IMG/VR virus record: IMGVR_UViG_3300021399_000097
Length of the DNA: 64,000 nt
Reading direction: 5' to 3' (one strand)
Source of the DNA: a virus
Lineage: Duplodnaviria > Heunggongvirae > Uroviricota > Caudoviricetes
The notes under the pieces are model-generated. The model had not been told where the DNA came from, did no database searches, and was given only the letters and a program-made list of their open reading frames with translations. Within the stretch, counting starts at the first letter, position 1, and every line of letters begins with the position of its first letter. The position numbers and the translations under genes were made by a program. Shown one piece after another: positions 1-64,000 of the stretch.

Positions 1-22
1 TCCACAGATTGTATTTTTTCAT
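1..22 (-). CDS. 5' start of a small early ORF running off the window (MKKYNLW...)
   Basis: ATG at 22 preceded by an AAAGGGA RBS and by the promoter at 58-86. Confidence 0.45.
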
Positions 23-57
23 TTTTTTTAATCCCTTTCTTTTTCCTTTGTGAGTCT

Positions 58-86
58 ATTATAGCATGAATTGCCCGGTCTGTCAA
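58..86 (-). promoter_or_regulatory. sigma70/sigmaA-type promoter with extended -10 and A-tract UP element
   Basis: Minus strand TTGACA-17 nt-TATAAT, TGc before the -10, A-tracts upstream of the -35. Confidence 0.9.
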
Positions 87-135
87 GAGTTTTTTTTGTA
101 TTTTTTTATTTTTTTAGGTGAGAGGTTTTACCCTC

Positions 136-276
136 TCACCACCAGATTTCTTCAACCTCTTTCTTTTCCATCAGCTCACCGTTGAGCTTTTCAAGCTCTC
201 TCACCTCTTTTGCAGAGAGGCGGCAGGCGCCTGTGCGGTAACCATTTGCGAAGATGTAGAAGAAGTATTTTTTCAT
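136..276 (-). CDS. 46-aa hypothetical protein (MKKYFFYIFANGYRTGACRLSAKEVRELEKLNGELMEKKEVEEIWW), paralog of 799-927
   Basis: Manual translation; RBS and promoter 312-340 upstream; TGA stop. Below the ORF-track cutoff. Confidence 0.75.
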   Translation of the reverse strand: MKKYFFYIFANGYRTGACRLSAKEVRELEKLNGELMEKKEVEEIWW

Positions 277-311
277 TTTAGGAAGTTCCTTTCTTTTTCT
301 TTTGTGATTAC

Positions 312-340
312 ATTATAGCACCGCCCGGCCGATTTGTCAA
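312..340 (-). promoter_or_regulatory. sigma70/sigmaA-type promoter, extended -10
   Basis: TTGACA-17-TATAAT on the minus strand, TGc extension, upstream A-tracts. Confidence 0.9.
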
Positions 341-386
341 GCATTTTTTTTGATTTTTTTAAAAAAATTTTTTACAGGGTGAGGAC

Positions 387-728
387 TCACCGCACCCTGT
401 AAATGTAATGGTTCCAATAAATTTGACGTTTTACCACACCGAGACGGCAGTAAATGTTTAACAGTTCGTCAATCTCTTTCCGTAAAGATTTATCACTCCA
501 CAAATCTAAATTATAATTTTCTAAATAGTATTTATGAATCTCATCAAAATCAAAACATCCTGCAGGATGTAAGCCGTCACTATCTTCAAAACCATAGGCG
601 GCAGGCAGGTTTTTTGAATAGGTGAGAAATCCCCAAAATCTTTCGCTGTATTTAGCTTTTGCAAAAGCGCAAACATACACAATCCCAAAAATACTAAGAG
701 CATACCAAAAGGCTAATACTTTAAACAT
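387..728 (-). CDS. 113-aa hypothetical protein with N-terminal hydrophobic (membrane/signal) segment
   Basis: ORF track; promoter at 762-790; hydrophobic N-terminus MFKVLAFWYALSIFGIVYVCAFA. Confidence 0.7.
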   Translation of the reverse strand: MFKVLAFWYALSIFGIVYVCAFAKAKYSERFWGFLTYSKNLPAAYGFEDSDGLHPAGCFDFDEIHKYYLENYNLDLWSDKSLRKEIDELLNIYCRLGVVKRQIYWNHYIYRVR

Positions 729-761
729 TGTTTATCTCTCTCTTTCTTTGTTGATAGTGCT

Positions 762-790
762 ATTATAGCACGTTTTGCGCTTCCTGTCAA
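762..790 (-). promoter_or_regulatory. sigma70/sigmaA-type promoter, extended -10
   Basis: TTGACA-17-TATAAT on the minus strand, TGc extension. Confidence 0.9.
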
Positions 791-798
791 GACTTTTT

Positions 799-927
799 TT
801 ATTCTCCGCATCTATCCATGGTTGTCAATTCACCATGAATTGAGTTAAGCCGTTTTAATTCCTTCACATCCAGTTTGCACGCATACCACACAAAACCATC
901 GGCAAACACATACTTATAATAAACCAT
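799..927 (-). CDS. 42-aa hypothetical protein (MVYYKYVFADGFVWYACKLDVKELKRLNSIHGELTTMDRCGE), paralog of 136-276
   Basis: GGAG RBS, ATG at 927, TAA at 799-801; clear similarity to 136-276. Confidence 0.7.
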   Translation of the reverse strand: MVYYKYVFADGFVWYACKLDVKELKRLNSIHGELTTMDRCGE

Positions 928-977
928 TGTTGTCTATCTCCTCTTTGTTCTATCCTATTGGATGAAGTGCAGAGCGT

Positions 978-1265
978 TTAACGCTCTACACTGTAACCAC
1001 TGTATTGACTCACAACAATCACATCATCATAGATGCTTGTTGTGTTGTTGTCGTCCATCACCATTGACACAAAGTCGCCAATCTCATAATCTTCAACACC
1101 TTCAAACTCCCACAGGTTGCCTGTGGCATCCTCAACAACCACAACATCCGCATCTCTGTCTATCTCATAGACAACAGCAGTTTTTGCGTAAATGTCAGCA
1201 TTAGCGCACAGGGCGAAAATCCCAAACAGGCAGACGATAGCAAGAATAATAGCAATGTGTTTCAT
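978..1265 (-). CDS. 95-aa predicted exported acidic protein (signal peptide, ANA|D cleavage-like site)
   Basis: Start moved to the ATG at 1265, behind an RBS and promoter 1300-1328; N-terminus MKHIAIILAIVCLFGIFALCANA. Confidence 0.75.
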   Translation of the reverse strand: MKHIAIILAIVCLFGIFALCANADIYAKTAVVYEIDRDADVVVVEDATGNLWEFEGVEDYEIGDFVSMVMDDNNTTSIYDDVIVVSQYSGYSVER

Positions 1266-1299
1266 TTTTTTTAATTCCTTTCTCTTTGTTTGTGAGTTC

Positions 1300-1328
1300 A
1301 TTATAGCACAGGTTTTCAAATCTGTCAA
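1300..1328 (-). promoter_or_regulatory. sigma70/sigmaA-type promoter, extended -10
   Basis: TTGACA-17-TATAAT on the minus strand, TGc extension. Confidence 0.9.
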
Positions 1329-1596
1329 GGGGGAAAATGTACTTCCATCAGTAATTTTTTATACCACCTTGGTTGATTTTTGCAGCGATACTCCACCGAG
1401 ACTGCCGGCACCAGTTTCACCGCGGTGGCCGCCGGCTCTATCCCGTCCAGAGCATCCGCCCCATTACTTAGTTAATTAAATGTTTAACAAAGGTCGGCCC
1501 CTCGGCAGAGCCGGCGTGCCCGGTCAGCACTTTGTTAGTTAATAGTCTGTCAATGTTGCGTCCTCTGCCAAGAGTAAGAAAGAGGTAGAAGATTCT

Positions 1597-1767
1597 TTAC
1601 TCCTCTACCTCTATCTCTACAATGTGCGCGCTGTCGGCACCTGCGTTCATAGCTTCCTTTGCCACTTCTTCGGCTTTGTCGCGAAAGACGTAATACCTTC
1701 GGTAGGTCCTGCCGTAGCGCACTTCTCCACCTTCTTGAAAGTTAATAGTCAGCTCATAGATCTGCAT
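1597..1767 (-). CDS. 56-aa hypothetical protein (MQIYELTINFQEGGEVRYGRTYRRYYVFRDKAEEVAKEAMNAGADSAHIVEIEVEE)
   Basis: AAGGAG RBS, ATG at 1767, TAA stop; manual translation. Confidence 0.7.
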   Translation of the reverse strand: MQIYELTINFQEGGEVRYGRTYRRYYVFRDKAEEVAKEAMNAGADSAHIVEIEVEE

Positions 1768-1824
1768 GGTATTTGCTCCTTCATGTATTGATAGAATAGT
1801 CTGTTAACAATAAACTACTGTTTA

Positions 1825-1998
1825 TTATTCTTTTACTATTGGTTCTTGTCCTCTGTTGAGCTTTCTTGCTATCTCGCAAGCCTGTTCGCGGCTCTCCGCC
1901 CACTCCCAGAACTTAGAGGACAGGCACTCATAGTGAGAGATGAAATAGCGGCCATCGCACGCGCGCACGACGTTCCAAGTAGGGATGGTTCTTTCCAT
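1825..1998 (-). CDS. 57-aa hypothetical protein (MERTIPTW...)
   Basis: GGAG RBS before the ATG at 1998; promoter at 2030-2058. The longer ORF-track start would overlap the promoter. Confidence 0.7.
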   Translation of the reverse strand: MERTIPTWNVVRACDGRYFISHYECLSSKFWEWAESREQACEIARKLNRGQEPIVKE

Positions 1999-2029
1999 TG
2001 AATTAGTCTCCTTTGCTTTTTCTACTGGT

Positions 2030-2058
2030 AGTATACCACAACAGCCGGCTCTTGTCAA
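2030..2058 (-). promoter_or_regulatory. sigma70/sigmaA-type promoter, extended -10
   Basis: TTGACA-17-TATACT on the minus strand, TGg extension. Confidence 0.85.
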
Positions 2059-2493
2059 TTGTGTAATTTGCACAAAATTTGGTTACATCCTGACAAATCT
2101 GTGTCAATGGTCGCCCCTGCAGATCCAGCTGGTCTGTCCGTCGGTGGCGGACAACCACCGTTGCGTTTCTTTTAATCACTGAATGTGATGTTCCGGGTGA
2201 TTAGCAACTCGCGTTGATTAGGCCACTTTTGTTGAGAATTTTTTGCGAGCATTTACTCACGCGAAACTCCGGCCGCATCAGTAGTCAGCGGCCGGATGTT
2301 TGGCCGGGCTTATGAAGGAGGGTGCCTTTATGCCGCGGTATGTCTCGGCAATACGTTTAGCAGACGTTTACCCAAGACAATAGGGGGGCGGGGTATTTTC
2401 GGGAAAAATTTTTTTTGAAAAAAATTTAACAACATGATGTGGCCCAAAAATCTCCCAAATCAATTTCCGATTTCCCCTCATCCCTTTCCTTCC

Positions 2494-2859
2494 TCACAGC
2501 TCTTCAACTTCAAAATAATTCTTTAATAATTCAGCCAATACATGCCTATGGCAAAACTCTCCTGTTTTCTCATAGCAACATAAAACTATATCTTTTCCAC
2601 CACTAGCTTTCTCAATAGCTTCTGCCAGCATCTAACTATTAGCAAAGCCTCGCGCATGTAATTCTTCCACATACCTTTTTGCAAAAGTATTATCATTAAT
2701 TCTACCTGCTTTAAAATCCGCAATTAGTCCTTCCCCAGGAGCTAACAACTTTTCATTAGGAAATTTTAATCCTTTAAAAGGATACCTTGTAATCCCCAGT
2801 ACCATTGCATCCGCAGGAAACTTTCTCCAATTGCCAAAATAACTTGTATATACTTTCAT
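2494..2859 (-). CDS. DUF488-like protein, 121 aa (1 TAG=Gln)
   Basis: N-terminal VYTSYF; C-terminal IVLCCYEKTGEFCHRH lies beyond the TAG; TGA stop. Confidence 0.75.
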
Positions 2860-3116
2860 AACATCTCCGCTAACTTATCAGGAATCTCAATACCAAGAGC
2901 TTCAAGAGTTTTTGCAGCCAGCGCATAATTATCCTATGCTATATTTTTACCTGCCTTGCGCAAACAAATATACTATCCATCATCAGTATTAAGCGCAAAG
3001 AATTCAACTTCATCATTTACATTTAATCCAAATCTATCTCTCATTCCTTTTGGAATGCTAACTCTGCCTAAAGAATCAATTTTTCTGGTTGTATTTTCTT
3101 TCGTTAACACCATCAT
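2856..3116 (-). CDS. AbrB/SpoVT-family transition-state regulator-like protein, 86 aa (2 TAG=Gln)
   Basis: TRKIDSLGRVSIPKGMRDRFGL..DEVEF swapped-hairpin motif; ATGA overlap with the next gene. Confidence 0.85.
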
Positions 3117-3150
3117 AACATTATTCCTTCCTATACATTTTACTAAAAAT

Positions 3151-3179
3151 ATTATACCATTTTTTTTACATTTTGTCAA
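3151..3179 (-). promoter_or_regulatory. sigmaA-type promoter for the AbrB-like and DUF488-like genes
   Basis: TTGACA-17-TATAAT on the minus strand, TGg extension. Confidence 0.85.
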
Positions 3180-3197
3180 TTTTGTGTAATTTATTCC

Positions 3198-3226
3198 TTG
3201 ACTTTTTAAAAAATTTTCGGTATAAT
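3198..3226 (+). promoter_or_regulatory. sigmaA-type promoter at the head of the morphogenesis operon (divergent from 3151-3179)
   Basis: TTGACT-17-TATAAT; GGAGG RBS before the TTG at 3253. Confidence 0.85.
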
Positions 3227-3252
3227 GGTAATGAAATGGAGGTCGGTACAGT

Positions 3253-4296
3253 TTGATAAAACTTGATTATACACTTGATTCTCCAGAAGCAAGGAATGAA
3301 TTAGTAAAACAAATACTTGAAGATAATCCGGAACCTAATGAAAAATATCTAGAAATTTTAGCTGATTATCTAATTCTTTGTATGGAGAAACAAGAACGTA
3401 AAGAACGAAAAATCCTTACTGATAATCGTATGACGACAGTAAATAAAAGAGAAACCTCCTTTGAAGGGCTAGTATCCCAATTTGAAAATGGTGAAGATGG
3501 TATATATAATTTAATTACAGAAAATAAGAATATAATTTTTTAGCCAAAAGTAACGATAACAAAAAGAGATTTAGAAGAAATACCATAGCTCCGCCAATTG
3601 CGCGAAGCTATTTCTATTTGGGAAGAAAAACTTAAAACTGCTACTGGGCATGAAGCTTATATTATTAAAAACACTTTAATTGAACTACGAAAAGATTAGT
3701 ATGTTATTAAAAATGCTTATCGTCGTCCAATTGTCTTAACCAAAATCATTCATTCAAAAAATGTGCCTGCACTTGATGGAGACATTAGTATTGATGAAGA
3801 TGGTAACTTAATTTCTTCTGGTATTACCCTTACAAATCCAGCAGTTTGTTCAGCTATCTTATGTAATTATTCAAAATTGAAAGAAGATAGTTGGGGTTAT
3901 TTTGAAAACGATATGTGGTGTCTAATTTATGATTTTGAAACAGTATGCGATAAAGCATTAGAAAAATATCCTTTATACAAACGTATTATAGAATATAAAA
4001 TTGATGGACTCCAAAATATTGATATTCAAGAAGCCATTCAAGTGGAGTTTGGAATTAAACATAGTGTTGAATATATTTCCAGTCTCTGGCGCAACAAAAT
4101 ACCTGCGCTCATTGCTTCTCAAGCAGAAGATGATTACTTAAATTGGTATTATACTCAAGTTGAAAAAGGAAAGTATAAAAAATGCAGTAGATGCGGTCAA
4201 ATTAAACTTGCGCATAACAAATATTTTTCTAAAAATAAGACTAGTAGAGATGGCTTTTACTCCATCTGTAAATGCTGCCGAAATAAGAAAAAATGA
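3253..4296 (+). CDS. 347-aa putative DNA-binding protein (HTH-like segment plus C-terminal CxxC..CxxC Zn finger); 3 TAG=Gln
   Basis: Two ORF-track fragments share one frame and join through TAGs; KCSRCGQIK...SICKCC. Confidence 0.75.
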
Positions 4297-4379
4297 CCTT
4301 GGGCAGAAATGATTAAGAGAAAAAGGAGATTTTTACATAATTTTTGAAGGCAATAAAAAGCCTTTAAGGAGGTAGTAAA

Positions 4380-5618
4380 ATGCCAAAAGAGAAGAAAACA
4401 CGCTATTGTCAAAAATGTAATAGAACTAAAGATGAAAGTAATTTTTATGGGTCAAATAATTTAGAAAAATATCCAGAAGGTAAATTAAATCTTTGTAAAG
4501 AATGTTTGACAATGCATGTTGATAATTGGAATCCAGATACTTATTTATGGATTTTAGAAGAATGCGATGTCCCATACGTCGCAGAAGAATGGAACAAATT
4601 ATTGGCTTCTTATGCAAAAGATAAAACTAGTGTTACTGGTATGACTATTATAGGTCGTTATCTTTCCAAGATGAAACTCAAATAGTTTAAAGATTATAGA
4701 TGGAAAGATAGTGGATTCTTACAAGAAGTCGCCAATAATAAAATGGAAAATGCTATGAAAGCACAAGGATATGATGCGCAAGAGATAGCAGAAGCTATCG
4801 CAAAAGCAACTATTCCATTGCCGGAATAGCCTGTTCCAGATGATGAAAATTATTTAGACAATCATGGTTATAAAACAGAAGTCCCTAATTATTTTGATTA
4901 GTTAAATGGTATTAAAGAAGAGGACACAACATTTGATGATTCTCTCACCGATGAAGATAAATTGTATCTTCGTATGAAATGGGGCAAGACCTACCGACCA
5001 GAAGAATGGGTTTAGTTAGAAAAACTTTATACTGATATGGTAGAGTCTTATGATATACAATCTGCGGGACATATTGATACATTAAAAATGGTTTGTAAGA
5101 CTTCTTTAAAAGCAAATCAATTATTAGATATGGGTGATGTTGAAGGCGCCCAAAAGATGGTAAAAATGTATGATATGTTGATGAAATCTGGTAAGTTTAC
5201 AGCAGCACAAAATAAAGCAGAAAAAGGTGAATTTGTTGATTCATTTTCTGAACTGTTTGCAATTTGTGAAAAAGATGGTTTTGTGCCGCGATACTATACC
5301 GATGGTCCGCAAGATAAAGTTGATAGAACTATTTAGGATTTATAGAAATACACACGTTCATTAGTTACTGAAGAAATGAATCTTGGTAATTTGATTGAGC
5401 AAGCAGTTAAACAGATACAAGCGGATAAAGAGAAAGAAGCAATGCGCGACGCAGAAGCAGCTGATGATGATGAAGCATTTGAGGCTGAACTTTTTGATGA
5501 AGATTAGAAATACCTTGAAGATGAAGACTTCTTACAATTGCGGCAGATGGTTGAAGAAGACGCTGCAGATGATGAAGATTTTCTTAATTCTTTAATAGAT
5601 GATGAAGATTTAGTATAA
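4380..5618 (+). CDS. 412-aa protein with N-terminal Zn finger and acidic C-terminus; terminase small subunit candidate by position only
   Basis: YCQKC...CKEC; continuous frame through TAGs to a TAA that overlaps the terminase ATG (TAATG). Confidence 0.7.
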
Positions 5619-7375
5619 TGGCATTACAAGATTTATTAGATTTATCTACTACTAAAAAGAAAAAGATAGGTATTTCAGAAGAACGTTTAGAACCATTGAA
5701 ACCTATATTACGTCAATATCTTGCCTATTGGAGAGAATATCCTGATATGTTTATTGATTTTTTACAAGGTGGAGAAAAGGGAGTTATCCCTGACAGTGGT
5801 TTAAAGTTTTACTTTTATCAAAGAGTATTTTTAAGAACTGCTATGCGCTATAAGTATGTCTACATGGTTTTCCCTCGTGCATATTCAAAATCTTTCTTAT
5901 CTGTTTTAGTGTTAATGTGCCGATGTATTTTATATCCTAGAGCAAAATTATTTGTTACTTCTGGTGGTAAAGAGCAAGCCGCTGGCATTATAAAAGAAAA
6001 AGTTGAAGAACTTTGCACTTTAGTGCCAGCTCTTGATAAAGAATTAGACCATCGGCCAGGACGAACGCGAATAAGTAAAGACTACTGTATTTTTATGTTT
6101 AAAAATGGGTCTTACTTTGATAATATTGCGGCTACTGAAAAATCAAGAGGTAAACGTCGTCATGGCGGACTTGTTGAAGAGTGTGTTGGTGTTGATGGTA
6201 AAATACTTTCAGAAGTTATTATTCCTACAATGAACGTTTCACGACTATGTATGGATGGAACTATGTAGCCAGATGAAACATTAAATAAATCATAGATTTT
6301 TGTTACTACTGCTGGATGGAAAGGTAGTTTCGCTTATGACAAATTGATTTAGCTATTGGTTTGGATGATCACTGAACCAGAAAAAGCTTTCGTCATGGGA
6401 GGCACCTGGCGCATCCCAGTGTTAGTAAAATTACTTGATAGAACTTTCTTACAAGACCTTCAACGAGATGGTACTTATAATGAAGCATCATTTGATAGAG
6501 AATATGAAAGTAAATGGTCTGGTACTGCAGAAAATGCTTTCTTCAATGGAGAAGTATTTGATAGGCATCGTGTGTTAAAACAACCAGAGTATGAGTTTTC
6601 TGGACGGTCATCCTCACAAACTTATTACGTTATTTCTGTTGACGTAGGTAGAAAAGGTTGCGATTCAGTAGCATGTGCTTGGAAGGTCACACCATAGTCT
6701 GCGGGACCTGCTATTAAATCATTAGTTAATATGTATACTATTTCTGATGCTCATTTTGAAGATTAGGCAATTAAACTAAAACGTCTTTATTATAAATATA
6801 AAGCACGTAGAATGGTTATTGATGGTAATGGTTTAGGTATTGGTTTAATTGACTATATGGTTAAACCATAGAATGATACAGAGACTGGAGAACATTTTCC
6901 AGATTTTGGCGTTTATGGTGGAACTCAAGAGGATGCTGCTGAAGAATATAAAAAGTTCCGCACCAATGAAACAGAAGAAGGAGCTATTTATATCTTTAAA
7001 GCAAATGCGCCCATCAATTCAGAAGCACATGCGAATGCTCAAACTCAAATGAATGCGGGAAAAGTAAAATTACTTATTGACGAACGTATCGCTAAAGTAA
7101 AACTATTAGATACAGTTGCAGGTAAAAAAATGTCCCCAGAAAAAAGGGCAGAGTATTTAAAACCATTTACCTTAACTTCTATTTTAAAAGAGGAAATGGG
7201 AAATCTTCGTGAAGAAAATGAAGGAATTAACATTATCTTAAAATAGGCGAATAAAGGTATTAAGAAAGATAAGTTTTCTGCTTTTGAATATGGATTATAT
7301 TATATAAAATTAGAAGAAGAAAGTAAGAAGAAGAAGAGAAAGTTTAAAGTTACAGATATGCTATTTATGAGTTAA
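5618..7375 (+). CDS. terL: Terminase large subunit, 585 aa
   Basis: Walker A-like FPRAYSKS, Walker B-like GLVEEC, SQIFVTTAG (Q=TAG), nuclease motifs ISVDVGR, IDGNGLG, KDKFSA. Confidence 0.93.
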
Positions 7376-7388
7376 GGGAGATGAAAAA

Positions 7389-7745
7389 ATGCGCGCAAGC
7401 AGAGGCGAAATAAAAATTGAAGAAATCTTAATTGATGCGGATTTAAATTTTGAAGAAGAATATATTTTCCCTGGACTTCGTAGTAGTAATGGGAAACCTT
7501 TGCGGTTTGATTTTGCTGTTTTTGATGACGATGGCCATATTGATTTTTTAATTGAATATCAAGGAAAATAGCATTATGAACCAAGTGCCAAATTTGGTGG
7601 AAAACGAGGGTTTTACCAATAGCAATATAATGATAATAAGAAAAGACGTTTTTGCGCTTTATAGGGGATTAAATTAATTGAAATCCCCTATACTGAAGAA
7701 AATCTAATTTCTTATGATTATATTATGAAAAAAGCTGGATATTAA
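7389..7745 (+). CDS. PD-(D/E)XK/Vsr-like endonuclease, 118 aa
   Basis: LRFDFAV...IEYQGKQHY (second Q=TAG)...LIEIPY. Confidence 0.85.
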
Positions 7746-7757
7746 GGAGGTGGAGTT

Positions 7758-9395
7758 TTGGATAAACTCAATACAGAAAATACCAAACAAGACACCATCC
7801 ATGCAAAAGGTTTTGATTTGTTTAATTTCAATTATGCAAATCCAGATAATGTACCAGCTGATGTAGTTGATTACAGTAAGATTCGTGTAGGCGTAAAACA
7901 ATTAGAAGATGCAGTTTTAGAGTTAGGAACTTTAAGACAAGCAAGACTTCCTTTTTGTAATAAAAGAGATATAATGCGAGCTATTGTTGAACGTGATTAT
8001 AGACGTTTAAGATAGATTTCTGATTTCTTTTATGCGGCCAGCGGTATTTATCAAACAGTATGCAACTATTTCGCATATTTATATCGGTATGACTGGTATA
8101 TTTATCCAGAAAATGTAAAAGATTCTGCAAAACCTGAAAAAGTTATTGAAGAATATACAAAGATGTTAAGTTATTTGGATAGCTCTTATATCAAAAAATT
8201 ATGCGGTGACATAGCATTAAAGATTGTTAAATATGGATGCTATTATGGTTATATTATTGATTCTACAAAAAGTATTTAGATTCAAGAATTACCTGCTGAA
8301 TATTGCCGTACTAGATATTCTGTTGCGGGAAGTCCTGCGATTGAATTTAATATGGCCTTTTTTGATGAAAAGTTTGTTGATGTTACTTATCGCATGAAAG
8401 TAATTAAAATGTTCCCAGAAGAGTTTGCTAAAGGATATGCTTTGTATAGGCAAGGGAGGCTTGCGCCAGATGAAGAGTTTGCTAGTATAAATTCTGAATA
8501 TAGACGCAGTTATGGTTGGTATTTATTAGACCCAGGTTGCACAGTAAAATTTAATTTAAATGGTAGTGATTTACCTATTTTTATTAATGCGCTTCCTGCG
8601 ATTCTTGACCTTGATGCAGCTCAAGAATTAGATAGAAAAAAGCAAATGTAGAAGTTGTTAAAGATTTTAGTTCAAAAATTACCAATGGATAAAAATGGTG
8701 ATTTAATTTTTGACGTAGATGAAGCAAGAGATATTCATAATACAGCAGTTGCAATGTTAAGACGTGCTGTTGGAGTTGATGTTATTACTACTTTTGCTGA
8801 TGTTGAAGCAATTGATATTAGTGATAAAAATACAACTACATCAACTGATGATTTAGAAAAAGTTGAACGTACAGTTTATAACTCTCTTGGTGTTTCACGT
8901 AATTTATTTAATACTGATGGTAATTTATCATTAGAGAAGTCTATTTTAGATGATGAGTCTACAATGAGAAATCTATTATTACAATATGAAATCTTTTTTA
9001 ATCGTATCGTTGATAAAAAGAGTGTTAATAAAAAGTTTAATTTTAGATTTTCAATGTTAGAAACTACACAATATAATTATAAAGATTTATCTAAAACTTA
9101 TAAAGAATTAACAGCTAATGGACAATCAAAGTTCTTACCAATGATATCATTGGGTCATTCACAAAGTTCTATTGTTAATTTAGCTTACTTTGAGAATGAA
9201 ATCCTTGACTTACCAACTCTTATGGTTCCTCCTCTGATGAGTTCAACGATGAGTGGAGCTGATTTGTTGGACATAAAAAGTCAAAAAAATACAACGAAAA
9301 GTCAAACTACATCAGAAGGCCAGTCTGGTCGTCCTGAAAAGCCTGATGATTAGAAATCTGAAAAAACAATTTAGAATAGAGAATCTATGAGTTGA
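7758..9395 (+). CDS. Portal protein, 545 aa
   Basis: Lies between terminase and protease; size fits; single frame through TAGs; C-terminal GRPEKPDD tail. Confidence 0.8.
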
Positions 9396-9414
9396 AAGGA
9401 GGATTGATTAACAA

Positions 9415-10956
9415 ATGAGTCATGCAAGTATTGCAATGCCAGAGCGTCCAATAGAATTAATTGATATTACTCCGGTAAATCCTCTTATTTCAAAGTGTAA
9501 AATTAAAGTATGTTATGTTGGAGACGAACCCAATAGAAATAAAAGTATAATTTCTAAGGAAGTCGCAAAGGATTTAGCTAATAGTATCCCTGGATGCCCT
9601 ATTGTAGGTTTCTTTAATGAATCTACAGGAGATTTTGAAGAACATAATCGTGTTATTGATATTTCAAATGGGAAATTTTAGATTAAAGATACGACTCGTC
9701 CTTATGGCTTTGTAAGTATGGATGCGCCAGTTTGGTTCTAGTGGTTTGAAGATGATGGAGAACCTCATGAATATCTTATGACCGAAGGTTATATTTGGAC
9801 TGGTCAATATCCAGAAAGCCAACGAGTAATAGAACAAGGTAATAATCAATCTATGGAATTATCTGAAGATTTATTAGATGCGCATTGGACAAAAGATAAT
9901 AATGGAAATCCTTAGTTTTTCATTATAAATGAAGCAATAATGTCTAAACTGTGTATTTTAGGTGAAGATGTTGAACCTTGTTTTGAAGGAGCTTCTATTA
10001 CTAAATTTGCGTTTGAGGATGACTTCAAGTAGAAGCTATTCTCATTGATGACTTAGATGCAAGAAATTCTGAAAGAAGGAGGAGCACCAGTGTTTAATAG
10101 ATATGCTGTTGAAATTGGTGATTCTTTATGGGGTGCCATTTATGAACATGTTTGGTCTTTTGGCCATGATGAAAATTATTGTTCAATGTACGCTATTGAT
10201 GGCATTTATGAAGAGAATAGCCAAAAATTTGCCATTCTTCAAGACCGCAAAACAAAAAAATATTATCAATTAAATTTTTCCATTGATGAAAGCAATGGTT
10301 TAGTAATTGATAATGACTTAACAGAAGTTGTTTTAACTTATGTCCCTGCGGCAGAATCTCAATTTGCTAAAGAAGCTGTTGAGGCTTATGAATTAGATTT
10401 TGCTAATAAAAAGAAAGCAGAAGAAGCATAGGTTGAAGAGCCTGTTGCGGAAGAGCCTGCTAAGGCTGAAGAAGAAGTGGTTGAAGAACCAGAAGCTGAA
10501 GAAGAGCCAGCACAAAAATATAGCCTTGAAGATATTGAGGAATATGTAACTCTTCAGAATGATTATAATCAGCTTCAAAACACTTATAGTGAGCTTCAGA
10601 ACAAATATGCTGAATTAGAGAAAGCAAATGCTACTCTTACAGCACAGGTTGAAGAACTTACTAATTTTAAATTAAAAATTGATAGGGAACAGAAGAAAGA
10701 TTTAATTGCTAATACTTTCTATATGCTCTCTGACGATTTAAAGAAAGATTGCATTGATAACATTGATAAATATACTTACGATGAAATTGAAGCAAAGCTT
10801 TCTGTAATTTGTGTCCGAAATAAGGTTAGTTTCGATCTTGATAAACCGGAAGAAACCCAGACTATTTTCAACTTAAATAGTGTTGAAGAAGAAGATGCAG
10901 GAATCCCTGATTGGGTTAAACGTGTTCAAGAAGTTGCGAAAGAAAAAAACATTTAA
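9415..10956 (+). CDS. Prohead protease / scaffold fusion, 513 aa
   Basis: N-terminal protease-like region (PIVG, QSMEL, LCILGEDVEPCFEGA) followed by an acidic coiled-coil C-terminal part; immediately upstream of the capsid genes. Confidence 0.8.
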
Positions 10957-10975
10957 ACAAGGAGGATAATATAAA

Positions 10976-11764
10976 ATGCTTAATGATTTCTTAAAAAAGA
11001 ACATTACAAGTCAAGCTGCTTATATTCAGGCTAATGGTTATGGCTACGGCCAAGTTGAACCAAATCACCTCTCTGGCCAGGCAACAAAAGAAGTTTACGC
11101 TCAGTTACCTGCTAAGAAAGATATTGACATTCTTGAAAATGGTCAGTTTGCAAAATATAATTATGCTGATGAAGTCGTTGATTTTGAAGGTCCAGGCGAA
11201 TGGATGCTCGTTTTCAATGAAATCAAACTTTATCGTGAACATCAGGTTGATGCTGAGTTTGCAATGATTAAAGATAACTATCAAGCTCGTGTTTATAGCC
11301 CATTTGGTGGCGATCGTGATGGTAATCCAGATACTGTTTGGACAAAGCAGTCTCGTTACTACAATGGCCAGGGTGTTGACGCAGCTGATGGTTCTATTAC
11401 CTTCAATGATGGTAAAGTCAAAGTTGGCGATAATGAATGGCCAGTTGATGATGTCACTGCTGCTCCTGATATGTATGAAATTCACTATAATGAAGATCCA
11501 TTCCATATTGAATCTCTTTATCGTGAAAAATTAATGCCAGAAAATGGTAGTTCTATGGTTCCTCGTCTTATTAAGACTCATGTTGGTGATATTTATACCA
11601 CTAATATGATTGGTGAAGAAGAAGTTGCTCTTAAAGATGAACTTTCTCCAAACGAGAAGGGTATCCTTTCCAAGAGTGGCGATGGTTCTATCGTATGGCA
11701 GGTTGTTAAAATCTATACTATGCCCGATCATCAACCAGGCGTAAAATTAATGCGTATTAAGTAA
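10976..11764 (+). CDS. Capsid-associated (decoration/minor capsid) protein, 262 aa, TAG-free
   Basis: Intact ORF between scaffold and major capsid genes; strong RBS; function inferred from position. Confidence 0.65.
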   Translation: MLNDFLKKNITSQAAYIQANGYGYGQVEPNHLSGQATKEVYAQLPAKKDIDILENGQFAKYNYADEVVDFEGPGEWMLVFNEIKLYREHQVDAEFAMIKDNYQARVYSPFGGDRDGNPDTVWTKQSRYYNGQGVDAADGSITFNDGKVKVGDNEWPVDDVTAAPDMYEIHYNEDPFHIESLYREKLMPENGSSMVPRLIKTHVGDIYTTNMIGEEEVALKDELSPNEKGILSKSGDGSIVWQVVKIYTMPDHQPGVKLMRIK

Positions 11765-11783
11765 TTAGAAAGGAGAGAAGAAA

Positions 11784-12950
11784 ATGTTAGAGTTTAAAGA
11801 ATTACTTCAATTAATGAAAGTTGCTGCTAAAGCAAATGCTTCTGCTCCTACTTCTTATAACTGGAATGGTCAGAGCCTTAGTTGCGACGCTATTAATGAA
11901 ACCCTTCGTCAAGAACTCAATGAACTTTGTGGTTCTAACGCTGCTTATCGTGAAAATAAGAACACTATCTTTAGCTTAATTGAACAGACTCTTGATGAGG
12001 TTCTTCCTAAGAAAGTTACCGAGACTTACATGCAGTTCGCTGATGTTAAAGTTTTCGGCCAGGGTGATAAACCCATTTTCCGTAGAAAGCTCAACTCCAA
12101 TAACCGTGCAAAGCAGTTCATCACTCGTGTTGCACATGCTGGTGTTTATGAGGTTTTCAAACTTGGACGTAATGAAGAAGCTTTTGAAGTGCGCACCAGC
12201 GTAATTGGTGGCGCTGCTCAGATTGGCTTTGAAGAGTTCCTTGATGGTCGTGTTGATTTCGCAGAAGTCACTCGTATCGTTTATGAAGGAATGGAAGAGC
12301 TTATCGCAAAAGAAGTTGCCCATGCTCTTAAGGCTTCTATCAATCAGCTTCCTCCAGCAAATCGCGTTGCTGCTAACGGATTTGATGAGAGTGAATTTGA
12401 CCGTCTCTTAAATATTGCTTCTAACTACGGCACTCCTGCAATTTACTGCACATATGAGTTTGCTGTTAAGATGATTCCTCAGGAAGCTTGGAGATATACC
12501 GAAGGTATGAAACAAGAACTTTGGAACAGTGGCCGTCTTGCAAACTACAAAGGCCGTACTGTTACTATTCTTGAACAGGGTTTTGAGGATGAAACCAATG
12601 AGCGCAAGGTTATTGACCCAGGTTATTGCTGGATTATTCCTTCTGGCGCTAATGGCAAGCCTGTGAAGATTGCTTTTGAAGGCAATACTTTAGTTCGTGA
12701 AGATGACAACCGTGGCGACTGGTCCAAAGAGATTCATGTCTATCGTAAGGTCGGCGTTGTTGCTATGCTCACTAACGATATTTGCTGCTATGTTGATACT
12801 TCTCTTATGGGTCAGATGGATCAGTGGTACCTCAATGGTGTTACTGGTAACGTTATCACCTATGATGGACGTTTTGATGGCGCAGTTAATGAAGATGGTT
12901 CCGAAGCTGGCTCTGAAGGTTCCGAGCCTGTAAATCCAGATCAACCATAA
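11784..12950 (+). CDS. Major capsid protein, 388 aa, TAG-free
   Basis: Position, size, strong RBS, high-expression-type codon bias and downstream hairpin. Confidence 0.85.
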   Translation: MLEFKELLQLMKVAAKANASAPTSYNWNGQSLSCDAINETLRQELNELCGSNAAYRENKNTIFSLIEQTLDEVLPKKVTETYMQFADVKVFGQGDKPIFRRKLNSNNRAKQFITRVAHAGVYEVFKLGRNEEAFEVRTSVIGGAAQIGFEEFLDGRVDFAEVTRIVYEGMEELIAKEVAHALKASINQLPPANRVAANGFDESEFDRLLNIASNYGTPAIYCTYEFAVKMIPQEAWRYTEGMKQELWNSGRLANYKGRTVTILEQGFEDETNERKVIDPGYCWIIPSGANGKPVKIAFEGNTLVREDDNRGDWSKEIHVYRKVGVVAMLTNDICCYVDTSLMGQMDQWYLNGVTGNVITYDGRFDGAVNEDGSEAGSEGSEPVNPDQP

Positions 12951-12983
12951 TTAATAATTAATAATTAAATATATAATTTACTA

Positions 12984-13012
12984 GGGGAGAGGGAGATAAT
13001 CTCCCACTCCCC
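12984..13012 (+). terminator. Hairpin, probable terminator after the major capsid gene
   Basis: GGGGAG-A-GGGAGA / TCTCCC-A-CTCCCC stem followed by T-rich sequence. Confidence 0.65.
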
Positions 13013-13048
13013 TTGATTGTTTTTATGAGGAAAAGGAGATAAAAAATT

Positions 13049-13588
13049 ATGCCAAAAAATTATTTTTATAATGTGAAAAATCGCAGTTCTAGCACTATTT
13101 TATATAAGATTCCAGAAGATGGTATCCGTAGAACTTTTGCCCCCGGAGAGATGAAAAGAATCTCTTACGATGAATTACTTCATTTAAGTTATCAGCCAGG
13201 TGGTCGTGAATTAATGGCCAATTTCTTACAGATTCAAAGTGATGGCGTGCTTCAAAGTTTGAATATTAAAGCTGAGCCAGAATATCATATGTCTGAAGTC
13301 CAGATTGTTGATATGTTAAAGAATGGTTCATTAGACCAGTTTCTTGATTGTCTTGATTATGCTCCTATTGGAGTTATTGATTTAATCAAAAAATATGCTG
13401 TTTCCCTTCCACTTTCTGATTATGATAAACGTCAAGCATTAAAGAAAAAGACTGGTTTTGATGTTGATGCAGCAGTTGCTAATTCTGGATTAGAGCCTGC
13501 GGCCGGTGCTGAGGGAGAAAAGGCTGAAGAAAGTGCTCCTTCTGCTCGTAGAACAAAGCCTAATTATAAAGTAGTAAATCAAGGGTAA
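13049..13588 (+). CDS. 179-aa hypothetical head-region protein, TAG-free
   Basis: Intact ORF with AAGGAG RBS. Confidence 0.75.
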   Translation: MPKNYFYNVKNRSSSTILYKIPEDGIRRTFAPGEMKRISYDELLHLSYQPGGRELMANFLQIQSDGVLQSLNIKAEPEYHMSEVQIVDMLKNGSLDQFLDCLDYAPIGVIDLIKKYAVSLPLSDYDKRQALKKKTGFDVDAAVANSGLEPAAGAEGEKAEESAPSARRTKPNYKVVNQG

Positions 13589-13608
13589 TTCATAGAAAGG
13601 AGCGAGCT

Positions 13609-14199
13609 GTGAACATGACTCAATTCGCAGATATATATAATCGCTTTCTTGGAAAAATTACTGATGACATGTATGTTGAATTGACTCCTGAAGATACAAT
13701 TAAAGATTTGCGTAATCTTTTAATTGATGCATTACCTGGTTTTGAATTTCCTCGTCGCAATTTATATGATTATACAATTAGTGAAGAAATTAAACGTGAA
13801 GATCAAGTTGAGGATGGAGAATTCATTATTGGTATTCTTTGGGATGATGATCTTGAAGATGATGAGTTAGGGGAAACCCCTTTATGTGTAGTAGAAAAAT
13901 CTACTTTCGCAGCCGAATTAAATTCGGAAGAGATAAATATTTTAGCCATACTCATGATGATAGGATGGGTACAGCGACAAGTTACTTCTATTGAAAATAC
14001 TCGTATGAAATATAGTGGGCCAGATTTTAAAATGACTTCGCAGGCAAACCATTTATAGAAACTTTTAGGTTTATTAGGAGAATGTCAGCGATAGTCACAT
14101 CATATGCAACGGCTTTATAAAAGAAGAAAGATAAACCATGCGGATATGAATTATCAATCCAACTGGGATAATGCGTTAGGCCATGGCGTATACTACTAA
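13609..14199 (+). CDS. 196-aa putative head-tail connector (adaptor) protein
   Basis: Read through 2 TAGs to TAA; function inferred from position. Confidence 0.6.
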
Positions 14200-14491
14200 A
14201 TATGGTTTTGAGTTTTCAAGAGAAGAAGTAAGTAAAGAAGTAATTCGTTTAACCAATCAATTATGGAAGTTAATTCCTATGAGAGAAAATAATGAAGATT
14301 GGGATAAACAATTGGAAACAGTTATTATAGATATTGCGGGCAAGGATGAAATATTTCTCCATGACTCGCATTTTTTATAGCTGTTATCTAAATTAGAAGG
14401 ATTACGAATTGTTGATGTAGAGTTCGCAATCTATAGAAAGACTGTATTTGAATGTATTAATTTGATAAATGAAACCATTTCGTTAGATTAA
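14183..14491 (+). CDS. 102-aa hypothetical protein
   Basis: One TAG read through; TAA stop. Confidence 0.65.
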
Positions 14492-15596
14492 TCCTCTTGG
14501 CATTGGGCCAGCGAGAACATTAAAACTAATGGGAAGTCGTTTAGGTAATACGGACTTTCCGCACTATTACAAAGATACAGTTGAGAATGCGAACCACTTG
14601 GCTAAAGCATTATCTATGCGTGGCGGTTTTCCTCAACAAGAAAGAATGATTAGAGATAAGCGAAAATCATTAGATAAAGCAACAATGTATTCTTATCAAG
14701 CTTGTTGGGTAAAAAAGATTTAGGATAAAGATAGTTTAGATGTTACTGATTTGAATTATCCATTAGCAAGAGCTTTAATTAACCCTGATAAGAATAAAAC
14801 TGATTATGATGATAAAATTATTTCTATTGGTTTTGAACATGATTTTCATCCAGGCGATGTATTTGAATGGTGTAGAACTCATACCTATTGGTTAGTCTAT
14901 TTATAGGATGTTGATGAAATAGCCTATTTTAGAGGAGAGATTAGACGCTGTGATTATCAGATAAACTGGTTGGATGAAGATGGTAATGAGTTAAGTACTT
15001 ATGCAGCTATTCGTGGACCAGTAGAAACTAAAATTAATTTTATTCAAAAGCATTAGATAAGCATTGATGAACCTAACTATTCTTTGCATATCTTATTGCC
15101 AAGAAATGAAGATACAATGAAATAGTTTAAACGCTATTCAAAGTTTTATTTAAAAACAGCTGATGCACCAGATGATAGTATCTGTTGGCGTGTTGAAGCT
15201 ACCGACTCAATTAGTACAAAAGGGATTCTTGAAATAACAGCAGTTGAATATTATGCTAATGAAACTGAAGATGATGTTGAAAAAGGGCTAGTGGGTGCTT
15301 TTGTTGAAAAAGTAAAAGAGCCAGAAATTAATCCAAAATTAGATATCGTTGGACCAACCTTTATTAAACCAAAAGTTGAATATACTTATTATGTTGATAA
15401 TAAGGAACCAGGAGATTGGTATATAGATGGGCCGAAGGTACCAGTTAAATTAGAAAAATATACTACTGAAGGTGGAACTCCTGCTGTTAAAGTCACTTGG
15501 ACCAGTTCATATAGTGGGCAATTTACTTTATGGTTTGGTCAAGAAGGACATGAAAAGAATTTCACAAAAACTATTGTAGTTGAGTCTTTGTTTTGA
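14469..15596 (+). CDS. 375-aa putative head-closure/neck protein (alternative start 14529)
   Basis: One frame through TAGs to TGA; function inferred from position. Confidence 0.6.
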
Positions 15597-15616
15597 GTTA
15601 AAGGAGATTAAGAGAT

Positions 15617-16258
15617 ATGAAGATTGAAAGTTATCATCCACCGAAAAGCAGTTTTTTATCTATAAATAAAGACATGCGCTTATTAGTTGATAAAATACTT
15701 TCTAATGATAGATTATGTAAATTATTATATTATACAACTAAAGATGCATTAGAAAAACCAAAAGTTCCAGATAATGAAAAAATTGCTATGTTTAATAAGG
15801 AAATTAGAATTGTTCCTAAATTATATGTTGATAAACCAGTTTTAAATTATATTATTATCAGTTTTGATAATTTTGTTGAAAGTGAGAATCCAGAGTTTAG
15901 AGATAATATAATTGAATTTGACATATTATGTCATTTTGATTAGTGGCAATTAAAAGATTTTGATTTGCGGCCTTATCGCATAGCTGCAGAACTTGATAGC
16001 ATGCTTGATAAAAAGAAACTTACTGGTATTGGTAAGGTTGAATTTTATGGAGCAAAAGAAATTTTATTAACAGATGAATTTGCTGGATTATGTTTAATGT
16101 TTAAAACATATCATGGTGAAGAAGATAAGAAGCGTATGCCAAATCCTGCTGATTAGGATAAGTTTGAAAAAGAATTCAAAAAAATGATTGAAATTCAAGA
16201 AGAATAGGCTAAGGAGTACCCACATGGATTATAGGCTAGCCTTAATGTGCGGGAATGA
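15617..16258 (+). CDS. Putative tail-completion/terminator protein, 213 aa if all TAGs are read through (196 aa if the TAG at 16205 is a stop)
   Basis: Joined ORF fragments; position just before the tail-tube region. Confidence 0.6.
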
Positions 16259-16949
16259 CCTGCCAGTCCCAGAATGTTAGTTAGTTATACATCAACCTTC
16301 AATCAATGAAATCGCTTTAATTGGAGACAAAGTTTTTTTTAAAGCTACTCAAGTTTTATGTTTACATAAAACTATGTTTGCGGAGGACAAAACAGTTTTA
16401 TTAAACATAAATAATTTTTAGATATTTATGATGATAATACAAGATGAAAAGGCGAAAGATAAAAAGGATGCAGTAAAATAGGTTCTTACTTTATTGTTTC
16501 CTAATTATAAAGTTTTATTTACTCCCAAGTCAATTTTATTTCAAACCGAAGATAATGAATCCATTATTGTAGATGAAAATAATTTTGAACAACTTTAGGA
16601 AGTCTTTCGTTTAGTGTTTTGTATGTAGAATGCTCCGATGGATTAGAGAGCATTTAATCCAGAAGGAGATAAAGCAAAGGCAATAGCAAAAAAGTTAATG
16701 CGTGGTAGAGAACGCATAGCGCAAGAAAAAGGCGAAAATAACTCTAGTATTTTTAGTTAGTATCTTTCTACATTGTCTATTGGTTTACATCAGCCATTAA
16801 CATATTTAAAAGAACTAACTATGTTTTAGTTGTATGACCAAATTGAACGATTTATGTTATGGGTCAACTGGGATTTAGATGTCAGGATGCGCCTAGCTGG
16901 TGGTAAACCTGAAGACAAACCAGACAACTGGATGAAAAATATTCATTAA
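16224..16949 (+). CDS. 241-aa hypothetical tail-region protein, absent from the ORF track (8 TAG=Gln)
   Basis: AAGGAG RBS, ATG 16224, TAA 16947-16949, no TAA/TGA in between. Confidence 0.8.
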
Positions 16950-16972
16950 AATCATAAGGAGGAAAATACACT

Positions 16973-18034
16973 ATGAAATTTGGTGTTCGTGAGATTTGTG
17001 ACGTTGTCCTTCGTGCCAAGGCTCGTCAGCAAATTGGTAACAAAATTTTCTATAAGAATGAACCTGTCATTTATTTTGATACATTAAAGACCTCTAGTAT
17101 GGAAGGCCAGGCAACCACTGTTTATGCACAGGGTGGTCGTGGTAATGCTCGTCTCGTTGCTTGGGAAGGTGAACGTACTATTACCTTCACAATGGAAGAC
17201 GCTCTTATTTCTCCCGAAGGCTTTATGATTCTTTCTGGTGCCGGTCTTGTTGAAGCAACTTCTGCAAAACCTGTGTATCAGCATATGACTGAAACCATTG
17301 ATGGTAGCGATATTTCTATTAACACTGCTGAAAGCACTGTTACTATTACTCTTAAAAACAAGCCATATATGCCTGCTGACAAGGGTGAGAACTTTGCTTA
17401 TGTTATGTTCATGCGCGATGGTGAAATCGTAACTGAACCTTACATTCCAGTACATGAATCTGAAGATTATACTGTTGAAAAGATTGAAGGCGCTACTCCA
17501 GAAGAAGATAGATATCAAATCATTGTTCGCGCCCATGAGTGCTATGATGATGCTCATAATGGCGAAGCTGTTGATTATGTCATCGGACAGATTGACCAAG
17601 TGAAATTTGATAGCGTTCTTGTTGACTTCTATGTAGCTCGCGAAGCTGCTGCAAAACAGATTGAGATTACCCCAGATAAGTTCGGTGGTAACTTCTATCT
17701 TGAAGCTTCTACTTTATTCCGTGATACTAATGGTGTTGATATGCCTGCAGAGTTCATTATTCCTAACTGCAAGATTCAATCCAACTTCACATTCACAATG
17801 GCATCTTCTGGTGATCCTTCTAGCTTCACCTTCACAATGGATGCTTTCCCTGATTACACTCGCTTTGATCATAGTAAGAAAGTTCTTGCTGCTATTCAAA
17901 TCATTGAAGAAGCTGGGTCTCAGGATCTCCACCGTGGTGCTACACCAAATGGTGACTATAAAGTTGACGGCGTTGCTGGCGTTGACACTCATGAAGACCT
18001 TTGGTCTAATCGTGTTGAGAACGCAGGCGGTTAA
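16973..18034 (+). CDS. Major tail (tube) protein, 353 aa, TAG-free
   Basis: Strong RBS, high-expression-type codon bias, downstream terminator, Phe/Thr-rich beta-strand motifs (FTFTMASSGDPSSFTFTMD), position upstream of the tape measure gene. Confidence 0.8.
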   Translation: MKFGVREICDVVLRAKARQQIGNKIFYKNEPVIYFDTLKTSSMEGQATTVYAQGGRGNARLVAWEGERTITFTMEDALISPEGFMILSGAGLVEATSAKPVYQHMTETIDGSDISINTAESTVTITLKNKPYMPADKGENFAYVMFMRDGEIVTEPYIPVHESEDYTVEKIEGATPEEDRYQIIVRAHECYDDAHNGEAVDYVIGQIDQVKFDSVLVDFYVAREAAAKQIEITPDKFGGNFYLEASTLFRDTNGVDMPAEFIIPNCKIQSNFTFTMASSGDPSSFTFTMDAFPDYTRFDHSKKVLAAIQIIEEAGSQDLHRGATPNGDYKVDGVAGVDTHEDLWSNRVENAGG

Positions 18035-18046
18035 TTTAATTAACTT

Positions 18047-18080
18047 AAGGGAAAGAGATTTAATCTCTTTCCCTTTTTCT
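18047..18080 (+). terminator. Rho-independent terminator
   Basis: AAGGGAAAGAGATT / AATCTCTTTCCCTT stem plus T-run. Confidence 0.85.
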
Positions 18081-18099
18081 TTTTAGGTGGTGAAAATTA

Positions 18100-19302
18100 A
18101 TGGCAGGAATTGGAGTTGAAGCAGCAGCTCAGGCTGAATTAGAAGAAGCTAGTACACAAGAATTTACTGAAGCATGGACTAAAGAAACTGGTGGTTTATT
18201 AGCATAGCTATAGAGTTTTTCTAATTAGTTAAATACATGTTATCAAAATATTATTTAGACAGATGGAATAATGTCTTAGGCTGAAGCTAGACGATAGTAG
18301 ATGAAATCAATGCTAGAAAAAAATTATATGGAAAGAACTAAAAAAGATACAGCAGAAGATTTAGCAAAAGAAATTAAAAAATATGTATATGCAAGTTCTA
18401 AAGGCGGAGCTGATATTTTAATTAAAGATGGTTTAGAAAAAGCAGAAATTTATTCAATGTTATGGCAAGCTAGGTCAGATACTTATAATATTGGATATGG
18501 TAAAGAAAGTCAAGAAATGCTAACTAAAACTGCATTGTCTGGTATGAAGTTAGTATATCAATTAAGAGCAATGATAACAAATGAACCAGAAGAAAAAATG
18601 GTAGTTACTTTTGCTGAAGGTGGGTTTAGAAAAGAATCATAGAACGTAAAAGCTTTGACAATTCCTATGTCCAAATTTTTAGATTCAGCAATTCATGCAA
18701 CAAATGAATTAATTGAATTTAATCAAGAAGCTTTTTCTAAACAATTATATGGAGATCCATATAAACTTAAATTACGTTCAAATAGAACAGTACTAGATTA
18801 GTTAAAATAGATTGAAGGTAGTCAAGTTACTGATTTAATAATAAAAAATGGTAATGGACAAGAATAGTCAGTTACTAGACAATTATATGAATAGTTAATT
18901 ACTAATAGAAATTTTTTATTGCGCTCAGACAGTAATTATGATGTTATTAGAAAAGGACAGAGTGGTGCGGTTGCAGAATCTTTAGTAGATGCAGCTTTTA
19001 ATAATAGAGATTTTCAATATCAAAAAGATAGTGCTGTTTGGTATTAGGAGCCAGATGTAACAGCAAATGGATAGGGATATAGTGTAAAAAATTTTATTGG
19101 AGGAAATCCTACTCTGTTAAGAATCAATAGTTTGCATACTGTTATTGATGGATTAATAGCGCAATTATCACGCACTGATCTTTCTACAAGTGAAATAATT
19201 CAAAATATACGGACAGAAGTTTTTAAAGTTACAGAAGGATTAGATGCAGCAACAGAATAGTTTTTAGAAAAACTGATTTCTACTGGAATAGGATTTGGAT
19301 GA
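18100..19302 (+). CDS. 400-aa hypothetical protein (15 TAG=Gln) with a possible degenerate PD-(D/E)XK motif
   Basis: ATG 18100 to TGA 19300-19302 without TAA/TGA; EPDVTANGQGYSVKNF. Confidence 0.7.
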
Positions 19303-19304
19303 TC

Positions 19305-19333
19305 TTGACAATTTATAAAAAATATGTTATACT
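19305..19333 (+). promoter_or_regulatory. Internal sigmaA-type promoter with extended -10
   Basis: TTGACA-17-TATACT with TGt extension; AAGGAGG RBS downstream. Confidence 0.85.
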
Positions 19334-19366
19334 TAAATTAAGTATAGAGAAGAAGGAGGCCACATT

Positions 19367-19900
19367 ATGGCAAAAGTTGGTTTAACCAAATTAGGTTTAA
19401 AAGTAAATACTAATGTTATTCCTTTAACTTGGAATAATGAAGTAATTGAAATAAAAGAATATCTTCCAATAGAGAAAAAATTAGAAATGATTACGCGTAT
19501 TGTTGCATAGTCATTAGATGATAATAATTTTGCAAATCCTGCAAGATTAAAAATCTTTACTTGTTTAGAGGTAATGTATGCTTATACTAATATTAATTTC
19601 ACAGATAAGCAGAAAGAAGATATTCTTGGCTTGTATGATTTACTTAACAGCTCTGGTTTATGGAAGCAAGTAAAAAATATACTTGAAGATACTAAACCAA
19701 ATGAATGGGATATTATTGCTCAAACAACTAAAGAAGTTGTTAATGAAGTTTATAAATATAGAGATTCTGCACTTGGCATTATGCAAGCAGTGGCAGAAGA
19801 TTATAAAAATCTTGATTTAGATGCTACAAAAATTGAAGAAAAAATTGCTAATAAAGAGAATCTTAAATTATTAGATACAGTAGTAAATAAATTAGGATAA
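19367..19900 (+). CDS. 177-aa protein, tail assembly chaperone candidate
   Basis: ATG after AAGGAGG; one TAG; helical and directly upstream of the tape measure gene. Confidence 0.65.
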
Positions 19901-20028
19901 TTATGAAAATAGAATATAGTTTTAATATATTAAGAGTGCAATTAAAATGGATGCGTAGCTTATTAACCAGATTAGGTTAATATAACTATTTTATTTTTTA
20001 AAAATAAATAGGAATGATTAAAATATAT

Positions 20029-20064
20029 AAAGGTTATTGGAAATTGTTCCAATAACCTTTTTTT
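20029..20064 (+). terminator. Rho-independent terminator
   Basis: AAAGGTTATTGGAA / TTCCAATAACCTTT stem plus T-run. Confidence 0.85.
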
Positions 20065-20105
20065 CTTTATATAGATTTTAAAAGAGAGAAAGGAGTTTTT
20101 ATAAT

Positions 20106-23100
20106 ATGGCAAAAGCATTAAATGTTAGTTTAGCAGTAACTGCCGATACCGGTCAGGCTAAAGCGGCGTTACAATAGTTATAGCAACAATTAACTCAATT
20201 AACAGCGAGTACTAAAAATATTTCTTTTGGCGGTTCTTTAAAACAAGGCGCTGATGAAGCAATAAAATCTGTTGCTCAATTACAAACAATGCTTAAAACT
20301 TCTACTAATACAATGACAGGTAATTTAGATTTAACTAAATTTAATTAGTAGATTAAAGCTAGTGGGATGTCATTAAGTGATTATAAATAGTAGTTATCAT
20401 TAATGGGGACTGCTGGTAATAAAGCTTTTGCACAATTAGCTAATTCTATTTCATAGGCTGAAATCCCTATTCGTCGTTCTAGCGCAGCTTTAAAAGAAAT
20501 GGGGACAGTTTTATAGAATACAATTCGTTGGCAGTTGTCTTCAAGTTTAATTCATGGCTTTATGGGGACAATGCAACATGCTTTAAGTTATGCACAAGAT
20601 TTAAATGAATCATTAAATAAAATTCAAATTGTTACTCAAGCCAGTGATGAACATATGGCTAATTTTGCAAAAAGTGCAAATGAGGCTGCTAAGAGATTAA
20701 GCACAACAACAACAACTTATACTGATGCTTCTTTAATCTACTACCAATAGGGTTTAAGTGATAAAGAAGTTGCAGAACGTACTGAAGTTACTATTAAAAT
20801 GGCTAATGCTGCAGGAGTATCGGCGCAAAAAGTTTCTGACTAGATGACTGCAGTATGGAATAACTTTGATGATGGCTCTCATAGTCTTGAATATTATGCT
20901 GATGTTATGACAGCTCTTGGTGCTGCCACTGCATCTAGTACAGATGAAATCTCAACTGGTTTATCAAAATTTGCCTCAGTAGCTGATACTGTTGGTTTAA
21001 GTTATGAAAATGCTGCGGCTGCATTAGCAACTATTACTGCTACAACTCGTAACAGTGCTGATACTGTTGGTACTGGTTTAAGAACTTTATTCTCTCGTTT
21101 ACAGAGTGTTAAACTTGGTGAAACATTAGAAGATGGTGTTGATTTAACTAAGTATTCAGCCGCCATTGCTACAATGGGAGTTAACATTCTTGATGTAAAC
21201 GGCGAACTTAAATCAATGGATTAGATTATTGATGAAATGGGAGCTAAATGGCAGTATTTAAATAATACATAGAAAACTGCTATTGCTCAAACTGTTGGTG
21301 GTGTTCGTCAATATACTAATTTAATTGCATTATTAGATAATTATGACTTTTATAAATAGAATCAATAGATTGCTTTAAATAGTGAAGGTACTGTACAACA
21401 ATAGGCTGATATTTATGCTAAAAGTTGGGAAGCAGCATAGAAACGTGTTAAAGCCTCTGCTGAGAGTATTTATTCAGATTTATTAAATGATGATTTCTTT
21501 ATTGAAATGAATAATGCTTTAGCTAATACCTTAGATTATATACATGATGTTATTGAAGGTTTTGGTGGATTAAAAGGAGTCTTATTAACAATTGGTACGA
21601 TTGCTAGTACTTCTTTATAGGGAACTTTAGCAAAGGGTTTAACTAATATTGCCTATGATTTAAAAACATTAACTCCTAAAGGACGTCAAGAAGTTTATGA
21701 TTTACGAGCCGAAGGAGCTAAATAGCTTGCTAATATTGGCGGTCCAATGGGAGCTGTTTATGCATAGCAAGGAAAAGCCCAAGCTACATATGCTGAAGTT
21801 GCTCCAAGATTAACTGCTGAGCAATAGATGATGGCTTAGTTTATGATGCAATAGCAAGCTGAATAGATTAAAGATGTTGAACGAGCAAATGATTAGCTAA
21901 AAAAAGTTAGATTAGATAATGGTAGGAAGATGTCTAATACAGCTAAAGATTACCGTACTGCAACTGGTAATATTTAGGGATATGGTAATATAAAAAGTTT
22001 AGCTGAAACATTAGGAAAAAGCGAAGGACGTATTGAATCATTCTTTAACTCTTTTGGTGAAGCTCCTGAAAATGTAGACTAGGTTAAAACAGCTATTGAA
22101 GGATTAAAATTATCTTTAGAAGATTTTGGAAATATTTCAGATACTGCTAAGCAAGGATTTGAAGAATTATAGTAGGCAATGGCAGATTATGAAAAAGGTC
22201 CTTCTGATGCCGCTTTAGCAACAGTTAAAGATAAATTTTAGTCATTAGCTAATATATTTTATAACGATGATGGATCTTTTTAGGAAGATAAATTTAAAAA
22301 TTTACTTCAACAATTAGGCATAGATTTAGATAATAGTGATGTAGCTGAAGTATTTGATAAAATAAAAAATGGAGCACGTGAAGTAGGAGAAGCAGAAGGA
22401 GAAGCTGCGATTCGTAGTAAACAATTAGAAGCTTCTACTGATTCTTTAACTCAAAAAATGAGGCAACTTGCTAATACTAATTATAGCGTAGCAGATACTC
22501 TTGTTGCTTTTGGTAATTTAGCAATGAGTATTATGATGGTTACTAATAATGTTAAACAAATGCACGATATTATGACAGATGATAGTATTGAAACATTTGG
22601 TGAAAAATTAGCTTAGATTGCCCCTATAGCTCTAATGACTGGCATTCAGATAGGTAATATGTTTAAAAACCTTGGCCCATTATTATCTTTTGGTGGTAAA
22701 GTAGCTAGTACATTAATTCCCTCTTTAGCGGAAGTTATTTCACAAGGTGGTGGAATAGCTGCAGTATTGGCTTCATTAAGCGGATTGGCAGCAGTTCTTG
22801 CTCCTATAGCTGTAGTTATTGGATTGATTGTTAATTAGATGCAGCGAATAGATTCAACTGCTGATCGTATTAAAAGATTAAATAATGAATTAGATTCATC
22901 TAAAGAAGCTGCTAGTAATGCCAAAGCTGAGTATGATGATTTAATTTCTGCATTTGGTGCTTATGATGAAGCTATTAATAAAACAAGTGAGTTAACAGAA
23001 GGTACAAATGAATATGCTGCTGCTTTAGCAGATGCTAATGCTTAGGCTAGAGAATTAATTAAAAATTATGGATTATCATCTAGTGATTGGACATATGAAA

Positions 23101-26100
23101 ATGGTCAATATAAAATTACTGATGAGGCTCGTGAAAGATTAATCAATGGGGCAGATGAGAAAGTTTAGGCAACTCGTACAGCAGAAGCTGCCGCAGAAGT
23201 TAGAGCAGAATTTGGTAATGTATTTGAAAACTTCAGATTGCTAACTAATATGTATGAGCAATAGCAAATAGGATTATAGGAAGCAAGGTAGCAAGGACGA
23301 ACTCCTATTACAGCAGATTAGGCAGCTAATGCAGCAAGTGCTTTAGGTTTTGCATCTTATAAAGATTTTGCTCAAGCTTATGCTACAGAAGGAACAGATC
23401 TTTTAACTGGATTACTAGCTAATTCTACCCATTTTGACTCTGCAATAAAAGATTATATTTTACAAGCTTTTTCTAATGCTACTGGAGACCCAGACTCAAT
23501 TGCAGCTTTAGCAAATATTTATGGGAAAAATTCAGTTGATTTATTCTCAGAAATGATGCAAACTATAGACCAAGAAGGATATACAAAATTTGGTTGGTTA
23601 GATGCATTTTTAGAAAAAGATAAAACGGCAATTGAAGATTACCAAGAAGCATTTAAAGATTTAGATGAAGAAGCTTATAATAATTTTTTAAATAGTGATA
23701 AATGGAAAGAAGCATCAAGTGATGCTGAGAGATTAGAAGTAATATAGACTGAATATCGTATCCTTTAGATGCAAAAAGGTATTCAACAAAAAGTTGACAG
23801 TGATTTAGCGAAATATTCTAATCTTTTAGATAAGGCTGGAAGATTTAGATAGATGTCTGCAGAAGAACGGTAGTAGACAATTAGTGATATGCAAAGTACA
23901 GCCTCTACTGATTCAACTTATCTTGCAATATTAGAATAGTTAAGTAATCAATATGAAACTACTGGTAATAATTTAGCTTAGGCAATTGGGTCTAATAGCA
24001 ATTATGTATTAAATGAAGAAACTTCTAAGGCATTATTTAAAAATATGTCACTAGAAGAAATTAACGGTGTAGCAGATATTGTTAGTAAATTTGGTTCATC
24101 ATTTGGCAGAAATGCTACCACTGATCTAACATCATAGTTATTTGAACAATTAACTAATAATGATAGAACTTTATTAAATGAATTAAAAGAAGTTAGTTTA
24201 ACTGGTGATAGAATTACTGATTATGCCTCAATGCGAAAAATAGGGGAAAGATCAAATTCTCAAAGCGTACAAAAAGCAATAAATGAACTTATTAATACTA
24301 GCATGGCTGAATAGGGTGGAAAAGCCGGTTTATTTGAAGAACTTTATGGTAGTGAAAACTTTAAAGATAATTTAAAAGCTATTCAAAAACAATTTAAGAA
24401 AACAGGTAAAATTGGTGGAGATGCTATTGAAGGCATGGCTGAATCTTCAGAATATTTATCTGATTTCTTAGAGTCTTCTGGCATGAATGCAGAAACTCTT
24501 GCCGACATTCTTAATTCTATTGAAACAGGAAATATTGGAATTGATTAGTTATCAGATTAGTTAATTGATGCTTTTAGTGCGGCCTCTGCCTTAGAAAATA
24601 GTTTAGCTTAGACCTTTTCATATATTGATAATTTTTAGCAAGAACGTAGCGTTCGTGATATAGGAAAGTTTTATAAAGGGTTATCTGATAGTGTCAAAGA
24701 AGGCTGGGAATCTGGAATGCTTCTTGACCCATAGCTTACACAAGCTTGGGGAGAGATGTTTGGAACTAAAAGTTTAGCAGAATATAGACGAGCTGTTTAG
24801 GAATTAACTGATGATACTAATAGGTCTTCTGAAGAAATATCAAAAGCTTTAAATTCTTAGTTTGCTGATGAAGTTGCTGCAATGCAAAGTATTCAAAAAT
24901 ATGGCGATTTAAGTGGTATGTTTGAATACTATGATAAAAAAGGCGGCTTTAGCGATATGTTCTCTTTCAAGAATGGACAAGTAGTTGCTGCAGATATTGA
25001 AAAATTAGTAGCAAATAATTGGGATTCTATTGAAGGATTTATCTCTGAACTACAAGAACGTGGTGTTGAAGAGCATATGGCCCGTGCTATGGCAAACGAA
25101 TATGCTGCTACTAATGGCACCATAAATAAATTATGGAGAAGTACTGCTGCTAGAGAAGGCTTAGATATTCTTACAGGAACTGACAATGGAGAAAAAGTAG
25201 TTACAACTGCTGAATTAAAAGCTTTCTATAATGAGTATTCTGATATTTTATCTGATATGTATGGCTTTACTCCAGATGAAAATGGGTTTAAAGCTTTCAT
25301 GGAACAGATGAAAGGAGAACTCAGCGAAAGCGGTAAGGTATTAGCAGATTTAGGTTCTGATTTTGATTATGCTAAAGCTAGTCTAGCAAGCTTAACAAAG
25401 GCTTTTGCTGATAATGGTGGCGATTTAAATAAATATTTAGAAGCTGCTATTGGTCCTTTAAAGGATGGAGAAGTTTATACAATAGATGAATTATCAGCAG
25501 CTTATGAAAGATTAGGTATCGCTGGAACATAGGCATATAAAATTATTGGAGAACAAATTACAGAATCTGGAAAAAGCTTCTAGGAATATGTTACTAAAGA
25601 TTTAGAGAATGCTTAGCTATAGTGGGAAGATTTTACAAATTATTTAGAAAGCAAACATATTGATGTAACTAAAGCTACTAATGAGTAGTTAGCTTCTGAA
25701 TTTGCACAATTTTTAGATAATTCATAGATTACTTCATAGATGGAAGCTTCTGCAAGGTCAATAGCTTCTGCTATTCAAGATGCTTTTGTTGACTTATTTG
25801 AATCATTACAAATTACTTTTGATGGGCATACTTTTGAAATAACTATTGATAAAGATAAGCTTGCAAAAGATGCTACAGAAGCAGCCTAGAAAGGTTTAAA
25901 TAATGTTGAAGTTAATGCTGCATAGAATAAAGATTCTTCTGCGCATGCTTTTATAGAATAGGAAAGAGAAAATACTTTATAGCGCTCATTAGAACAAGAA
26001 GCTGGACTATCAGTAAAACTTGATGAAGCTTTTGCTGAAGAAATAGCTGCTTTAGAATCAACACGTTCTGATTCATTGGCAGAAATTGCTGATGCCTTAG

Positions 26101-29100
26101 CAGATTTAGAGACTGCTAAAGCGGATGCAATTTCTGGTATCGCAGAAACAGTTGCTACAGCTAGAGCAGAATTAGCAGAAGCATCATAGTTAACAAAAGA
26201 TGCTATAACTGCGCTGAATGAAGGAAATACAAAAGAAGCTGAAGCATTATTAGCTTAGGCTGAAACTCATGCCGCTGCAGCAAAAGAAGCTGCTAATAAT
26301 GCTAAAGCTGCAGCTGATGAAGCTAAAGCAGCTTAGTAGGAAGTAGCTCAAGAAGTAGCTAAGGCAGCTTAGGAAACAGCACAAGCAGCTGAATCTAAAG
26401 TTGCTGAAATGGAAAATATGATTAGTAGCCTTGAAGCAGAAAATCAAAACTATGTTAGTTTACTTCAAGAAGCTAGTGATACTGCCCAAGCGGCAATAAA
26501 AGCAGCAGGAGAAGCTGCTACTGCTGCAACAGAAGGTAATTTAGCAGCTGCAGAAGAAGCAGCCGCAAGAGCAGAAGAAGCAGCTGCAAGAGCAGAGGGT
26601 ATAGTTGCAACTATTCAAAGTAAAGTAGACGGTTAGATGACTTTTGAGGGAGAAACTCCTACTTATACTAAAGAAGAATAGCAAGGTTTTACTAAAAATG
26701 CTTGGGGAGAATTAAAACAAGATTTTCAAAATATTTTTCAAGGAATTAGTGATGCATTAGTTCCTCCTGCTTATGGTGATGAATTAACTGAAGCAGAACA
26801 ACAAATGAATTAGCTTGGTGAAACGGCTAATACTGTTGCTAATGATATTAATGGAAATCCTATCCATAATGAAGTAGATAATACTGCTATTGAAGATTCA
26901 ATTGATGCTCTTGAACGTTTAGGTGAAGCTAGAAATTAGTTAGGCCAAGAAGCAGAAGCTAATCCTGTCCAATTGCATGCATCTGCAGATGTAAATGATC
27001 CAGATAAGGCACCAGGTGTATATGAATCATATGGTTTAGACTATCCAGATGCTGTTAATGAAATAGCAAAGAATACAGAAAAAACAGCTGAAAATGTTGA
27101 AAAACAAACGAATTAGGATGCAAGTTAGTTTAGAGAAGAGAATCGTGTTGTTGATTCAAGTAGCGAAGGTGGAAAACCACAAGGAAAAGCTGAAGCAACT
27201 TCTATTACAGAAAAAGATTTTGTTGCTGCACTACGGGCTGCTGGAATAACAGATAAGGATTCTTATGAAAAAGCGCGTGAAACAGCAGAATCTAAAGGAT
27301 TAGCAGAATTGCCTTATGAGATAGCTAGTGCTATGGAGACAGTTATCCAAAAAACTGGGTCATTGCCAACAGCAGAACGAGTATCTCAAGTTTAGACTCA
27401 ATAGGTTGAAACAGAAGCAAGAGTAAGAGCAAAATTTGAAGAAATTGATACATCTGCAATTGAAAATCAAGAAATCCCTGTTGTTTTAACAGCAATGGAA
27501 GTTGTCAATGAAAATGAAGAAGATACATAGGTTGAAGCTGAAATGTATGTATAGACTTCTAATATTGATGAAGCTCGTGCAGAGATTGAAGATTTAGGTG
27601 GATAGATTCTTGAAGAAACTGTTGATGGGGATATTACTCGTTTAAAAGTTGCAATTGATGGATAGAATGCTAGATAGTTAATTGCTTACGTTGGCGGTGA
27701 TGTCAGTGCTTTAGCAGGAGCTATTGGTAGCCAAGATGGTCGTCATATTACTGTTACTGTTGATTATGAAGAAGGAGATACCTCTGGATTAGAAAAAGCA
27801 GAAGGTAGTGCGTCTGGTCGTAATAATGGCAATGGTAGATTCGCCACTGGTAAACATTTAGGTAATAAATATCAAGGACTTGCTGAAGTTGGTGAACTTG
27901 GTCCTGAACTTATGCTTCATCGCGGAATGCCTTTCCTTGCTGGTGTCAATGGACGTACTGTTGCTTATGTTGAACCAGATGATGAAATCTATACTGCAGC
28001 ACAAACTAAACGTATTCTTGAAAATAATCCAACTTTGTAGGATTTACCAGGCTTTTCTGTTGGTTATAATCGTGTCACTTGGGGTAACTCTGGTGGCGGT
28101 GGAGGATATGGCTCTGGTGCTAAATCTTCTAATAAAAAATCAGCAAAGTTTGACCCAGAACGTTATCACTTAATTTCTCGTTAGATAGACGATATTAATC
28201 GTCGTTATGAACGTTTAGATAAGATATCTGATAAAGCTTTTGGTAAAAATAAAGTTAAAGCAATTCAAGATATTATTGATGTTACTGATGATTTAATTGC
28301 AGCACAAGAATAGTTAATTAGTGAAGCTAATGCTTATGTAAACCAAGACTTAGCGACATTAAGAGCATATGGTGTTCCTGTTACATTGGATGAACATGGC
28401 AACTTACAAAACTTTGAACAATTACAAGAGATGTATGGTCGCCCTGCTACTGAAGCAGAAGATAATAATCAAAAAGAATATTATCAAACTATTTGGAAAG
28501 CTATTTAGCAATATGAAGAGTCAGTAGATAAATTAAATGAAGCTTATGAAAAATATGATGATTTAATTTATCAACTTGCTGAATTAGAATTAGAACAATT
28601 CACAGCAAGAGTAGAAATGAAAATTGATTATGATGATAAATCATTAAAATTATTAGACCATTATATTGATAAAATTAATGATGACATTTATAAAACTGCA
28701 GAAGTATTTGAGTTAACTGAATCTAAATTAAATACTAATTTACATAAGCTTGATAGTTATTATGATGGTATTGAAAAGATTATGATGACACTGCATGACC
28801 AAGATGGTAATCTTATTAAAGGCATGAGTCTTGATAAGTTCCTTGGTTTAACAGATGCACAACGTGATGCTTTAAGAGTTTCTTCTGAGGATATGGAAGC
28901 AATTGCAGATTACCTTGAAGAAATGGTTGATGTTATGGAAGAAATGGATGATGAAAAACTTGATTGGACTGAAAAGCTCTCTCAAGCCTTTGACGAACTT
29001 AATGAAAAAGTTGAGAATGGATTGAATCTGTTTGACCATTATCAATCATTGCTTGAAAACCTTTCTAATATTAGTGATTTAATGGGAACTGGTATTACAC

Positions 29101-31004
29101 CACAATCTCGTAAATTACTTAAAGACTTAAATATTGGTTTATTAAGAAATACTCAAAATAGTATGATTGCAGCTAAAGATTATTTAGATAGTTTAGAACA
29201 AGCAGCTGCGCAAACAAAATGGCTAGTTATGAATGAATCTGATACCGAATTAAAGCAAGCTTATCAAGAATAGTTAGACGAAATTGAAGGTATGATTCGT
29301 GATACTCAAGAAAATATTCTTTCCTATTGGGAGACAATGTTAGAAATGGCATAGGATATGTATACTAATGCTATTGATTAGGCATTGCAAGATTACGAAC
29401 GTAGCTTTGCTGGTTTATATGTAACTCTTGATAGAATGGGTGAAGCATATGATAGACGTAAAGAGATTCAATCTCAATATGTTGAAGATTATGAAAAATA
29501 TTATTAGCTCAGTAAACTAGACAGAGATATTGTAAAAACAATAGATGAACTAGCAGCAAATGCTTCAAAACACAGCAAAAACTTGACAGATTTACTTAAT
29601 GAAGTTAGAGAACTCCAAAAGAATGGATAGAAGTTAAGTGAATATGATATTGAAGTTCTTGAGAAGAAATATGAATTAGAAAAAGCAAGAGCTGAATTAG
29701 AAGAAGCCCGAGAAGCAAAAACAACTGTGCGCTTATAGCGTAATCGTGATGGGTCTTGGGGTTATGTATATACTGCTGATGAAGATAAAATTAGTGAATT
29801 AGAAGCTAATTTAGAAGAGGCCATTTATAATTATTAGAAGTTGAATGATGAATAGATTCATAGACTTCAAGATAATATGGCTGACTTTGTTAAGACAATG
29901 CATGATGCTGTTAATGATATTATGTCAGATACAACAACTACTTATGAAGAAAAGATGTTCCAATTACAAGAATTGAATAAAGACTTCATATCACAACAAG
30001 GCTATTTATTTAGTGAAATAAATAAAGCTATGAATAATCAAGGTAGTACATATAGCCGCGCATTAGATATTTATAAAGGTAAAACTTCTGAATTAGGTGA
30101 TGCTTTTGTTGATTTAGAAGATACCTTTGCTGAGACTGTATTGGCGCAAATCTTAGGTGTTGAAAATCTTGATGTTTATAAGAGTGAAATGACAGATAAC
30201 TGGAATGAATTACTTGATACAACAAAAGAAGCTTTAGATGAATATCAAGCAAGAGTAGATGATATAAATAAGACCGCCGGCACTACTACTAAAAACTTCT
30301 ATGATGATGCTACAAAATGGATTGAAGCTATTGGTAAGACAAGTGGCGAAACAACTTCTGATGTTTAGAAACTTGGTGATGAATTAAGCACTTAGTTCAA
30401 ACGTATCGCAGAAGAAGCTAAAGACTTTGCAGCAATGTGGAAAGAAAAAATGAGAGAAGTTACTGAATATACTGAACCATTTGTTACTTAGTTAACAAGT
30501 ATTTTAGGTATTATGAATGATGCTTATGATGCTTTTGGAATTGCGGACGGCACCGCAGGACAGGTTTATGCTGATAGAATTGTTGGAAGCGGACGTAATA
30601 ATAACGGTAATATTACAGCCTCTGATAATGGGCCAGCATCTGTATATAATCCATATGCAGACATTGAAGCATAGTATTTAGCATTGCAACAATAGTTGGA
30701 AGACTAGTATGCCGCATATTAGAATGAAATTTTGAATTATTATAACGATGTTCAAAATAACATTGCAGCTGCTCTTGGTGATTTAACAAATAACTGGAAC
30801 TCAATTTTAAATACATAGAGTTCATTAATGGGTTATGGTTTAAATACTACACCTAATTTAGCAGGGCTTATGGGTCTTGACAGTGGGTGGAACTAGAATA
30901 TTAATATTGCCGCTGACTTCCCAGGCGTCACTAGTTCGTTTGAGATTGAGGAAGCATTTAATAACTTAGTTAATAAAGCTACTCAATATGCTAATAGATG
31001 GTAA
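20106..31004 (+). CDS. Tape measure protein, 3632 aa (many TAG=Gln)
   Basis: All plus-strand TMP fragments in the ORF track share this frame; TP901-type core (GLSYENAAAALATI, AQTVGGVRQYTNLIALLDN), FATG..EVGELGPEL motif, C-terminal NINIAADFPGVTS. Segments read by hand showed no TAA/TGA; not every codon was checked. Confidence 0.9.
26550..26597 (+). repeat. 21-nt tandem repeat (AEEAAAR x2 plus partial) inside the tape measure gene
   Basis: GCAGAAGAAGCAGCCGCAAGA followed by GCAGAAGAAGCAGCTGCAAGA, then GCAGAG. Confidence 0.8.
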
Positions 31005-31007
31005 TTT

Positions 31008-31044
31008 AAAAAGGATAGATTTTAATAAATCTATCCTTTTTTTT
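31008..31044 (+). terminator. Rho-independent terminator after the tape measure gene
   Basis: AAAAAGGATAGATTT / AAATCTATCCTTTTT stem plus T-run. Confidence 0.85.
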
Positions 31045-31127
31045 ATTGGCCGAATATGGGCAATTTTGGTTATTTATTTTTTAACCTTATATAGAGATTT
31101 TTTAAGAGAAAAAGGAGAGATGGTATT

Positions 31128-31424
31128 ATGGCTTTAACAAATATAGAAATGACAGAATAGCTTTTTGAAGCTATGGATGCCATAATTACAGAGAGGTTGC
31201 GCGCATTGCCTTATGATAGGACAATCGTAGCAACAATTACAGATAATACATAGGCTGCCCATTATAAATATAGAGTAACTACAGATGAAAATATTTAGTT
31301 TGATGCCTATTCTAGTATCACTACTTATCCAGTAGGGACAAGAGTATATGTGCGCATCCCGCAAGGAGACTATACTAAATAGAAAATGATTACTGATGTA
31401 TGGGTACCAATATATAATGAGTAA
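31128..31424 (+). CDS. 98-aa small tail-tip/baseplate-region protein, absent from the ORF track
   Basis: AAGGAG RBS; 4 TAGs read through; TAA stop. Confidence 0.7.
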
Positions 31425-31438
31425 AGGAGTAATATAGA

Positions 31439-34400
31439 ATGGCAACAAAATTATACCCTCCCTAGCTAGAAGGAACATTACCTGCCTTCTATAAAACTTA
31501 TGACGTTGAAAAGAAAACTGTATTGAAGGGCGCAAACATTACTATTCCTTTTGGAATGAATAGAGCCGTTAGCTAGGTTTCTATTGATGGTATGTTCTGC
31601 CGCATTAGAACTATGGCAACGAATACTTATATTGTTGCTAAAGAAACTCTTGCTCCTGACTGGACCAATTAGGTTGTTAATATCAATCTTGATGCTGAAG
31701 AAGCCTCAAAGATTAATGAAGGTCAGTACTATAAAGTGCAGTTGGCATTTATAGATGCCGCAGGAGTTGTTGGATACTTTTCTTCTATTGGCGTTATAAA
31801 ATGTGTCGCTAAACCAACTGTATCATTAGCTAACTTTAATACTTATGATACTAACCAATATAATAATGAATTTGTTGGGGTTTATTAGCAAGATACTACC
31901 TATGGTGATAGTACTGAAAAAGTTTATTCTTATGAGTTTAATTTATGGGATAGTGATAATAACTTATTAGCTACTTCTGGAGTACAAGTGCATGATAGCA
32001 CACAAGACGTATCTAGCTATGCATCACGAGATATTTTTAGAACTTATAAAATTATTCCAGATGGTACAATGGGTTATATCCAATATACTGTCACTACTTT
32101 AAACAATTTAACCATATCAAGTCCAAAATATTAGGTTATGAAAAGCGTATCCGTTGACCCAGAAAGACCTATTAAAATAATTGCTGAAGCTAATTTTGAA
32201 GATGGATATGTTTTATTATCTTTGGAAGGTGAAACAGTATAGGATATTAGTGGAGTCTGGCATGAAGCTGGTTGTACTGGTACTTTTATTATTACAAGAG
32301 GTTCAGATTAGGATAATTGGATTGAATGGGAAGAAATTACACGATTCGTAATTGCTTCTGGTTATCCGTCATCTTATTCATTTAAAGATTTTACTGTATA
32401 GCAGGGAATTAACTATAGATATGCTATTCAATAGTACAATATGAATGGTATTTATTCTAATCGTATATTAAGTAAGAACCATCATAAAGGTGATTTACCA
32501 ACTGCTTTATATGATGAACCTACTTTAGCAGATTTTGAAGATATGTATTTATATGATGGAAAACGTCAATTAAAGATTAGATTTAATCCAAAAGTTGATA
32601 GTTTTAAAAATACAATTCCTGAATAGAAAATTGAAACTATTGGTAGTAAATATCCATTTATTTTTAGAAATGGTAATGTTTGTTATAAAGAGTTTCCAAT
32701 AGCAGGATTAATTACTTTCTAGGAAGATGAATCTACTTTATTCTTAGATGATGAAGAACTGCGGCAGGCAGGTATTTTAGAACAAGAAGCTTTTAGAACT
32801 CATAGTGGTTTCTATCCATCTTCTAAAAAGCATATTGTTGAATAGAATTACAATTCATTTGTTGAAAAAACAGAATTGCGCGACCCGGTTACTGGGGCTA
32901 TTTTATATGACCCACGTACACATGAAAAATTATATAAATATACTTATAGATATGAAAGAAAAACTGGTAATGAGCCAACTCAAATTGTAACAGTAGATTA
33001 CAATGATGCTGGAGATGCTAATGTTGAATCTGGGTCCTATTATGAAGATAAAATTGTTAGAATGAATAAAGACTTAACAAGTGAAAACATAATGGGAGAA
33101 CGTTATTTTAAATTAAAAGTTCTTGATTGGCTTACAGATGGTAATGTAAAATTATTCCGTTCACCAAGTGAAGGAAATTATCTCGTAAGATTATTAAACG
33201 TATCCATGAAACCGCAAGATTCATTAGGTCGTATGATACATGATTTTTCTTGCGTTGGATATGAAATTGCAGAATTGACTTATGATAACTTAGTTACTTA
33301 TGGAATCGTTAATAATAGTACACCAACCTTGATGGAAACTCATTGGAGTTCAATTGATTTGCCTGGTTTATTGATTGATAAAGAACCAGATACTTGGGTA
33401 GAAATTCCAACAGATGGAGTTGGCATTACTGATTTTAGTTTAACTGGATTTGCGCCCGGTGATAAAGTAAAAATTGTATTCGCCGATGATGTTGAAGCTA
33501 ACTCTGTTATTATGACTATTGGTACTACTGGTACTTTTAATTATTCTTATGATGATAGAACTATTGCTTCTATTTATATTATGAAAAATCCAGAAGCTTT
33601 TGGTGATTTTGATAGAAATATAGTATTTGCGCATCCTGGTATTTTAACTACTAATTTTGATGAAATTGCTATATTAAACTCTCATACTTAGGTCGCAGAA
33701 GAGTTTGTCGGGCCTAAAGAAAATCTATTAGCTGATTATGATCTTTGCGCTTTAGCTGCTTAGTATGAATCTCCTCCAACATTATAGTTGCAAGGTGAAG
33801 AAATATTAAAAAAGAACTTATACGATTAGAATAATATTAACTATTGTTTAGGTAGTAGTGATAAAATTAAATGCACGAAGGTAGAGATTTTAAATGTGCG
33901 TAAGCGTCCTGCTATTCCTATTTATGCAACTGAAGACTTATTGTATGATACAGTGGCAGGCACATTTAAAACTAAACCAACAACTAAATATGCAGTTACT
34001 CCGTTTGGCATTGGTTATGTTAATTATAAGATGATTACAGAGCCTGGCCGGCAAGCGAACACTATGTAGATTATATAGACTACAGATGTTGTTCCTGTTG
34101 GCAATAAGGTCAATGCTTTAGATGTTGAAGAATTACGCAAGGCTCCTGATTAGTTCTTATATTACGACCAGAATCGTGTAGTGGTAAATGGATTTACTAT
34201 TTTTAAAGTATATTTACCATAGCGAGATGGAGATAAATATATTTGGGTAGAAAGTGATTAGGCTGGCGCCAAGTACTATGATACATTTACAGGTGCTTGG
34301 TGGGAAGGCGATGAAGAATATGACCCAACATTTAGTATTAACTCATTAGAAGTAATGCCTAAAATGCAAAAGCCAAAATCTGATGATGAATTAATGGCTG

Positions 34401-37036
34401 AGGGTGAAACTCCATTTAGATTAGTTCCTACTGACGTACAATGGAATAATATTGTTTATTCTGAATCTGCTTATCGCAAGTATAAAGATATTGATATAGA
34501 TGAAAATGATTAGACTAATAAGATTAGTTTAAACGAAATTGAAGAAATTACATTACGTAATTTAGGTGATATAGAGAAGATTACATTAGGTAATGGTGTT
34601 ATGGCAGAGATTACTTGTCAATTAAAAGTAGTTGATTATCTGCTTGAAGATACTGACCCAGATGTAAAACGAGCTAAAGATGCTTATAAAGGTACTGATG
34701 TAAATGGTAATCCTATTGGTGCTACAGCAGATATGGCAAATGCTTTATCTACCTATATGACAAAGTATAATGACATTCAAAAAGCTAGAAAAGAAATAAT
34801 AATTAAATAGGAATAGATTCAAACTATTCATGATTAGATATTAGAGTATTATAAAGCTATTGAAGAAACTGATAAACTGCGTAATGGTACATATAGACGT
34901 TTATAGAGCTATATGGAAGAATTATATTATGATATTCAAGGTACTAATTTGAATACAACTACTTATACAGACCCTTGGCATGAATAGAGATTAGGTGAAA
35001 TCTTTAAGTATTTGCGCGAATTAAAAAATACAGATGGTTCTCCTTATTGGCCATCAGATGGCAGAAACTTTGCCGGGTCTGTTTATAGATATCTTATTGA
35101 TAACAATGGTAATTATATATTGCAAGATGTTGCTAATAATAAACAGTATAATTTAAAAACTATTACAACATTAAATCCTGCTACATTTACACTATTATAG
35201 AGTGAAATTGTTCCTGAAACTGGTTTATACCGTTTTGCAAATGGTGATGAGATGAAAAAACAAATAAAACAAATTGCTTTTGATAGTTTAGATATTGATT
35301 AGCCTGGCTTATTAACAGATATGCGAAATATCTTTAAAACTATTTTGATTGGTTCTGCAGCTAGCGCAACTCGTGAGGCTAGTGTTATTGAACAAATAAA
35401 TAATCAAGTTCCAAAAACTGATTATGGTTTAGTCGTGCCAGGCACTCCATTTAGTGAAAATGAAGTATATTATAACAAAACTGAAGATGGCAAATTTGTT
35501 ATTAATAAGTATGTTAATATTGCAGTTTGGAATATGGATGTAAATCAATAGAAAGTTTATAAGTAGGGAACTACATATGGTGGTTATAAAAAATGGTTAA
35601 GAGAAAAGATTTTAGGTGTCCATGATGAAACTGGTGATATACCAGGGATGGCAGAAGCAGATGTATATTATTATTTACATCATTTTGATGTTTTACCAGA
35701 AGATTTAAGATATGAAGTATTAACTCCTGCTGAATATGGATAGATGTTCTTTATTGGTAATAAGGATTCTGATTATAATTGGACAGGTATTTATACCGAA
35801 GTTGGTAAACCAAATGAGTTCTTCTTTTTACAAGGAGATAATATTTATGCAGATACTAGTGAGTCTGGGCATGGGCTATTTCAAGGTTTGATTGTTGATT
35901 AGTATGATGAAGCTTTAGTTACATACAAAGAGTATAAAAGAATTAAAGATGAGTATGATGCTTTAAATGAATTATTCTCTTAGTATTCTACTTAGTATAT
36001 TTTAGTAACAAATGTAAATAGTTATAATGCTGCTACTAAATATTATAATAAGAGTGGAGATAACTATGTATATAATGCTACCTATGCTAATAATCAAACT
36101 GCTTGGACTGCAGCTGTTAATAATAGGCAAGTATATATTGAATCATAGAATTATTTAAAATCTCAACGATGGGACCTTTGGGAAGACACTAAAACTGAAG
36201 CAAAAGCAGAATAGGCTTATTGGTATGGAGTTATCAATGCTGGTGGTGTTGTTATTGATACTGGTAGTGAATATTTGGCTTAGATTGGTAAAGAAGCTGA
36301 AGTTGATGAATTATTAGCATATGCATAGAAACGTGTCTTAGCATGTTAGAGAATTATTGATACTTGCGAAAGCGCCATTGCGAATGAAAAAGATGCTTTT
36401 GACCAATATATTGATTTACGCAATAGAACTCAAAATGCAGAGACTGCCAGTACTAATTTATTAGCATAGCTTCGTTCTCAAATTAATGCTTATAAAGCCA
36501 GTGTAAATTATTATATGACTCACATTAGTCATTTAGAAAGTCAAGGTTCTACCTCTGAACTTACTTTAATTGAATTAGTTACACGATATTAGGCTATTAA
36601 AAATAGTGGATAGGGTGACAGCTATTTATTTAGAGAAGATGCTGCTTATTCTGAATTGGTTGAAGCTATTAGTGATTTTAATAAATATCTAAAATATATT
36701 AATGATATGGAATATCTACCAGACAATACTTCTACTGGTACAGGATAGCTAATAGCAGATTTTAATAGTACAGTTGAATTATGGGAAGAATTAAAGACTT
36801 TTACTACTTACTATGATAATAATGATATAAATAATCTTGGTTTAATTCAAATAGCTACCAAGAAGATTAGTGAATTAGAAGAAGAACTTGAAGAATTAAG
36901 CAAAATAGCAAATCAAGATATTGCAACTGAATTTGATAATGAAACGTATATTAATAAAATTAAAGATGCTCTTGCTACTTATCTATTTGCTTTAGGATTA
37001 GCTTATTTAAATAAAGTAGAAAGGAGATATGGTTAA
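31439..37036 (+). CDS. 1865-aa multidomain tail protein (FN3/Ig-like N-terminus, distal-tail-like middle, coiled-coil C-terminus)
   Basis: All fragments in one frame; YRYAIQQYN FN3-like strand; ETIGSKYPFIFRNG; TAATG overlap with the next gene. Confidence 0.75.
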
Positions 37037-39780
37037 TGCAAAATCCATTACTTGATACTTTATTTTTGCGCGAATTAGACCATAATCGTAATAGGACAAC
37101 TTTCGTACGACTTACTTCTTTAACACTTGACCAATATCCAATAGAACGGATAGAGGGCGTTGCTACAGGAGGTTCCATCACATTAGATGGGACCTCTAGT
37201 GTGCGGCGCATTTGCTAGTTAACTATGACAACTAAAAATCTTAATATTAATAATGTCTATTGGGGTATTACTACTCGTGTTAAAATTGAAATTGGTTTAT
37301 TAAATCAAATTAATCCAGCATATGATGATATTATTTGGTTTCCAATGGGAGTTTATATTTTAACAGACTTTAAAACTTCTTCTTAGGTTAATAACTATGT
37401 TATTACCTTAAGTGGAAAAGATAAGATGTGTTTGTTAAATGGTGATATCAGTGGAAACTTTAATGCTGAAACTGTCTTAGGTTCAGAAGAAGTAGAACAA
37501 GAAGATGGAACTCATAGCCGAGAAAAACGTTCTATTCCATACATTATTCGTGAAATGATACATCGTTATGCTTAGGAACCTTATGAGAATATTGTTATTA
37601 AAGATATTGATTAGCTAGGTCTTGAAATATTAAGAAATAGAACTGGTAATACCTTATATTTAGTTCAAGAAGCTGACACTGGCGAATATGTTGATATTAT
37701 AGACCCAGGAAAAACAGTAGCTAATCATTCTTATTTATATTATGGTTTTTCTATTGACGTTGATTTTACAAAATTAAAAAATGATTTTATCTTTGCCAAA
37801 AGAGTAGAAGAAGATGATGTTGGATTATTAGACCCAACACAAGTGGATGTTCCTACGTATATTGGTTATTATAATCCAGAAATTGATGATTATGTAAAAT
37901 GTGTGGTATTAGCTATTGAAGATTAGAAGGATATTGGCTATTATGCTAGAGAATTAACTTACCCAGATGAAGATTTGATAGCTGGTATTAACGAAACCGT
38001 TACTTCTGTTTTAGATAAAATTATTAATATATTTGGTGCTTATGAATATTTTTATAATATTGAGGGCCAATTTGTATTTCAAGCAAAAAAGACTTATGTT
38101 AATACTCCTTGGAATAATATAATTTTTGGAGATAATGACACTTATGTTGAGCCTGCAGCTGTTTCATAGTTAGTTCAATATAGTTTTGAAGGCAGTAATT
38201 TAACTACTGCTTATTAGAATACTCCAAAAATTGGTGATATTAAAAATGACTATACGGTTTGGGGGAAGAAACGATTACCTGTTTCTGGAGTAGAGTATCC
38301 TATTCATATGCGTTATGCTATTGATATTAAACCTTAGTTTTATGGGGGATTTAAAAAAGCAATTAAGACAAATGCTGCATCAGATGAAGAAAGAACCTTT
38401 AGCTATTATCAAGAGATTTATACTACTAAAGAGTATTATGATGAATATTTAGCGCCTATAATTGAAAAGAAAGAAAAAGAGAATACTTCAACTACCATTA
38501 AAGTTAATGGAAAAGAAATTGAGAAAACTCCTGTGCCTTAGTGGTTACGTGAGGCTACTTTAGCGCAAGGGGAAAATCCTGATGAAGTATGGTGGACTGT
38601 ATTAGATTGGGCTGAATATTATAAAGCATTAGTTGGTTCTTATCCCGAAGGCCAATTAAGATAGTATGGTACTGCTGGTTTCTTTGGAGATATTACTACA
38701 CCAAATGGGACTACAACTCATTTACGTAATTAGTCTATTTTTGATATTGAAAAAGCGACTGGTAATTTATATTATGGAGCTGTTCCAGCAATTTATCCAT
38801 ATTATGCATCTCAAAGATGGAATCCTACACAGCATGGTTATAGAGGTTGTACTCATACTTATGAATATTTTATGAAATTAGATACTCTTTGTAATCTTGA
38901 CAGTTGGATATATAAACCACATTTACCAGGTGATTTAGCTATATATGAAGAATTAAAATATGATGGAAAATATAGATTCTTCCAAGTTGATTGGCGTGAA
39001 ATTATTTATCAAATGGCAAATGATTATTTATTACATAATCATGAAGATGATTTTTATGTTAATATTCATCAAAATAATCATATCCCAGAGTTTGACATTG
39101 ACTAGTTTTAGAATGGTAAAACAGGTTATGAATAGTATTATCATGATTTACATGGTTTCTGGCGACAATTATATGCACCAGAAAATGTTTATAACTGGGA
39201 TAAAAATCCATTAGGTTTAGAGGAAGAGGTATATAATGAAGATGGATGGAATAAAGATATTATTGATGACCCTTCAGCACTAATCTTTTGGTTTGATTTC
39301 TTTGATGCTGAAAGTTTAGGTATAGGTTCATTCTCTGTCCCAGCTATTGGTGACCGGCCTAAAGTTGTTAATAAAGATACCATAAGAGTTATAATTTATG
39401 AAGATGTTCCAGATGTCGTTTTAATAACTAAAGAGATGTATGATTCATACACAGCTAATTAGTTACCATCTGGATACAGTTATATTGTTAGTGATGATTT
39501 CTAGCAATATTTTGATGATAATAAATTATCTATATCAACTCGTAGTGTATCAGCGCATGATGAAATTGATAATTTATTATATAGTTATGGTTATTGTAAT
39601 GAAAATGTAACATTAACATCAATTCCTATTTATTATTTAGAGCCTAATACAATTATTTCGGCAAAAGATGAGTAGAGAACGGTTAATGGTTACTATATTT
39701 TAAATAAATGCACTATTCCATTAAAGTATAATGGAACAATGTAGATTACGGCAGTAAAAGTGCCTGAACGTGTATATTGA
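37036..39780 (+). CDS. 914-aa putative baseplate hub / Tal-like protein
   Basis: GSITLDGTSSVRRIC N-terminus; C-terminal SITLTSIPIYYLEPNTII...GYYILNKCTIPL; position. Confidence 0.7.
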
Positions 39781-39799
39781 TAAAGGAGGAAAAGGAATA

Positions 39800-40168
39800 A
39801 TGGCAACAAAAATAAAATAGTTAAGATTTTATAATGCCGAAGCTGACTCTGCCGGAAACATTATATCAAATCCAAATAATGCACCAAGTGGAGTTAGTTA
39901 TAAATACTATTGTGATGACACAAGTTTTAGATATTTTGCTCCTATTTATTAGTTAGGTATCCAAACTTTACCTGGGACAAAAGTTTATTTTAATCAAAGC
40001 ACTACACCTGTTATTATTGGGTCTTCTGGTGTTTATGAATTAGATTTAACTAATACTACTGCTATTTTAAATAGTATTAGAATTGATCCAGAAAGTATGT
40101 AGACAATTAATGATTTACCAAATGGTTATTTAATTGTTGATTTAGTATATGGCGGGGAGGGTACATAA
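39800..40168 (+). CDS. 122-aa hypothetical tail-region protein, absent from the ORF track
   Basis: RBS, 3 TAGs read through, TAATG overlap with the next gene. Confidence 0.7.
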
Positions 40169-41412
40169 TGAGTTTATATGGAAATGTAAAACGAGTTGGT
40201 ACTAGTCAATTTCAATTTGATAGAGAATATAAATCAAGAGTTGAAATGGAAGCACAATGCACCACTGATGGAGTTTATATTGGTCGCTATGTATTGATAA
40301 ATTATGGCAATAATGGTATTCGTTATGAAAAGAAAAAAGCTCCTGGTGGCGGGGATATGACAATGGTTCAAGATGGATAGGTTTATTATTATATCCAATA
40401 GACAGAGGAATATTCTCAAAGCTTAAATGAAGACCTTGAAGCATTTGGTGCCGTTTATGATTCAACAGTTTGGCAAAAGATTTATACTTTAACCGAAGGT
40501 GAAAAGTATATTATGATTGCTGAATTAAATGCAATGGCCCCAAGATTTGAAATTGATATTAATGAGCCTTTATTATATAAATATGCTGACAATGCTGCTG
40601 ATGCAGAAGAAGTGTATGTTTTAAAGGAACAGAACGGCGAGACTGTTCCAGTATTACTTCCTAGAGTGCAGGTTGACTATGTTCAACCTGCATTTGATGA
40701 AGCCAAGAGCACTGAATCTTCTTACTTCTTAAAGATGCCAAGGTCTGTTGAATTAGCTGCAGATGAGCAAGATATTAATTATAATCGTAATGGATTTAAT
40801 GTTGTTTATAATGTAGGCAAAGGAACTAATGATTATCATTCTTATATTCATTGGATTCCAGAAGGGCTTGCCGCAGAAGATGTAGATTAGTCAGGAGACT
40901 CAAAATTAGTTAATAAGAAAAAGTTAGTCATTAATTTACCTGCTTTTGGTAATGTTATGTCAGAACTTTATGACTTATTATATGGTGTGCCTGGTAATGA
41001 TGGAACTAATGTGCGCCCATTCTTTAAAAAGTATTGGGAAGCAGCTAGCGCATTAAATGGTTCTGATTTAACTATTGATACAGATGACGAATCTTGGTTA
41101 TCTTCAGTTCCTAGTATTGGAGGCTTTTTAGCTAATAATACAGAAGGCTTAACTGGATTATTACGTAGCTTATATACCTATCCAGACCCATTAAGTGGTA
41201 AAGTTAGATATTATCTGCAATGTGATTGGACAACAACTTATAATGAGAACTCTAATGCTGCTTTTATTGACCACAAACCAGAAACAGTAGGTTATGCTTA
41301 TACTACTACAACAACAGATTCTACTGGTGCTACTGTTAAGACTACGGCAATTACACCTTCTCATTGTTATATTGACTTTGATGCTTGGAAACTCATAGAC
41401 AATTTAAGTTAA
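40168..41412 (+). CDS. 414-aa hypothetical tail-region protein
   Basis: Three ORF-track fragments in one frame. Confidence 0.75.
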
Positions 41413-41479
41413 TCCATATACTTAAAAAAATGAATAATAATGGATAAAAAACTTTTAGAGGAAGGAGAAAAGGTAAAAG

Positions 41480-42463
41480 ATGGCAGTTAATTTTGTTAAA
41501 TTTGAACGTGGTTTAAAATCTATTTTTGATAGACGTAAGACCGCGGGTAATTTAGACGAAAATACTTTGTATTTTGTATATGAAAGACAAAATGCTCCTG
41601 AAGAAGGCGGTTTGCTTTATTTAGGGTCTCGTTTAATTGGTGGTACTGGTTTTTCATCTGTTGCGAATTTAAATGACTTAGCAGATGTGGATTTATCAGA
41701 TGCTACTTTAGCCGATGGGATGTTACTTCATTATGAAATAGAAAGCCAAACTTGGAAGCCTATTTCAATTGTAACTGCTTTAGAAAATGCTGGATTTACT
41801 CCAGGTGGTAGCAGTAGTTCTAGTAATGATAGAGTAATTGCTGGAACAAAAAATGATGGAGAAAGTATTTCTCAAGCTCTTGACCGTATAGTAAGTAATC
41901 CTGTTCAAGGTGATATCGCTATTGTTAGTGGTGAGCCCTATGCTTATACTGGGTCAAATTGGGCATCTTTAACAAGTCAAAGTGTATTAGACAGAATTGA
42001 TACATTAGAGACTGATGTATCAAGTTTAAAGTCTGAAGTCCAAGCAATTAGACAAGATGTTTTAAATAATAATCATTTATCATATCAAGTATTAGGTCCA
42101 GATGAAACATTGGAAAACTTAGATACTACTGTTGAGAATATCAATAGTACAGTATTTTTAGTTCCTAATGGCTCTGAAGATACCAGTAATAAATATGATG
42201 AATATATGTATGTTAATTCTAATTTTGAAAAATTAGGAAAATGGAGTGTTAATTTAAGTGATTATGTTAGACAAGATGAAATTGATGGCTTAATCACAAA
42301 TAATCTTCAAAGTAATTATGTTCTTCTCTCTAAATTTAATAGCGAAGTAGGAGATATTAGTAATTTACGTGCCGTTACAGGTGATAATACTTCTACTATC
42401 GCAGATGAATTAGCTGATGTTTATGCTCGGTTAATTTGGAATGAAATTACTTCTGGTGAATAA
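41480..42463 (+). CDS. 327-aa tail fibre-type protein, TAG-free
   Basis: N-terminal FxRG..LYF motif; LNDLADVDLSDATLADGMLLHY..W fibre repeat; KYDEYMYV..EKLG module. Confidence 0.7.
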   Translation: MAVNFVKFERGLKSIFDRRKTAGNLDENTLYFVYERQNAPEEGGLLYLGSRLIGGTGFSSVANLNDLADVDLSDATLADGMLLHYEIESQTWKPISIVTALENAGFTPGGSSSSSNDRVIAGTKNDGESISQALDRIVSNPVQGDIAIVSGEPYAYTGSNWASLTSQSVLDRIDTLETDVSSLKSEVQAIRQDVLNNNHLSYQVLGPDETLENLDTTVENINSTVFLVPNGSEDTSNKYDEYMYVNSNFEKLGKWSVNLSDYVRQDEIDGLITNNLQSNYVLLSKFNSEVGDISNLRAVTGDNTSTIADELADVYARLIWNEITSGE

Positions 42464-42480
42464 AGAAAGGGGAAAAAATA

Positions 42481-44163
42481 ATGAGCGTAAAGGTAAACTT
42501 TAAAAGAGGCTCTCAATCTAGTATTAATACTTTATTAAATGGTAGTGGTAATAGATTTACAGAGGGTACTTTTTATTTAACTAATGATACTAATAGATTA
42601 TATTTCGCACAGGCTGCTGATAAGCTTGTTGACCTTAACCAATATATTAGAATTAAAGCTTTAGCAAGTTTAGGTGACCTTCCTAATAGTGGTACTTCTG
42701 GATATGAAAATCTTCAAGCTGGTGATATGTACTATTGGGAAAATCAGAATGTATTAGCAATTTGCAAAAATCCAACCGCAGGTACTTGGGTACAGTTAAA
42801 CCCAGATACTAAATTAAGCGCAAGCAACAATGCTATTAATGTTTCTGATAGTTCAGGTACAGTTACTATCGCTATGGCAGTTTCTGATACTGCAACCAAT
42901 AGCGCTTCTGGTAACTTCTCAATTCAAGGTGGTAGTAATGTAACTGTTTCCCGCAGTGGTAATACAATTACTATTGAGTCTTAGAATGACAATGACAATA
43001 CTACTTATACTCTTGGCACTACTGAAGATGCTACTGCAGGTGTTATTAGTTTAACTCCTTCTACTGGGACAAAGCAGAATATTACTATTGCTGCTGGTCC
43101 TGGTATGGCTGTTACTAGCAACGACGCTGGTACAATCACTATTGGTACAGCTTCTGGCGCACAGGGTATTAAAGGTGTAAGTAATGCTTTCGGTCCTAAT
43201 GGTGCTTTCATTACAACACTTGAAGGTGTTTCTACAGACATTAATAGTGATGCTGTAACTCCTATTATTGCTTATGGTACTGGTTACAGCACTACAGCTG
43301 CTTTTGCTAGCGGCACTGCTCAACTTGATGTTTACACTAAAACTCAGGTTGATGATAAAATTGCCGCAGAGTTAAAAGGCTTTGATGCTATGGAATATGC
43401 TGGTACTGTTACTCAAGCAACAGCTGCTAGCAAATTAGTCGCTACTGAAGTTGCAGGCGAAAGTCCAAAAGTTGGTACAACTTATAAAGCAGCAGGCAAC
43501 ATCAATAATGTTAACGGTGTTACCGCAAAGACCGGTGACTTAATCATTGCTTCTGGCACTGATGGTAATGTAGAATGGGAAGTTGTTCCTTCTGGCGATG
43601 AGCAGACTATTACTGGTGCGGCCGAGGGTAATGGTATTACTATTTCTGATGGTGCTGGCGTTATTGCTGGTATTGGAGTAAATGGTAGCTCTAATACTTA
43701 TGGTACTATCTCTGTTACTCCTAGTATTTCTAGTGGTTATAATACATTAACAGTGGCTCACGGAGCTGCCGGCACTGGCACTGCTATTACAGTTGAAGCT
43801 GCTGATGTTAATACTACTCAAAGTGCAAGCAAGAAACAAGTTACTATTCCAGTAGTAACAAGTATTTCTAAGGATGCCGCAGGCCACGTTACTGCTGTTA
43901 GCGCACAAAACTATGTATTAAATGATAGCCATGCTAACATTGAAAATGTAATTGTTGGTATCAATACTGCTGCTAATAGTTCTACTGATTCTAGTGCTGG
44001 TGGTACAGCAACAGTTGCAATTACTGTTCAAGATAGCGATAATGCTTCTTCAACTGGTAATTTCAAAATCTCTTCCAGCAACTTAGAAGTTACAACTCCT
44101 GCCCTTGAAGCTGGTAGCAACACTTACTCTGTCAATATTGATTTAGTATGGGGTAGCTTCTAA
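42481..44163 (+). CDS. 560-aa Thr/Ala/Ser/Gly-rich tail fibre-type protein (1 TAG)
   Basis: VNFKRG..EGTFYLTNDTNRLYF N-terminus; beta-rich low-complexity body. Confidence 0.75.
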
Positions 44164-44225
44164 TTAAAGGACAGAATTGGTTAACTGATTTCTTTTGATT
44201 TTTATATTCCATTGAAGGAATATTT

Positions 44226-44262
44226 AATAAGGGTAAGGTATATATTCCTTACCCTTATTTTT
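44226..44262 (+). terminator. Hairpin, probable terminator
   Basis: AATAAGGGTAAGG / CCTTACCCTTATT stem plus T-run. Confidence 0.75.
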
Positions 44263-44293
44263 ATTATATTAATTGGAGAAAGGAGTATATATA

Positions 44294-47200
44294 ATGGCAG
44301 AAATATTTCAACCTGTAAGAGGTACGGAAAGCGCAATTAGTTAGTTACCAATCCGTGAAGGTTATGTCTATTTTGCTTATGATAGCGGTAATATTTACCT
44401 TGATAAGCAAGGAACGCGCTATACCATTGGTGGTGGCGCATCTGGCATTGCTTATACCGCAGGTAATGTAAATACAATTATTAAAAACTCACCTGATGAT
44501 ACGGATTACCATTATACTATCAAATATGCTGCTTTAGAAGATACTACTGTCACATTAAAACCAGATACTCTTATATTAAATGCTGATGGCAGATTTTTCA
44601 GAGTATTATCAGCCGACCCAGCGTCTCAAGAAATCCAAGCTGTGTTACTTGCAGTAAGCGGAACCGGAGGAGGCTCTGGTGGTGGTGGAGGCGGCGGAGA
44701 AAGTCCATCAAGGACTGATGTAGCTTTAGATTTCAATACCAATACTATTAATTCTTATATGACTTTTGTTTATGGGCAAGATTCTGATGCAGAGTTTACT
44801 CCAAAAGCCGAATATGATAATTATGTTAATTTATTATTTGAAGTTGTAAATGCTACAACTAATGAAAAAGTTTTTGAGACTTAGGCAATTGGAGTGCCAG
44901 TTAATAAAGTCTATAAGTTTAATATGGGTCAAATCCCTTCTGGGGAAAACCTGTTAATGACTGTAACTTTAATTTCTCCAAATAGCTTATCCCATCCTAC
45001 TGGTTTTAGAAAACAATTTACTGGATTAAATATTGTTGAATTAGGTATTGCAAAAGATAATTCACAGTTAACAAATACAGTTTTAAATGGCGCAGCTACC
45101 GTTAACTACTTTATTAAAGGTGGTAATAGTTTAGCATTAACTATTTATCCTTCTATTGATGGTATATTAGCAGATAACTTAGTAGCAAGTGTTAATCCAG
45201 GCACTACAGTGCGCTCAGTGCGTATTCCGGCTCAACCTCATGGTGTTCATACTGTTTCTTTAAAACTTGGTGCCGCAATTAGAGGTAATGTTGTTTATAG
45301 TGATGAAATCACTTATGAATTGGCATGGGCCGACCCTAATGAATCAACTCCATTGATTTGGGTGCAAGAATATGCTGATACTGTTATTCAATATGAGAAA
45401 TGCGTTATTAAATATATGGTTTATGACCCAGCTAAAGTTGCTACTGGTTCAAGAGCTGAAGTTCAGTTAATTGATAGTATTCTTAATGAAGAAATTGCTA
45501 CAGTTTATCCACAATATTCTTCTAGTTCTATTGATTGGTTAACTTGGGACTTAACTGAAAGCTATCATGTTGGCGCAAACCGTTTCCTTATTCAGTGTGG
45601 AACTGAAAATAAAGAAATTAACTTTAATGTTACTACAGAAGGGTCAAGAGACTTAGGTCTTGTTGATTCTGGCGCATTGATTTTAAACCTTTCTTCTGCT
45701 GGTCGTTCTAATGAAGAATCTGCCGCAAAGAGAGCTGCTTGGGGTTATAATTATGAAGATGAAATTATAACTACTACTACTTTTAAAGATTTTAACTGGT
45801 ATAACAATGGTTGGAAAAATGATAATGATGGAGCAGGTTCCTATTTATCTGTTGCTAATGGTGCTTCGGCAGATATTAACTTCACAACCATGGGCTTTAA
45901 TACTTAGAATCAATCTTATACTATTGAGTTAAGATTTAGAGTAAAAAATATTCAAGAGTATTCTACATTAGTTAAAACTTTACCATATTACTTTGTTCTT
46001 GATGAGAATGGAGTCCAGATGGAGAACTCCATGTATATTGAAGATATCAAGGCACAAGGATTAACAATTGCCACTGATAAAGATGGTAACTGGATTATGG
46101 ATGAAGCTAATTCTCCAAAGATTACTGAGCATGAAAAGGGCGTTTGCTTTAAGTATTATGATGAACAGACCAAACAAGGTTTATTCGTAGGTACTCAAGA
46201 AGCATATTTCAAAACTCCTGATACCACAGTTAACGTGCGTTATAAAGAAGATGAAATTATTAGTTTAACCATTACTGCAGAAGCAGGTGGATTATTATCA
46301 CTTTACTTAAATGGTATCTTAAGTGGTGCTGTTAGTATTGGTAATAATGGATTTACTCCTAATACTAATAAGTTTGAAATTAACTCTAAGTATTGTGACT
46401 TTGATATCTATAAACTTCGTGTTTATAGAGGTACAAATATCAAACCTTTAACAATGCCAGAAGTTATTCATAACTATATTTCTGATATTCATGATTTAAC
46501 TCTTTATGACCAGAACCAATTAACTAAAGATGATGATGCAACTGCTTTATCATTAGGTAAAATTAAAGCATATAATGATTTAATTATTTCTAACTTAGAA
46601 ACTCGTAGGAATCAAGGTCAAGTATTACTTGAAGAAGATTTTAATGCTTTAATGATGCCTTATGCGGTCATTGAAATTATTGATAATGATACTTCAATGC
46701 GCGACCCAACTAAGACATAGAGACGTACTGATGATGACCGTTTACCATATATTAAAGATGGTAATCGTTATTGTAAGATTACATTTGTTAATGCTGTTGC
46801 AGATGCTTTATTAGAGTTTGGTATGATAAATGAGGAAACTTATTATAGTCATTGCCCGAGCTATGTATGTATTGGCGCAGATATTAACGTTCAGGGTACT
46901 TCTTCACAAGGTTATCCTCGTCGTAACTTTAAGACCAAAATGAAGAGTGCTACTGGTAAGAAAGACGCTGAAAAAGTTACCCATGATGATTGGGGTTGGT
47001 TCTATACTAAAGGTTCTAAAGCTGGTAAAAGCTTTAAAAAGTGGAGTGTTGATAATAACTATGCTGCCACTAATAAGTTCACTTGGAAGATTGACTTTAT
47101 GGAGTCTTCTGGAACTTACAATACTGGTTTTGCTAACTTGATGGGTAAAATGTATGATTATCATCCATTAAATGATTATAACTTTGATGGTGTTTCTACT

Positions 47201-50200
47201 GCTGGTTTTCGTACTAGTGTTTATGGATTCCCACTTCTTGTTTTCCATCAGCACAGCAAACCTAGCGATAAACAAAAGATTGGTACTTCTTATGAAGATG
47301 AAATCTATGAGTATATCGGTAGATATAATATGAACTTAGACAAAGGTTCTAATGAATATTATGGTTTTGAAGTTGAAGGCGAACAGAAATATATCACATT
47401 AGAAGATGGTACGCATCCTGCAATTGCTGATATCGCTGAATGTTGGGAACTTTGTGATAACCAAGGTACTTGGACTTCCTTCACATATCCTAGTGATGCT
47501 GAAAAGAATAAAGATGTGCCTGGCCGCAATGACTATTACTTTGGTACTTATGAAAAAGATAGCTATGATGCTAATGGTAATCCAGTAGCAGAACCAAAGT
47601 TAGAAGTGATTAACCACTTTGAATATAGATATAGCGCCTATGGGGATGAACTTGATGCTTGTTATGATTATGACGTACAAGCATATCCAGAAGAATTAGG
47701 TACTTTTGGACAAATCAATCAGTATTTAAGAGATAAATACAGAAACTTAGAAGCTGTTACTACTTGGTTAGATTCTACTAATACTGCAAAAGCTACTAAT
47801 GAAGCTTTAGCAGCTCCTTATGGCCCAGTTGTGGTCAGCGCAGGTGGAGAAAATATCCCAGGTGAAATCACTTATACTGAAAACAATGGTATTTATTCTG
47901 CAACTTATTACAAAGATACTCCTGCATATCGTTTAGCAAAGTTCAGAACAGAATTACCAAAGCACTTTAATGTTGACTATTGTGCTATTTATTATGTTTT
48001 AACTGAATTGTTATTATGTTATGACTCTCGTGGTAAAAATCTGATGTTAGCTACTTGGGGACCAAAAGAAGTAGGTGGAGACTATATTTGGTATCCTATT
48101 TTCTATGATATTGATACTCAATTAGGCTTGAACAATATCGGTGCTACTCTTTGGGACTATGATACTGATGCAAGTAAAGATGGTACATTCTCTACTCCTT
48201 CTAGTATTTTATGGGTTAACTTCGCAGCCACTTATGAGACAAAGATTATTAACACATATAAAGAACTTCGTGCTTCTAAATTAACTGAAACAAATGTTGA
48301 AGGTGCTTACTTATGTGACCCTAGCGTATTTGATTCTTATGCAATGCGCGGTGTAAGACCTGTTATTGCTATTGGTTTAGATGAATATGTTAAGTATTTA
48401 AAACCATCTGTTGCTGGTTATTATAATACTAAAGGTGAAGTTGTTCCAGATAGCTATGGTTATGTTTATGCTATCAATGGTGACCGTATGTTATCTCGTG
48501 AACTTTTAATTAGAAATAGACTTAACTATCTTGACTCCTATTGGAGAGCTGGTGACTATTCTACTGAAGTTGTTTCTGGTGATGATGGTTGTGTTATTGT
48601 TCGTGCAAATGCTAACGCAGGTCAGACTTCTGACTTATTCTTAGATTCTAATTCCTTAAGTGAATTACCTTCTAATGCAAATGCTGGTAGTAGTTTAGCT
48701 CCATATCCTGTTGAATATTTAGATGCTATCCCAGAATATACGATTACGCCTTTCTTAAAACAATATGTTTTCACATTTATTGATAAGATTCCTTCAGGGC
48801 GTTCTGTTAAGTTCTAGGGTGAACCTGTTTAGGCTTATGTATCTGAATCAATTTTGGATGGATTTAAAAAGACTCCTAACTTATCACAACAGATTACTCG
48901 TATCCCAGGTCCTTCATACATTTCTAGTTTAGGTGATTTAAGTACAAAATACTTTGACCAATTCTAGATTCCAAGTGCAAAGAGATTACTTGATTTGACT
49001 CTTGGTAGTGATATTGAAGGATACTATAATGGACGTAGTATGGCTAACTTTATCTTGAACGATAGTTTAAAGACTCAAGATGGTAGTAGTTTAAATGTAA
49101 ATAGAAAAACTTTATTACAAAAAGTTATTCTTACAAATATGACTCAATTGAATTATGCTATTGATGTTTCTGGTTCTGAAAAGTTACAAGAGTTCCGTGC
49201 GCTCGGCACTATTATTCAAGGTGTTGTGTTTGCTGAAGGTGCTCCATTAGATACAGTTCATTTACCAAAGACTGTTAATGGTATTGGTTTAGTTGAAGCT
49301 AAAAACTTAACTCACATACTCACTTCTACTCCTAAGATTAGAAAGAGTATTGCTGAGGGTTCTGCTTTCTATCCACATGAATCTTATGAAGGATTGTACT
49401 TAGAAGGCATTACTGATGTTGATGATAGCGCAGTTACTTTAGAGAATCAAGATGGACAATTAACCTGGAAGAACTTAGGTAATGTTGAAAGTGCTTCTAG
49501 TTTAATAAACATCAAGATTGTTGGTGGTAACTTAAAATATGACTCTTATAAGTTATTACGTAAAGCAATTGTCGCAAAAGAAAAAATAGCTGCTTCCGGC
49601 ACAAGATTAAAGATTAACCTTGAAAATATTGATTGGTGTCCATATACTCAATTAAGTGTTTATGATGAGTATGATTCTAATACTAATTATTATCAGGTTA
49701 CTGACCATAGTACATTTGTTCCTTATACTTATGATGAAAATACTTGGCAGCAATTATTGTTGAATGGTAAGATTTATACTTATGAATACTCACCAGACCA
49801 AGAAATTATTACATCATTAGACTTATTAGATTTCTTCCTTTAGGACTATGAAAATGGTTTAGCAACTACAACTCACTTAAATCACTATACTAATATGGAA
49901 AGTAGCACTGCTGCTTTACCAAGATTAACTGGTGTTATTTATGTTGAAAATACTGAACAAACTCCAATTCAAGAAGATACTTTAACTAGTGTTTATGCAG
50001 AAAAATGGCCTGAATTAACTATCTTTGCAAAATATGTTAGAGAATCTAATATTGTAAAATATGTTCAAGCTACTGATGATGGTCGTGAAAATGAATTAAG
50101 TGTTATCCGTTTAGCAAGTACTGTTGAGCATCCTGTGTTAACAACAGTTGTTCCTTCAAAGGCTCACTATGACTTTATTGGTTGGAGTACTGATATTGCA

Positions 50201-51304
50201 GGTAATAATATGTTCTTAAATTATGACTTTGAAAATAGGACATATCCAAATGCTGAAACTGAATTAGCAGCATTCACTTATACTATGTCATAGAATGTTT
50301 TAGTGTTATATGCACAATTTAAAATTCATGAGCATAATGTTTACTATTATGTTGGTGATGAGTTAATAGGTGGCGCACCTGTTAAAGTTCCTTATAATAC
50401 AGCATTAGTTGGCCCAAGCGTAATGCCTTATAAAGATGATTCAGATTTAGCATTAACAAGAACTTATAAGTTTAATGGATATTCAATGAATTCAGAAGAT
50501 ACTACTGAAGTAACTCAAGCTCCTCCTGCTATTGTTCTTCGTGACTTAAATCTGTATGCTACATTCGTAGAAGCAGATGTTCACGATAACGTTATAACAG
50601 ATATGAGTTGGTTTAACTTTAGTCCAATATCTCAAACATTATCTGTTGCAAAAGCAGGATTAACGGGTAAAATTACACTTCCTGCACAATATAACGGTCA
50701 AGATGTGTTAATATTTGCTACTGCAGGTATTGAATAGCCTGGTGTAACTCATATCTTCTGGGAACGTGGAAGTAAAGTCAATACTCTTAGTTAGAGTTGT
50801 TTCGCTGGTAAAGTATATCCTAACTTAATGTATTTTGAAATCCCAGTAAATAACTTCACAGTCCCTTATCATGGCTTCTCAGGATGCACTAATTTATTTA
50901 AGAGTGATAAGATAACTCAAGAAGATGTTGATAATTTCTTTGGTAGAATTACTGCATATGGTGAGAATGCCTTCGCGCAGACCTCTCCTAATTTTGCTAC
51001 TGATACATTCTTACATGATAAAGAATTAAGATTACCAGGGAATGTAGTTGAATTAAGTAACCGTGCTTTCAGTAGTACGTTAATTCGCAGCGTAAGATTT
51101 GGTAATGTTGATGACCCATTCACTTTAGACCCAGGTCAATGGGGCACTGGTATCTTCCAAGGTTCCGGTTATGGATAGTTATTAGTATCTACCACTCCTG
51201 TTCCTGTGACATTCTATTACAATCCAATTATGGGCTTAGATTCTGACACGATTACTAATAAATTGTCTTGTGGTTCTATTGATACTATTGAGGCAACAGG
51301 TTAA
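44294..51304 (+). CDS. 2336-aa multidomain virion-associated protein: LamG-like, CotH-like kinase, LRR, InlB-B-type repeats, BspA-type LRR
   Basis: Eight fragments in one frame; VQGTSSQGYPRRNFK, YIGRYNMNLDK, YDSRGKNLML, WYPIFYDIDTQLG; FIGWST repeat; C-terminal FSGCTNL/GENAF/LSNRAF. Confidence 0.8.
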
Positions 51305-51322
51305 TAGATTGGAGGCTAATAA

Positions 51323-51526
51323 ATGAAAAGATAGGTTTTTTACAGATATCTTGGAACTAATGGAGTTATTGAGTCTCCAGTCCATTTAGAAGATATTTAT
51401 TATGTTAGAATAGTTTTATTAACTGCTGACAAAGATAAAGTCTTAACCGATGGAATTGAGAGAAAACAATCAGTCCGTGTTCCAGAAGAGGAAATTGGAA
51501 ATTGGTGGGAAGTTCCGGCCAATTAA
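51323..51526 (+). CDS. 67-aa small protein (fibre-associated chaperone candidate)
   Basis: GGAGG RBS; TAG at codon 4; TAA stop. Confidence 0.65.
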
Positions 51527-51560
51527 GATTATTTAAATTACAATTATTTTAATAAATAAA

Positions 51561-51585
51561 GAGGGAGAAAAACTTTTTCTCCCTC
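51561..51585. terminator. Intergenic hairpin
   Basis: GAGGGAGAAAAA / TTTTTCTCCCTC stem; no clear T-run. Confidence 0.45.
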
Positions 51586-51618
51586 TCAAAATATGATAGA
51601 AAGGAAGAGAAAGAATCT

Positions 51619-53934
51619 ATGATTACAAAAATCACTTCTGCTAATGATATAGAACTTTTTGCTCCTAGATTTGAACAAATCACTAATGCTTTAGCAGTTT
51701 CTGAACCTACTGTTCGTGGTGAAATTGTTTCTGCTATTGGAAGTAAAGTAGATGAGCTTGGTGGTAGTGCTAATATAAAAGCATATTTTCAATCTGTTGT
51801 ATCTGAACAAAAAGTAAGAAGCATTTCCAAAGAAGTTTTAGTTGATGCTTTTACTTCTGTTTTATATGAAAACTCTACAGCTAATGGAGGCGACTTAAGT
51901 GCCGCAAATATTGAAGCTGGTATTGAGTTAGCAAGCGATGTTGCTGATGCCGCTGTTGCTAAAGCAAAAGAAGTTGGCATTGTTATTGATTCTATTGAAA
52001 GTTATTTTGGTAATTTAAAAGCAATTGCTGCTTTACAGACTTCTAAATTTGAAGATGGTAAGTTCCTTCTCGTTACTCCTGCTGATGAACCTTATTTTGA
52101 AATTGATGCTAATACAAGAGTTATCAATATTCCTGCACATTTCAAGAAATATGGTGTTGGCGTACAAGGAGACCATGAGGCTGAATTAATTGTCTTTAAG
52201 ATTGATAGATATTTTGACCATCAAGACTTTATGGAAACTAAGATTGCCATTAACTGGAACTTTACTCCTAATGGTTCTCGTGTTCCCGCATATGAAGAAA
52301 CTCAGACTCAAGTTGCTTTTGCAAAAGATGATGAGTTAGAGCCAGGTTATGTCGTATTTGGTTTCTTTATCACAAATGAAATGACACCTGTTAAAGGTAC
52401 TCTTCAGTTTGCAGTTACTTGCTATGATACTGATAATGACCTTATCAACTATAGCTTTAACACTCAAACTGCTACCTTAGCAATTAATGAAGGTTTAACT
52501 TTAGAAGACCCAACAAAGGTTAAGAGCGTGGCCGCAGCTGCTTTAGCACGTCTTTCTAATAGTGCTTACAATCCTGATGGAGTTACTCCTATTGCTGACC
52601 CAGAGTGGCAATTAGGTGTTCTTAATGAAGAAAACAAACCTCTTGGACTTCCTGCAAAACTTAACTTTGTTATGGACGCTCAAGGTGTTGAAGCAGAAAC
52701 ATTATCAATTATCACTCAAGCCTATGCTCCTGGTCTTGTTGATATGAAATATACTTGGTATTCTGCTGTTGAAGATGGTATTCCTGCTGTCGTTCAGCCT
52801 GCTGAAATTATTACTAAGCCAAGTGATTATTTTGTTACTACTGATACAGAGCCAAATGATAAGTCTGTCTATTATGTAAAAAATGATGATGGCACTATTA
52901 ACACAACTCCTCTTGCTGGTGATGCTATTCAAGAAGCATTTGATGACCCAACAGTTGAAGTTTATGAATTAGGCTCTTCTTACAATGCTCTTAAGGCTGG
53001 CAGATATCAAGTAAAAGCACAGGCTGAAAAGATTGCTGTTCGTCCTAATGGTACTTATATTAAGACCACTAGTAACGAAATTGAAAGTAATGTTTGCTTA
53101 GTGCCTCCTGCTGCTAAACCAAATGTTTCTTTAGTTGTTGATACTGCTTATGAAGATGACTATGAAGTTATTGAAGAAACCAATTATAAGTATATTTCTG
53201 CTAGTGTTCCTCCTGTGATTAAAGCTGTTGTTAGTAGCTCTAATGATGAACCACTCGGCGCTGTTGCTGTTGAGGTTTTAAAGAATGAGCAGATTAGCGA
53301 CTTAACAGAAGAAGATATTCTTGCAGGCGATTATACATTTGAGATTCTCCCAGAAAGTGGAGAAAAACAAGTTAATGCTGCTGGCGTTACTGAAGAAGGC
53401 GAGTATCGTGTGCGTGCAATCAACCGCCGTAACCATACTTATAATGTCTCTGAACCTTCTGAAAGTATCGTAACTTCTTTCATTGCTCCAAAGATTACTA
53501 AACTTGATATTAGCACTATTGATGGTACTGATAAAGTTTATATGCTTGAAGAAGGCGCTCGTCCTGAAGGCTCTAATGAAGAAGGTCGCGCAATTGAATT
53601 AAATAACACTTATCCAGAACGTTTATTCGTTATTGATGATAAGACTGAAGCTGCTAATAAGTATGCAGATGCAATCACTTCTTACTATGTTGAAGAAGTT
53701 TACAAAGATCCTGCTACTGGTGAATGGAAGCTTTCTTATGCTGAGACCAATCCAGATCCAGATGAAATTGAAGTTCTCTTTGATGCTACTTATGTTGATG
53801 CAGACCATCCAGATGGCGCATACACCTTTGTAATTAACAAAGATTCTGGTATTTATCGTATTCGTACAGAAAATCGTTATCACGGAACTCTTCGTATCGG
53901 TTATACTGACGTATTTAAAGCAGTTCTTGTATAA
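51619..53934 (+). CDS. 771-aa acidic structural protein with a BppU-N-like upper-baseplate domain and Ig-like C-terminus, TAG-free
   Basis: FEIDANTRVINIP..GVQGDHEAELIVFKIDRYFD..GTLQFAV. Confidence 0.7.
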   Translation: MITKITSANDIELFAPRFEQITNALAVSEPTVRGEIVSAIGSKVDELGGSANIKAYFQSVVSEQKVRSISKEVLVDAFTSVLYENSTANGGDLSAANIEAGIELASDVADAAVAKAKEVGIVIDSIESYFGNLKAIAALQTSKFEDGKFLLVTPADEPYFEIDANTRVINIPAHFKKYGVGVQGDHEAELIVFKIDRYFDHQDFMETKIAINWNFTPNGSRVPAYEETQTQVAFAKDDELEPGYVVFGFFITNEMTPVKGTLQFAVTCYDTDNDLINYSFNTQTATLAINEGLTLEDPTKVKSVAAAALARLSNSAYNPDGVTPIADPEWQLGVLNEENKPLGLPAKLNFVMDAQGVEAETLSIITQAYAPGLVDMKYTWYSAVEDGIPAVVQPAEIITKPSDYFVTTDTEPNDKSVYYVKNDDGTINTTPLAGDAIQEAFDDPTVEVYELGSSYNALKAGRYQVKAQAEKIAVRPNGTYIKTTSNEIESNVCLVPPAAKPNVSLVVDTAYEDDYEVIEETNYKYISASVPPVIKAVVSSSNDEPLGAVAVEVLKNEQISDLTEEDILAGDYTFEILPESGEKQVNAAGVTEEGEYRVRAINRRNHTYNVSEPSESIVTSFIAPKITKLDISTIDGTDKVYMLEEGARPEGSNEEGRAIELNNTYPERLFVIDDKTEAANKYADAITSYYVEEVYKDPATGEWKLSYAETNPDPDEIEVLFDATYVDADHPDGAYTFVINKDSGIYRIRTENRYHGTLRIGYTDVFKAVLV

Positions 53935-53958
53935 TAATTCTAACAGGGGGTATAAGAT

Positions 53959-54567
53959 ATGGTTACTGGTAGTGAAGAATATCAAAGATTCTTAGCGTCT
54001 ATTGCTGAGTCATATAATCCTCCTAGTATAAGAATGAGAATACCAACTGATGAACCAGTATATGAAATTAATTTAAATTCAAGGGTCATTTCTACACCAA
54101 GTTTTCTTGGTGTAGAAGCTGACCATGAAGCAGAGTTAATCTATTTTGAAATGGATAGATTTTATGACTCTGTGGATTTATCTACTTGTATTGGAATCGT
54201 TGAATTTCGTAATGCAAAAAATGAAGAGTATTACTATGTTATTCCTTACTTTGATGTAGTAAGTAAAACTGGTAAAATGATTTTTGCTTGGGATATTCAA
54301 AGTCCTGTAACAAAATATGGTGGTTCAGTTTAGTTCTCCTTTAAGTTTTTTAGAGTTAATCCCACCTCTGGAGAATTATTATATGAATTAAATACTTTGG
54401 TGGCAAAAACTAGAGTATTAGTTGGTTGGGCAACTAAAAATGGCGCCAATCATAACTATAATACAATTAGCGCACAAGATATTTTAGTTAATAATGATTT
54501 TATTTAGAAATTGGCCCAGCTTGAATAGATACAAAAGAATCTTTCTATCTATTGGATAGATGCGTGA
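53959..54567 (+). CDS. 202-aa BppU-N-like protein, paralogous to the domain in 51619-53934
   Basis: YEINLNSRVIS..GVEADHEAELIYFEMDRFYD..GSVQFSF (Q=TAG). Confidence 0.75.
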
Positions 54568-54601
54568 GAGTAGGTAGGTTTTACCTACTCTCTTTTTTTT
54601 T
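54566..54601 (+). terminator. Rho-independent terminator
   Basis: GAGAGTAGGTA / TACCTACTCTC stem plus long T-run. Confidence 0.85.
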
Positions 54602-54683
54602 TGGACTGATATAAATAATTTGTCTCTATTATTTTTCTTAAAATATAGAAATAATTATTTTTTTGAGAGAAAGGAGAAAGTTT

Positions 54684-56813
54684 ATGTTATCTGATTCTAG
54701 ATATGTAGATAATGTAGTGTTGTAGAAAGCAACATTACAATCATTATTAACTAACATAAAAAATTATCCTATTACAGATATAGAATATATACAAGAAGAT
54801 GAGCGTGATATCAGTACAGACTTACCTATTTGGGAAGATTATACAGATGGGTCTCCTTGTATTAAAATAACATATGGTGATAGCGAAACACTAAAAGGTA
54901 ATATTATTTTTGCTGAATCATTAAAAGTTAGAATTAATGAAGCAAAAAAGGCAATTATTACAAAAACAAATACAATTGCCGATTACCAAAATAGAGTATC
55001 CCATTGGAATAAAGTTTATGAAGTAAATAATGAAATCTATCAAGGTAGGCGTGCAGTGTTAGATGCCTATGGTGGCAGTATCAGTGCTGATGCTATGAAT
55101 GATAGAGATGCTATTATGGCATTAGGCCAATTAGTTGATGATTTAAAATATGGTTTAGGCCAAAGCTTAAGTGGTAGTTGGTGGTCTCCTGAGCCTAACC
55201 ATGTATATGCAGTCTTTGAAGAACAATGGAAGAATGTTGCCTAGAATAATTATTTAATTGTTAATAGACTTGAAGAATATGATAATCGTATTACATACTA
55301 TACTAAAAATGGTAATGTATATAATGAATATACTTATTCTACTGCCGCTAAATGGACAGAAGATTTAGAGAATGAAAAAGTTTATAAACATTATGCTATA
55401 TTTGTTCCTATTTTAAGAGAACGTTCTGAATTAATTGCAGCATTACGTTCTACTGGTTATTTAACTCCAGAAGAACATCAAGCTTTAATACAATTAGAAC
55501 AATCAGTTACAGATTATCCAGAATATGAACAATCTGATACTGTAGCTGCAGCAGCTGATATTATTACTATCCAATAGTATGTTACTGCTTATTTAAATCT
55601 TGTTGTTAATGCGGCTTTAGCTAAAAGAGATGCCGCCTTGGCCGCACGAGATAGTTTAATCAACTCTGCAACTGACTTAACTTCATAGATTAAAGAATTA
55701 AGAGATAGTATTAATACTTGGAATGAATGGATAGCATAGATTGCTACTGGTAGATATAAACTTAATGCAGATGGTAATGGAATTGAAGAAATAACTGATA
55801 GTTCTCAAATTACTGATAAAACCATGACTGGTTATAAATATGTCAAAGTTGGTAGCAGTATTAAATTTACTGATTCTAATGGTAATAATTTAACTGAAGT
55901 TAATCCAAGTAATGCGCAAGCCACTGGTACATTTAGGGTAACAACTAATGGGCATACTTATGATGTTCCTATTAAGGGATTAACTAGTGGTTCTGGCGAT
56001 ACATTTAATATCACAGCACAATATGCTGTTTATGATGATAGTGAAAAAACTAAAAATCCAAAAGTAAAGATTAGTGATAAGTATGTAAAAATTGCAGGCG
56101 ACACTATGACAGGACCTTTGGAGATTTCTCCTAATGCACAAGGTTGGACGCAAGATAATGTTAGCTTAAACTTATTAGGCAGTATAGCGCAAGCTGGTAG
56201 TATTGTTACCAGTAATGGGCATATCTTTGCGAATGGTGGCGCAGTTATCGCAAGTACATATTTAGCTTTAAGAGGATATCCAGAAATGTCTCCAAATAGT
56301 TCTGCTGGTTTTTATTATGATGGTACTAATACTAGAATTAGAACTTACAACATCAGTGGCGAAGGAGATACTGTAGACTTCTAGTCTCGTAAAGTATATA
56401 ATGCTGTATTTAATGATTATGCTGAATACCGCAAAACTATTGATGCTAAACCAGGTTTCTGCGTTGTTGATAATGATGATGGTTCTTTGACAATTGCTAA
56501 TGAACGTTTGATGCCAGGCGCACAGGTTATATCAGATACTTTTGGTACTTGCATGGGCGAAACGAATGAGTGTAAGACACCATTGGCCGTGGCGGGACGA
56601 GTATTGGTATACCCATACAAAAATAGAAAGGAATATCATGCTGGGATGGCAGTCTGTACTGCCCCAGGCGGGACAGTTGATATTATGTCCCGAGAAGAAA
56701 TTAAAGACTATCCAGATTGTATAGTAGGTATTGTTAGTGAAATACCTGACTATACAGAATGGGGTAGTGACAATGTTTAGGTTGATGGACGTATTTGGAT
56801 TAAGGTAAAATAA
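54684..56813 (+). CDS. 709-aa tail fibre/spike with C-terminal intramolecular chaperone (peptidase G2-like autocleavage domain)
   Basis: YVKIAGDTMTGPL fibre motif; NDYAEY followed by PLAVAGRVLV...GRIWIKVK. Confidence 0.8.
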
Positions 56814-56816
56814 AAT

Positions 56817-56852
56817 AAAGGGTTAGACTTTTTATAAGTCTAACCCTTTTTT
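56817..56852. terminator. Terminator between convergent transcription units, possibly bidirectional
   Basis: AAAGGGTTAGACTT / AAGTCTAACCCTTT stem with a T-run on + and an A-run on the other side. Confidence 0.85.
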
Positions 56853-56949
56853 CTTGTTTTTGGTTAAAAAATACCCAACGGATTTTTTATTTTGGATTTC
56901 GGTTGAGACATCCACCAGCGGCCGGAGGAGTTCTTGCGTCCGCCAAGTT

Positions 56950-58209
56950 TCAACCATTTTCTATGCTTTTATCACGCAAACAGATATTTAAAATAATTCC
57001 CACGATTAAGGCAAGTGCTGTTGCTGAGAAACTAATTGTTGTACCGCCGACTACAAGACCACTAATACCAAGAGAAAGAACAGAAGATACAATAATTAAG
57101 TTCTTTTGGATATTTAAATCAGTTTTTTGCAGCATCTTTATTCCACTACAAGCGATGAAACCGTATAATATGATAGCGGCACCTGCGAATACACAACTTG
57201 GAATTGATGCGATAAAAGCTTGAACCGGAGCGAGAAATCCTAAGAGGATAAGGATAATTGCGGCACCTACGGTGACAAAGGTTGAAGCTACTTTGCTAAA
57301 TCCTACACAGGCTACCCCTTCTCCATAGGAACATTCACCAAGTCCGCCGAATACTGAACCTACTAAGTTGGCAAACCCTTCTCCAATAAAGATTCTTCCT
57401 AAGCCAGGATTTCTGTATAAGTCTACACCAATAATTCCTCCTAAAGCAGCATGGTCAGATAAACATTCCATCATTGCAGAAATTGTGTATGCTATGTACA
57501 TAATTATAACTGGAAGAATTGTAGAGAGCTGCACAGAAGTCCAATGTAGAAATGCGAAGTCTGGGACGATAAATAATTTTAAATCCTTAAAAACGGAAAA
57601 ATCAACTATTTCATATACCCCACTAACTGTAAGGATAATAGCAACTACATATCCAACTAAAGTTCCAAGTAAGAATGGGAGAATCTTTAGCATCCCTTTA
57701 GCATAGTGGCTAATAAGCGCAATTGCAAGCATAGTAATCAGCGCAACTATAATGCCCCATTGACTAGTTACTCCTGCAATCTGCACATAACTAAGAATAA
57801 ATGGCATTAAATTAACACCAATAACTACAGTTACAGCGCCAATGAGCGCAGGTGGGAAAACTTTGTATATCTTATCTACTGGAATGCGGGTAAAAATAAT
57901 TCCAAATAAACTATAAATTACACAAGTCACAAGTCCACCAATAGCAACTGCAGTATAACCGCCTAAAGCCAAAGCAGCCATTACTGGCGCAACAAATGCT
58001 CCGCTGTTTGAGATAAACATAGGAGACTTAAAACCAGTAATTAAAAGATAACAAATGGTGGAAAGTCCTGCACCAACCAGTGCTCCACTAACCGCGACGC
58101 CGCAGATATTTGCAATTAAAACTGTTGCTACGAAAACAGATAACATCAACTATACTGAAAATGAAACTAATTTACCAAAAGGCAATCTGTCATTTATATT
58201 ATAAATCAT
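56950..58209 (-). CDS. NCS2/NAT family nucleobase permease (UraA/PyrP-like), 419 aa
   Basis: Highly hydrophobic with many predicted TM segments; TM1 SVQLML (Q=TAG); MECLSDH, SYGEG..SKVAS signature region, GGA..LYGFIA-like segment. Confidence 0.9.
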
Positions 58210-58216
58210 TTTTATT

Positions 58217-58420
58217 TTAACTCCTTGATTTAATAATTTCATTTAAATTATCTCTAATAGAAATTATTTCTTCTATTGGAACATCTAATAATATATCTAT
58301 ACCATAAGGTAGAACTAGAACAACATCTTCTTCATTAAGGACTTTACGTAATTGTGTAGCTATTTTATATGTTGTATCTATATCTATCTTATTAGTATCA
58401 ACTTTTAAAATATTAATCAT
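58217..58420 (-). CDS. 67-aa hypothetical protein
   Basis: ORF track; tight overlap with its neighbours. Confidence 0.6.
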   Translation of the reverse strand: MINILKVDTNKIDIDTTYKIATQLRKVLNEEDVVLVLPYGIDILLDVPIEEIISIRDNLNEIIKSRS

Positions 58421-58934
58421 TATCGTAAGTATCGTAGACTTTTCTTAATACTTTGATAACTTCATCAATATCACTTACTAATACGCCTGCTTGTTTGATT
58501 AAGCCAGTGACATAGAGATTCTGATAAGAGTATTGCTGCTCGCCGAGACTTGCGGCACCTCCTCTATCTTTTGCATCGCTATGAGTATTAAAGCACTGAC
58601 GAGTATCAGTACAAACACCAATAATATACTTATTGTCTCCCCTTGCTATTTTTTCGTGGAATTTTCCCACTTCAGCGCACGTGCCAGAAGGAAGAACATC
58701 CCCATCAATACAAGCGATAAGCACATCAGTATTGTCTAACCGAATGTTATCACCATTAGCAATCTCCTATGAACCGGCAAACTTCTTCTTTCCTTCTACA
58801 CCATTTATATCAGTATTTTCTACTGGGCTATAAACATAAGCATCAGGAAATGCTTGCCTAATTTTATTTGCCCATTCAATATTTCTTAAATAATCACCAT
58901 AAAAGAAAATTGGGCCAGCTAAATATATTTTCAT
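58413..58934 (-). CDS. Nucleoside 2-deoxyribosyltransferase / N-glycosidase family protein, 173 aa
   Basis: MKIYLAGPIF, YSP, DVLIACIDG..SGTCAEVG motifs; one TAG read through. Confidence 0.85.
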
Positions 58935-59773
58935 TCTTGTTCTATCTCCTCTATCTCATCTTCATAATATTCTTCATCAAGGTCATCTTCTAAATCTAAA
59001 TCTTCTACATCTTCTAATTCATCACTAAGAATAAAACTTGCATAACAACCACAATATGTATGAAAAGGAGGCCAAGCAGGAACTTCATTTACTGGGAACT
59101 CTCCACAATATGATTCACAATTACTTCGGCATTCTCCTCCACCAAAACATATCTCTACCCATTCACAAAAACCAGATAATTTATCTTTTTGCACTGTAGT
59201 TTGTTGGTAAAGACATTCTGTATATAAGATTTTATCTAACCAATCAATTGCTTGTAATTTATCGGTATAAAAATCAAAGTTTAATTTATCTGGGGTAGGA
59301 TTATCATTTGGATTATCTAAATCTTGATGCAATGTAAAAGGACAAAACCAACGCCGTAACCTTTCAATCATTGTCATTCCATCTTCTTCATAGAATGTAA
59401 TATTACTAATTGGATATTTACGACGTCCATATCGTTTAGTAATAGTTACTGCTGTTAATTTATATACATCTTCTAACATTTCAATAAAGTCTTCCATTAA
59501 TGTATCTTCTAATGTTTGATATAATTTTATAATTTCTTTAGTATTTATTGAAATGTTAGATTTATTACGTCTTTTCTATTCTTTTAAATAATCTAATAAA
59601 TTATATTCTTCATCATTAATTATGATAGTAATTTTTTTTAATTGATTATAATATTTTACTAACAATGTTGAAGAAGAGTTTAAATATTTTTTATGTATAT
59701 CATCAACATCATCCTATAATTTTTTACTATATCTTTTATATTTATTTCTAATAGCAGGAGTAGGTAATGTCAT
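58931..59773 (-). CDS. 280-aa protein with a MuF/SPP1 gp7-like C-terminal Cys/His motif and acidic tail
   Basis: Extended through 2 TAGs to the ATG at 59773; C..C....PPFHTYCGC resembles PPFHPNCRC. Confidence 0.6.
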
Positions 59774-60138
59774 TATACTTCCTCTTCCTCACTATTTACT
59801 ACTGGCTCAACATCTGGAGTAGTAGTATCATTATTCTCCTTCTCTGGGTCAATCAAAAAGAAAATCTTTTTATCCATACGCTGCGCCCAGTCAATTTCAC
59901 CGAATGTGCTTTCACCAATATAACCATCTTGATTGATTACAAAGATAGCATCACTCATATTGATTTTCTGTTTATGTAAATTGTCTAATCTAATTTTATC
60001 TTCAGTAGTTAATTCATCACCATCTGCATGATGAAAAATACCAGGAGCAAGAACAATATGTCCCTACATTGTTAAAGTTTTGTTTGCCATTTCAAATTCA
60101 TTTTTAAATCTTGTACTGCCACATAATGTAATAATCAT
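59773..60138 (-). CDS. 121-aa NDT-like (flavodoxin-like fold) hypothetical protein
   Basis: MIITLCGSTRFK..GHIVLAP..KINMSDAIFVIN..GYIGESTFGEI; one TAG. Confidence 0.7.
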
Positions 60139-60620
60139 TTATTATTCTCCTTTAACACTATAACACGTTGATTTTTAGAACCTCTCATTGGTAAAGTGAT
60201 ATCTCTTTGTTCTAAAATAAAAGGCCCATCAACTAAAACATTTATATTCTTTAATATATTCTACAATAATTTTTCCTATTTGTCAATTAACTGCTCATAT
60301 TTATATCCTGTCCATAAATAAATCTTAATATCAGGATAATGTTTTTTAACTTCTGTAATTACTAAATTAGTTAAAAATAAATTATTCTCATGTAATGGCT
60401 CTCCACCCATAATGCAGAAGTTACGTTGAACACCATTAGCAGATAAAGCATTTATTATATTATCTAATGTCTCTTGAGTAAACTCATAACCACCATTAAA
60501 ATCCCAAGTTTGTTGATTATGACAACCGGGGCAATGGAGGTCACATCCTTGTAAAAAGAATGTGACGCATACTCCTTCACCAGCAGAGATATCATTACGA
60601 ATAATACCTGCGTATCTCAT
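60135..60620 (-). CDS. nrdG: Anaerobic ribonucleotide reductase activating protein (radical SAM), 161 aa
   Basis: GCDLHCPGCHN; MGGEP; C-terminal VDGPF..RGSKNQRVI lies after two TAGs. Confidence 0.92.
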
Positions 60621-60636
60621 ATATATCCCTCCTGTC

Positions 60637-62886
60637 TTATTTCTCTAAATCCCCAGTATGTTTTACACGATGATGTACCTCATCTTGTTTTCCTAAATTA
60701 AATGCTGATGTATAGTCACCAGTTAAATAACCAGTTACTCTACGTAATTGCTGGATATGGGTGCTGCCGCAAATAGGACATTTGCCATTAAACTCACCAG
60801 TAAAACCGCAATCCAAGCAAGTATCATTAGGAACATTAACAGCAAAATATGGAATATCATGGTCCATAGCATAGTTAACAATTTGTTCCAAAGCAGTTAA
60901 ATTATTACGAACAGAACTTTCTAATTCAACATAAGTAATGCATCCAGCATTGCTATATCCCGTTAATTGACTCTCAATATCAATTTTATCAAAAGGAGAA
61001 AGTTTCTTCCATACAGGTACATGCATGCTATTTGTAAAGAATTCTTTATCACTCACATTTTTAATAACTCCATATTTATCTCTAAACTTCTTTAATGCTG
61101 TATAACAAAGGTTTTCAGCAGGCGTATAATAAACACCAAAATTTAAATGTTCTTCTTGTTTAAATTGAGCGCATCTATCTTTGAATAACTACTCAATTCT
61201 CTTTGCAAGTTCCATACCTTTTTCAGTTGTATGGTCGCAGCCAATCAAAATCTGTAATGCTTCTGCCAAACCTAATTGCCCAATAACAAGAGTACCATGC
61301 TTGAGCGCACTATATATTCCTTCTTCTGGAATATACCCACTCATTGTATTATTTTCATACATAAATTTTGCGCTGGCAGGAGATTGAGAACAAATCCAAT
61401 CAAATCTTTCAAGAAGCATATCTCTTGCTTCATAGATTTTTTTATCCAAAAGCTCCATGAAAGCATTAATAATACTTTCTTTTCCATTAGCATATTCATC
61501 ATCGTCTATATTCTATACAGCTTCCATGGCAAGTGTAGGAAGAATAATGGTTACAGGACATATATTACCACGGCCATCTTTACGCTGAGGATTGACTCCT
61601 GGATTTGCATTAATGTCTGCACCGTTGACCGTTCTACAACCCATGGTTGAAAAATAAGTGCAAGGGTCATTTCTATCATATCCCGCATTTCCAGACCAAT
61701 CTACATTAGCATAATTTGGATATAACCTTTTAGCAGTGCTTTGTAATGCTAATTGATATAAATCATAGTTGGGTGTACCAGGTTTATTATTTACACCTTT
61801 CATATACTGGAAAATCCCACATGGGAAAATACTAGTTTTATGGATTTTACCAAGTCCTTCAATGCTTACATCCAAGAGTGCTTGAGTAAACATTCTTCCT
61901 TCTGGAAGAGTACAAGTACCATAATTTAAAGATGTAAAAGGTAACTGGTTACCAGAACGACTTTGTAAAGTATTAAGGTTATGATAAAGACCTTCTACTG
62001 CCTAATGAGTTTCTTTTTCTGTCATATCCATAGCATAATCATAGGCTCTAGGGCAATTTAAATCTTTATAAAAATCACCGTCAATAGATATATTTTTACT
62101 ATCTACATCACTTGAAAGACTGTCAATTATTTTATTTTCAATATAGTGGACTCCATCTTTAAAGTGTTTATAAAAACTTTTACGGATATAGGGAACCATT
62201 GTCCAATCTATATGAGTCGCACTTACTCCACCAAATTGCTGCAAAGATTGAAGTTGGAAAATAACAGCAGTTAATTGGCATGCGGTATTCACAGAACCGG
62301 CCGGCCGCACATCTGTCTATCTGGTATTGAATCCATTAGCAAGTAATTCATCAAAAGGAATACTCAAACAGTTATGAGAACCAACGTAATACGCATCTAA
62401 ATCATGAATATAGATTTCATTATTTTCATGATTTGCTCTTGCCATTGGAGATACTAAATGTTCCAATGCTAATTTTTTAGTCATTACGCTACTGGCTTCA
62501 CCTGTGCGCCCGCCAAATGAATGCTCATCAACATTAGCATTTTGATTTTGAACATCATCTGCTTCTAATTTTTCAATAATTGTATCAATAAAGTCACTCT
62601 AAAAATCTCTTGCAACTTCTTTTCTATATCTATATCTAATATAAGCTCTTGCTACATCTGGACGCTCAGAGCGCATTAGATATTGTTCTACCCAATCCTA
62701 TATCGTTTCTACCGTTACTGCCACAGGACTGTTATCAACTTTATGACTAATCTCTAAAGCTATATCAGTTGCGGTATCATTTTCAAATACTTCTCCATCA
62801 ACTTCTTTAAATGCTTTATTTATTGCACTTATAATCTTATTACAATCAAATGGAACCGCTGTTCCATCTCGTTTAATAATTGTCAT
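60637..62886 (-). CDS. nrdD: Class III (anaerobic) ribonucleoside-triphosphate reductase, 749 aa
   Basis: ATP-cone N-terminus (IIKRDG), MGCRT active-site segment, CLDC..CPIC Zn site, glycyl-radical motif RRVTGYL; five fragments in one frame. Confidence 0.95.
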
Positions 62887-62897
62887 TTTAATTCCTC

Positions 62898-62946
62898 CAA
62901 CTAAATATAGTTAATGTCTTCTCTAGGGTATCATTATATTTAGTTT
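62898..62946 (-). promoter_or_regulatory. Candidate tandem NrdR boxes upstream of nrdD
   Basis: Cores CTAAATATAG (62901-62910) and TTATATTTAG (62934-62943) match CwAtATaTwG at 9/10 and 8/10; starts 33 bp apart. Confidence 0.5.
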
Positions 62947-62952
62947 TTCTTT

Positions 62953-63546
62953 TTATTTTTTTAATGAGATTTGCCCTGACTCCCATGCGGCCGCAATCTA
63001 TTTAGCAATATTATGTATATCTACACCATCGCCATTGGCTACATATAAGTCAGGTTGAATATAATCTATTACCTCATCATTAAAATCTGTTTCGTCAGTT
63101 CCAAATCGTCTAACTATTTCATGACAATCTGGATTACCTTCTCTATTCAGCTGCCTTAATAATCTTGTTTTATCATCTGCTTGTATATAAATTACAAATA
63201 AATTTATATGTATATTATCACGAAGTATTTCTACTCCTTCTGGATTAAATACTCCAATATTTAAATGATTCTATGAAAGATTAGTTAAAGATGTTCCATA
63301 ACACCAGTTATTAAAAACTGTTGCTTCTAACATATCTCCATTAAGAACCTAATCAGTAAATTGTTCTTTTGTAAGATAATGGTAGTCTACTCCATCAACC
63401 TCTCCTTCTCTAATAGGACGAGTCGTACAACTAATAATAGGTCGCGCAATATTAGTAAAAGTCAATTCTTGAAGTAAAGCTTTTAATAGAGTATCTTTTC
63501 CAGAACCAGCTTTTCCCATTATCGCAATAATATTATAATCATTCAT
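62953..63546 (-). CDS. gmk: Guanylate kinase-like nucleotide monophosphate kinase, 197 aa
   Basis: P-loop GKAGSGKD; TTRPIREGEVDGVDYHY; 3 TAGs read through. Confidence 0.85.
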
Positions 63547-63752
63547 AATACCTCATCTCCTATAATTTCTATCCAAGGATATGGCTAAAAAGATGTAGTT
63601 GTATACCCACATTCTTTACAAATATATTTATATTGAACTGGATATGTTGTTAATACAATTGAATCATCTTGTATCATTTCTTTATTACAAATATCACAGT
63701 ATATATTATGTACTATTTTTTGTAAATTATTATATCTTTTTATACTTTCCAT
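63543..63752 (-). CDS. 69-aa Zn-ribbon protein
   Basis: CDICN..CKECG; one TAG; ATGA overlap with gmk; start uncertain (63752 or 63782). Confidence 0.6.
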
Positions 63753-63967
63753 TCTTTTATCGTCCTTATAATTGGATAACATTTTTCATTATGCGTTATT
63801 TGTCCACATTTAGGACATTTATATTGATATCCTATTGGTGGCGTTTTCCAAAACTGCCACCAATGGTGATATTTATTTTCTTGTATTCTTAAAACACTAT
63901 TACAATTATCGCATAAAATATCAGTACGGTTAATTTCTATACACACTTTATTATTAATCGTCTTCAT
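63740..63967 (-). CDS. 75-aa Zn-ribbon protein
   Basis: CDNCN..CPKCG; AAGGAG RBS. Confidence 0.7.
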   Translation of the reverse strand: MKTINNKVCIEINRTDILCDNCNSVLRIQENKYHHWWQFWKTPPIGYQYKCPKCGQITHNEKCYPIIRTIKEWKV

Positions 63968-64000
63968 CTTCCATATCTCCTTGCGCCCTTGTGGTTCTAA

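Follow-up and report, generated by a model that had tools for sequence, protein, structure and literature searches.

The DNA analysed here (hereafter the window) is a stretch of 64,000 nucleotides from a large siphophage of the rumen that belongs among the relatives of phAss-1 and in which TAG encodes glutamine. With TAG read through, all 36 genes of the window are terminated by TAA or TGA, and TAG never acts as terminator. At the alignment columns where TAG occurs, Gln was the commonest residue in standard-code orthologues (TerL, 99; portal, 123; 14469, 31; 16224, 99). A suppressor tRNA with anticodon CUA was not found within the 64-kb window, and such a tRNA(CUA) is encoded by the complete 201-kb relative G005 (186653-186727) and also by phAss-1. 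The 32 tRNAs of G005 comprise this single tRNA(CUA) and others mostly with U34 anticodons (TTA, AGA, TCA, GGA, GTA, ACA, CAA). The samples behind the phage of the window were bovine rumen or gut.

The features of the window considered in this work are the following (triplets of numbers are TAG/CAA/CAG codons):
3198-3226, + strand, promoter close to the consensus (11 of 12 positions), heading the morphogenesis operon
10976-11764, + strand, conserved head-module protein of 262 aa, directly upstream of the capsid gene (0/4/8)
11784-12950, + strand, major capsid protein with HK97 fold, assigned by Foldseek on the predicted model (0/4/11)
13049-13588, + strand, head-module protein of 179 aa (0/4/4)
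16224-16949, + strand, TAG-rich neighbour used as comparison gene (TAG in 8 of 16 Gln codons)
16973-18034, + strand, tail tube (major tail) protein, assigned by homology and by its position, 2 kb ahead of the tape measure gene (0/5/7)
18047-18075, + strand, strong intrinsic terminator with a 13-bp stem and a T run, directly after the tube gene
18100-19302, + strand, TAG-dense gene of 400 aa between the tube gene and a chaperone-like gene (TAG in 15 of 31 Gln codons)
20106-31004, + strand, tape measure gene, 3632 aa (TAG in 104 of 236 Gln codons)
41480-42463, + strand, protein of 327 aa in the distal-tail region (0/10/0)
42481-44163, + strand, TAG-poor gene for a protein of 560 aa (TAG in 1 of 18 Gln codons)
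51619-53934, + strand, protein of 771 aa in the distal-tail region (0/13/6)

All 33 matches listed when the capsid model (pLDDT 60) was compared with the PDB (Foldseek, E <= 1e-3) were HK97-fold capsid proteins or encapsulins. Homologues of the tube protein are annotated as tail tube or major tail proteins in the Bacillus phages Kirov, Izhevsk, Thrax5 and KoopaTroopa (E = 1e-15 to 1e-17) and as structural protein in the Lactococcus 949 group, and the gene matches PHROG 2729, virion structural protein. The five best Foldseek matches of its model were also tail tube proteins, with weak values (E = 2e-3 to 5e-3) from a model of pLDDT 57 in which the conserved N-terminus is unmodelled; with this poor model no VIA-align match reached Z >= 5. 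The gene 20106-31004 matches several tape-measure PHROGs. Family searches with the 10976-11764 product gave no firm family, and a scaffold was discarded as the protein is not helical as a scaffold would be; a decoration or cement protein is offered as a lead only, and its position and codon bias suggest that it may be a high-copy protein. Comparison of the 13049-13588 product with the PDB gave no informative match. A resemblance of the 51619-53934 product to BppU_N is likewise a mere lead.

The count of Gln codons in the 36 genes (855 codons) revealed that 284 of them are TAG. The six genes highlighted in the first-pass annotation (10976-11764, 11784-12950, 13049-13588, 16973-18034, 41480-42463 and 51619-53934) have none in 76 Gln codons, most of their neighbours having 20-83% TAG, and the hand counts given there for these genes and the two comparison genes were exact, as was the description of the tape measure gene as TAG-dense. 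TAG is distributed heterogeneously among the 36 genes (chi-square 114.7, 35 df, p = 2e-10), and when the identity of the Gln codons was shuffled 20,000 times, six TAG-free genes with at least 8 Gln codons were never reached, the maximum being 4. Taken singly each gene is less striking, the chance of having no TAG being 0.0004 to 0.04 if the rate of the whole window is applied. In addition, the stretch 40168-53934 is TAG-poor overall (16/138, 12%), and within it zero TAG is no clear outlier for 41480-42463 (P = 0.28) or 51619-53934 (P = 0.09).

A survey of related recoded phages, which the first-pass annotation had also advised, was carried out with 18 TAG-recoded lineages sharing less than 90% nucleotide identity between their capsid genes (range of capsid identity, 54-100%). 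In these lineages the 10976-11764, capsid and tube genes have TAG in only 11 of 593 Gln codons (1.9%), compared with 817 of 2345 (35%) in the operon neighbours, and the difference was significant in each of the 18 lineages (Fisher p <1e-3). The orthologues of 10976-11764 have zero or almost zero TAG throughout. At conserved Gln columns TAG was found in 0/149 codons of 10976-11764, 1/135 of the capsid gene and 2/60 of the tube gene, whereas the same test gave 96/195 in TerL and 68/211 in the portal gene, and each of the 9 conserved Gln columns of 16224-16949 has TAG in at least one lineage. All conserved Gln columns of the three genes mix CAA and CAG (9 of 9 in 10976-11764), which indicates that synonymous change is saturated, and the free exchange of CAA and CAG at these columns indicates that the exclusion is specific to TAG. 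Where the capsid gene has gone over to CAA, as in lineage L005 (0/15/1), TAG is still missing. Recent acquisition from standard-code phages, with TAG yet to accumulate, is consequently excluded for the capsid-module and tube genes, because 18 lineages share the TAG-free state at saturated synonymous sites; as a general account of the TAG-free genes, it is very improbable.

The avoidance claimed for bulk virion genes therefore stands, as a non-random feature, for the capsid, tube and 10976-11764 genes, and is less robust for the other three, which bear TAG in relatives. In relatives of 13049-13588, TAG accounts for 20 of 135 Gln codons (15%), a weak depletion, and this gene, TAG-free here, fits poorly to an explanation based on expression. 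The orthologues of 41480-42463 have TAG in 5/8, 2/8 and 2/7 Gln codons, so that its TAG-free state is not conserved. The orthologue of 51619-53934 in L062, which is 87% identical, has TAG in 2/22 Gln codons and a codon index of 0.66, and more distant ones have 5/15, 4/22, 13/26 and 9/34; apart from the L062 gene, the orthologues of these two distal-tail genes have 18-62% TAG. Distal-tail modules are often exchanged between phages, and a recent transfer would be plausible for the genes of this region, given its low overall TAG content and an IMG/VR pattern search that found no close relatives of 41480-42463 and 51619-53934, the orthologues found elsewhere being TAG-rich. For 51619-53934, however, the flanking genes and the L062 orthologue are syntenic and recoded, and a codon index as high as that of this gene would by itself lead to an expectation of about 1 TAG in its 19 Gln codons. 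The neighbouring 42481-44163 has 2/17, 2/16 and 1/18 in three relatives, and 7/21 in the G005 gene 99239-100924, which was equated with it by size and position only.

Synonymous codon usage was summarized by its first principal axis (PC1, 38% of the variance), calculated with the Gln codons left out, in which CGT, CTT, GCT, TCT, GGC and TTC are opposed to AGA, TTA, TCA, GGA, GTA and ATA. The tube (5.0), capsid (4.9) and 10976-11764 (4.5) genes show the strongest expression-type codon bias of the window, and all other genes are below 0.8 except 51619-53934, with a PC1 of 3.0 (rank 4 of 31 genes), whose bias is raised in its own sub-lineage. Values for 13049-13588 (PC1 = 0.77, index 0.54) and 41480-42463 (PC1 = -0.59, without expression-type bias) are such that, of the three less robust genes, independent codon-bias support exists only for 51619-53934, in its own lineage. 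The prediction that 41480-42463 is an abundant virion protein thus found no backing in its codon bias or its TAG-bearing orthologues; for 51619-53934 the codon bias speaks in favour and the TAG-bearing orthologues against. The lowest PC1 of the window (-3.0) corresponds to the TAG-dense 18100-19302.

The comparison of TAG fraction with codon adaptation, another check put forward in the first-pass annotation, revealed that TAG falls as bias rises, with rho = -0.69 against PC1 in the window, a median rho of -0.64 against the codon-adaptation index in 15 relatives and rho = -0.62 genome-wide in G005. With rising codon index the TAG share in G005 decreases through 45, 37, 32, 15, 4.5 and 3.0%, and CAG increases from 3% to 73%; the high-index genes prefer a Gln codon with a final G and still exclude TAG, which has the same final base, so what is avoided is specifically the codon that resembles a stop. 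The codon index of the three orthologues is the highest (0.67-0.77) in 15 recoded relatives and likewise in 12 standard-code relatives (0.58-0.66 vs 0.32-0.51), which indicates that the codon bias is older than the recoding.

These results are probably best explained if TAG frequency is a read-out of translational selection, with the Gln preference CAG > CAA > TAG, rather than a device for setting stoichiometry. A single C-to-T change turns CAG into TAG, and in this AT-rich genome TAG would drift to about 35-50% of the Gln codons of ordinary genes. Its decoding would need the phage suppressor tRNA(CUA), presumably in competition with host RF1, and TAG is plausibly a slow or leaky codon, so that each one may carry a small cost as truncated product or a slower step. 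We infer this cost, from RF1 competition or from limiting suppressor tRNA, together with the copy numbers of the proteins; it would grow with the number of protein molecules produced, and in the most heavily produced genes (capsid, its upstream partner and tube) selection could clear every TAG. The tube protein is expected to be very abundant because the tape measure has 3632 aa. The same selection would produce the strongest optimal-codon bias in these three genes. Two genes count against this explanation: 9415-10956, which lies on RNA contigs with the capsid gene and has 25% TAG, and the G005 gene 190627-193938, with an index of 0.78 and 5 TAG. TAG was not biased towards the 5' parts of genes, and the base at +4 after TAG was distributed much like that after CAG, with no context signature of RF1 competition.

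In the first-pass annotation TAG density had instead been taken to set stoichiometry, as an adaptive throttle in which leakiness determines yields, the code switch gates low-copy essential proteins and keeps their output low, and bulk proteins are free. Regulation of such kind has been proposed by Borges et al., and the direction of the trend fits, since the bulk genes have no TAG and its density peaks in the tape measure gene and those of the baseplate region; long TAG-free blocks of replication type in G005 also make it probable that the clade has a temporal code switch. However, the number of TAG codons follows gene length and not copy number, as the genes for portal and tape measure, both of them few-copy proteins, have 5 and 104 TAG, and TerL has 7, and one termination probability per TAG would not be able to fit these counts. 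For a usable tape measure, (1-p)^104 >= 0.1 requires p <= 2.2%, a value at which a gene with 5 TAG would be shifted by only about 10%. Moreover, TAG is present in 31 of the 36 genes, including nrdD, nrdG and gmk, and so marks no special gated set here, and a 5' positional bias of TAG was looked for and none was found. Conventional control of protein ratios would be available through ordinary promoters and the strong terminator that follows the tube gene; RNA-library contigs from three studies thin at about 18.0-18.4 kb, a weak hint from contig depths that cannot rank genes. A throttle is therefore improbable, and neither the setting of stoichiometry nor the gating of low-copy parts was borne out.

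Early and replication genes are reportedly TAG-free in the model of Ivanova, Yutin and Borges, with TAG used in late structural and lysis genes. A rule of timing could be considered also for the bulk genes, which would be TAG-free to allow translation before the suppressor tRNA is active, giving capsid and tube a head start. TAG-free genes are by definition translatable under either code, and some TAG-free G005 genes of average bias (for instance 62673-66668, 1 TAG in 52 Gln codons, index 0.44) indicate that a class of this type exists in the clade. Nevertheless, the three genes lie within one co-oriented late operon amid suppression-dependent genes (portal upstream, connectors between), RNA contigs join 9415-10956, with its 6 TAG, to the capsid gene, and capsid protein would serve no obvious purpose if portal or other parts of the head were missing. 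A graded genome-wide relation between TAG and codon bias is also unexpected under a two-state rule, and a head start is less probable still than the throttle.

Large recoded phages could have a two-tier economy of translation, in which bulk virion proteins are written solely in codons of abundant host tRNAs and low-copy proteins in A-ending codons and TAG read by the tRNA array of the phage, a possibility about which we are doubtful. If it were true, TAG would be one member of a class of codons dependent on phage tRNAs, and TAG fraction plus codon index would predict virion copy number from the sequence of uncultured recoded phages.

Gene-specific use of recoded stop codons was described in code-15 and code-4 gut phages by Borges et al. 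(bioRxiv 10.1101/2021.08.26.457843, later Nature Microbiology). As in the present phage, TAG is reassigned to Gln by phages whose hosts keep the standard code and is used unevenly among gene families, and selection was suggested to enrich or deplete it; only families preferring the recoded codon were tested for (lysis genes and, in crAss phages, a 'tail tube' family), and the result was read as lysis timing. The phage of the window differs in that the depletion affects bulk virion genes of the late operon and is tied to general codon bias, and in that TAG is also present in nucleotide-metabolism genes. Since the crAss-like family annotated as 'tail tube' prefers TAG, the rule for the tube gene may not hold everywhere. 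In phAss-1, of the proposed Phassvirus group (Babkin et al. 2023, PMC10607447), with a TAG-to-Gln code and tRNA(CUA) genes, TerL and tape measure are recoded and the capsid gene has no TAG (0/0/16); it is a distant relative (50% identity for the capsid protein, about 50% for the tube), and its interrupted ORFs were listed by these authors, the TAG-free capsid gene being neither analysed nor explained. In an amber-reassigned Crassvirales genus from Egypt (bioRxiv 10.64898/2026.08.21.746148) the absence of alternative codon use in the major capsid gene was reported as a surprise; this is one genome of an unrelated phage order, and the authors invoke diversifying selection on capsids and not expression cost, with no comparative or codon-bias tests in the preprint. 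In the ciliate Oligohymenophorea sp. PL0344 (PMC10553269) the reassigned codons UAA and UAG occur throughout the genome and are less used in highly expressed genes, which its authors attribute to translational inefficiency or to stronger selection for canonical codons. That code is a eukaryotic nuclear one with an altered eRF1 and without a competing host release factor, whereas the phage imposes its code on a standard-code cell, where RF1 competition is expected, and its depletion is near-total (1.9% vs 35%).

When read with TAG as glutamine, the window carries one long co-oriented morphogenesis operon followed by a nucleotide-metabolism block on the minus strand, and the stop codons of all its genes are TAA or TGA. 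The gene order is the following:

Operon start: sigma-factor-like gene, TerL, HNH endonuclease, portal
Operon after the portal: head genes, connector genes, tail tube, 3632-aa tape measure, very large distal-tail genes
Minus-strand block: permease, deoxyribosyltransferase, nrdG, nrdD, gmk

The capsid protein shares 50% identity with that of phAss-1, a TAG-recoded gut phage (PMC10607447), and about 40% with those of large standard-code Enterococcus siphophages. The public runs in which the window sequence occurs are metagenomes and metatranscriptomes from the gut or rumen of cattle. No tRNA genes were found within the 64-kb window. The small HNH or homing-endonuclease gene located between TerL and the portal (7389-7745) contains TAG, and its position is kept in nearly all relatives, recoded and standard-code alike. 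The TTG starts listed at 44273 (2343-aa gene) and 54663 (716-aa gene) lack a Shine-Dalgarno match, and therefore the true starts are probably slightly downstream.

In the first-pass annotation, hand counts had indicated that six putative high-copy virion genes avoid TAG completely, while neighbouring genes use it for about half of their glutamine codons. A recount reproduced every one of these figures, and the avoidance was confirmed.

TAG codons among the glutamine codons of selected genes of the window
10976-11764: 0/12
11784-12950, major capsid protein: 0/15
13049-13588: 0/8
16973-18034, tail tube: 0/12
41480-42463: 0/10
51619-53934: 0/19
16224-16949: 8/16
18100-19302: 15/31
20106-31004, tape measure: 104/236

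Over 36 genes of the window TAG represents 284 of 855 glutamine codons, with strong heterogeneity among genes (chi-square p = 2e-10), and six TAG-free genes with at least eight glutamine codons were obtained in none of 20,000 shuffles. The stretch 40168-53934, which holds 41480-42463 and 51619-53934, is TAG-poor overall (12%), and the zero counts of these two distal genes are not clear outliers inside it. The base at +4 after TAG is unlike that of CAA and similar to that of CAG, showing no TAG-specific read-through context, and the differences at the -1 base reflect gene-level codon bias. Shine-Dalgarno sites are good in the TAG-free genes and equally good in the portal and tape measure genes, the correlation with Shine-Dalgarno strength being weak (rho = 0.36).

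Searched against IMG/VR, the capsid protein matched 56 loci with 54-100% identity, 31 of them recoded and 25 using the standard code. The recoded loci were grouped into 18 lineages with less than 90% capsid-gene nucleotide identity between them, and codons were counted in lineage representatives.

TAG in recoded relatives
Orthologues of 10976-11764, capsid and tube genes: 11/593 glutamine codons (1.9%)
Other genes of the same loci: 817/2345 (35%)
Orthologues of 13049-13588: 20/135 (15%)
Conserved glutamine columns, 10976-11764: 0/149
Conserved glutamine columns, capsid: 1/135
Conserved glutamine columns, tube: 2/60
Conserved glutamine columns, TerL: 96/195
Conserved glutamine columns, portal: 68/211

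The difference for 10976-11764, capsid and tube was significant in each of the 18 lineages. All glutamine columns of these three genes that are conserved across recoded lineages mix CAA and CAG, and therefore their synonymous sites have turned over many times; TAG is still excluded from capsid genes that have drifted to CAA (e.g., TAG/CAA/CAG of 0/15/1 in locus L005). For the three genes, the lineage counts together with the conserved columns exclude chance, a recent transfer and a local bias in mutation. The assignment of TAG to glutamine is confirmed by the same alignments, in which glutamine is the residue most often found at TAG columns in the standard-code orthologues. The standard-code lineage formed by IMG/VR loci L020, L021, L027, L047 and L052, with 0 TAG in every orthologue, shares 72-75% capsid identity with the window, within the range of several recoded lineages (70-76%). 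Closely related members of this clade thus seem to differ in their code.

For the two distal genes, pattern scans of IMG/VR with each single protein gave no matches. Homologues of 51619-53934 were taken from the protein collection and five syntenic contigs were compared. The orthologues of this gene contain TAG in 5/15, 4/22, 13/26 and 9/34 glutamine codons, and in 2/22 for one that is 87% identical; partial orthologues of 41480-42463 contain 5/8, 2/8 and 2/7. The TAG-free state of both genes is therefore lineage-specific. Avoidance is conserved and selected in three of the six genes, weak in 13049-13588 and restricted to this lineage in the other two. Next to 41480-42463, the 560-aa gene 42481-44163 is TAG-poor (1/18 here; 2/17, 2/16 and 1/18 in three syntenic relatives) with a raised codon index (0.55-0.67); its counterpart in the complete recoded relative G005 (201 kb), an orthologue by size and position only, contains 7/21.

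The product of 11784-12950 is, according to its structural model, a HK97-type major capsid protein: the model, built from a 22-sequence alignment, is of low confidence (pLDDT 60), and among the Foldseek PDB matches listed at E <= 1e-3 all 33 of 33 are HK97-type capsids or encapsulins. For 16973-18034, the homologues in Bacillus phages carry the annotation tail tube or major tail protein, those in the Lactococcus 949 group of long-tailed phages the annotation structural protein, and the gene lies directly upstream of the tape measure and chaperone-like genes. Foldseek PDB, BFVD and VIA-align searches with a poor model of this protein gave no clear fold: the five best Foldseek hits were tail tube proteins, but weak ones (E = 2e-3 to 5e-3), and no VIA-align Z reached 5. 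The length of a tail is set by that of its tape measure, an established rule known from lambda gpH, and therefore a 3632-aa protein would imply a tail several times the length of that of lambda, with many hundreds of tube subunits. Gene 10976-11764 is conserved immediately upstream of the capsid gene, and its sequence is not scaffold-like. No firm family emerged for 10976-11764, 13049-13588, 41480-42463 or 51619-53934 from Pfam, PHROGs, PDB sequences and profiles or the ESM Atlas, the resemblances to 'Phage_cement' and 'BppU_N' being below-threshold leads.

Relative synonymous codon usage, glutamine codons omitted, was subjected to principal-component analysis. The first axis accounts for 38% of the variance and separates tube (5.0), capsid (4.9), 10976-11764 (4.5) and 51619-53934 (3.0) from every other gene (<0.8). 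This axis opposes CGT, CTT, GCT, TCT, GGC and TTC to AGA, TTA, TCA, GGA, GTA and ATA, loadings well known from strongly expressed genes in low-GC bacteria. The TAG fraction, which the first-pass annotation had proposed to compare with codon adaptation, falls along it in the window (rho = -0.69, p = 2e-5). From the axis-1 codons a simple index was derived and calculated for independent loci. The orthologues of tube, capsid and 10976-11764 scored highest, with 0.67-0.77 in recoded and 0.58-0.66 in standard-code relatives, and the index was negatively correlated with TAG fraction in all 15 recoded lineages examined (median rho = -0.64). Across rising index bins of G005, TAG decreases (45, 37, 32, 15, 4.5 and 3.0%) and CAG increases from 3% to 73%; the preference of high-index genes for G-ending glutamine codons thus does not extend to TAG, and it is specifically the stop-like codon that they avoid. 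With an index of 0.68, about one TAG would be expected from this gradient in the 19 codons of 51619-53934, and its zero fits its own codon bias. The index of 41480-42463 (0.44) leaves its zero unexplained, which is about the chance outlier expected among some 30 genes. The 32 tRNA genes of G005 (loci L093-L103) include a tRNA(CUA) at 186653-186727, and the other 31 have mostly U34 anticodons for the A-ending codons dominant in low-bias genes; one tRNA received an odd four-base anticodon call (gtag) from ARAGORN.

The most economical reading is a mutation-selection-drift balance. CAG-to-TAG transitions would supply TAG to all genes, each TAG would carry a small cost, probably because RF1 ends translation prematurely or the suppressor tRNA is limiting, and selection against it would be proportional to the amount of protein made. 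The earlier proposal that TAG density sets stoichiometry, with low-copy parts gated by the code switch, fits poorly. TAG number tracks gene length, with 5 in the portal and 104 in the tape measure, both few-copy parts, and TAG shows no 5' or 3' bias within genes (mean relative position 0.49 vs 0.51). Completion of a 104-TAG protein with (1-p)^104 >= 0.1 needs p <= 2.2%, at which a 5-TAG gene changes by about 10%. Conventional transcription signals are also present, with near-consensus promoters flanking the operon, and therefore they can set ratios:

18047-18075: strong intrinsic terminator with a 13-bp stem, directly after the tube gene
19305-19333: near-consensus extended -10 promoter, after the TAG-dense gene 18100-19302

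As a weak hint, RNA-library contigs of three studies become sparse at about 18.0-18.4 kb, at the terminator. Logan contigs of four RNA libraries span 9.5-18 kb, with almost nothing past 18.4 kb, and word depth is about twofold higher over 9.6-13.2 kb and 16.9-18.0 kb, a coverage pattern that is a hint only and cannot rank genes, the runs having been found via 9400-19300 and conserved genes drawing contigs of relatives.

Under the mutation-selection-drift balance, TAG avoidance does not amount to a new form of regulation; it clearly illustrates, in a phage, the known rule that genes with the highest expression are cleared of the worst codon. Highly expressed genes of a ciliate likewise contain fewer reassigned stop codons, and translational inefficiency has been suggested (PMC10553269). 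Borges et al. (bioRxiv 10.1101/2021.08.26.457843) analysed families that prefer the recoded codon, with lysis timing as the proposed role; capsid-gene depletion was not reported, and their crAss 'tail tube' family is TAG-enriched. Recoded ORFs are listed in the phAss-1 paper (PMC10607447), the capsid gene without comment, and a TAG-less capsid gene, called surprising, is explained in a 2026 crAss-genus preprint (bioRxiv 10.64898/2026.08.21.746148) differently from the cost model.

In gut and rumen phages, the recoding of stop codons is generally interpreted as timing the late or lytic genes. A second force is added here, in that the recoded codon behaves as a costly one and selection removes it from the most heavily translated genes, even within a late operon; expression cost and timing are non-exclusive. 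A TAG-free gene is thus not necessarily 'early' or 'foreign', and TAG content provides a sequence-only hint to unannotated virion genes made in bulk. The tape measure, with 104 TAG codons that must be translated to completion, sets a bound on the efficiency of natural amber suppression. In G005, the long gene 62673-66668 has 1 TAG in 52 glutamine codons at an index of 0.44, and in neighbouring blocks, too, long genes of average codon bias have almost no TAG. These genes may be TAG-free for timing reasons, which suggests a second, timing-related class separate from the bulk virion genes.

Follow-up and report, generated by a model that had tools for sequence, protein, structure and literature searches.

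The 64,000-nucleotide stretch of DNA analysed here (the window; IMG/VR virus record IMGVR_UViG_3300021399_000097) belongs to a large phage of the gut or rumen in which TAG is translated as glutamine, and it encodes a nucleobase permease of the NCS2/NAT family close to an enzyme of the deoxyribosyltransferase (NDT) family. We propose, with modest confidence, that the two proteins form a phage nucleobase-capture module, in which the permease would import a base and the NDT would trap it by deoxyribosyl transfer; phage DNA synthesis would probably draw in this way on free bases taken from the surroundings. There is good support for a functional connection between base transport and deoxyribosyl transfer, since the two genes co-occur strongly in relatives and the permease is the phage's own. 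Nucleotide-metabolism genes are known in phages. To our knowledge, there is no earlier description of a dedicated nucleobase importer coupled to a base-swapping enzyme, and in the open full-text literature nothing was found on a phage nucleobase permease-NDT pairing.

The genes form a minus-strand unit in the order gmk, nrdD, nrdG, 121-aa protein gene, 280-aa protein gene, NDT gene, 67-aa ORF and permease gene, all of which can be read through only with TAG as Gln. The unit begins with the guanylate kinase gene gmk (62953..63546; 197 aa, 3 TAG; PF00625 E 3e-22, phrog_1815 E 3e-34), which also lies upstream of nrdD in window-like relatives. It is followed by the anaerobic ribonucleoside-triphosphate reductase gene nrdD (60637..62886; 749 aa, 6 TAG; PF13597 E 9e-144, with ATP-cone and Gly_radical domains) and the radical-SAM activase gene nrdG (60135..60620; 161 aa, 2 TAG; PF13353 E 3e-40, phrog_626 E 1.8e-47). 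The genes overlap or abut and share a bidirectional, intrinsic-terminator-like hairpin (56817..56849, 14-bp stem), which ends both this unit and a convergent plus-strand gene. The original prediction, a tight run of permease and two NDT-fold genes downstream of gmk, nrdD and nrdG, was right in the position of every gene, but the 280-aa and 67-aa ORFs intervene in the run.

The permease (56950..58209, minus strand; 419 aa) scores 175.5 bits with PF00860 (E 1.9e-51; cut-off 27), the match spanning the whole 14-TM domain (profile positions 2-384 of 389). It belongs to the same family as UraA/PyrP and has the same length, aligning with residues 7-406 of E. coli UraA (PDB 3QE7, 5XLS). Its start is the ATG at 58209-58207, with AAGGAG ahead of it at 58226-58221, and not position 58242 as first proposed (430 aa); database gene calls have the same 419-aa length, 97% of the 430-aa reading. 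The TAG at 58152-58150 encodes the Gln of TM1, which is invariant across an 11-sequence alignment and is specified by CAA or CAG in 33 relatives and by TAG in 4. The substrate ligands of UraA include Glu241 (TM8) and Glu290 (TM10) (PMC5539350). Both carboxylates are kept in the phage permease (E259 and E308) and are invariant in the 11-sequence alignment, and UraA Gly289 and Ser72 are likewise kept (G307 and S80). For these assignments the ungapped register from a multiple alignment with closer relatives was adopted, the HMMER alignment placing a 7-residue gap in TM8.

In other respects the phage permease departs from UraA/PyrP. Its score against the uracil permease equivalog NF007995 (211.4 bits) is below the cut-off of 477, and the RutG and PbuX cut-offs are also missed. 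The NAT signature of TM10, [Q/E/P]-N-x-G-x-x-x-x-T-[R/K/G], is degenerate and reads E-G-V-A-C-V-G-F-S-K, with N, G and T all substituted. UraA Phe73 is replaced by Gly in every NDT-linked permease, S80-G81 standing here in place of S72-F73, and UraA Asn291 is replaced by Gly in the window permease and in the NDT-linked permeases nearest to it. The TM1 motif does read QL for the usual QH, which had been taken as a hint of altered specificity, but it is a weak marker of specificity (the nearest bacterial clade has QQ); unlike QL, the changes F73G and N291G are informative.

The NDT-family enzyme (58413..58934, minus strand; 173 aa, 1 TAG) matches PF05014 (46.4 bits, cut-off 28.8; E 5e-12) and phrog_1817 (E 1.2e-21). 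Both by sequence and by structure its best match, and its nearest solved relative, is EfPDT (PDB 7M5H), the type I purine 2'-deoxyribosyltransferase of Enterococcus faecalis (E 1.5e-16, VIA Z 19.9, 31% identity). The catalytic set is present, Y4, D62 and E88 aligning with EfPDT Tyr5, Asp60 and Glu86. The unusual N-L-Y motif is found in both enzymes (N139-L-Y141, aligned with EfPDT Asn130 and Tyr132), with the Asn of the NLM/NLY motif kept; this Asn is a second ligand of the sugar 5'-OH, contributed by the neighbouring subunit (EfPDT residues in PMC12372993). NDTs of the window clade carry a Lys-rich insertion, NGVEGKKK.

The earlier description of the enzyme as a canonical NDT overstates the case, since the enzyme lacks the Asp that serves as ligand of the 5'-OH. 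This Asp (EfPDT Asp80 and CtNDT Asp82, PMC12372993, PMC10913048; equivalent to LlNDT D92) is expected six residues ahead of the catalytic Glu (E-6), where the window NDT has Pro82, followed by Ser at E-5. Position E-6 is Pro or Gly in every permease-linked NDT, whereas EfPDT and the NDTs of PBC2 and phiL47, both phages, have Asp there. Both NDT-fold proteins of the window resemble the (d)NMP N-glycosidases DNPH1, MilB and BcmB, and DUF4406, in fold and in the Glu that acts as nucleophile (Z 13-14 for the NDT against DNPH1 and MilB), but the Ser that coordinates the 5'-phosphate at E-6 in these glycosidases (DNPH1 S98, MilB S97; PMC10603095) appears to be present in neither. Loss of the Asp suggests that the NDT may use dNMPs, although Asn139 is kept and E-6 is Pro and not the Ser of DNPH1 and MilB.

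The second NDT-fold protein (59773..60138, minus strand; 121 aa, 1 TAG) has no significant Pfam match of its own, scoring 15.1 bits against PF14359 (DUF4406), below the cut-off of 22, but 8 of 10 homologues match DUF4406 (best E 7e-07). An NDT-superfamily fold is supported by its AlphaFold model (pLDDT 78.6), for which CtNDT, BcmB, TbNDT, MilB and DNPH1 are the top Foldseek matches (probability 1.0, TM ~0.5-0.66). Glu81 lies within a G-x-S-T-x-x-E motif, with Gly75 at E-6. Judged from the sequence register, the protein appears to lack the catalytic Tyr of NDTs, Thr4 standing in its place, a further difference from DNPH1 and MilB. The 280-aa protein (58931..59773, minus strand; 2 TAG), which contains a Cys-rich stretch and ends in an acidic tail, gave nothing above threshold in Pfam and no PHROG or NCBIfam match. 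Its slot is variable, with a relative (32% identity) only in locus L006 and elsewhere a 203-aa ORF or nothing. The 67-aa ORF between NDT and permease (58217..58420, minus strand), whose 3' end contains the permease RBS, has no family match in Pfam, PHROG or NCBIfam; homologous small ORFs occur only in the subclade of the window, L001, L002, L004 and L005.

The pairing of permease and NDT is conserved far beyond the window. An NDT gene adjoins the permease gene, on either side, in about 30 of 37 IMG/VR loci (permease 63-84% identity), spanning two gene orders and differing neighbourhoods. In six of the 37 an adjacent NDT is absent; L011 and L034 end at the permease, and L001 and L005 carry other genes there. 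More distant phage permeases (35-48% identity) are also paired with an NDT, including some on contigs in which TGA is read as Trp (L038, L041, L043, L044, L052 and L054). The nearest cellular permeases are uracil permeases of Clostridia (32-39% identity). None of 76 cellular relatives has an NDT near the permease, and 27 of them have upp directly downstream, whereas the window permease, with its TAG sense codon, has an NDT as partner and no upp nearby. In a phylogenetic tree, a branch with 100% SH-aLRT support has on one side 50 phage rows, of which 42 are NDT-linked, and on the other 80 rows without an NDT link, a split that looks cleaner than it truly is, the loci having been picked by similarity to the query permease. 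Co-occurrence with NDT in relatives, on which the original prediction had staked its case, is strongly borne out.

Permease and NDT are both under purifying selection (dN/dS 0.08-0.11 and 0.05-0.07, with 0.18-0.29 for the 121-aa protein). The arrangement is not a product of chance, since dozens of independent contigs show the same pairing, with dN/dS of about 0.1. The view that the permease is adapted to the phage also holds: that the gene is the phage's own is clear from its in-frame TAG and its RBS and from synteny conserved across near-complete phage genomes, of which two have terminal repeats. It was further supposed that such transporters are uncommon in phages, which is true of cultured phages in GenBank but not of metagenomic phages, where the permease family comprises more than 120 clusters (90% identity clustering), each at least 82% identical to the window permease.

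We infer the following course of events. The permease, an NCS2 proton symporter derived from the uracil-permease lineage of Clostridia, would enter the host membrane and bring a free nucleobase into the host. The NDT, closest to the purine-specific EfPDT, would then trap the base by moving onto it the 2-deoxyribosyl group of host-derived deoxynucleosides. Alternatively, dNMPs may serve as donors, with 2-deoxyribosyl-5-phosphate being moved and a nucleoside kinase unneeded, which is conceivable because the Asp that would hold the sugar 5'-OH is gone from the NDT. The phage would in effect have swapped upp, the partner of the bacterial permease, for an NDT. Together with NrdD/NrdG, Gmk, dUTPase and the second NDT-fold protein, the pair would raise and rebalance the dNTP supply of a 165-240 kb phage with 33% GC, living in an anaerobic habitat assumed to be rich in free bases. 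The permease lineage points to a pyrimidine as substrate, yet the nearest characterised NDT is purine-specific, and NCS2 carriers could in principle release bases and not import them. Five near-complete relatives (96-100% complete, 165-240 kb) encode both NDT and dUTPase, the dUTPase gene lying ~3 kb from the NDT gene, and none of them encodes a TK, dNK, ThyA, ThyX, Tmk or PRTase.

The same logic is seen in Lactococcus phage phiL47 (949 group), a cultured phage of Firmicutes, in which genes for an NDT, a Pnu-family transporter, NrdD and NrdG lie in a row and the NDT gene overlaps that of the small-molecule importer. The transporter is unrelated (PF04973, not PF00860), and its Pnu relatives (PnuN) are predicted deoxynucleoside transporters (PMC7749635). 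The phiL47 cluster probably represents a nucleoside-level route, because its NDT keeps the Asp at E-6.

A tentative, more specific possibility is a kinase-independent route, in which an NDT of the phosphodeoxyribosyltransferase type would join the imported base to the deoxyribose 5-phosphate of host-derived dNMPs, the permease pocket having been remodelled for that base (F73G, N291G). This would turn the host dNMP mix into the AT-rich mix of the phage, or bring in a non-canonical base. DmtZ, from the Z-genome Gordonia phage Ghobes, provides a precedent, since it can transfer the deoxyribose 5-phosphate of a dNMP onto a free base (PMC12884076). DmtZ and the window NDT are both phage NDT-family enzymes without the usual acidic residue that binds the 5'-OH, and the gene for DmtZ is near a dUTPase-family gene, as are the NDT genes of the relatives. 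The two differ in that the window NDT keeps the Asn ligand and is accompanied by a permease, with which DmtZ is not reported, but by no bona fide PurZ; nor was sequence similarity detected by tblastn, the NDT and the 121-aa protein finding Firmicutes, Caulobacter, Nostoc and uncultured phages and no DmtZ-carrying phage of Gordonia or Arthrobacter.

It is unlikely that the module serves to install a non-canonical base such as 2,6-diaminopurine or a 5-substituted pyrimidine, which the permease would import and the NDT would place on deoxyribose (phosphate) for incorporation into phage DNA, as DmtZ does for Z. The enlarged permease pocket (F73G, N291G) is consistent with this idea, as is the missing 5'-OH Asp, which is also absent from DmtZ (PMC12884076), and a statistical association links PF05014 to dZ phages (10.1101/2025.10.22.683976). 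In locus L041 a methyltransferase gene lies between NDT and permease, and in L052 a weak DUF1599 match lies beside the NDT. The phage gmk could act as the dZMP kinase of a Z pathway, and three of the five near-complete relatives have a PurA-like gene. However, the PurA-like protein scores only 20.6 bits against PurZ (NF038379, cut-off 300), and its gene is absent from two of the five relatives, with no PurA or PurZ homologue in the window. Its nearest kin in cultured phages are the PurA-like genes of Vibrio, Rhizobium and cluster C mycobacteriophages and not those of known Z phages, and its neighbours gave matches to AAA_33 and Metallophos_2 but none of the DatZ or MazG type. A diaminopurine (Z) genome is not supported on these grounds. 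A hydroxymethyl-pyrimidine route has no support either, no ThyA-family gene having been found, and a 7-deazaguanine route was rejected: the radical-SAM genes found in L002 and L005 downstream of the permease encode SPASM peptide maturases (PapB-like), and there is no TGT or DpdA in the five relatives. The tblastn result with DmtZ-carrying phages also speaks against the installation of a non-canonical base. The original prediction, which offered salvage or a non-canonical base, is thus partly supported: the link between transport and deoxyribosyl transfer has stood, while a role for a non-canonical base appears unlikely.

The absence of any special coupling is also improbable. The permease would then be an ordinary uracil or pyrimidine importer that feeds host Upp, with the NDT separately interconverting deoxynucleosides and the two brought together by the clustering of nucleotide genes. 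The descent of the permease from uracil permeases linked to upp and its retention of the two Glu residues that bind substrate fit this reading, as do the lack of any PRTase gene in the phages, which would make host Upp the obvious destination of the base, and the presence of NDT beside nrd genes in phages without an NCS2 permease, such as PBC2. Against this, the adjacency outlasts changes in gene order and neighbourhood and is found under two different recodings, each partner has derived residues confined to the paired forms, and in distant pairs (L041, L043, L044 and L054) the NDT is better conserved (63-79% identity) than the permease (35-45%).

Still more doubtful is pool editing, in which one or both NDT-fold proteins would hydrolyse particular host dNMPs in the manner of DNPH1 and the permease would remove or recycle the base. 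Both proteins lack the Asp at E-6 (Pro82, Gly75), DNPH1 and MilB are structurally close to the NDT and among the top matches of the 121-aa protein, and DmtZ also hydrolyses dAMP (PMC12884076). But the Ser that binds phosphate at E-6 in DNPH1 and MilB (PMC10603095) appears to be absent, the closest structural matches are NDT transferases (EfPDT, Z 19.9), NCS2 proteins are known as uptake symporters, and wasting dNMPs seems costly for so large a phage genome. That the permease is an artefact of host contamination or mis-assembly, as are most NCS2 matches in GenBank 'phage' records (host DNA or prophage flanks), is refuted by the TAG at an invariant Gln, the overlapping or abutting genes with a shared terminator, the same synteny on phage genomes that are 96-100% complete, two with terminal repeats, and an identity of at most 39% to any cellular homologue found.

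Among the abundant, uncultured phages of animal guts that have recoded stop codons, the permease-NDT pairing is widespread, and it shows a clear evolutionary exchange of one trapping partner for another, from upp to NDT, accompanied by specific residue changes in the permease and in the NDT. Should the NDT act on dNMPs, it would be the second natural phosphodeoxyribosyltransferase after DmtZ, a type of enzyme of interest for the synthesis of nucleoside and nucleotide analogues, and would give phages a new means to rebalance or rewrite the nucleotide pool.

The window derives from a large tailed phage with TAG recoded to glutamine; it carries genes for terminase, portal and structural proteins and a sigma factor. 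Translation with table 11 fragments the genes; with TAG as Gln, nrdD reads through 6 TAG codons as a single 749-aa frame, and another frame, of 3632 aa, opens across 104 TAG codons. Read with this code, the gene run of the original prediction, a nucleobase permease with two NDT-fold (nucleoside 2-deoxyribosyltransferase) enzymes, is confirmed. The minus-strand unit comprises, in transcription order, gmk (62953-63546, PF00625), nrdD (60637-62886, PF13597), nrdG (60135-60620, PF13353), the gene for a 121-aa protein with NDT fold as judged from homologues and an AlphaFold model (59773-60138), the gene for a 280-aa protein (58931-59773), the NDT (58413-58934; PF05014, 46.4 bits against a cut-off of 28.8), a 67-aa ORF without a family match (58217-58420) and the NCS2 permease (56950-58209; PF00860, 175.5 bits), and is ended by a bidirectional terminator with a 14-bp stem (56817-56849). 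The permease starts at ATG 58209, 11 nt behind AAGGAG, giving a 419-aa product of the same length as gene calls in protein databases. Its only TAG (58152-58150) encodes a TM1 Gln that is invariant in an 11-sequence alignment and is written CAA or CAG in 33 relatives, which independently supports TAG=Gln and rules out host contamination as the source of the permease.

Recurrence of the permease-NDT pair among relatives, on which the prediction chiefly hung, is found in both near and distant phages. An IMG/VR scan yielded 37 loci (permease 63-84% identical) on contigs reaching 240 kb. NDT and permease are immediate neighbours in about 30 of these, with the NDT lying upstream in some, as in the window with gmk-nrdD-nrdG-DUF4406, and downstream in others, within a different gene neighbourhood. 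Protein databases hold more than 120 permease clusters (90% identity clustering) at ≥82% identity. More distant permeases, representing 50%-identity clusters, again come from phage-like contigs, and a PF05014 gene adjoins or overlaps most of them: NDT, methyltransferase and permease are consecutive on the TGA=W contig of P0133 (48%), NDT and permease genes overlap in P0135 (43%) and P0139 (36%), and in P0132 (47%) a GIY-YIG gene separates the permease from an NDT 1.4 kb upstream. Strong purifying selection acts on both the permease (dN/dS 0.08-0.11) and the NDT (dN/dS 0.05-0.07), with dS near saturation.

In four loci (L041, L042, L052 and L054) the permease is readable only with TGA=Trp (2-6 in-frame TGA) and the pair is present, so that the module covers two different stop-codon reassignments; L052 additionally carries genes for an ATP-dependent ligase and both gyrB and gyrA. 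In two distant phage lineages (L038-L040, 5181-6011; L045, 250-1104) the permease start is overlapped by a gene for a GIY-YIG/NUMOD homing endonuclease, which in L038 stands between the NDT region and the permease. Radical-SAM/SPASM peptide-maturase-like genes (PapB-like, E 1e-44 to 1e-46) just 3' of the permease in L002 (13956-15200) and L005 (11892-13980) hint at a phage-encoded modified peptide.

Chromosomal relatives of the permease (32-39% identity), mostly from Clostridia MAGs (Oscillospiraceae, Acutalibacteraceae, Christensenellaceae, Lachnospiraceae), have no NDT nearby in any of 76 cases; in 27 of them upp lies directly 3' of the permease, the classic uracil permease-UPRTase pair. A maximum-likelihood tree of loci gathered by query similarity, with several long branches, sets 50 phage rows (42 NDT-linked, the remainder mostly truncated contigs) apart from 80 others (26 upp-linked, none NDT-linked) on a branch with 100% SH-aLRT.

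UraA contacts uracil through Glu241, Glu290, the backbone NH of Phe73 and Gly289, and Ser72 via water, and its His245 has been linked to proton coupling (PMC5539350). Compared with UraA, the phage permease retains E259, E308, G307 and S80. NDT-linked permeases read Q[LMQF] in TM1, S[NSA][SCA]G in TM3, E[CHI]x[SA]D[HI] in TM8 and [YF][GS]E[GSA] in TM10; upp-linked bacterial permeases read QQ, LGSSFAF, EHxADH and YGES. The Phe at UraA position 73 is Gly in all NDT-linked permeases compared, a change not seen in L047, a phage permease without NDT. Replacement of two bulky pocket residues by Gly suggests a larger or different base.

The NDT is nearest to EfPDT (7M5H; E 1.5e-16, VIA Z 19.9, 31% identity), a purine-specific type I transferase with the catalytic set Tyr5, Asp60, Asp80, Glu86, Asn130 and Tyr132 (PMC12372993). 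Five of these six residues are conserved, but Asp80 is replaced by Pro82, and the position is Pro or Gly in all permease-linked NDTs aligned, whereas Asp is retained in two NDTs without an NCS2 partner, those of Bacillus phage PBC2 and Lactococcus phage phiL47. The equivalent D82 of CtNDT touches the sugar 5'-OH (PMC10913048). NDT-superfamily enzymes that act on 5'-phosphates lack an acidic residue there: DNPH1 has S98 and MilB S97 (PMC10603095), and DmtZ, the NDT-family enzyme of phages with 2-aminoadenine (Z) DNA, has uncharged small residues at this position (PMC12884076).

The second NDT-like protein proves correctly assigned at the level of fold. The 121-aa protein itself has no significant match in profile searches; among 10 homologues in related phages, 8 hit DUF4406 (best E 7e-07), and its AlphaFold model (pLDDT 78.6) retrieves CtNDT, BcmB, TbNDT, MilB, BlsM and DNPH1. 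Its invariant motif is G75-x-S-T78-x-x-E81, and by sequence register Thr would stand in place of the NDT catalytic Tyr. The 280-aa protein, encoded between both NDT-fold genes, combines a Cys-rich segment with a strongly acidic C-terminal tail and has no family match; at this position relatives carry another ORF or nothing.

Five near-complete relatives (96-100% complete, 165-240 kb, two with terminal repeats) all encode the NDT, with dUTPase about 3 kb away. None encodes thymidine kinase, deoxynucleoside kinase, ThyA, ThyX, thymidylate kinase, phosphoribosyltransferase or TGT; a nucleoside-level NDT product would therefore need host kinases, while a dNMP-level product would be independent of them. 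A cultured analogue is phage phiL47, in which the genes for NDT, a Pnu-family transporter, nrdD and nrdG form a single block (L132, 3992-8339), a transporter-plus-NDT module that apparently has not been studied. The transporter matches PF04973 (E 7e-19), and its Pnu relatives are predicted to transport deoxynucleosides (PMC7749635).

In six loci (L008, L013, L015, L016, L036 and L037; about 4600-8640 in each), extra ORFs of 143-230 aa either interrupt nrdD or come after it and split its tblastn match in two. In Thomasclavelia phage TR-TP1, whose nrdD is 70% identical, an HNH endonuclease is annotated inside the gene. The pattern suggests a mobile intron or intein that bears a homing endonuclease.

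A diaminopurine genome would call for PurZ, the PurA-like enzyme of Z phages. PF00709 matches, to very divergent proteins of the adenylosuccinate-synthetase family, are present in 3 of the 5 near-complete relatives (385-389 aa; G002, L133 3409-4575; G005, L134 3864-5021; G004, L135 3880-5034) and in the L005 contig, about 10 kb from the permease. Their identity as PurZ is countered by scores well under curated cut-offs (PurA 53 bits against 402, PurZ 20.6 against 300), by best cultured-phage relatives that are PurA-like genes of Vibrio, Rhizobium and cluster C mycobacteriophages and not of known Z phages, by neighbouring AAA_33 kinases and Metallophos_2 esterases, and by absence of the gene from the window; a diaminopurine genome is therefore kept as a less likely, unsupported reading.

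The individual parts of the module belong to known families. Its conserved permease-NDT pairing, the NDT in place of upp and the correlated substitutions in both proteins seem to be novel. The module most probably serves phage DNA synthesis by importing a base and coupling this import to (phospho)deoxyribosyl transfer.
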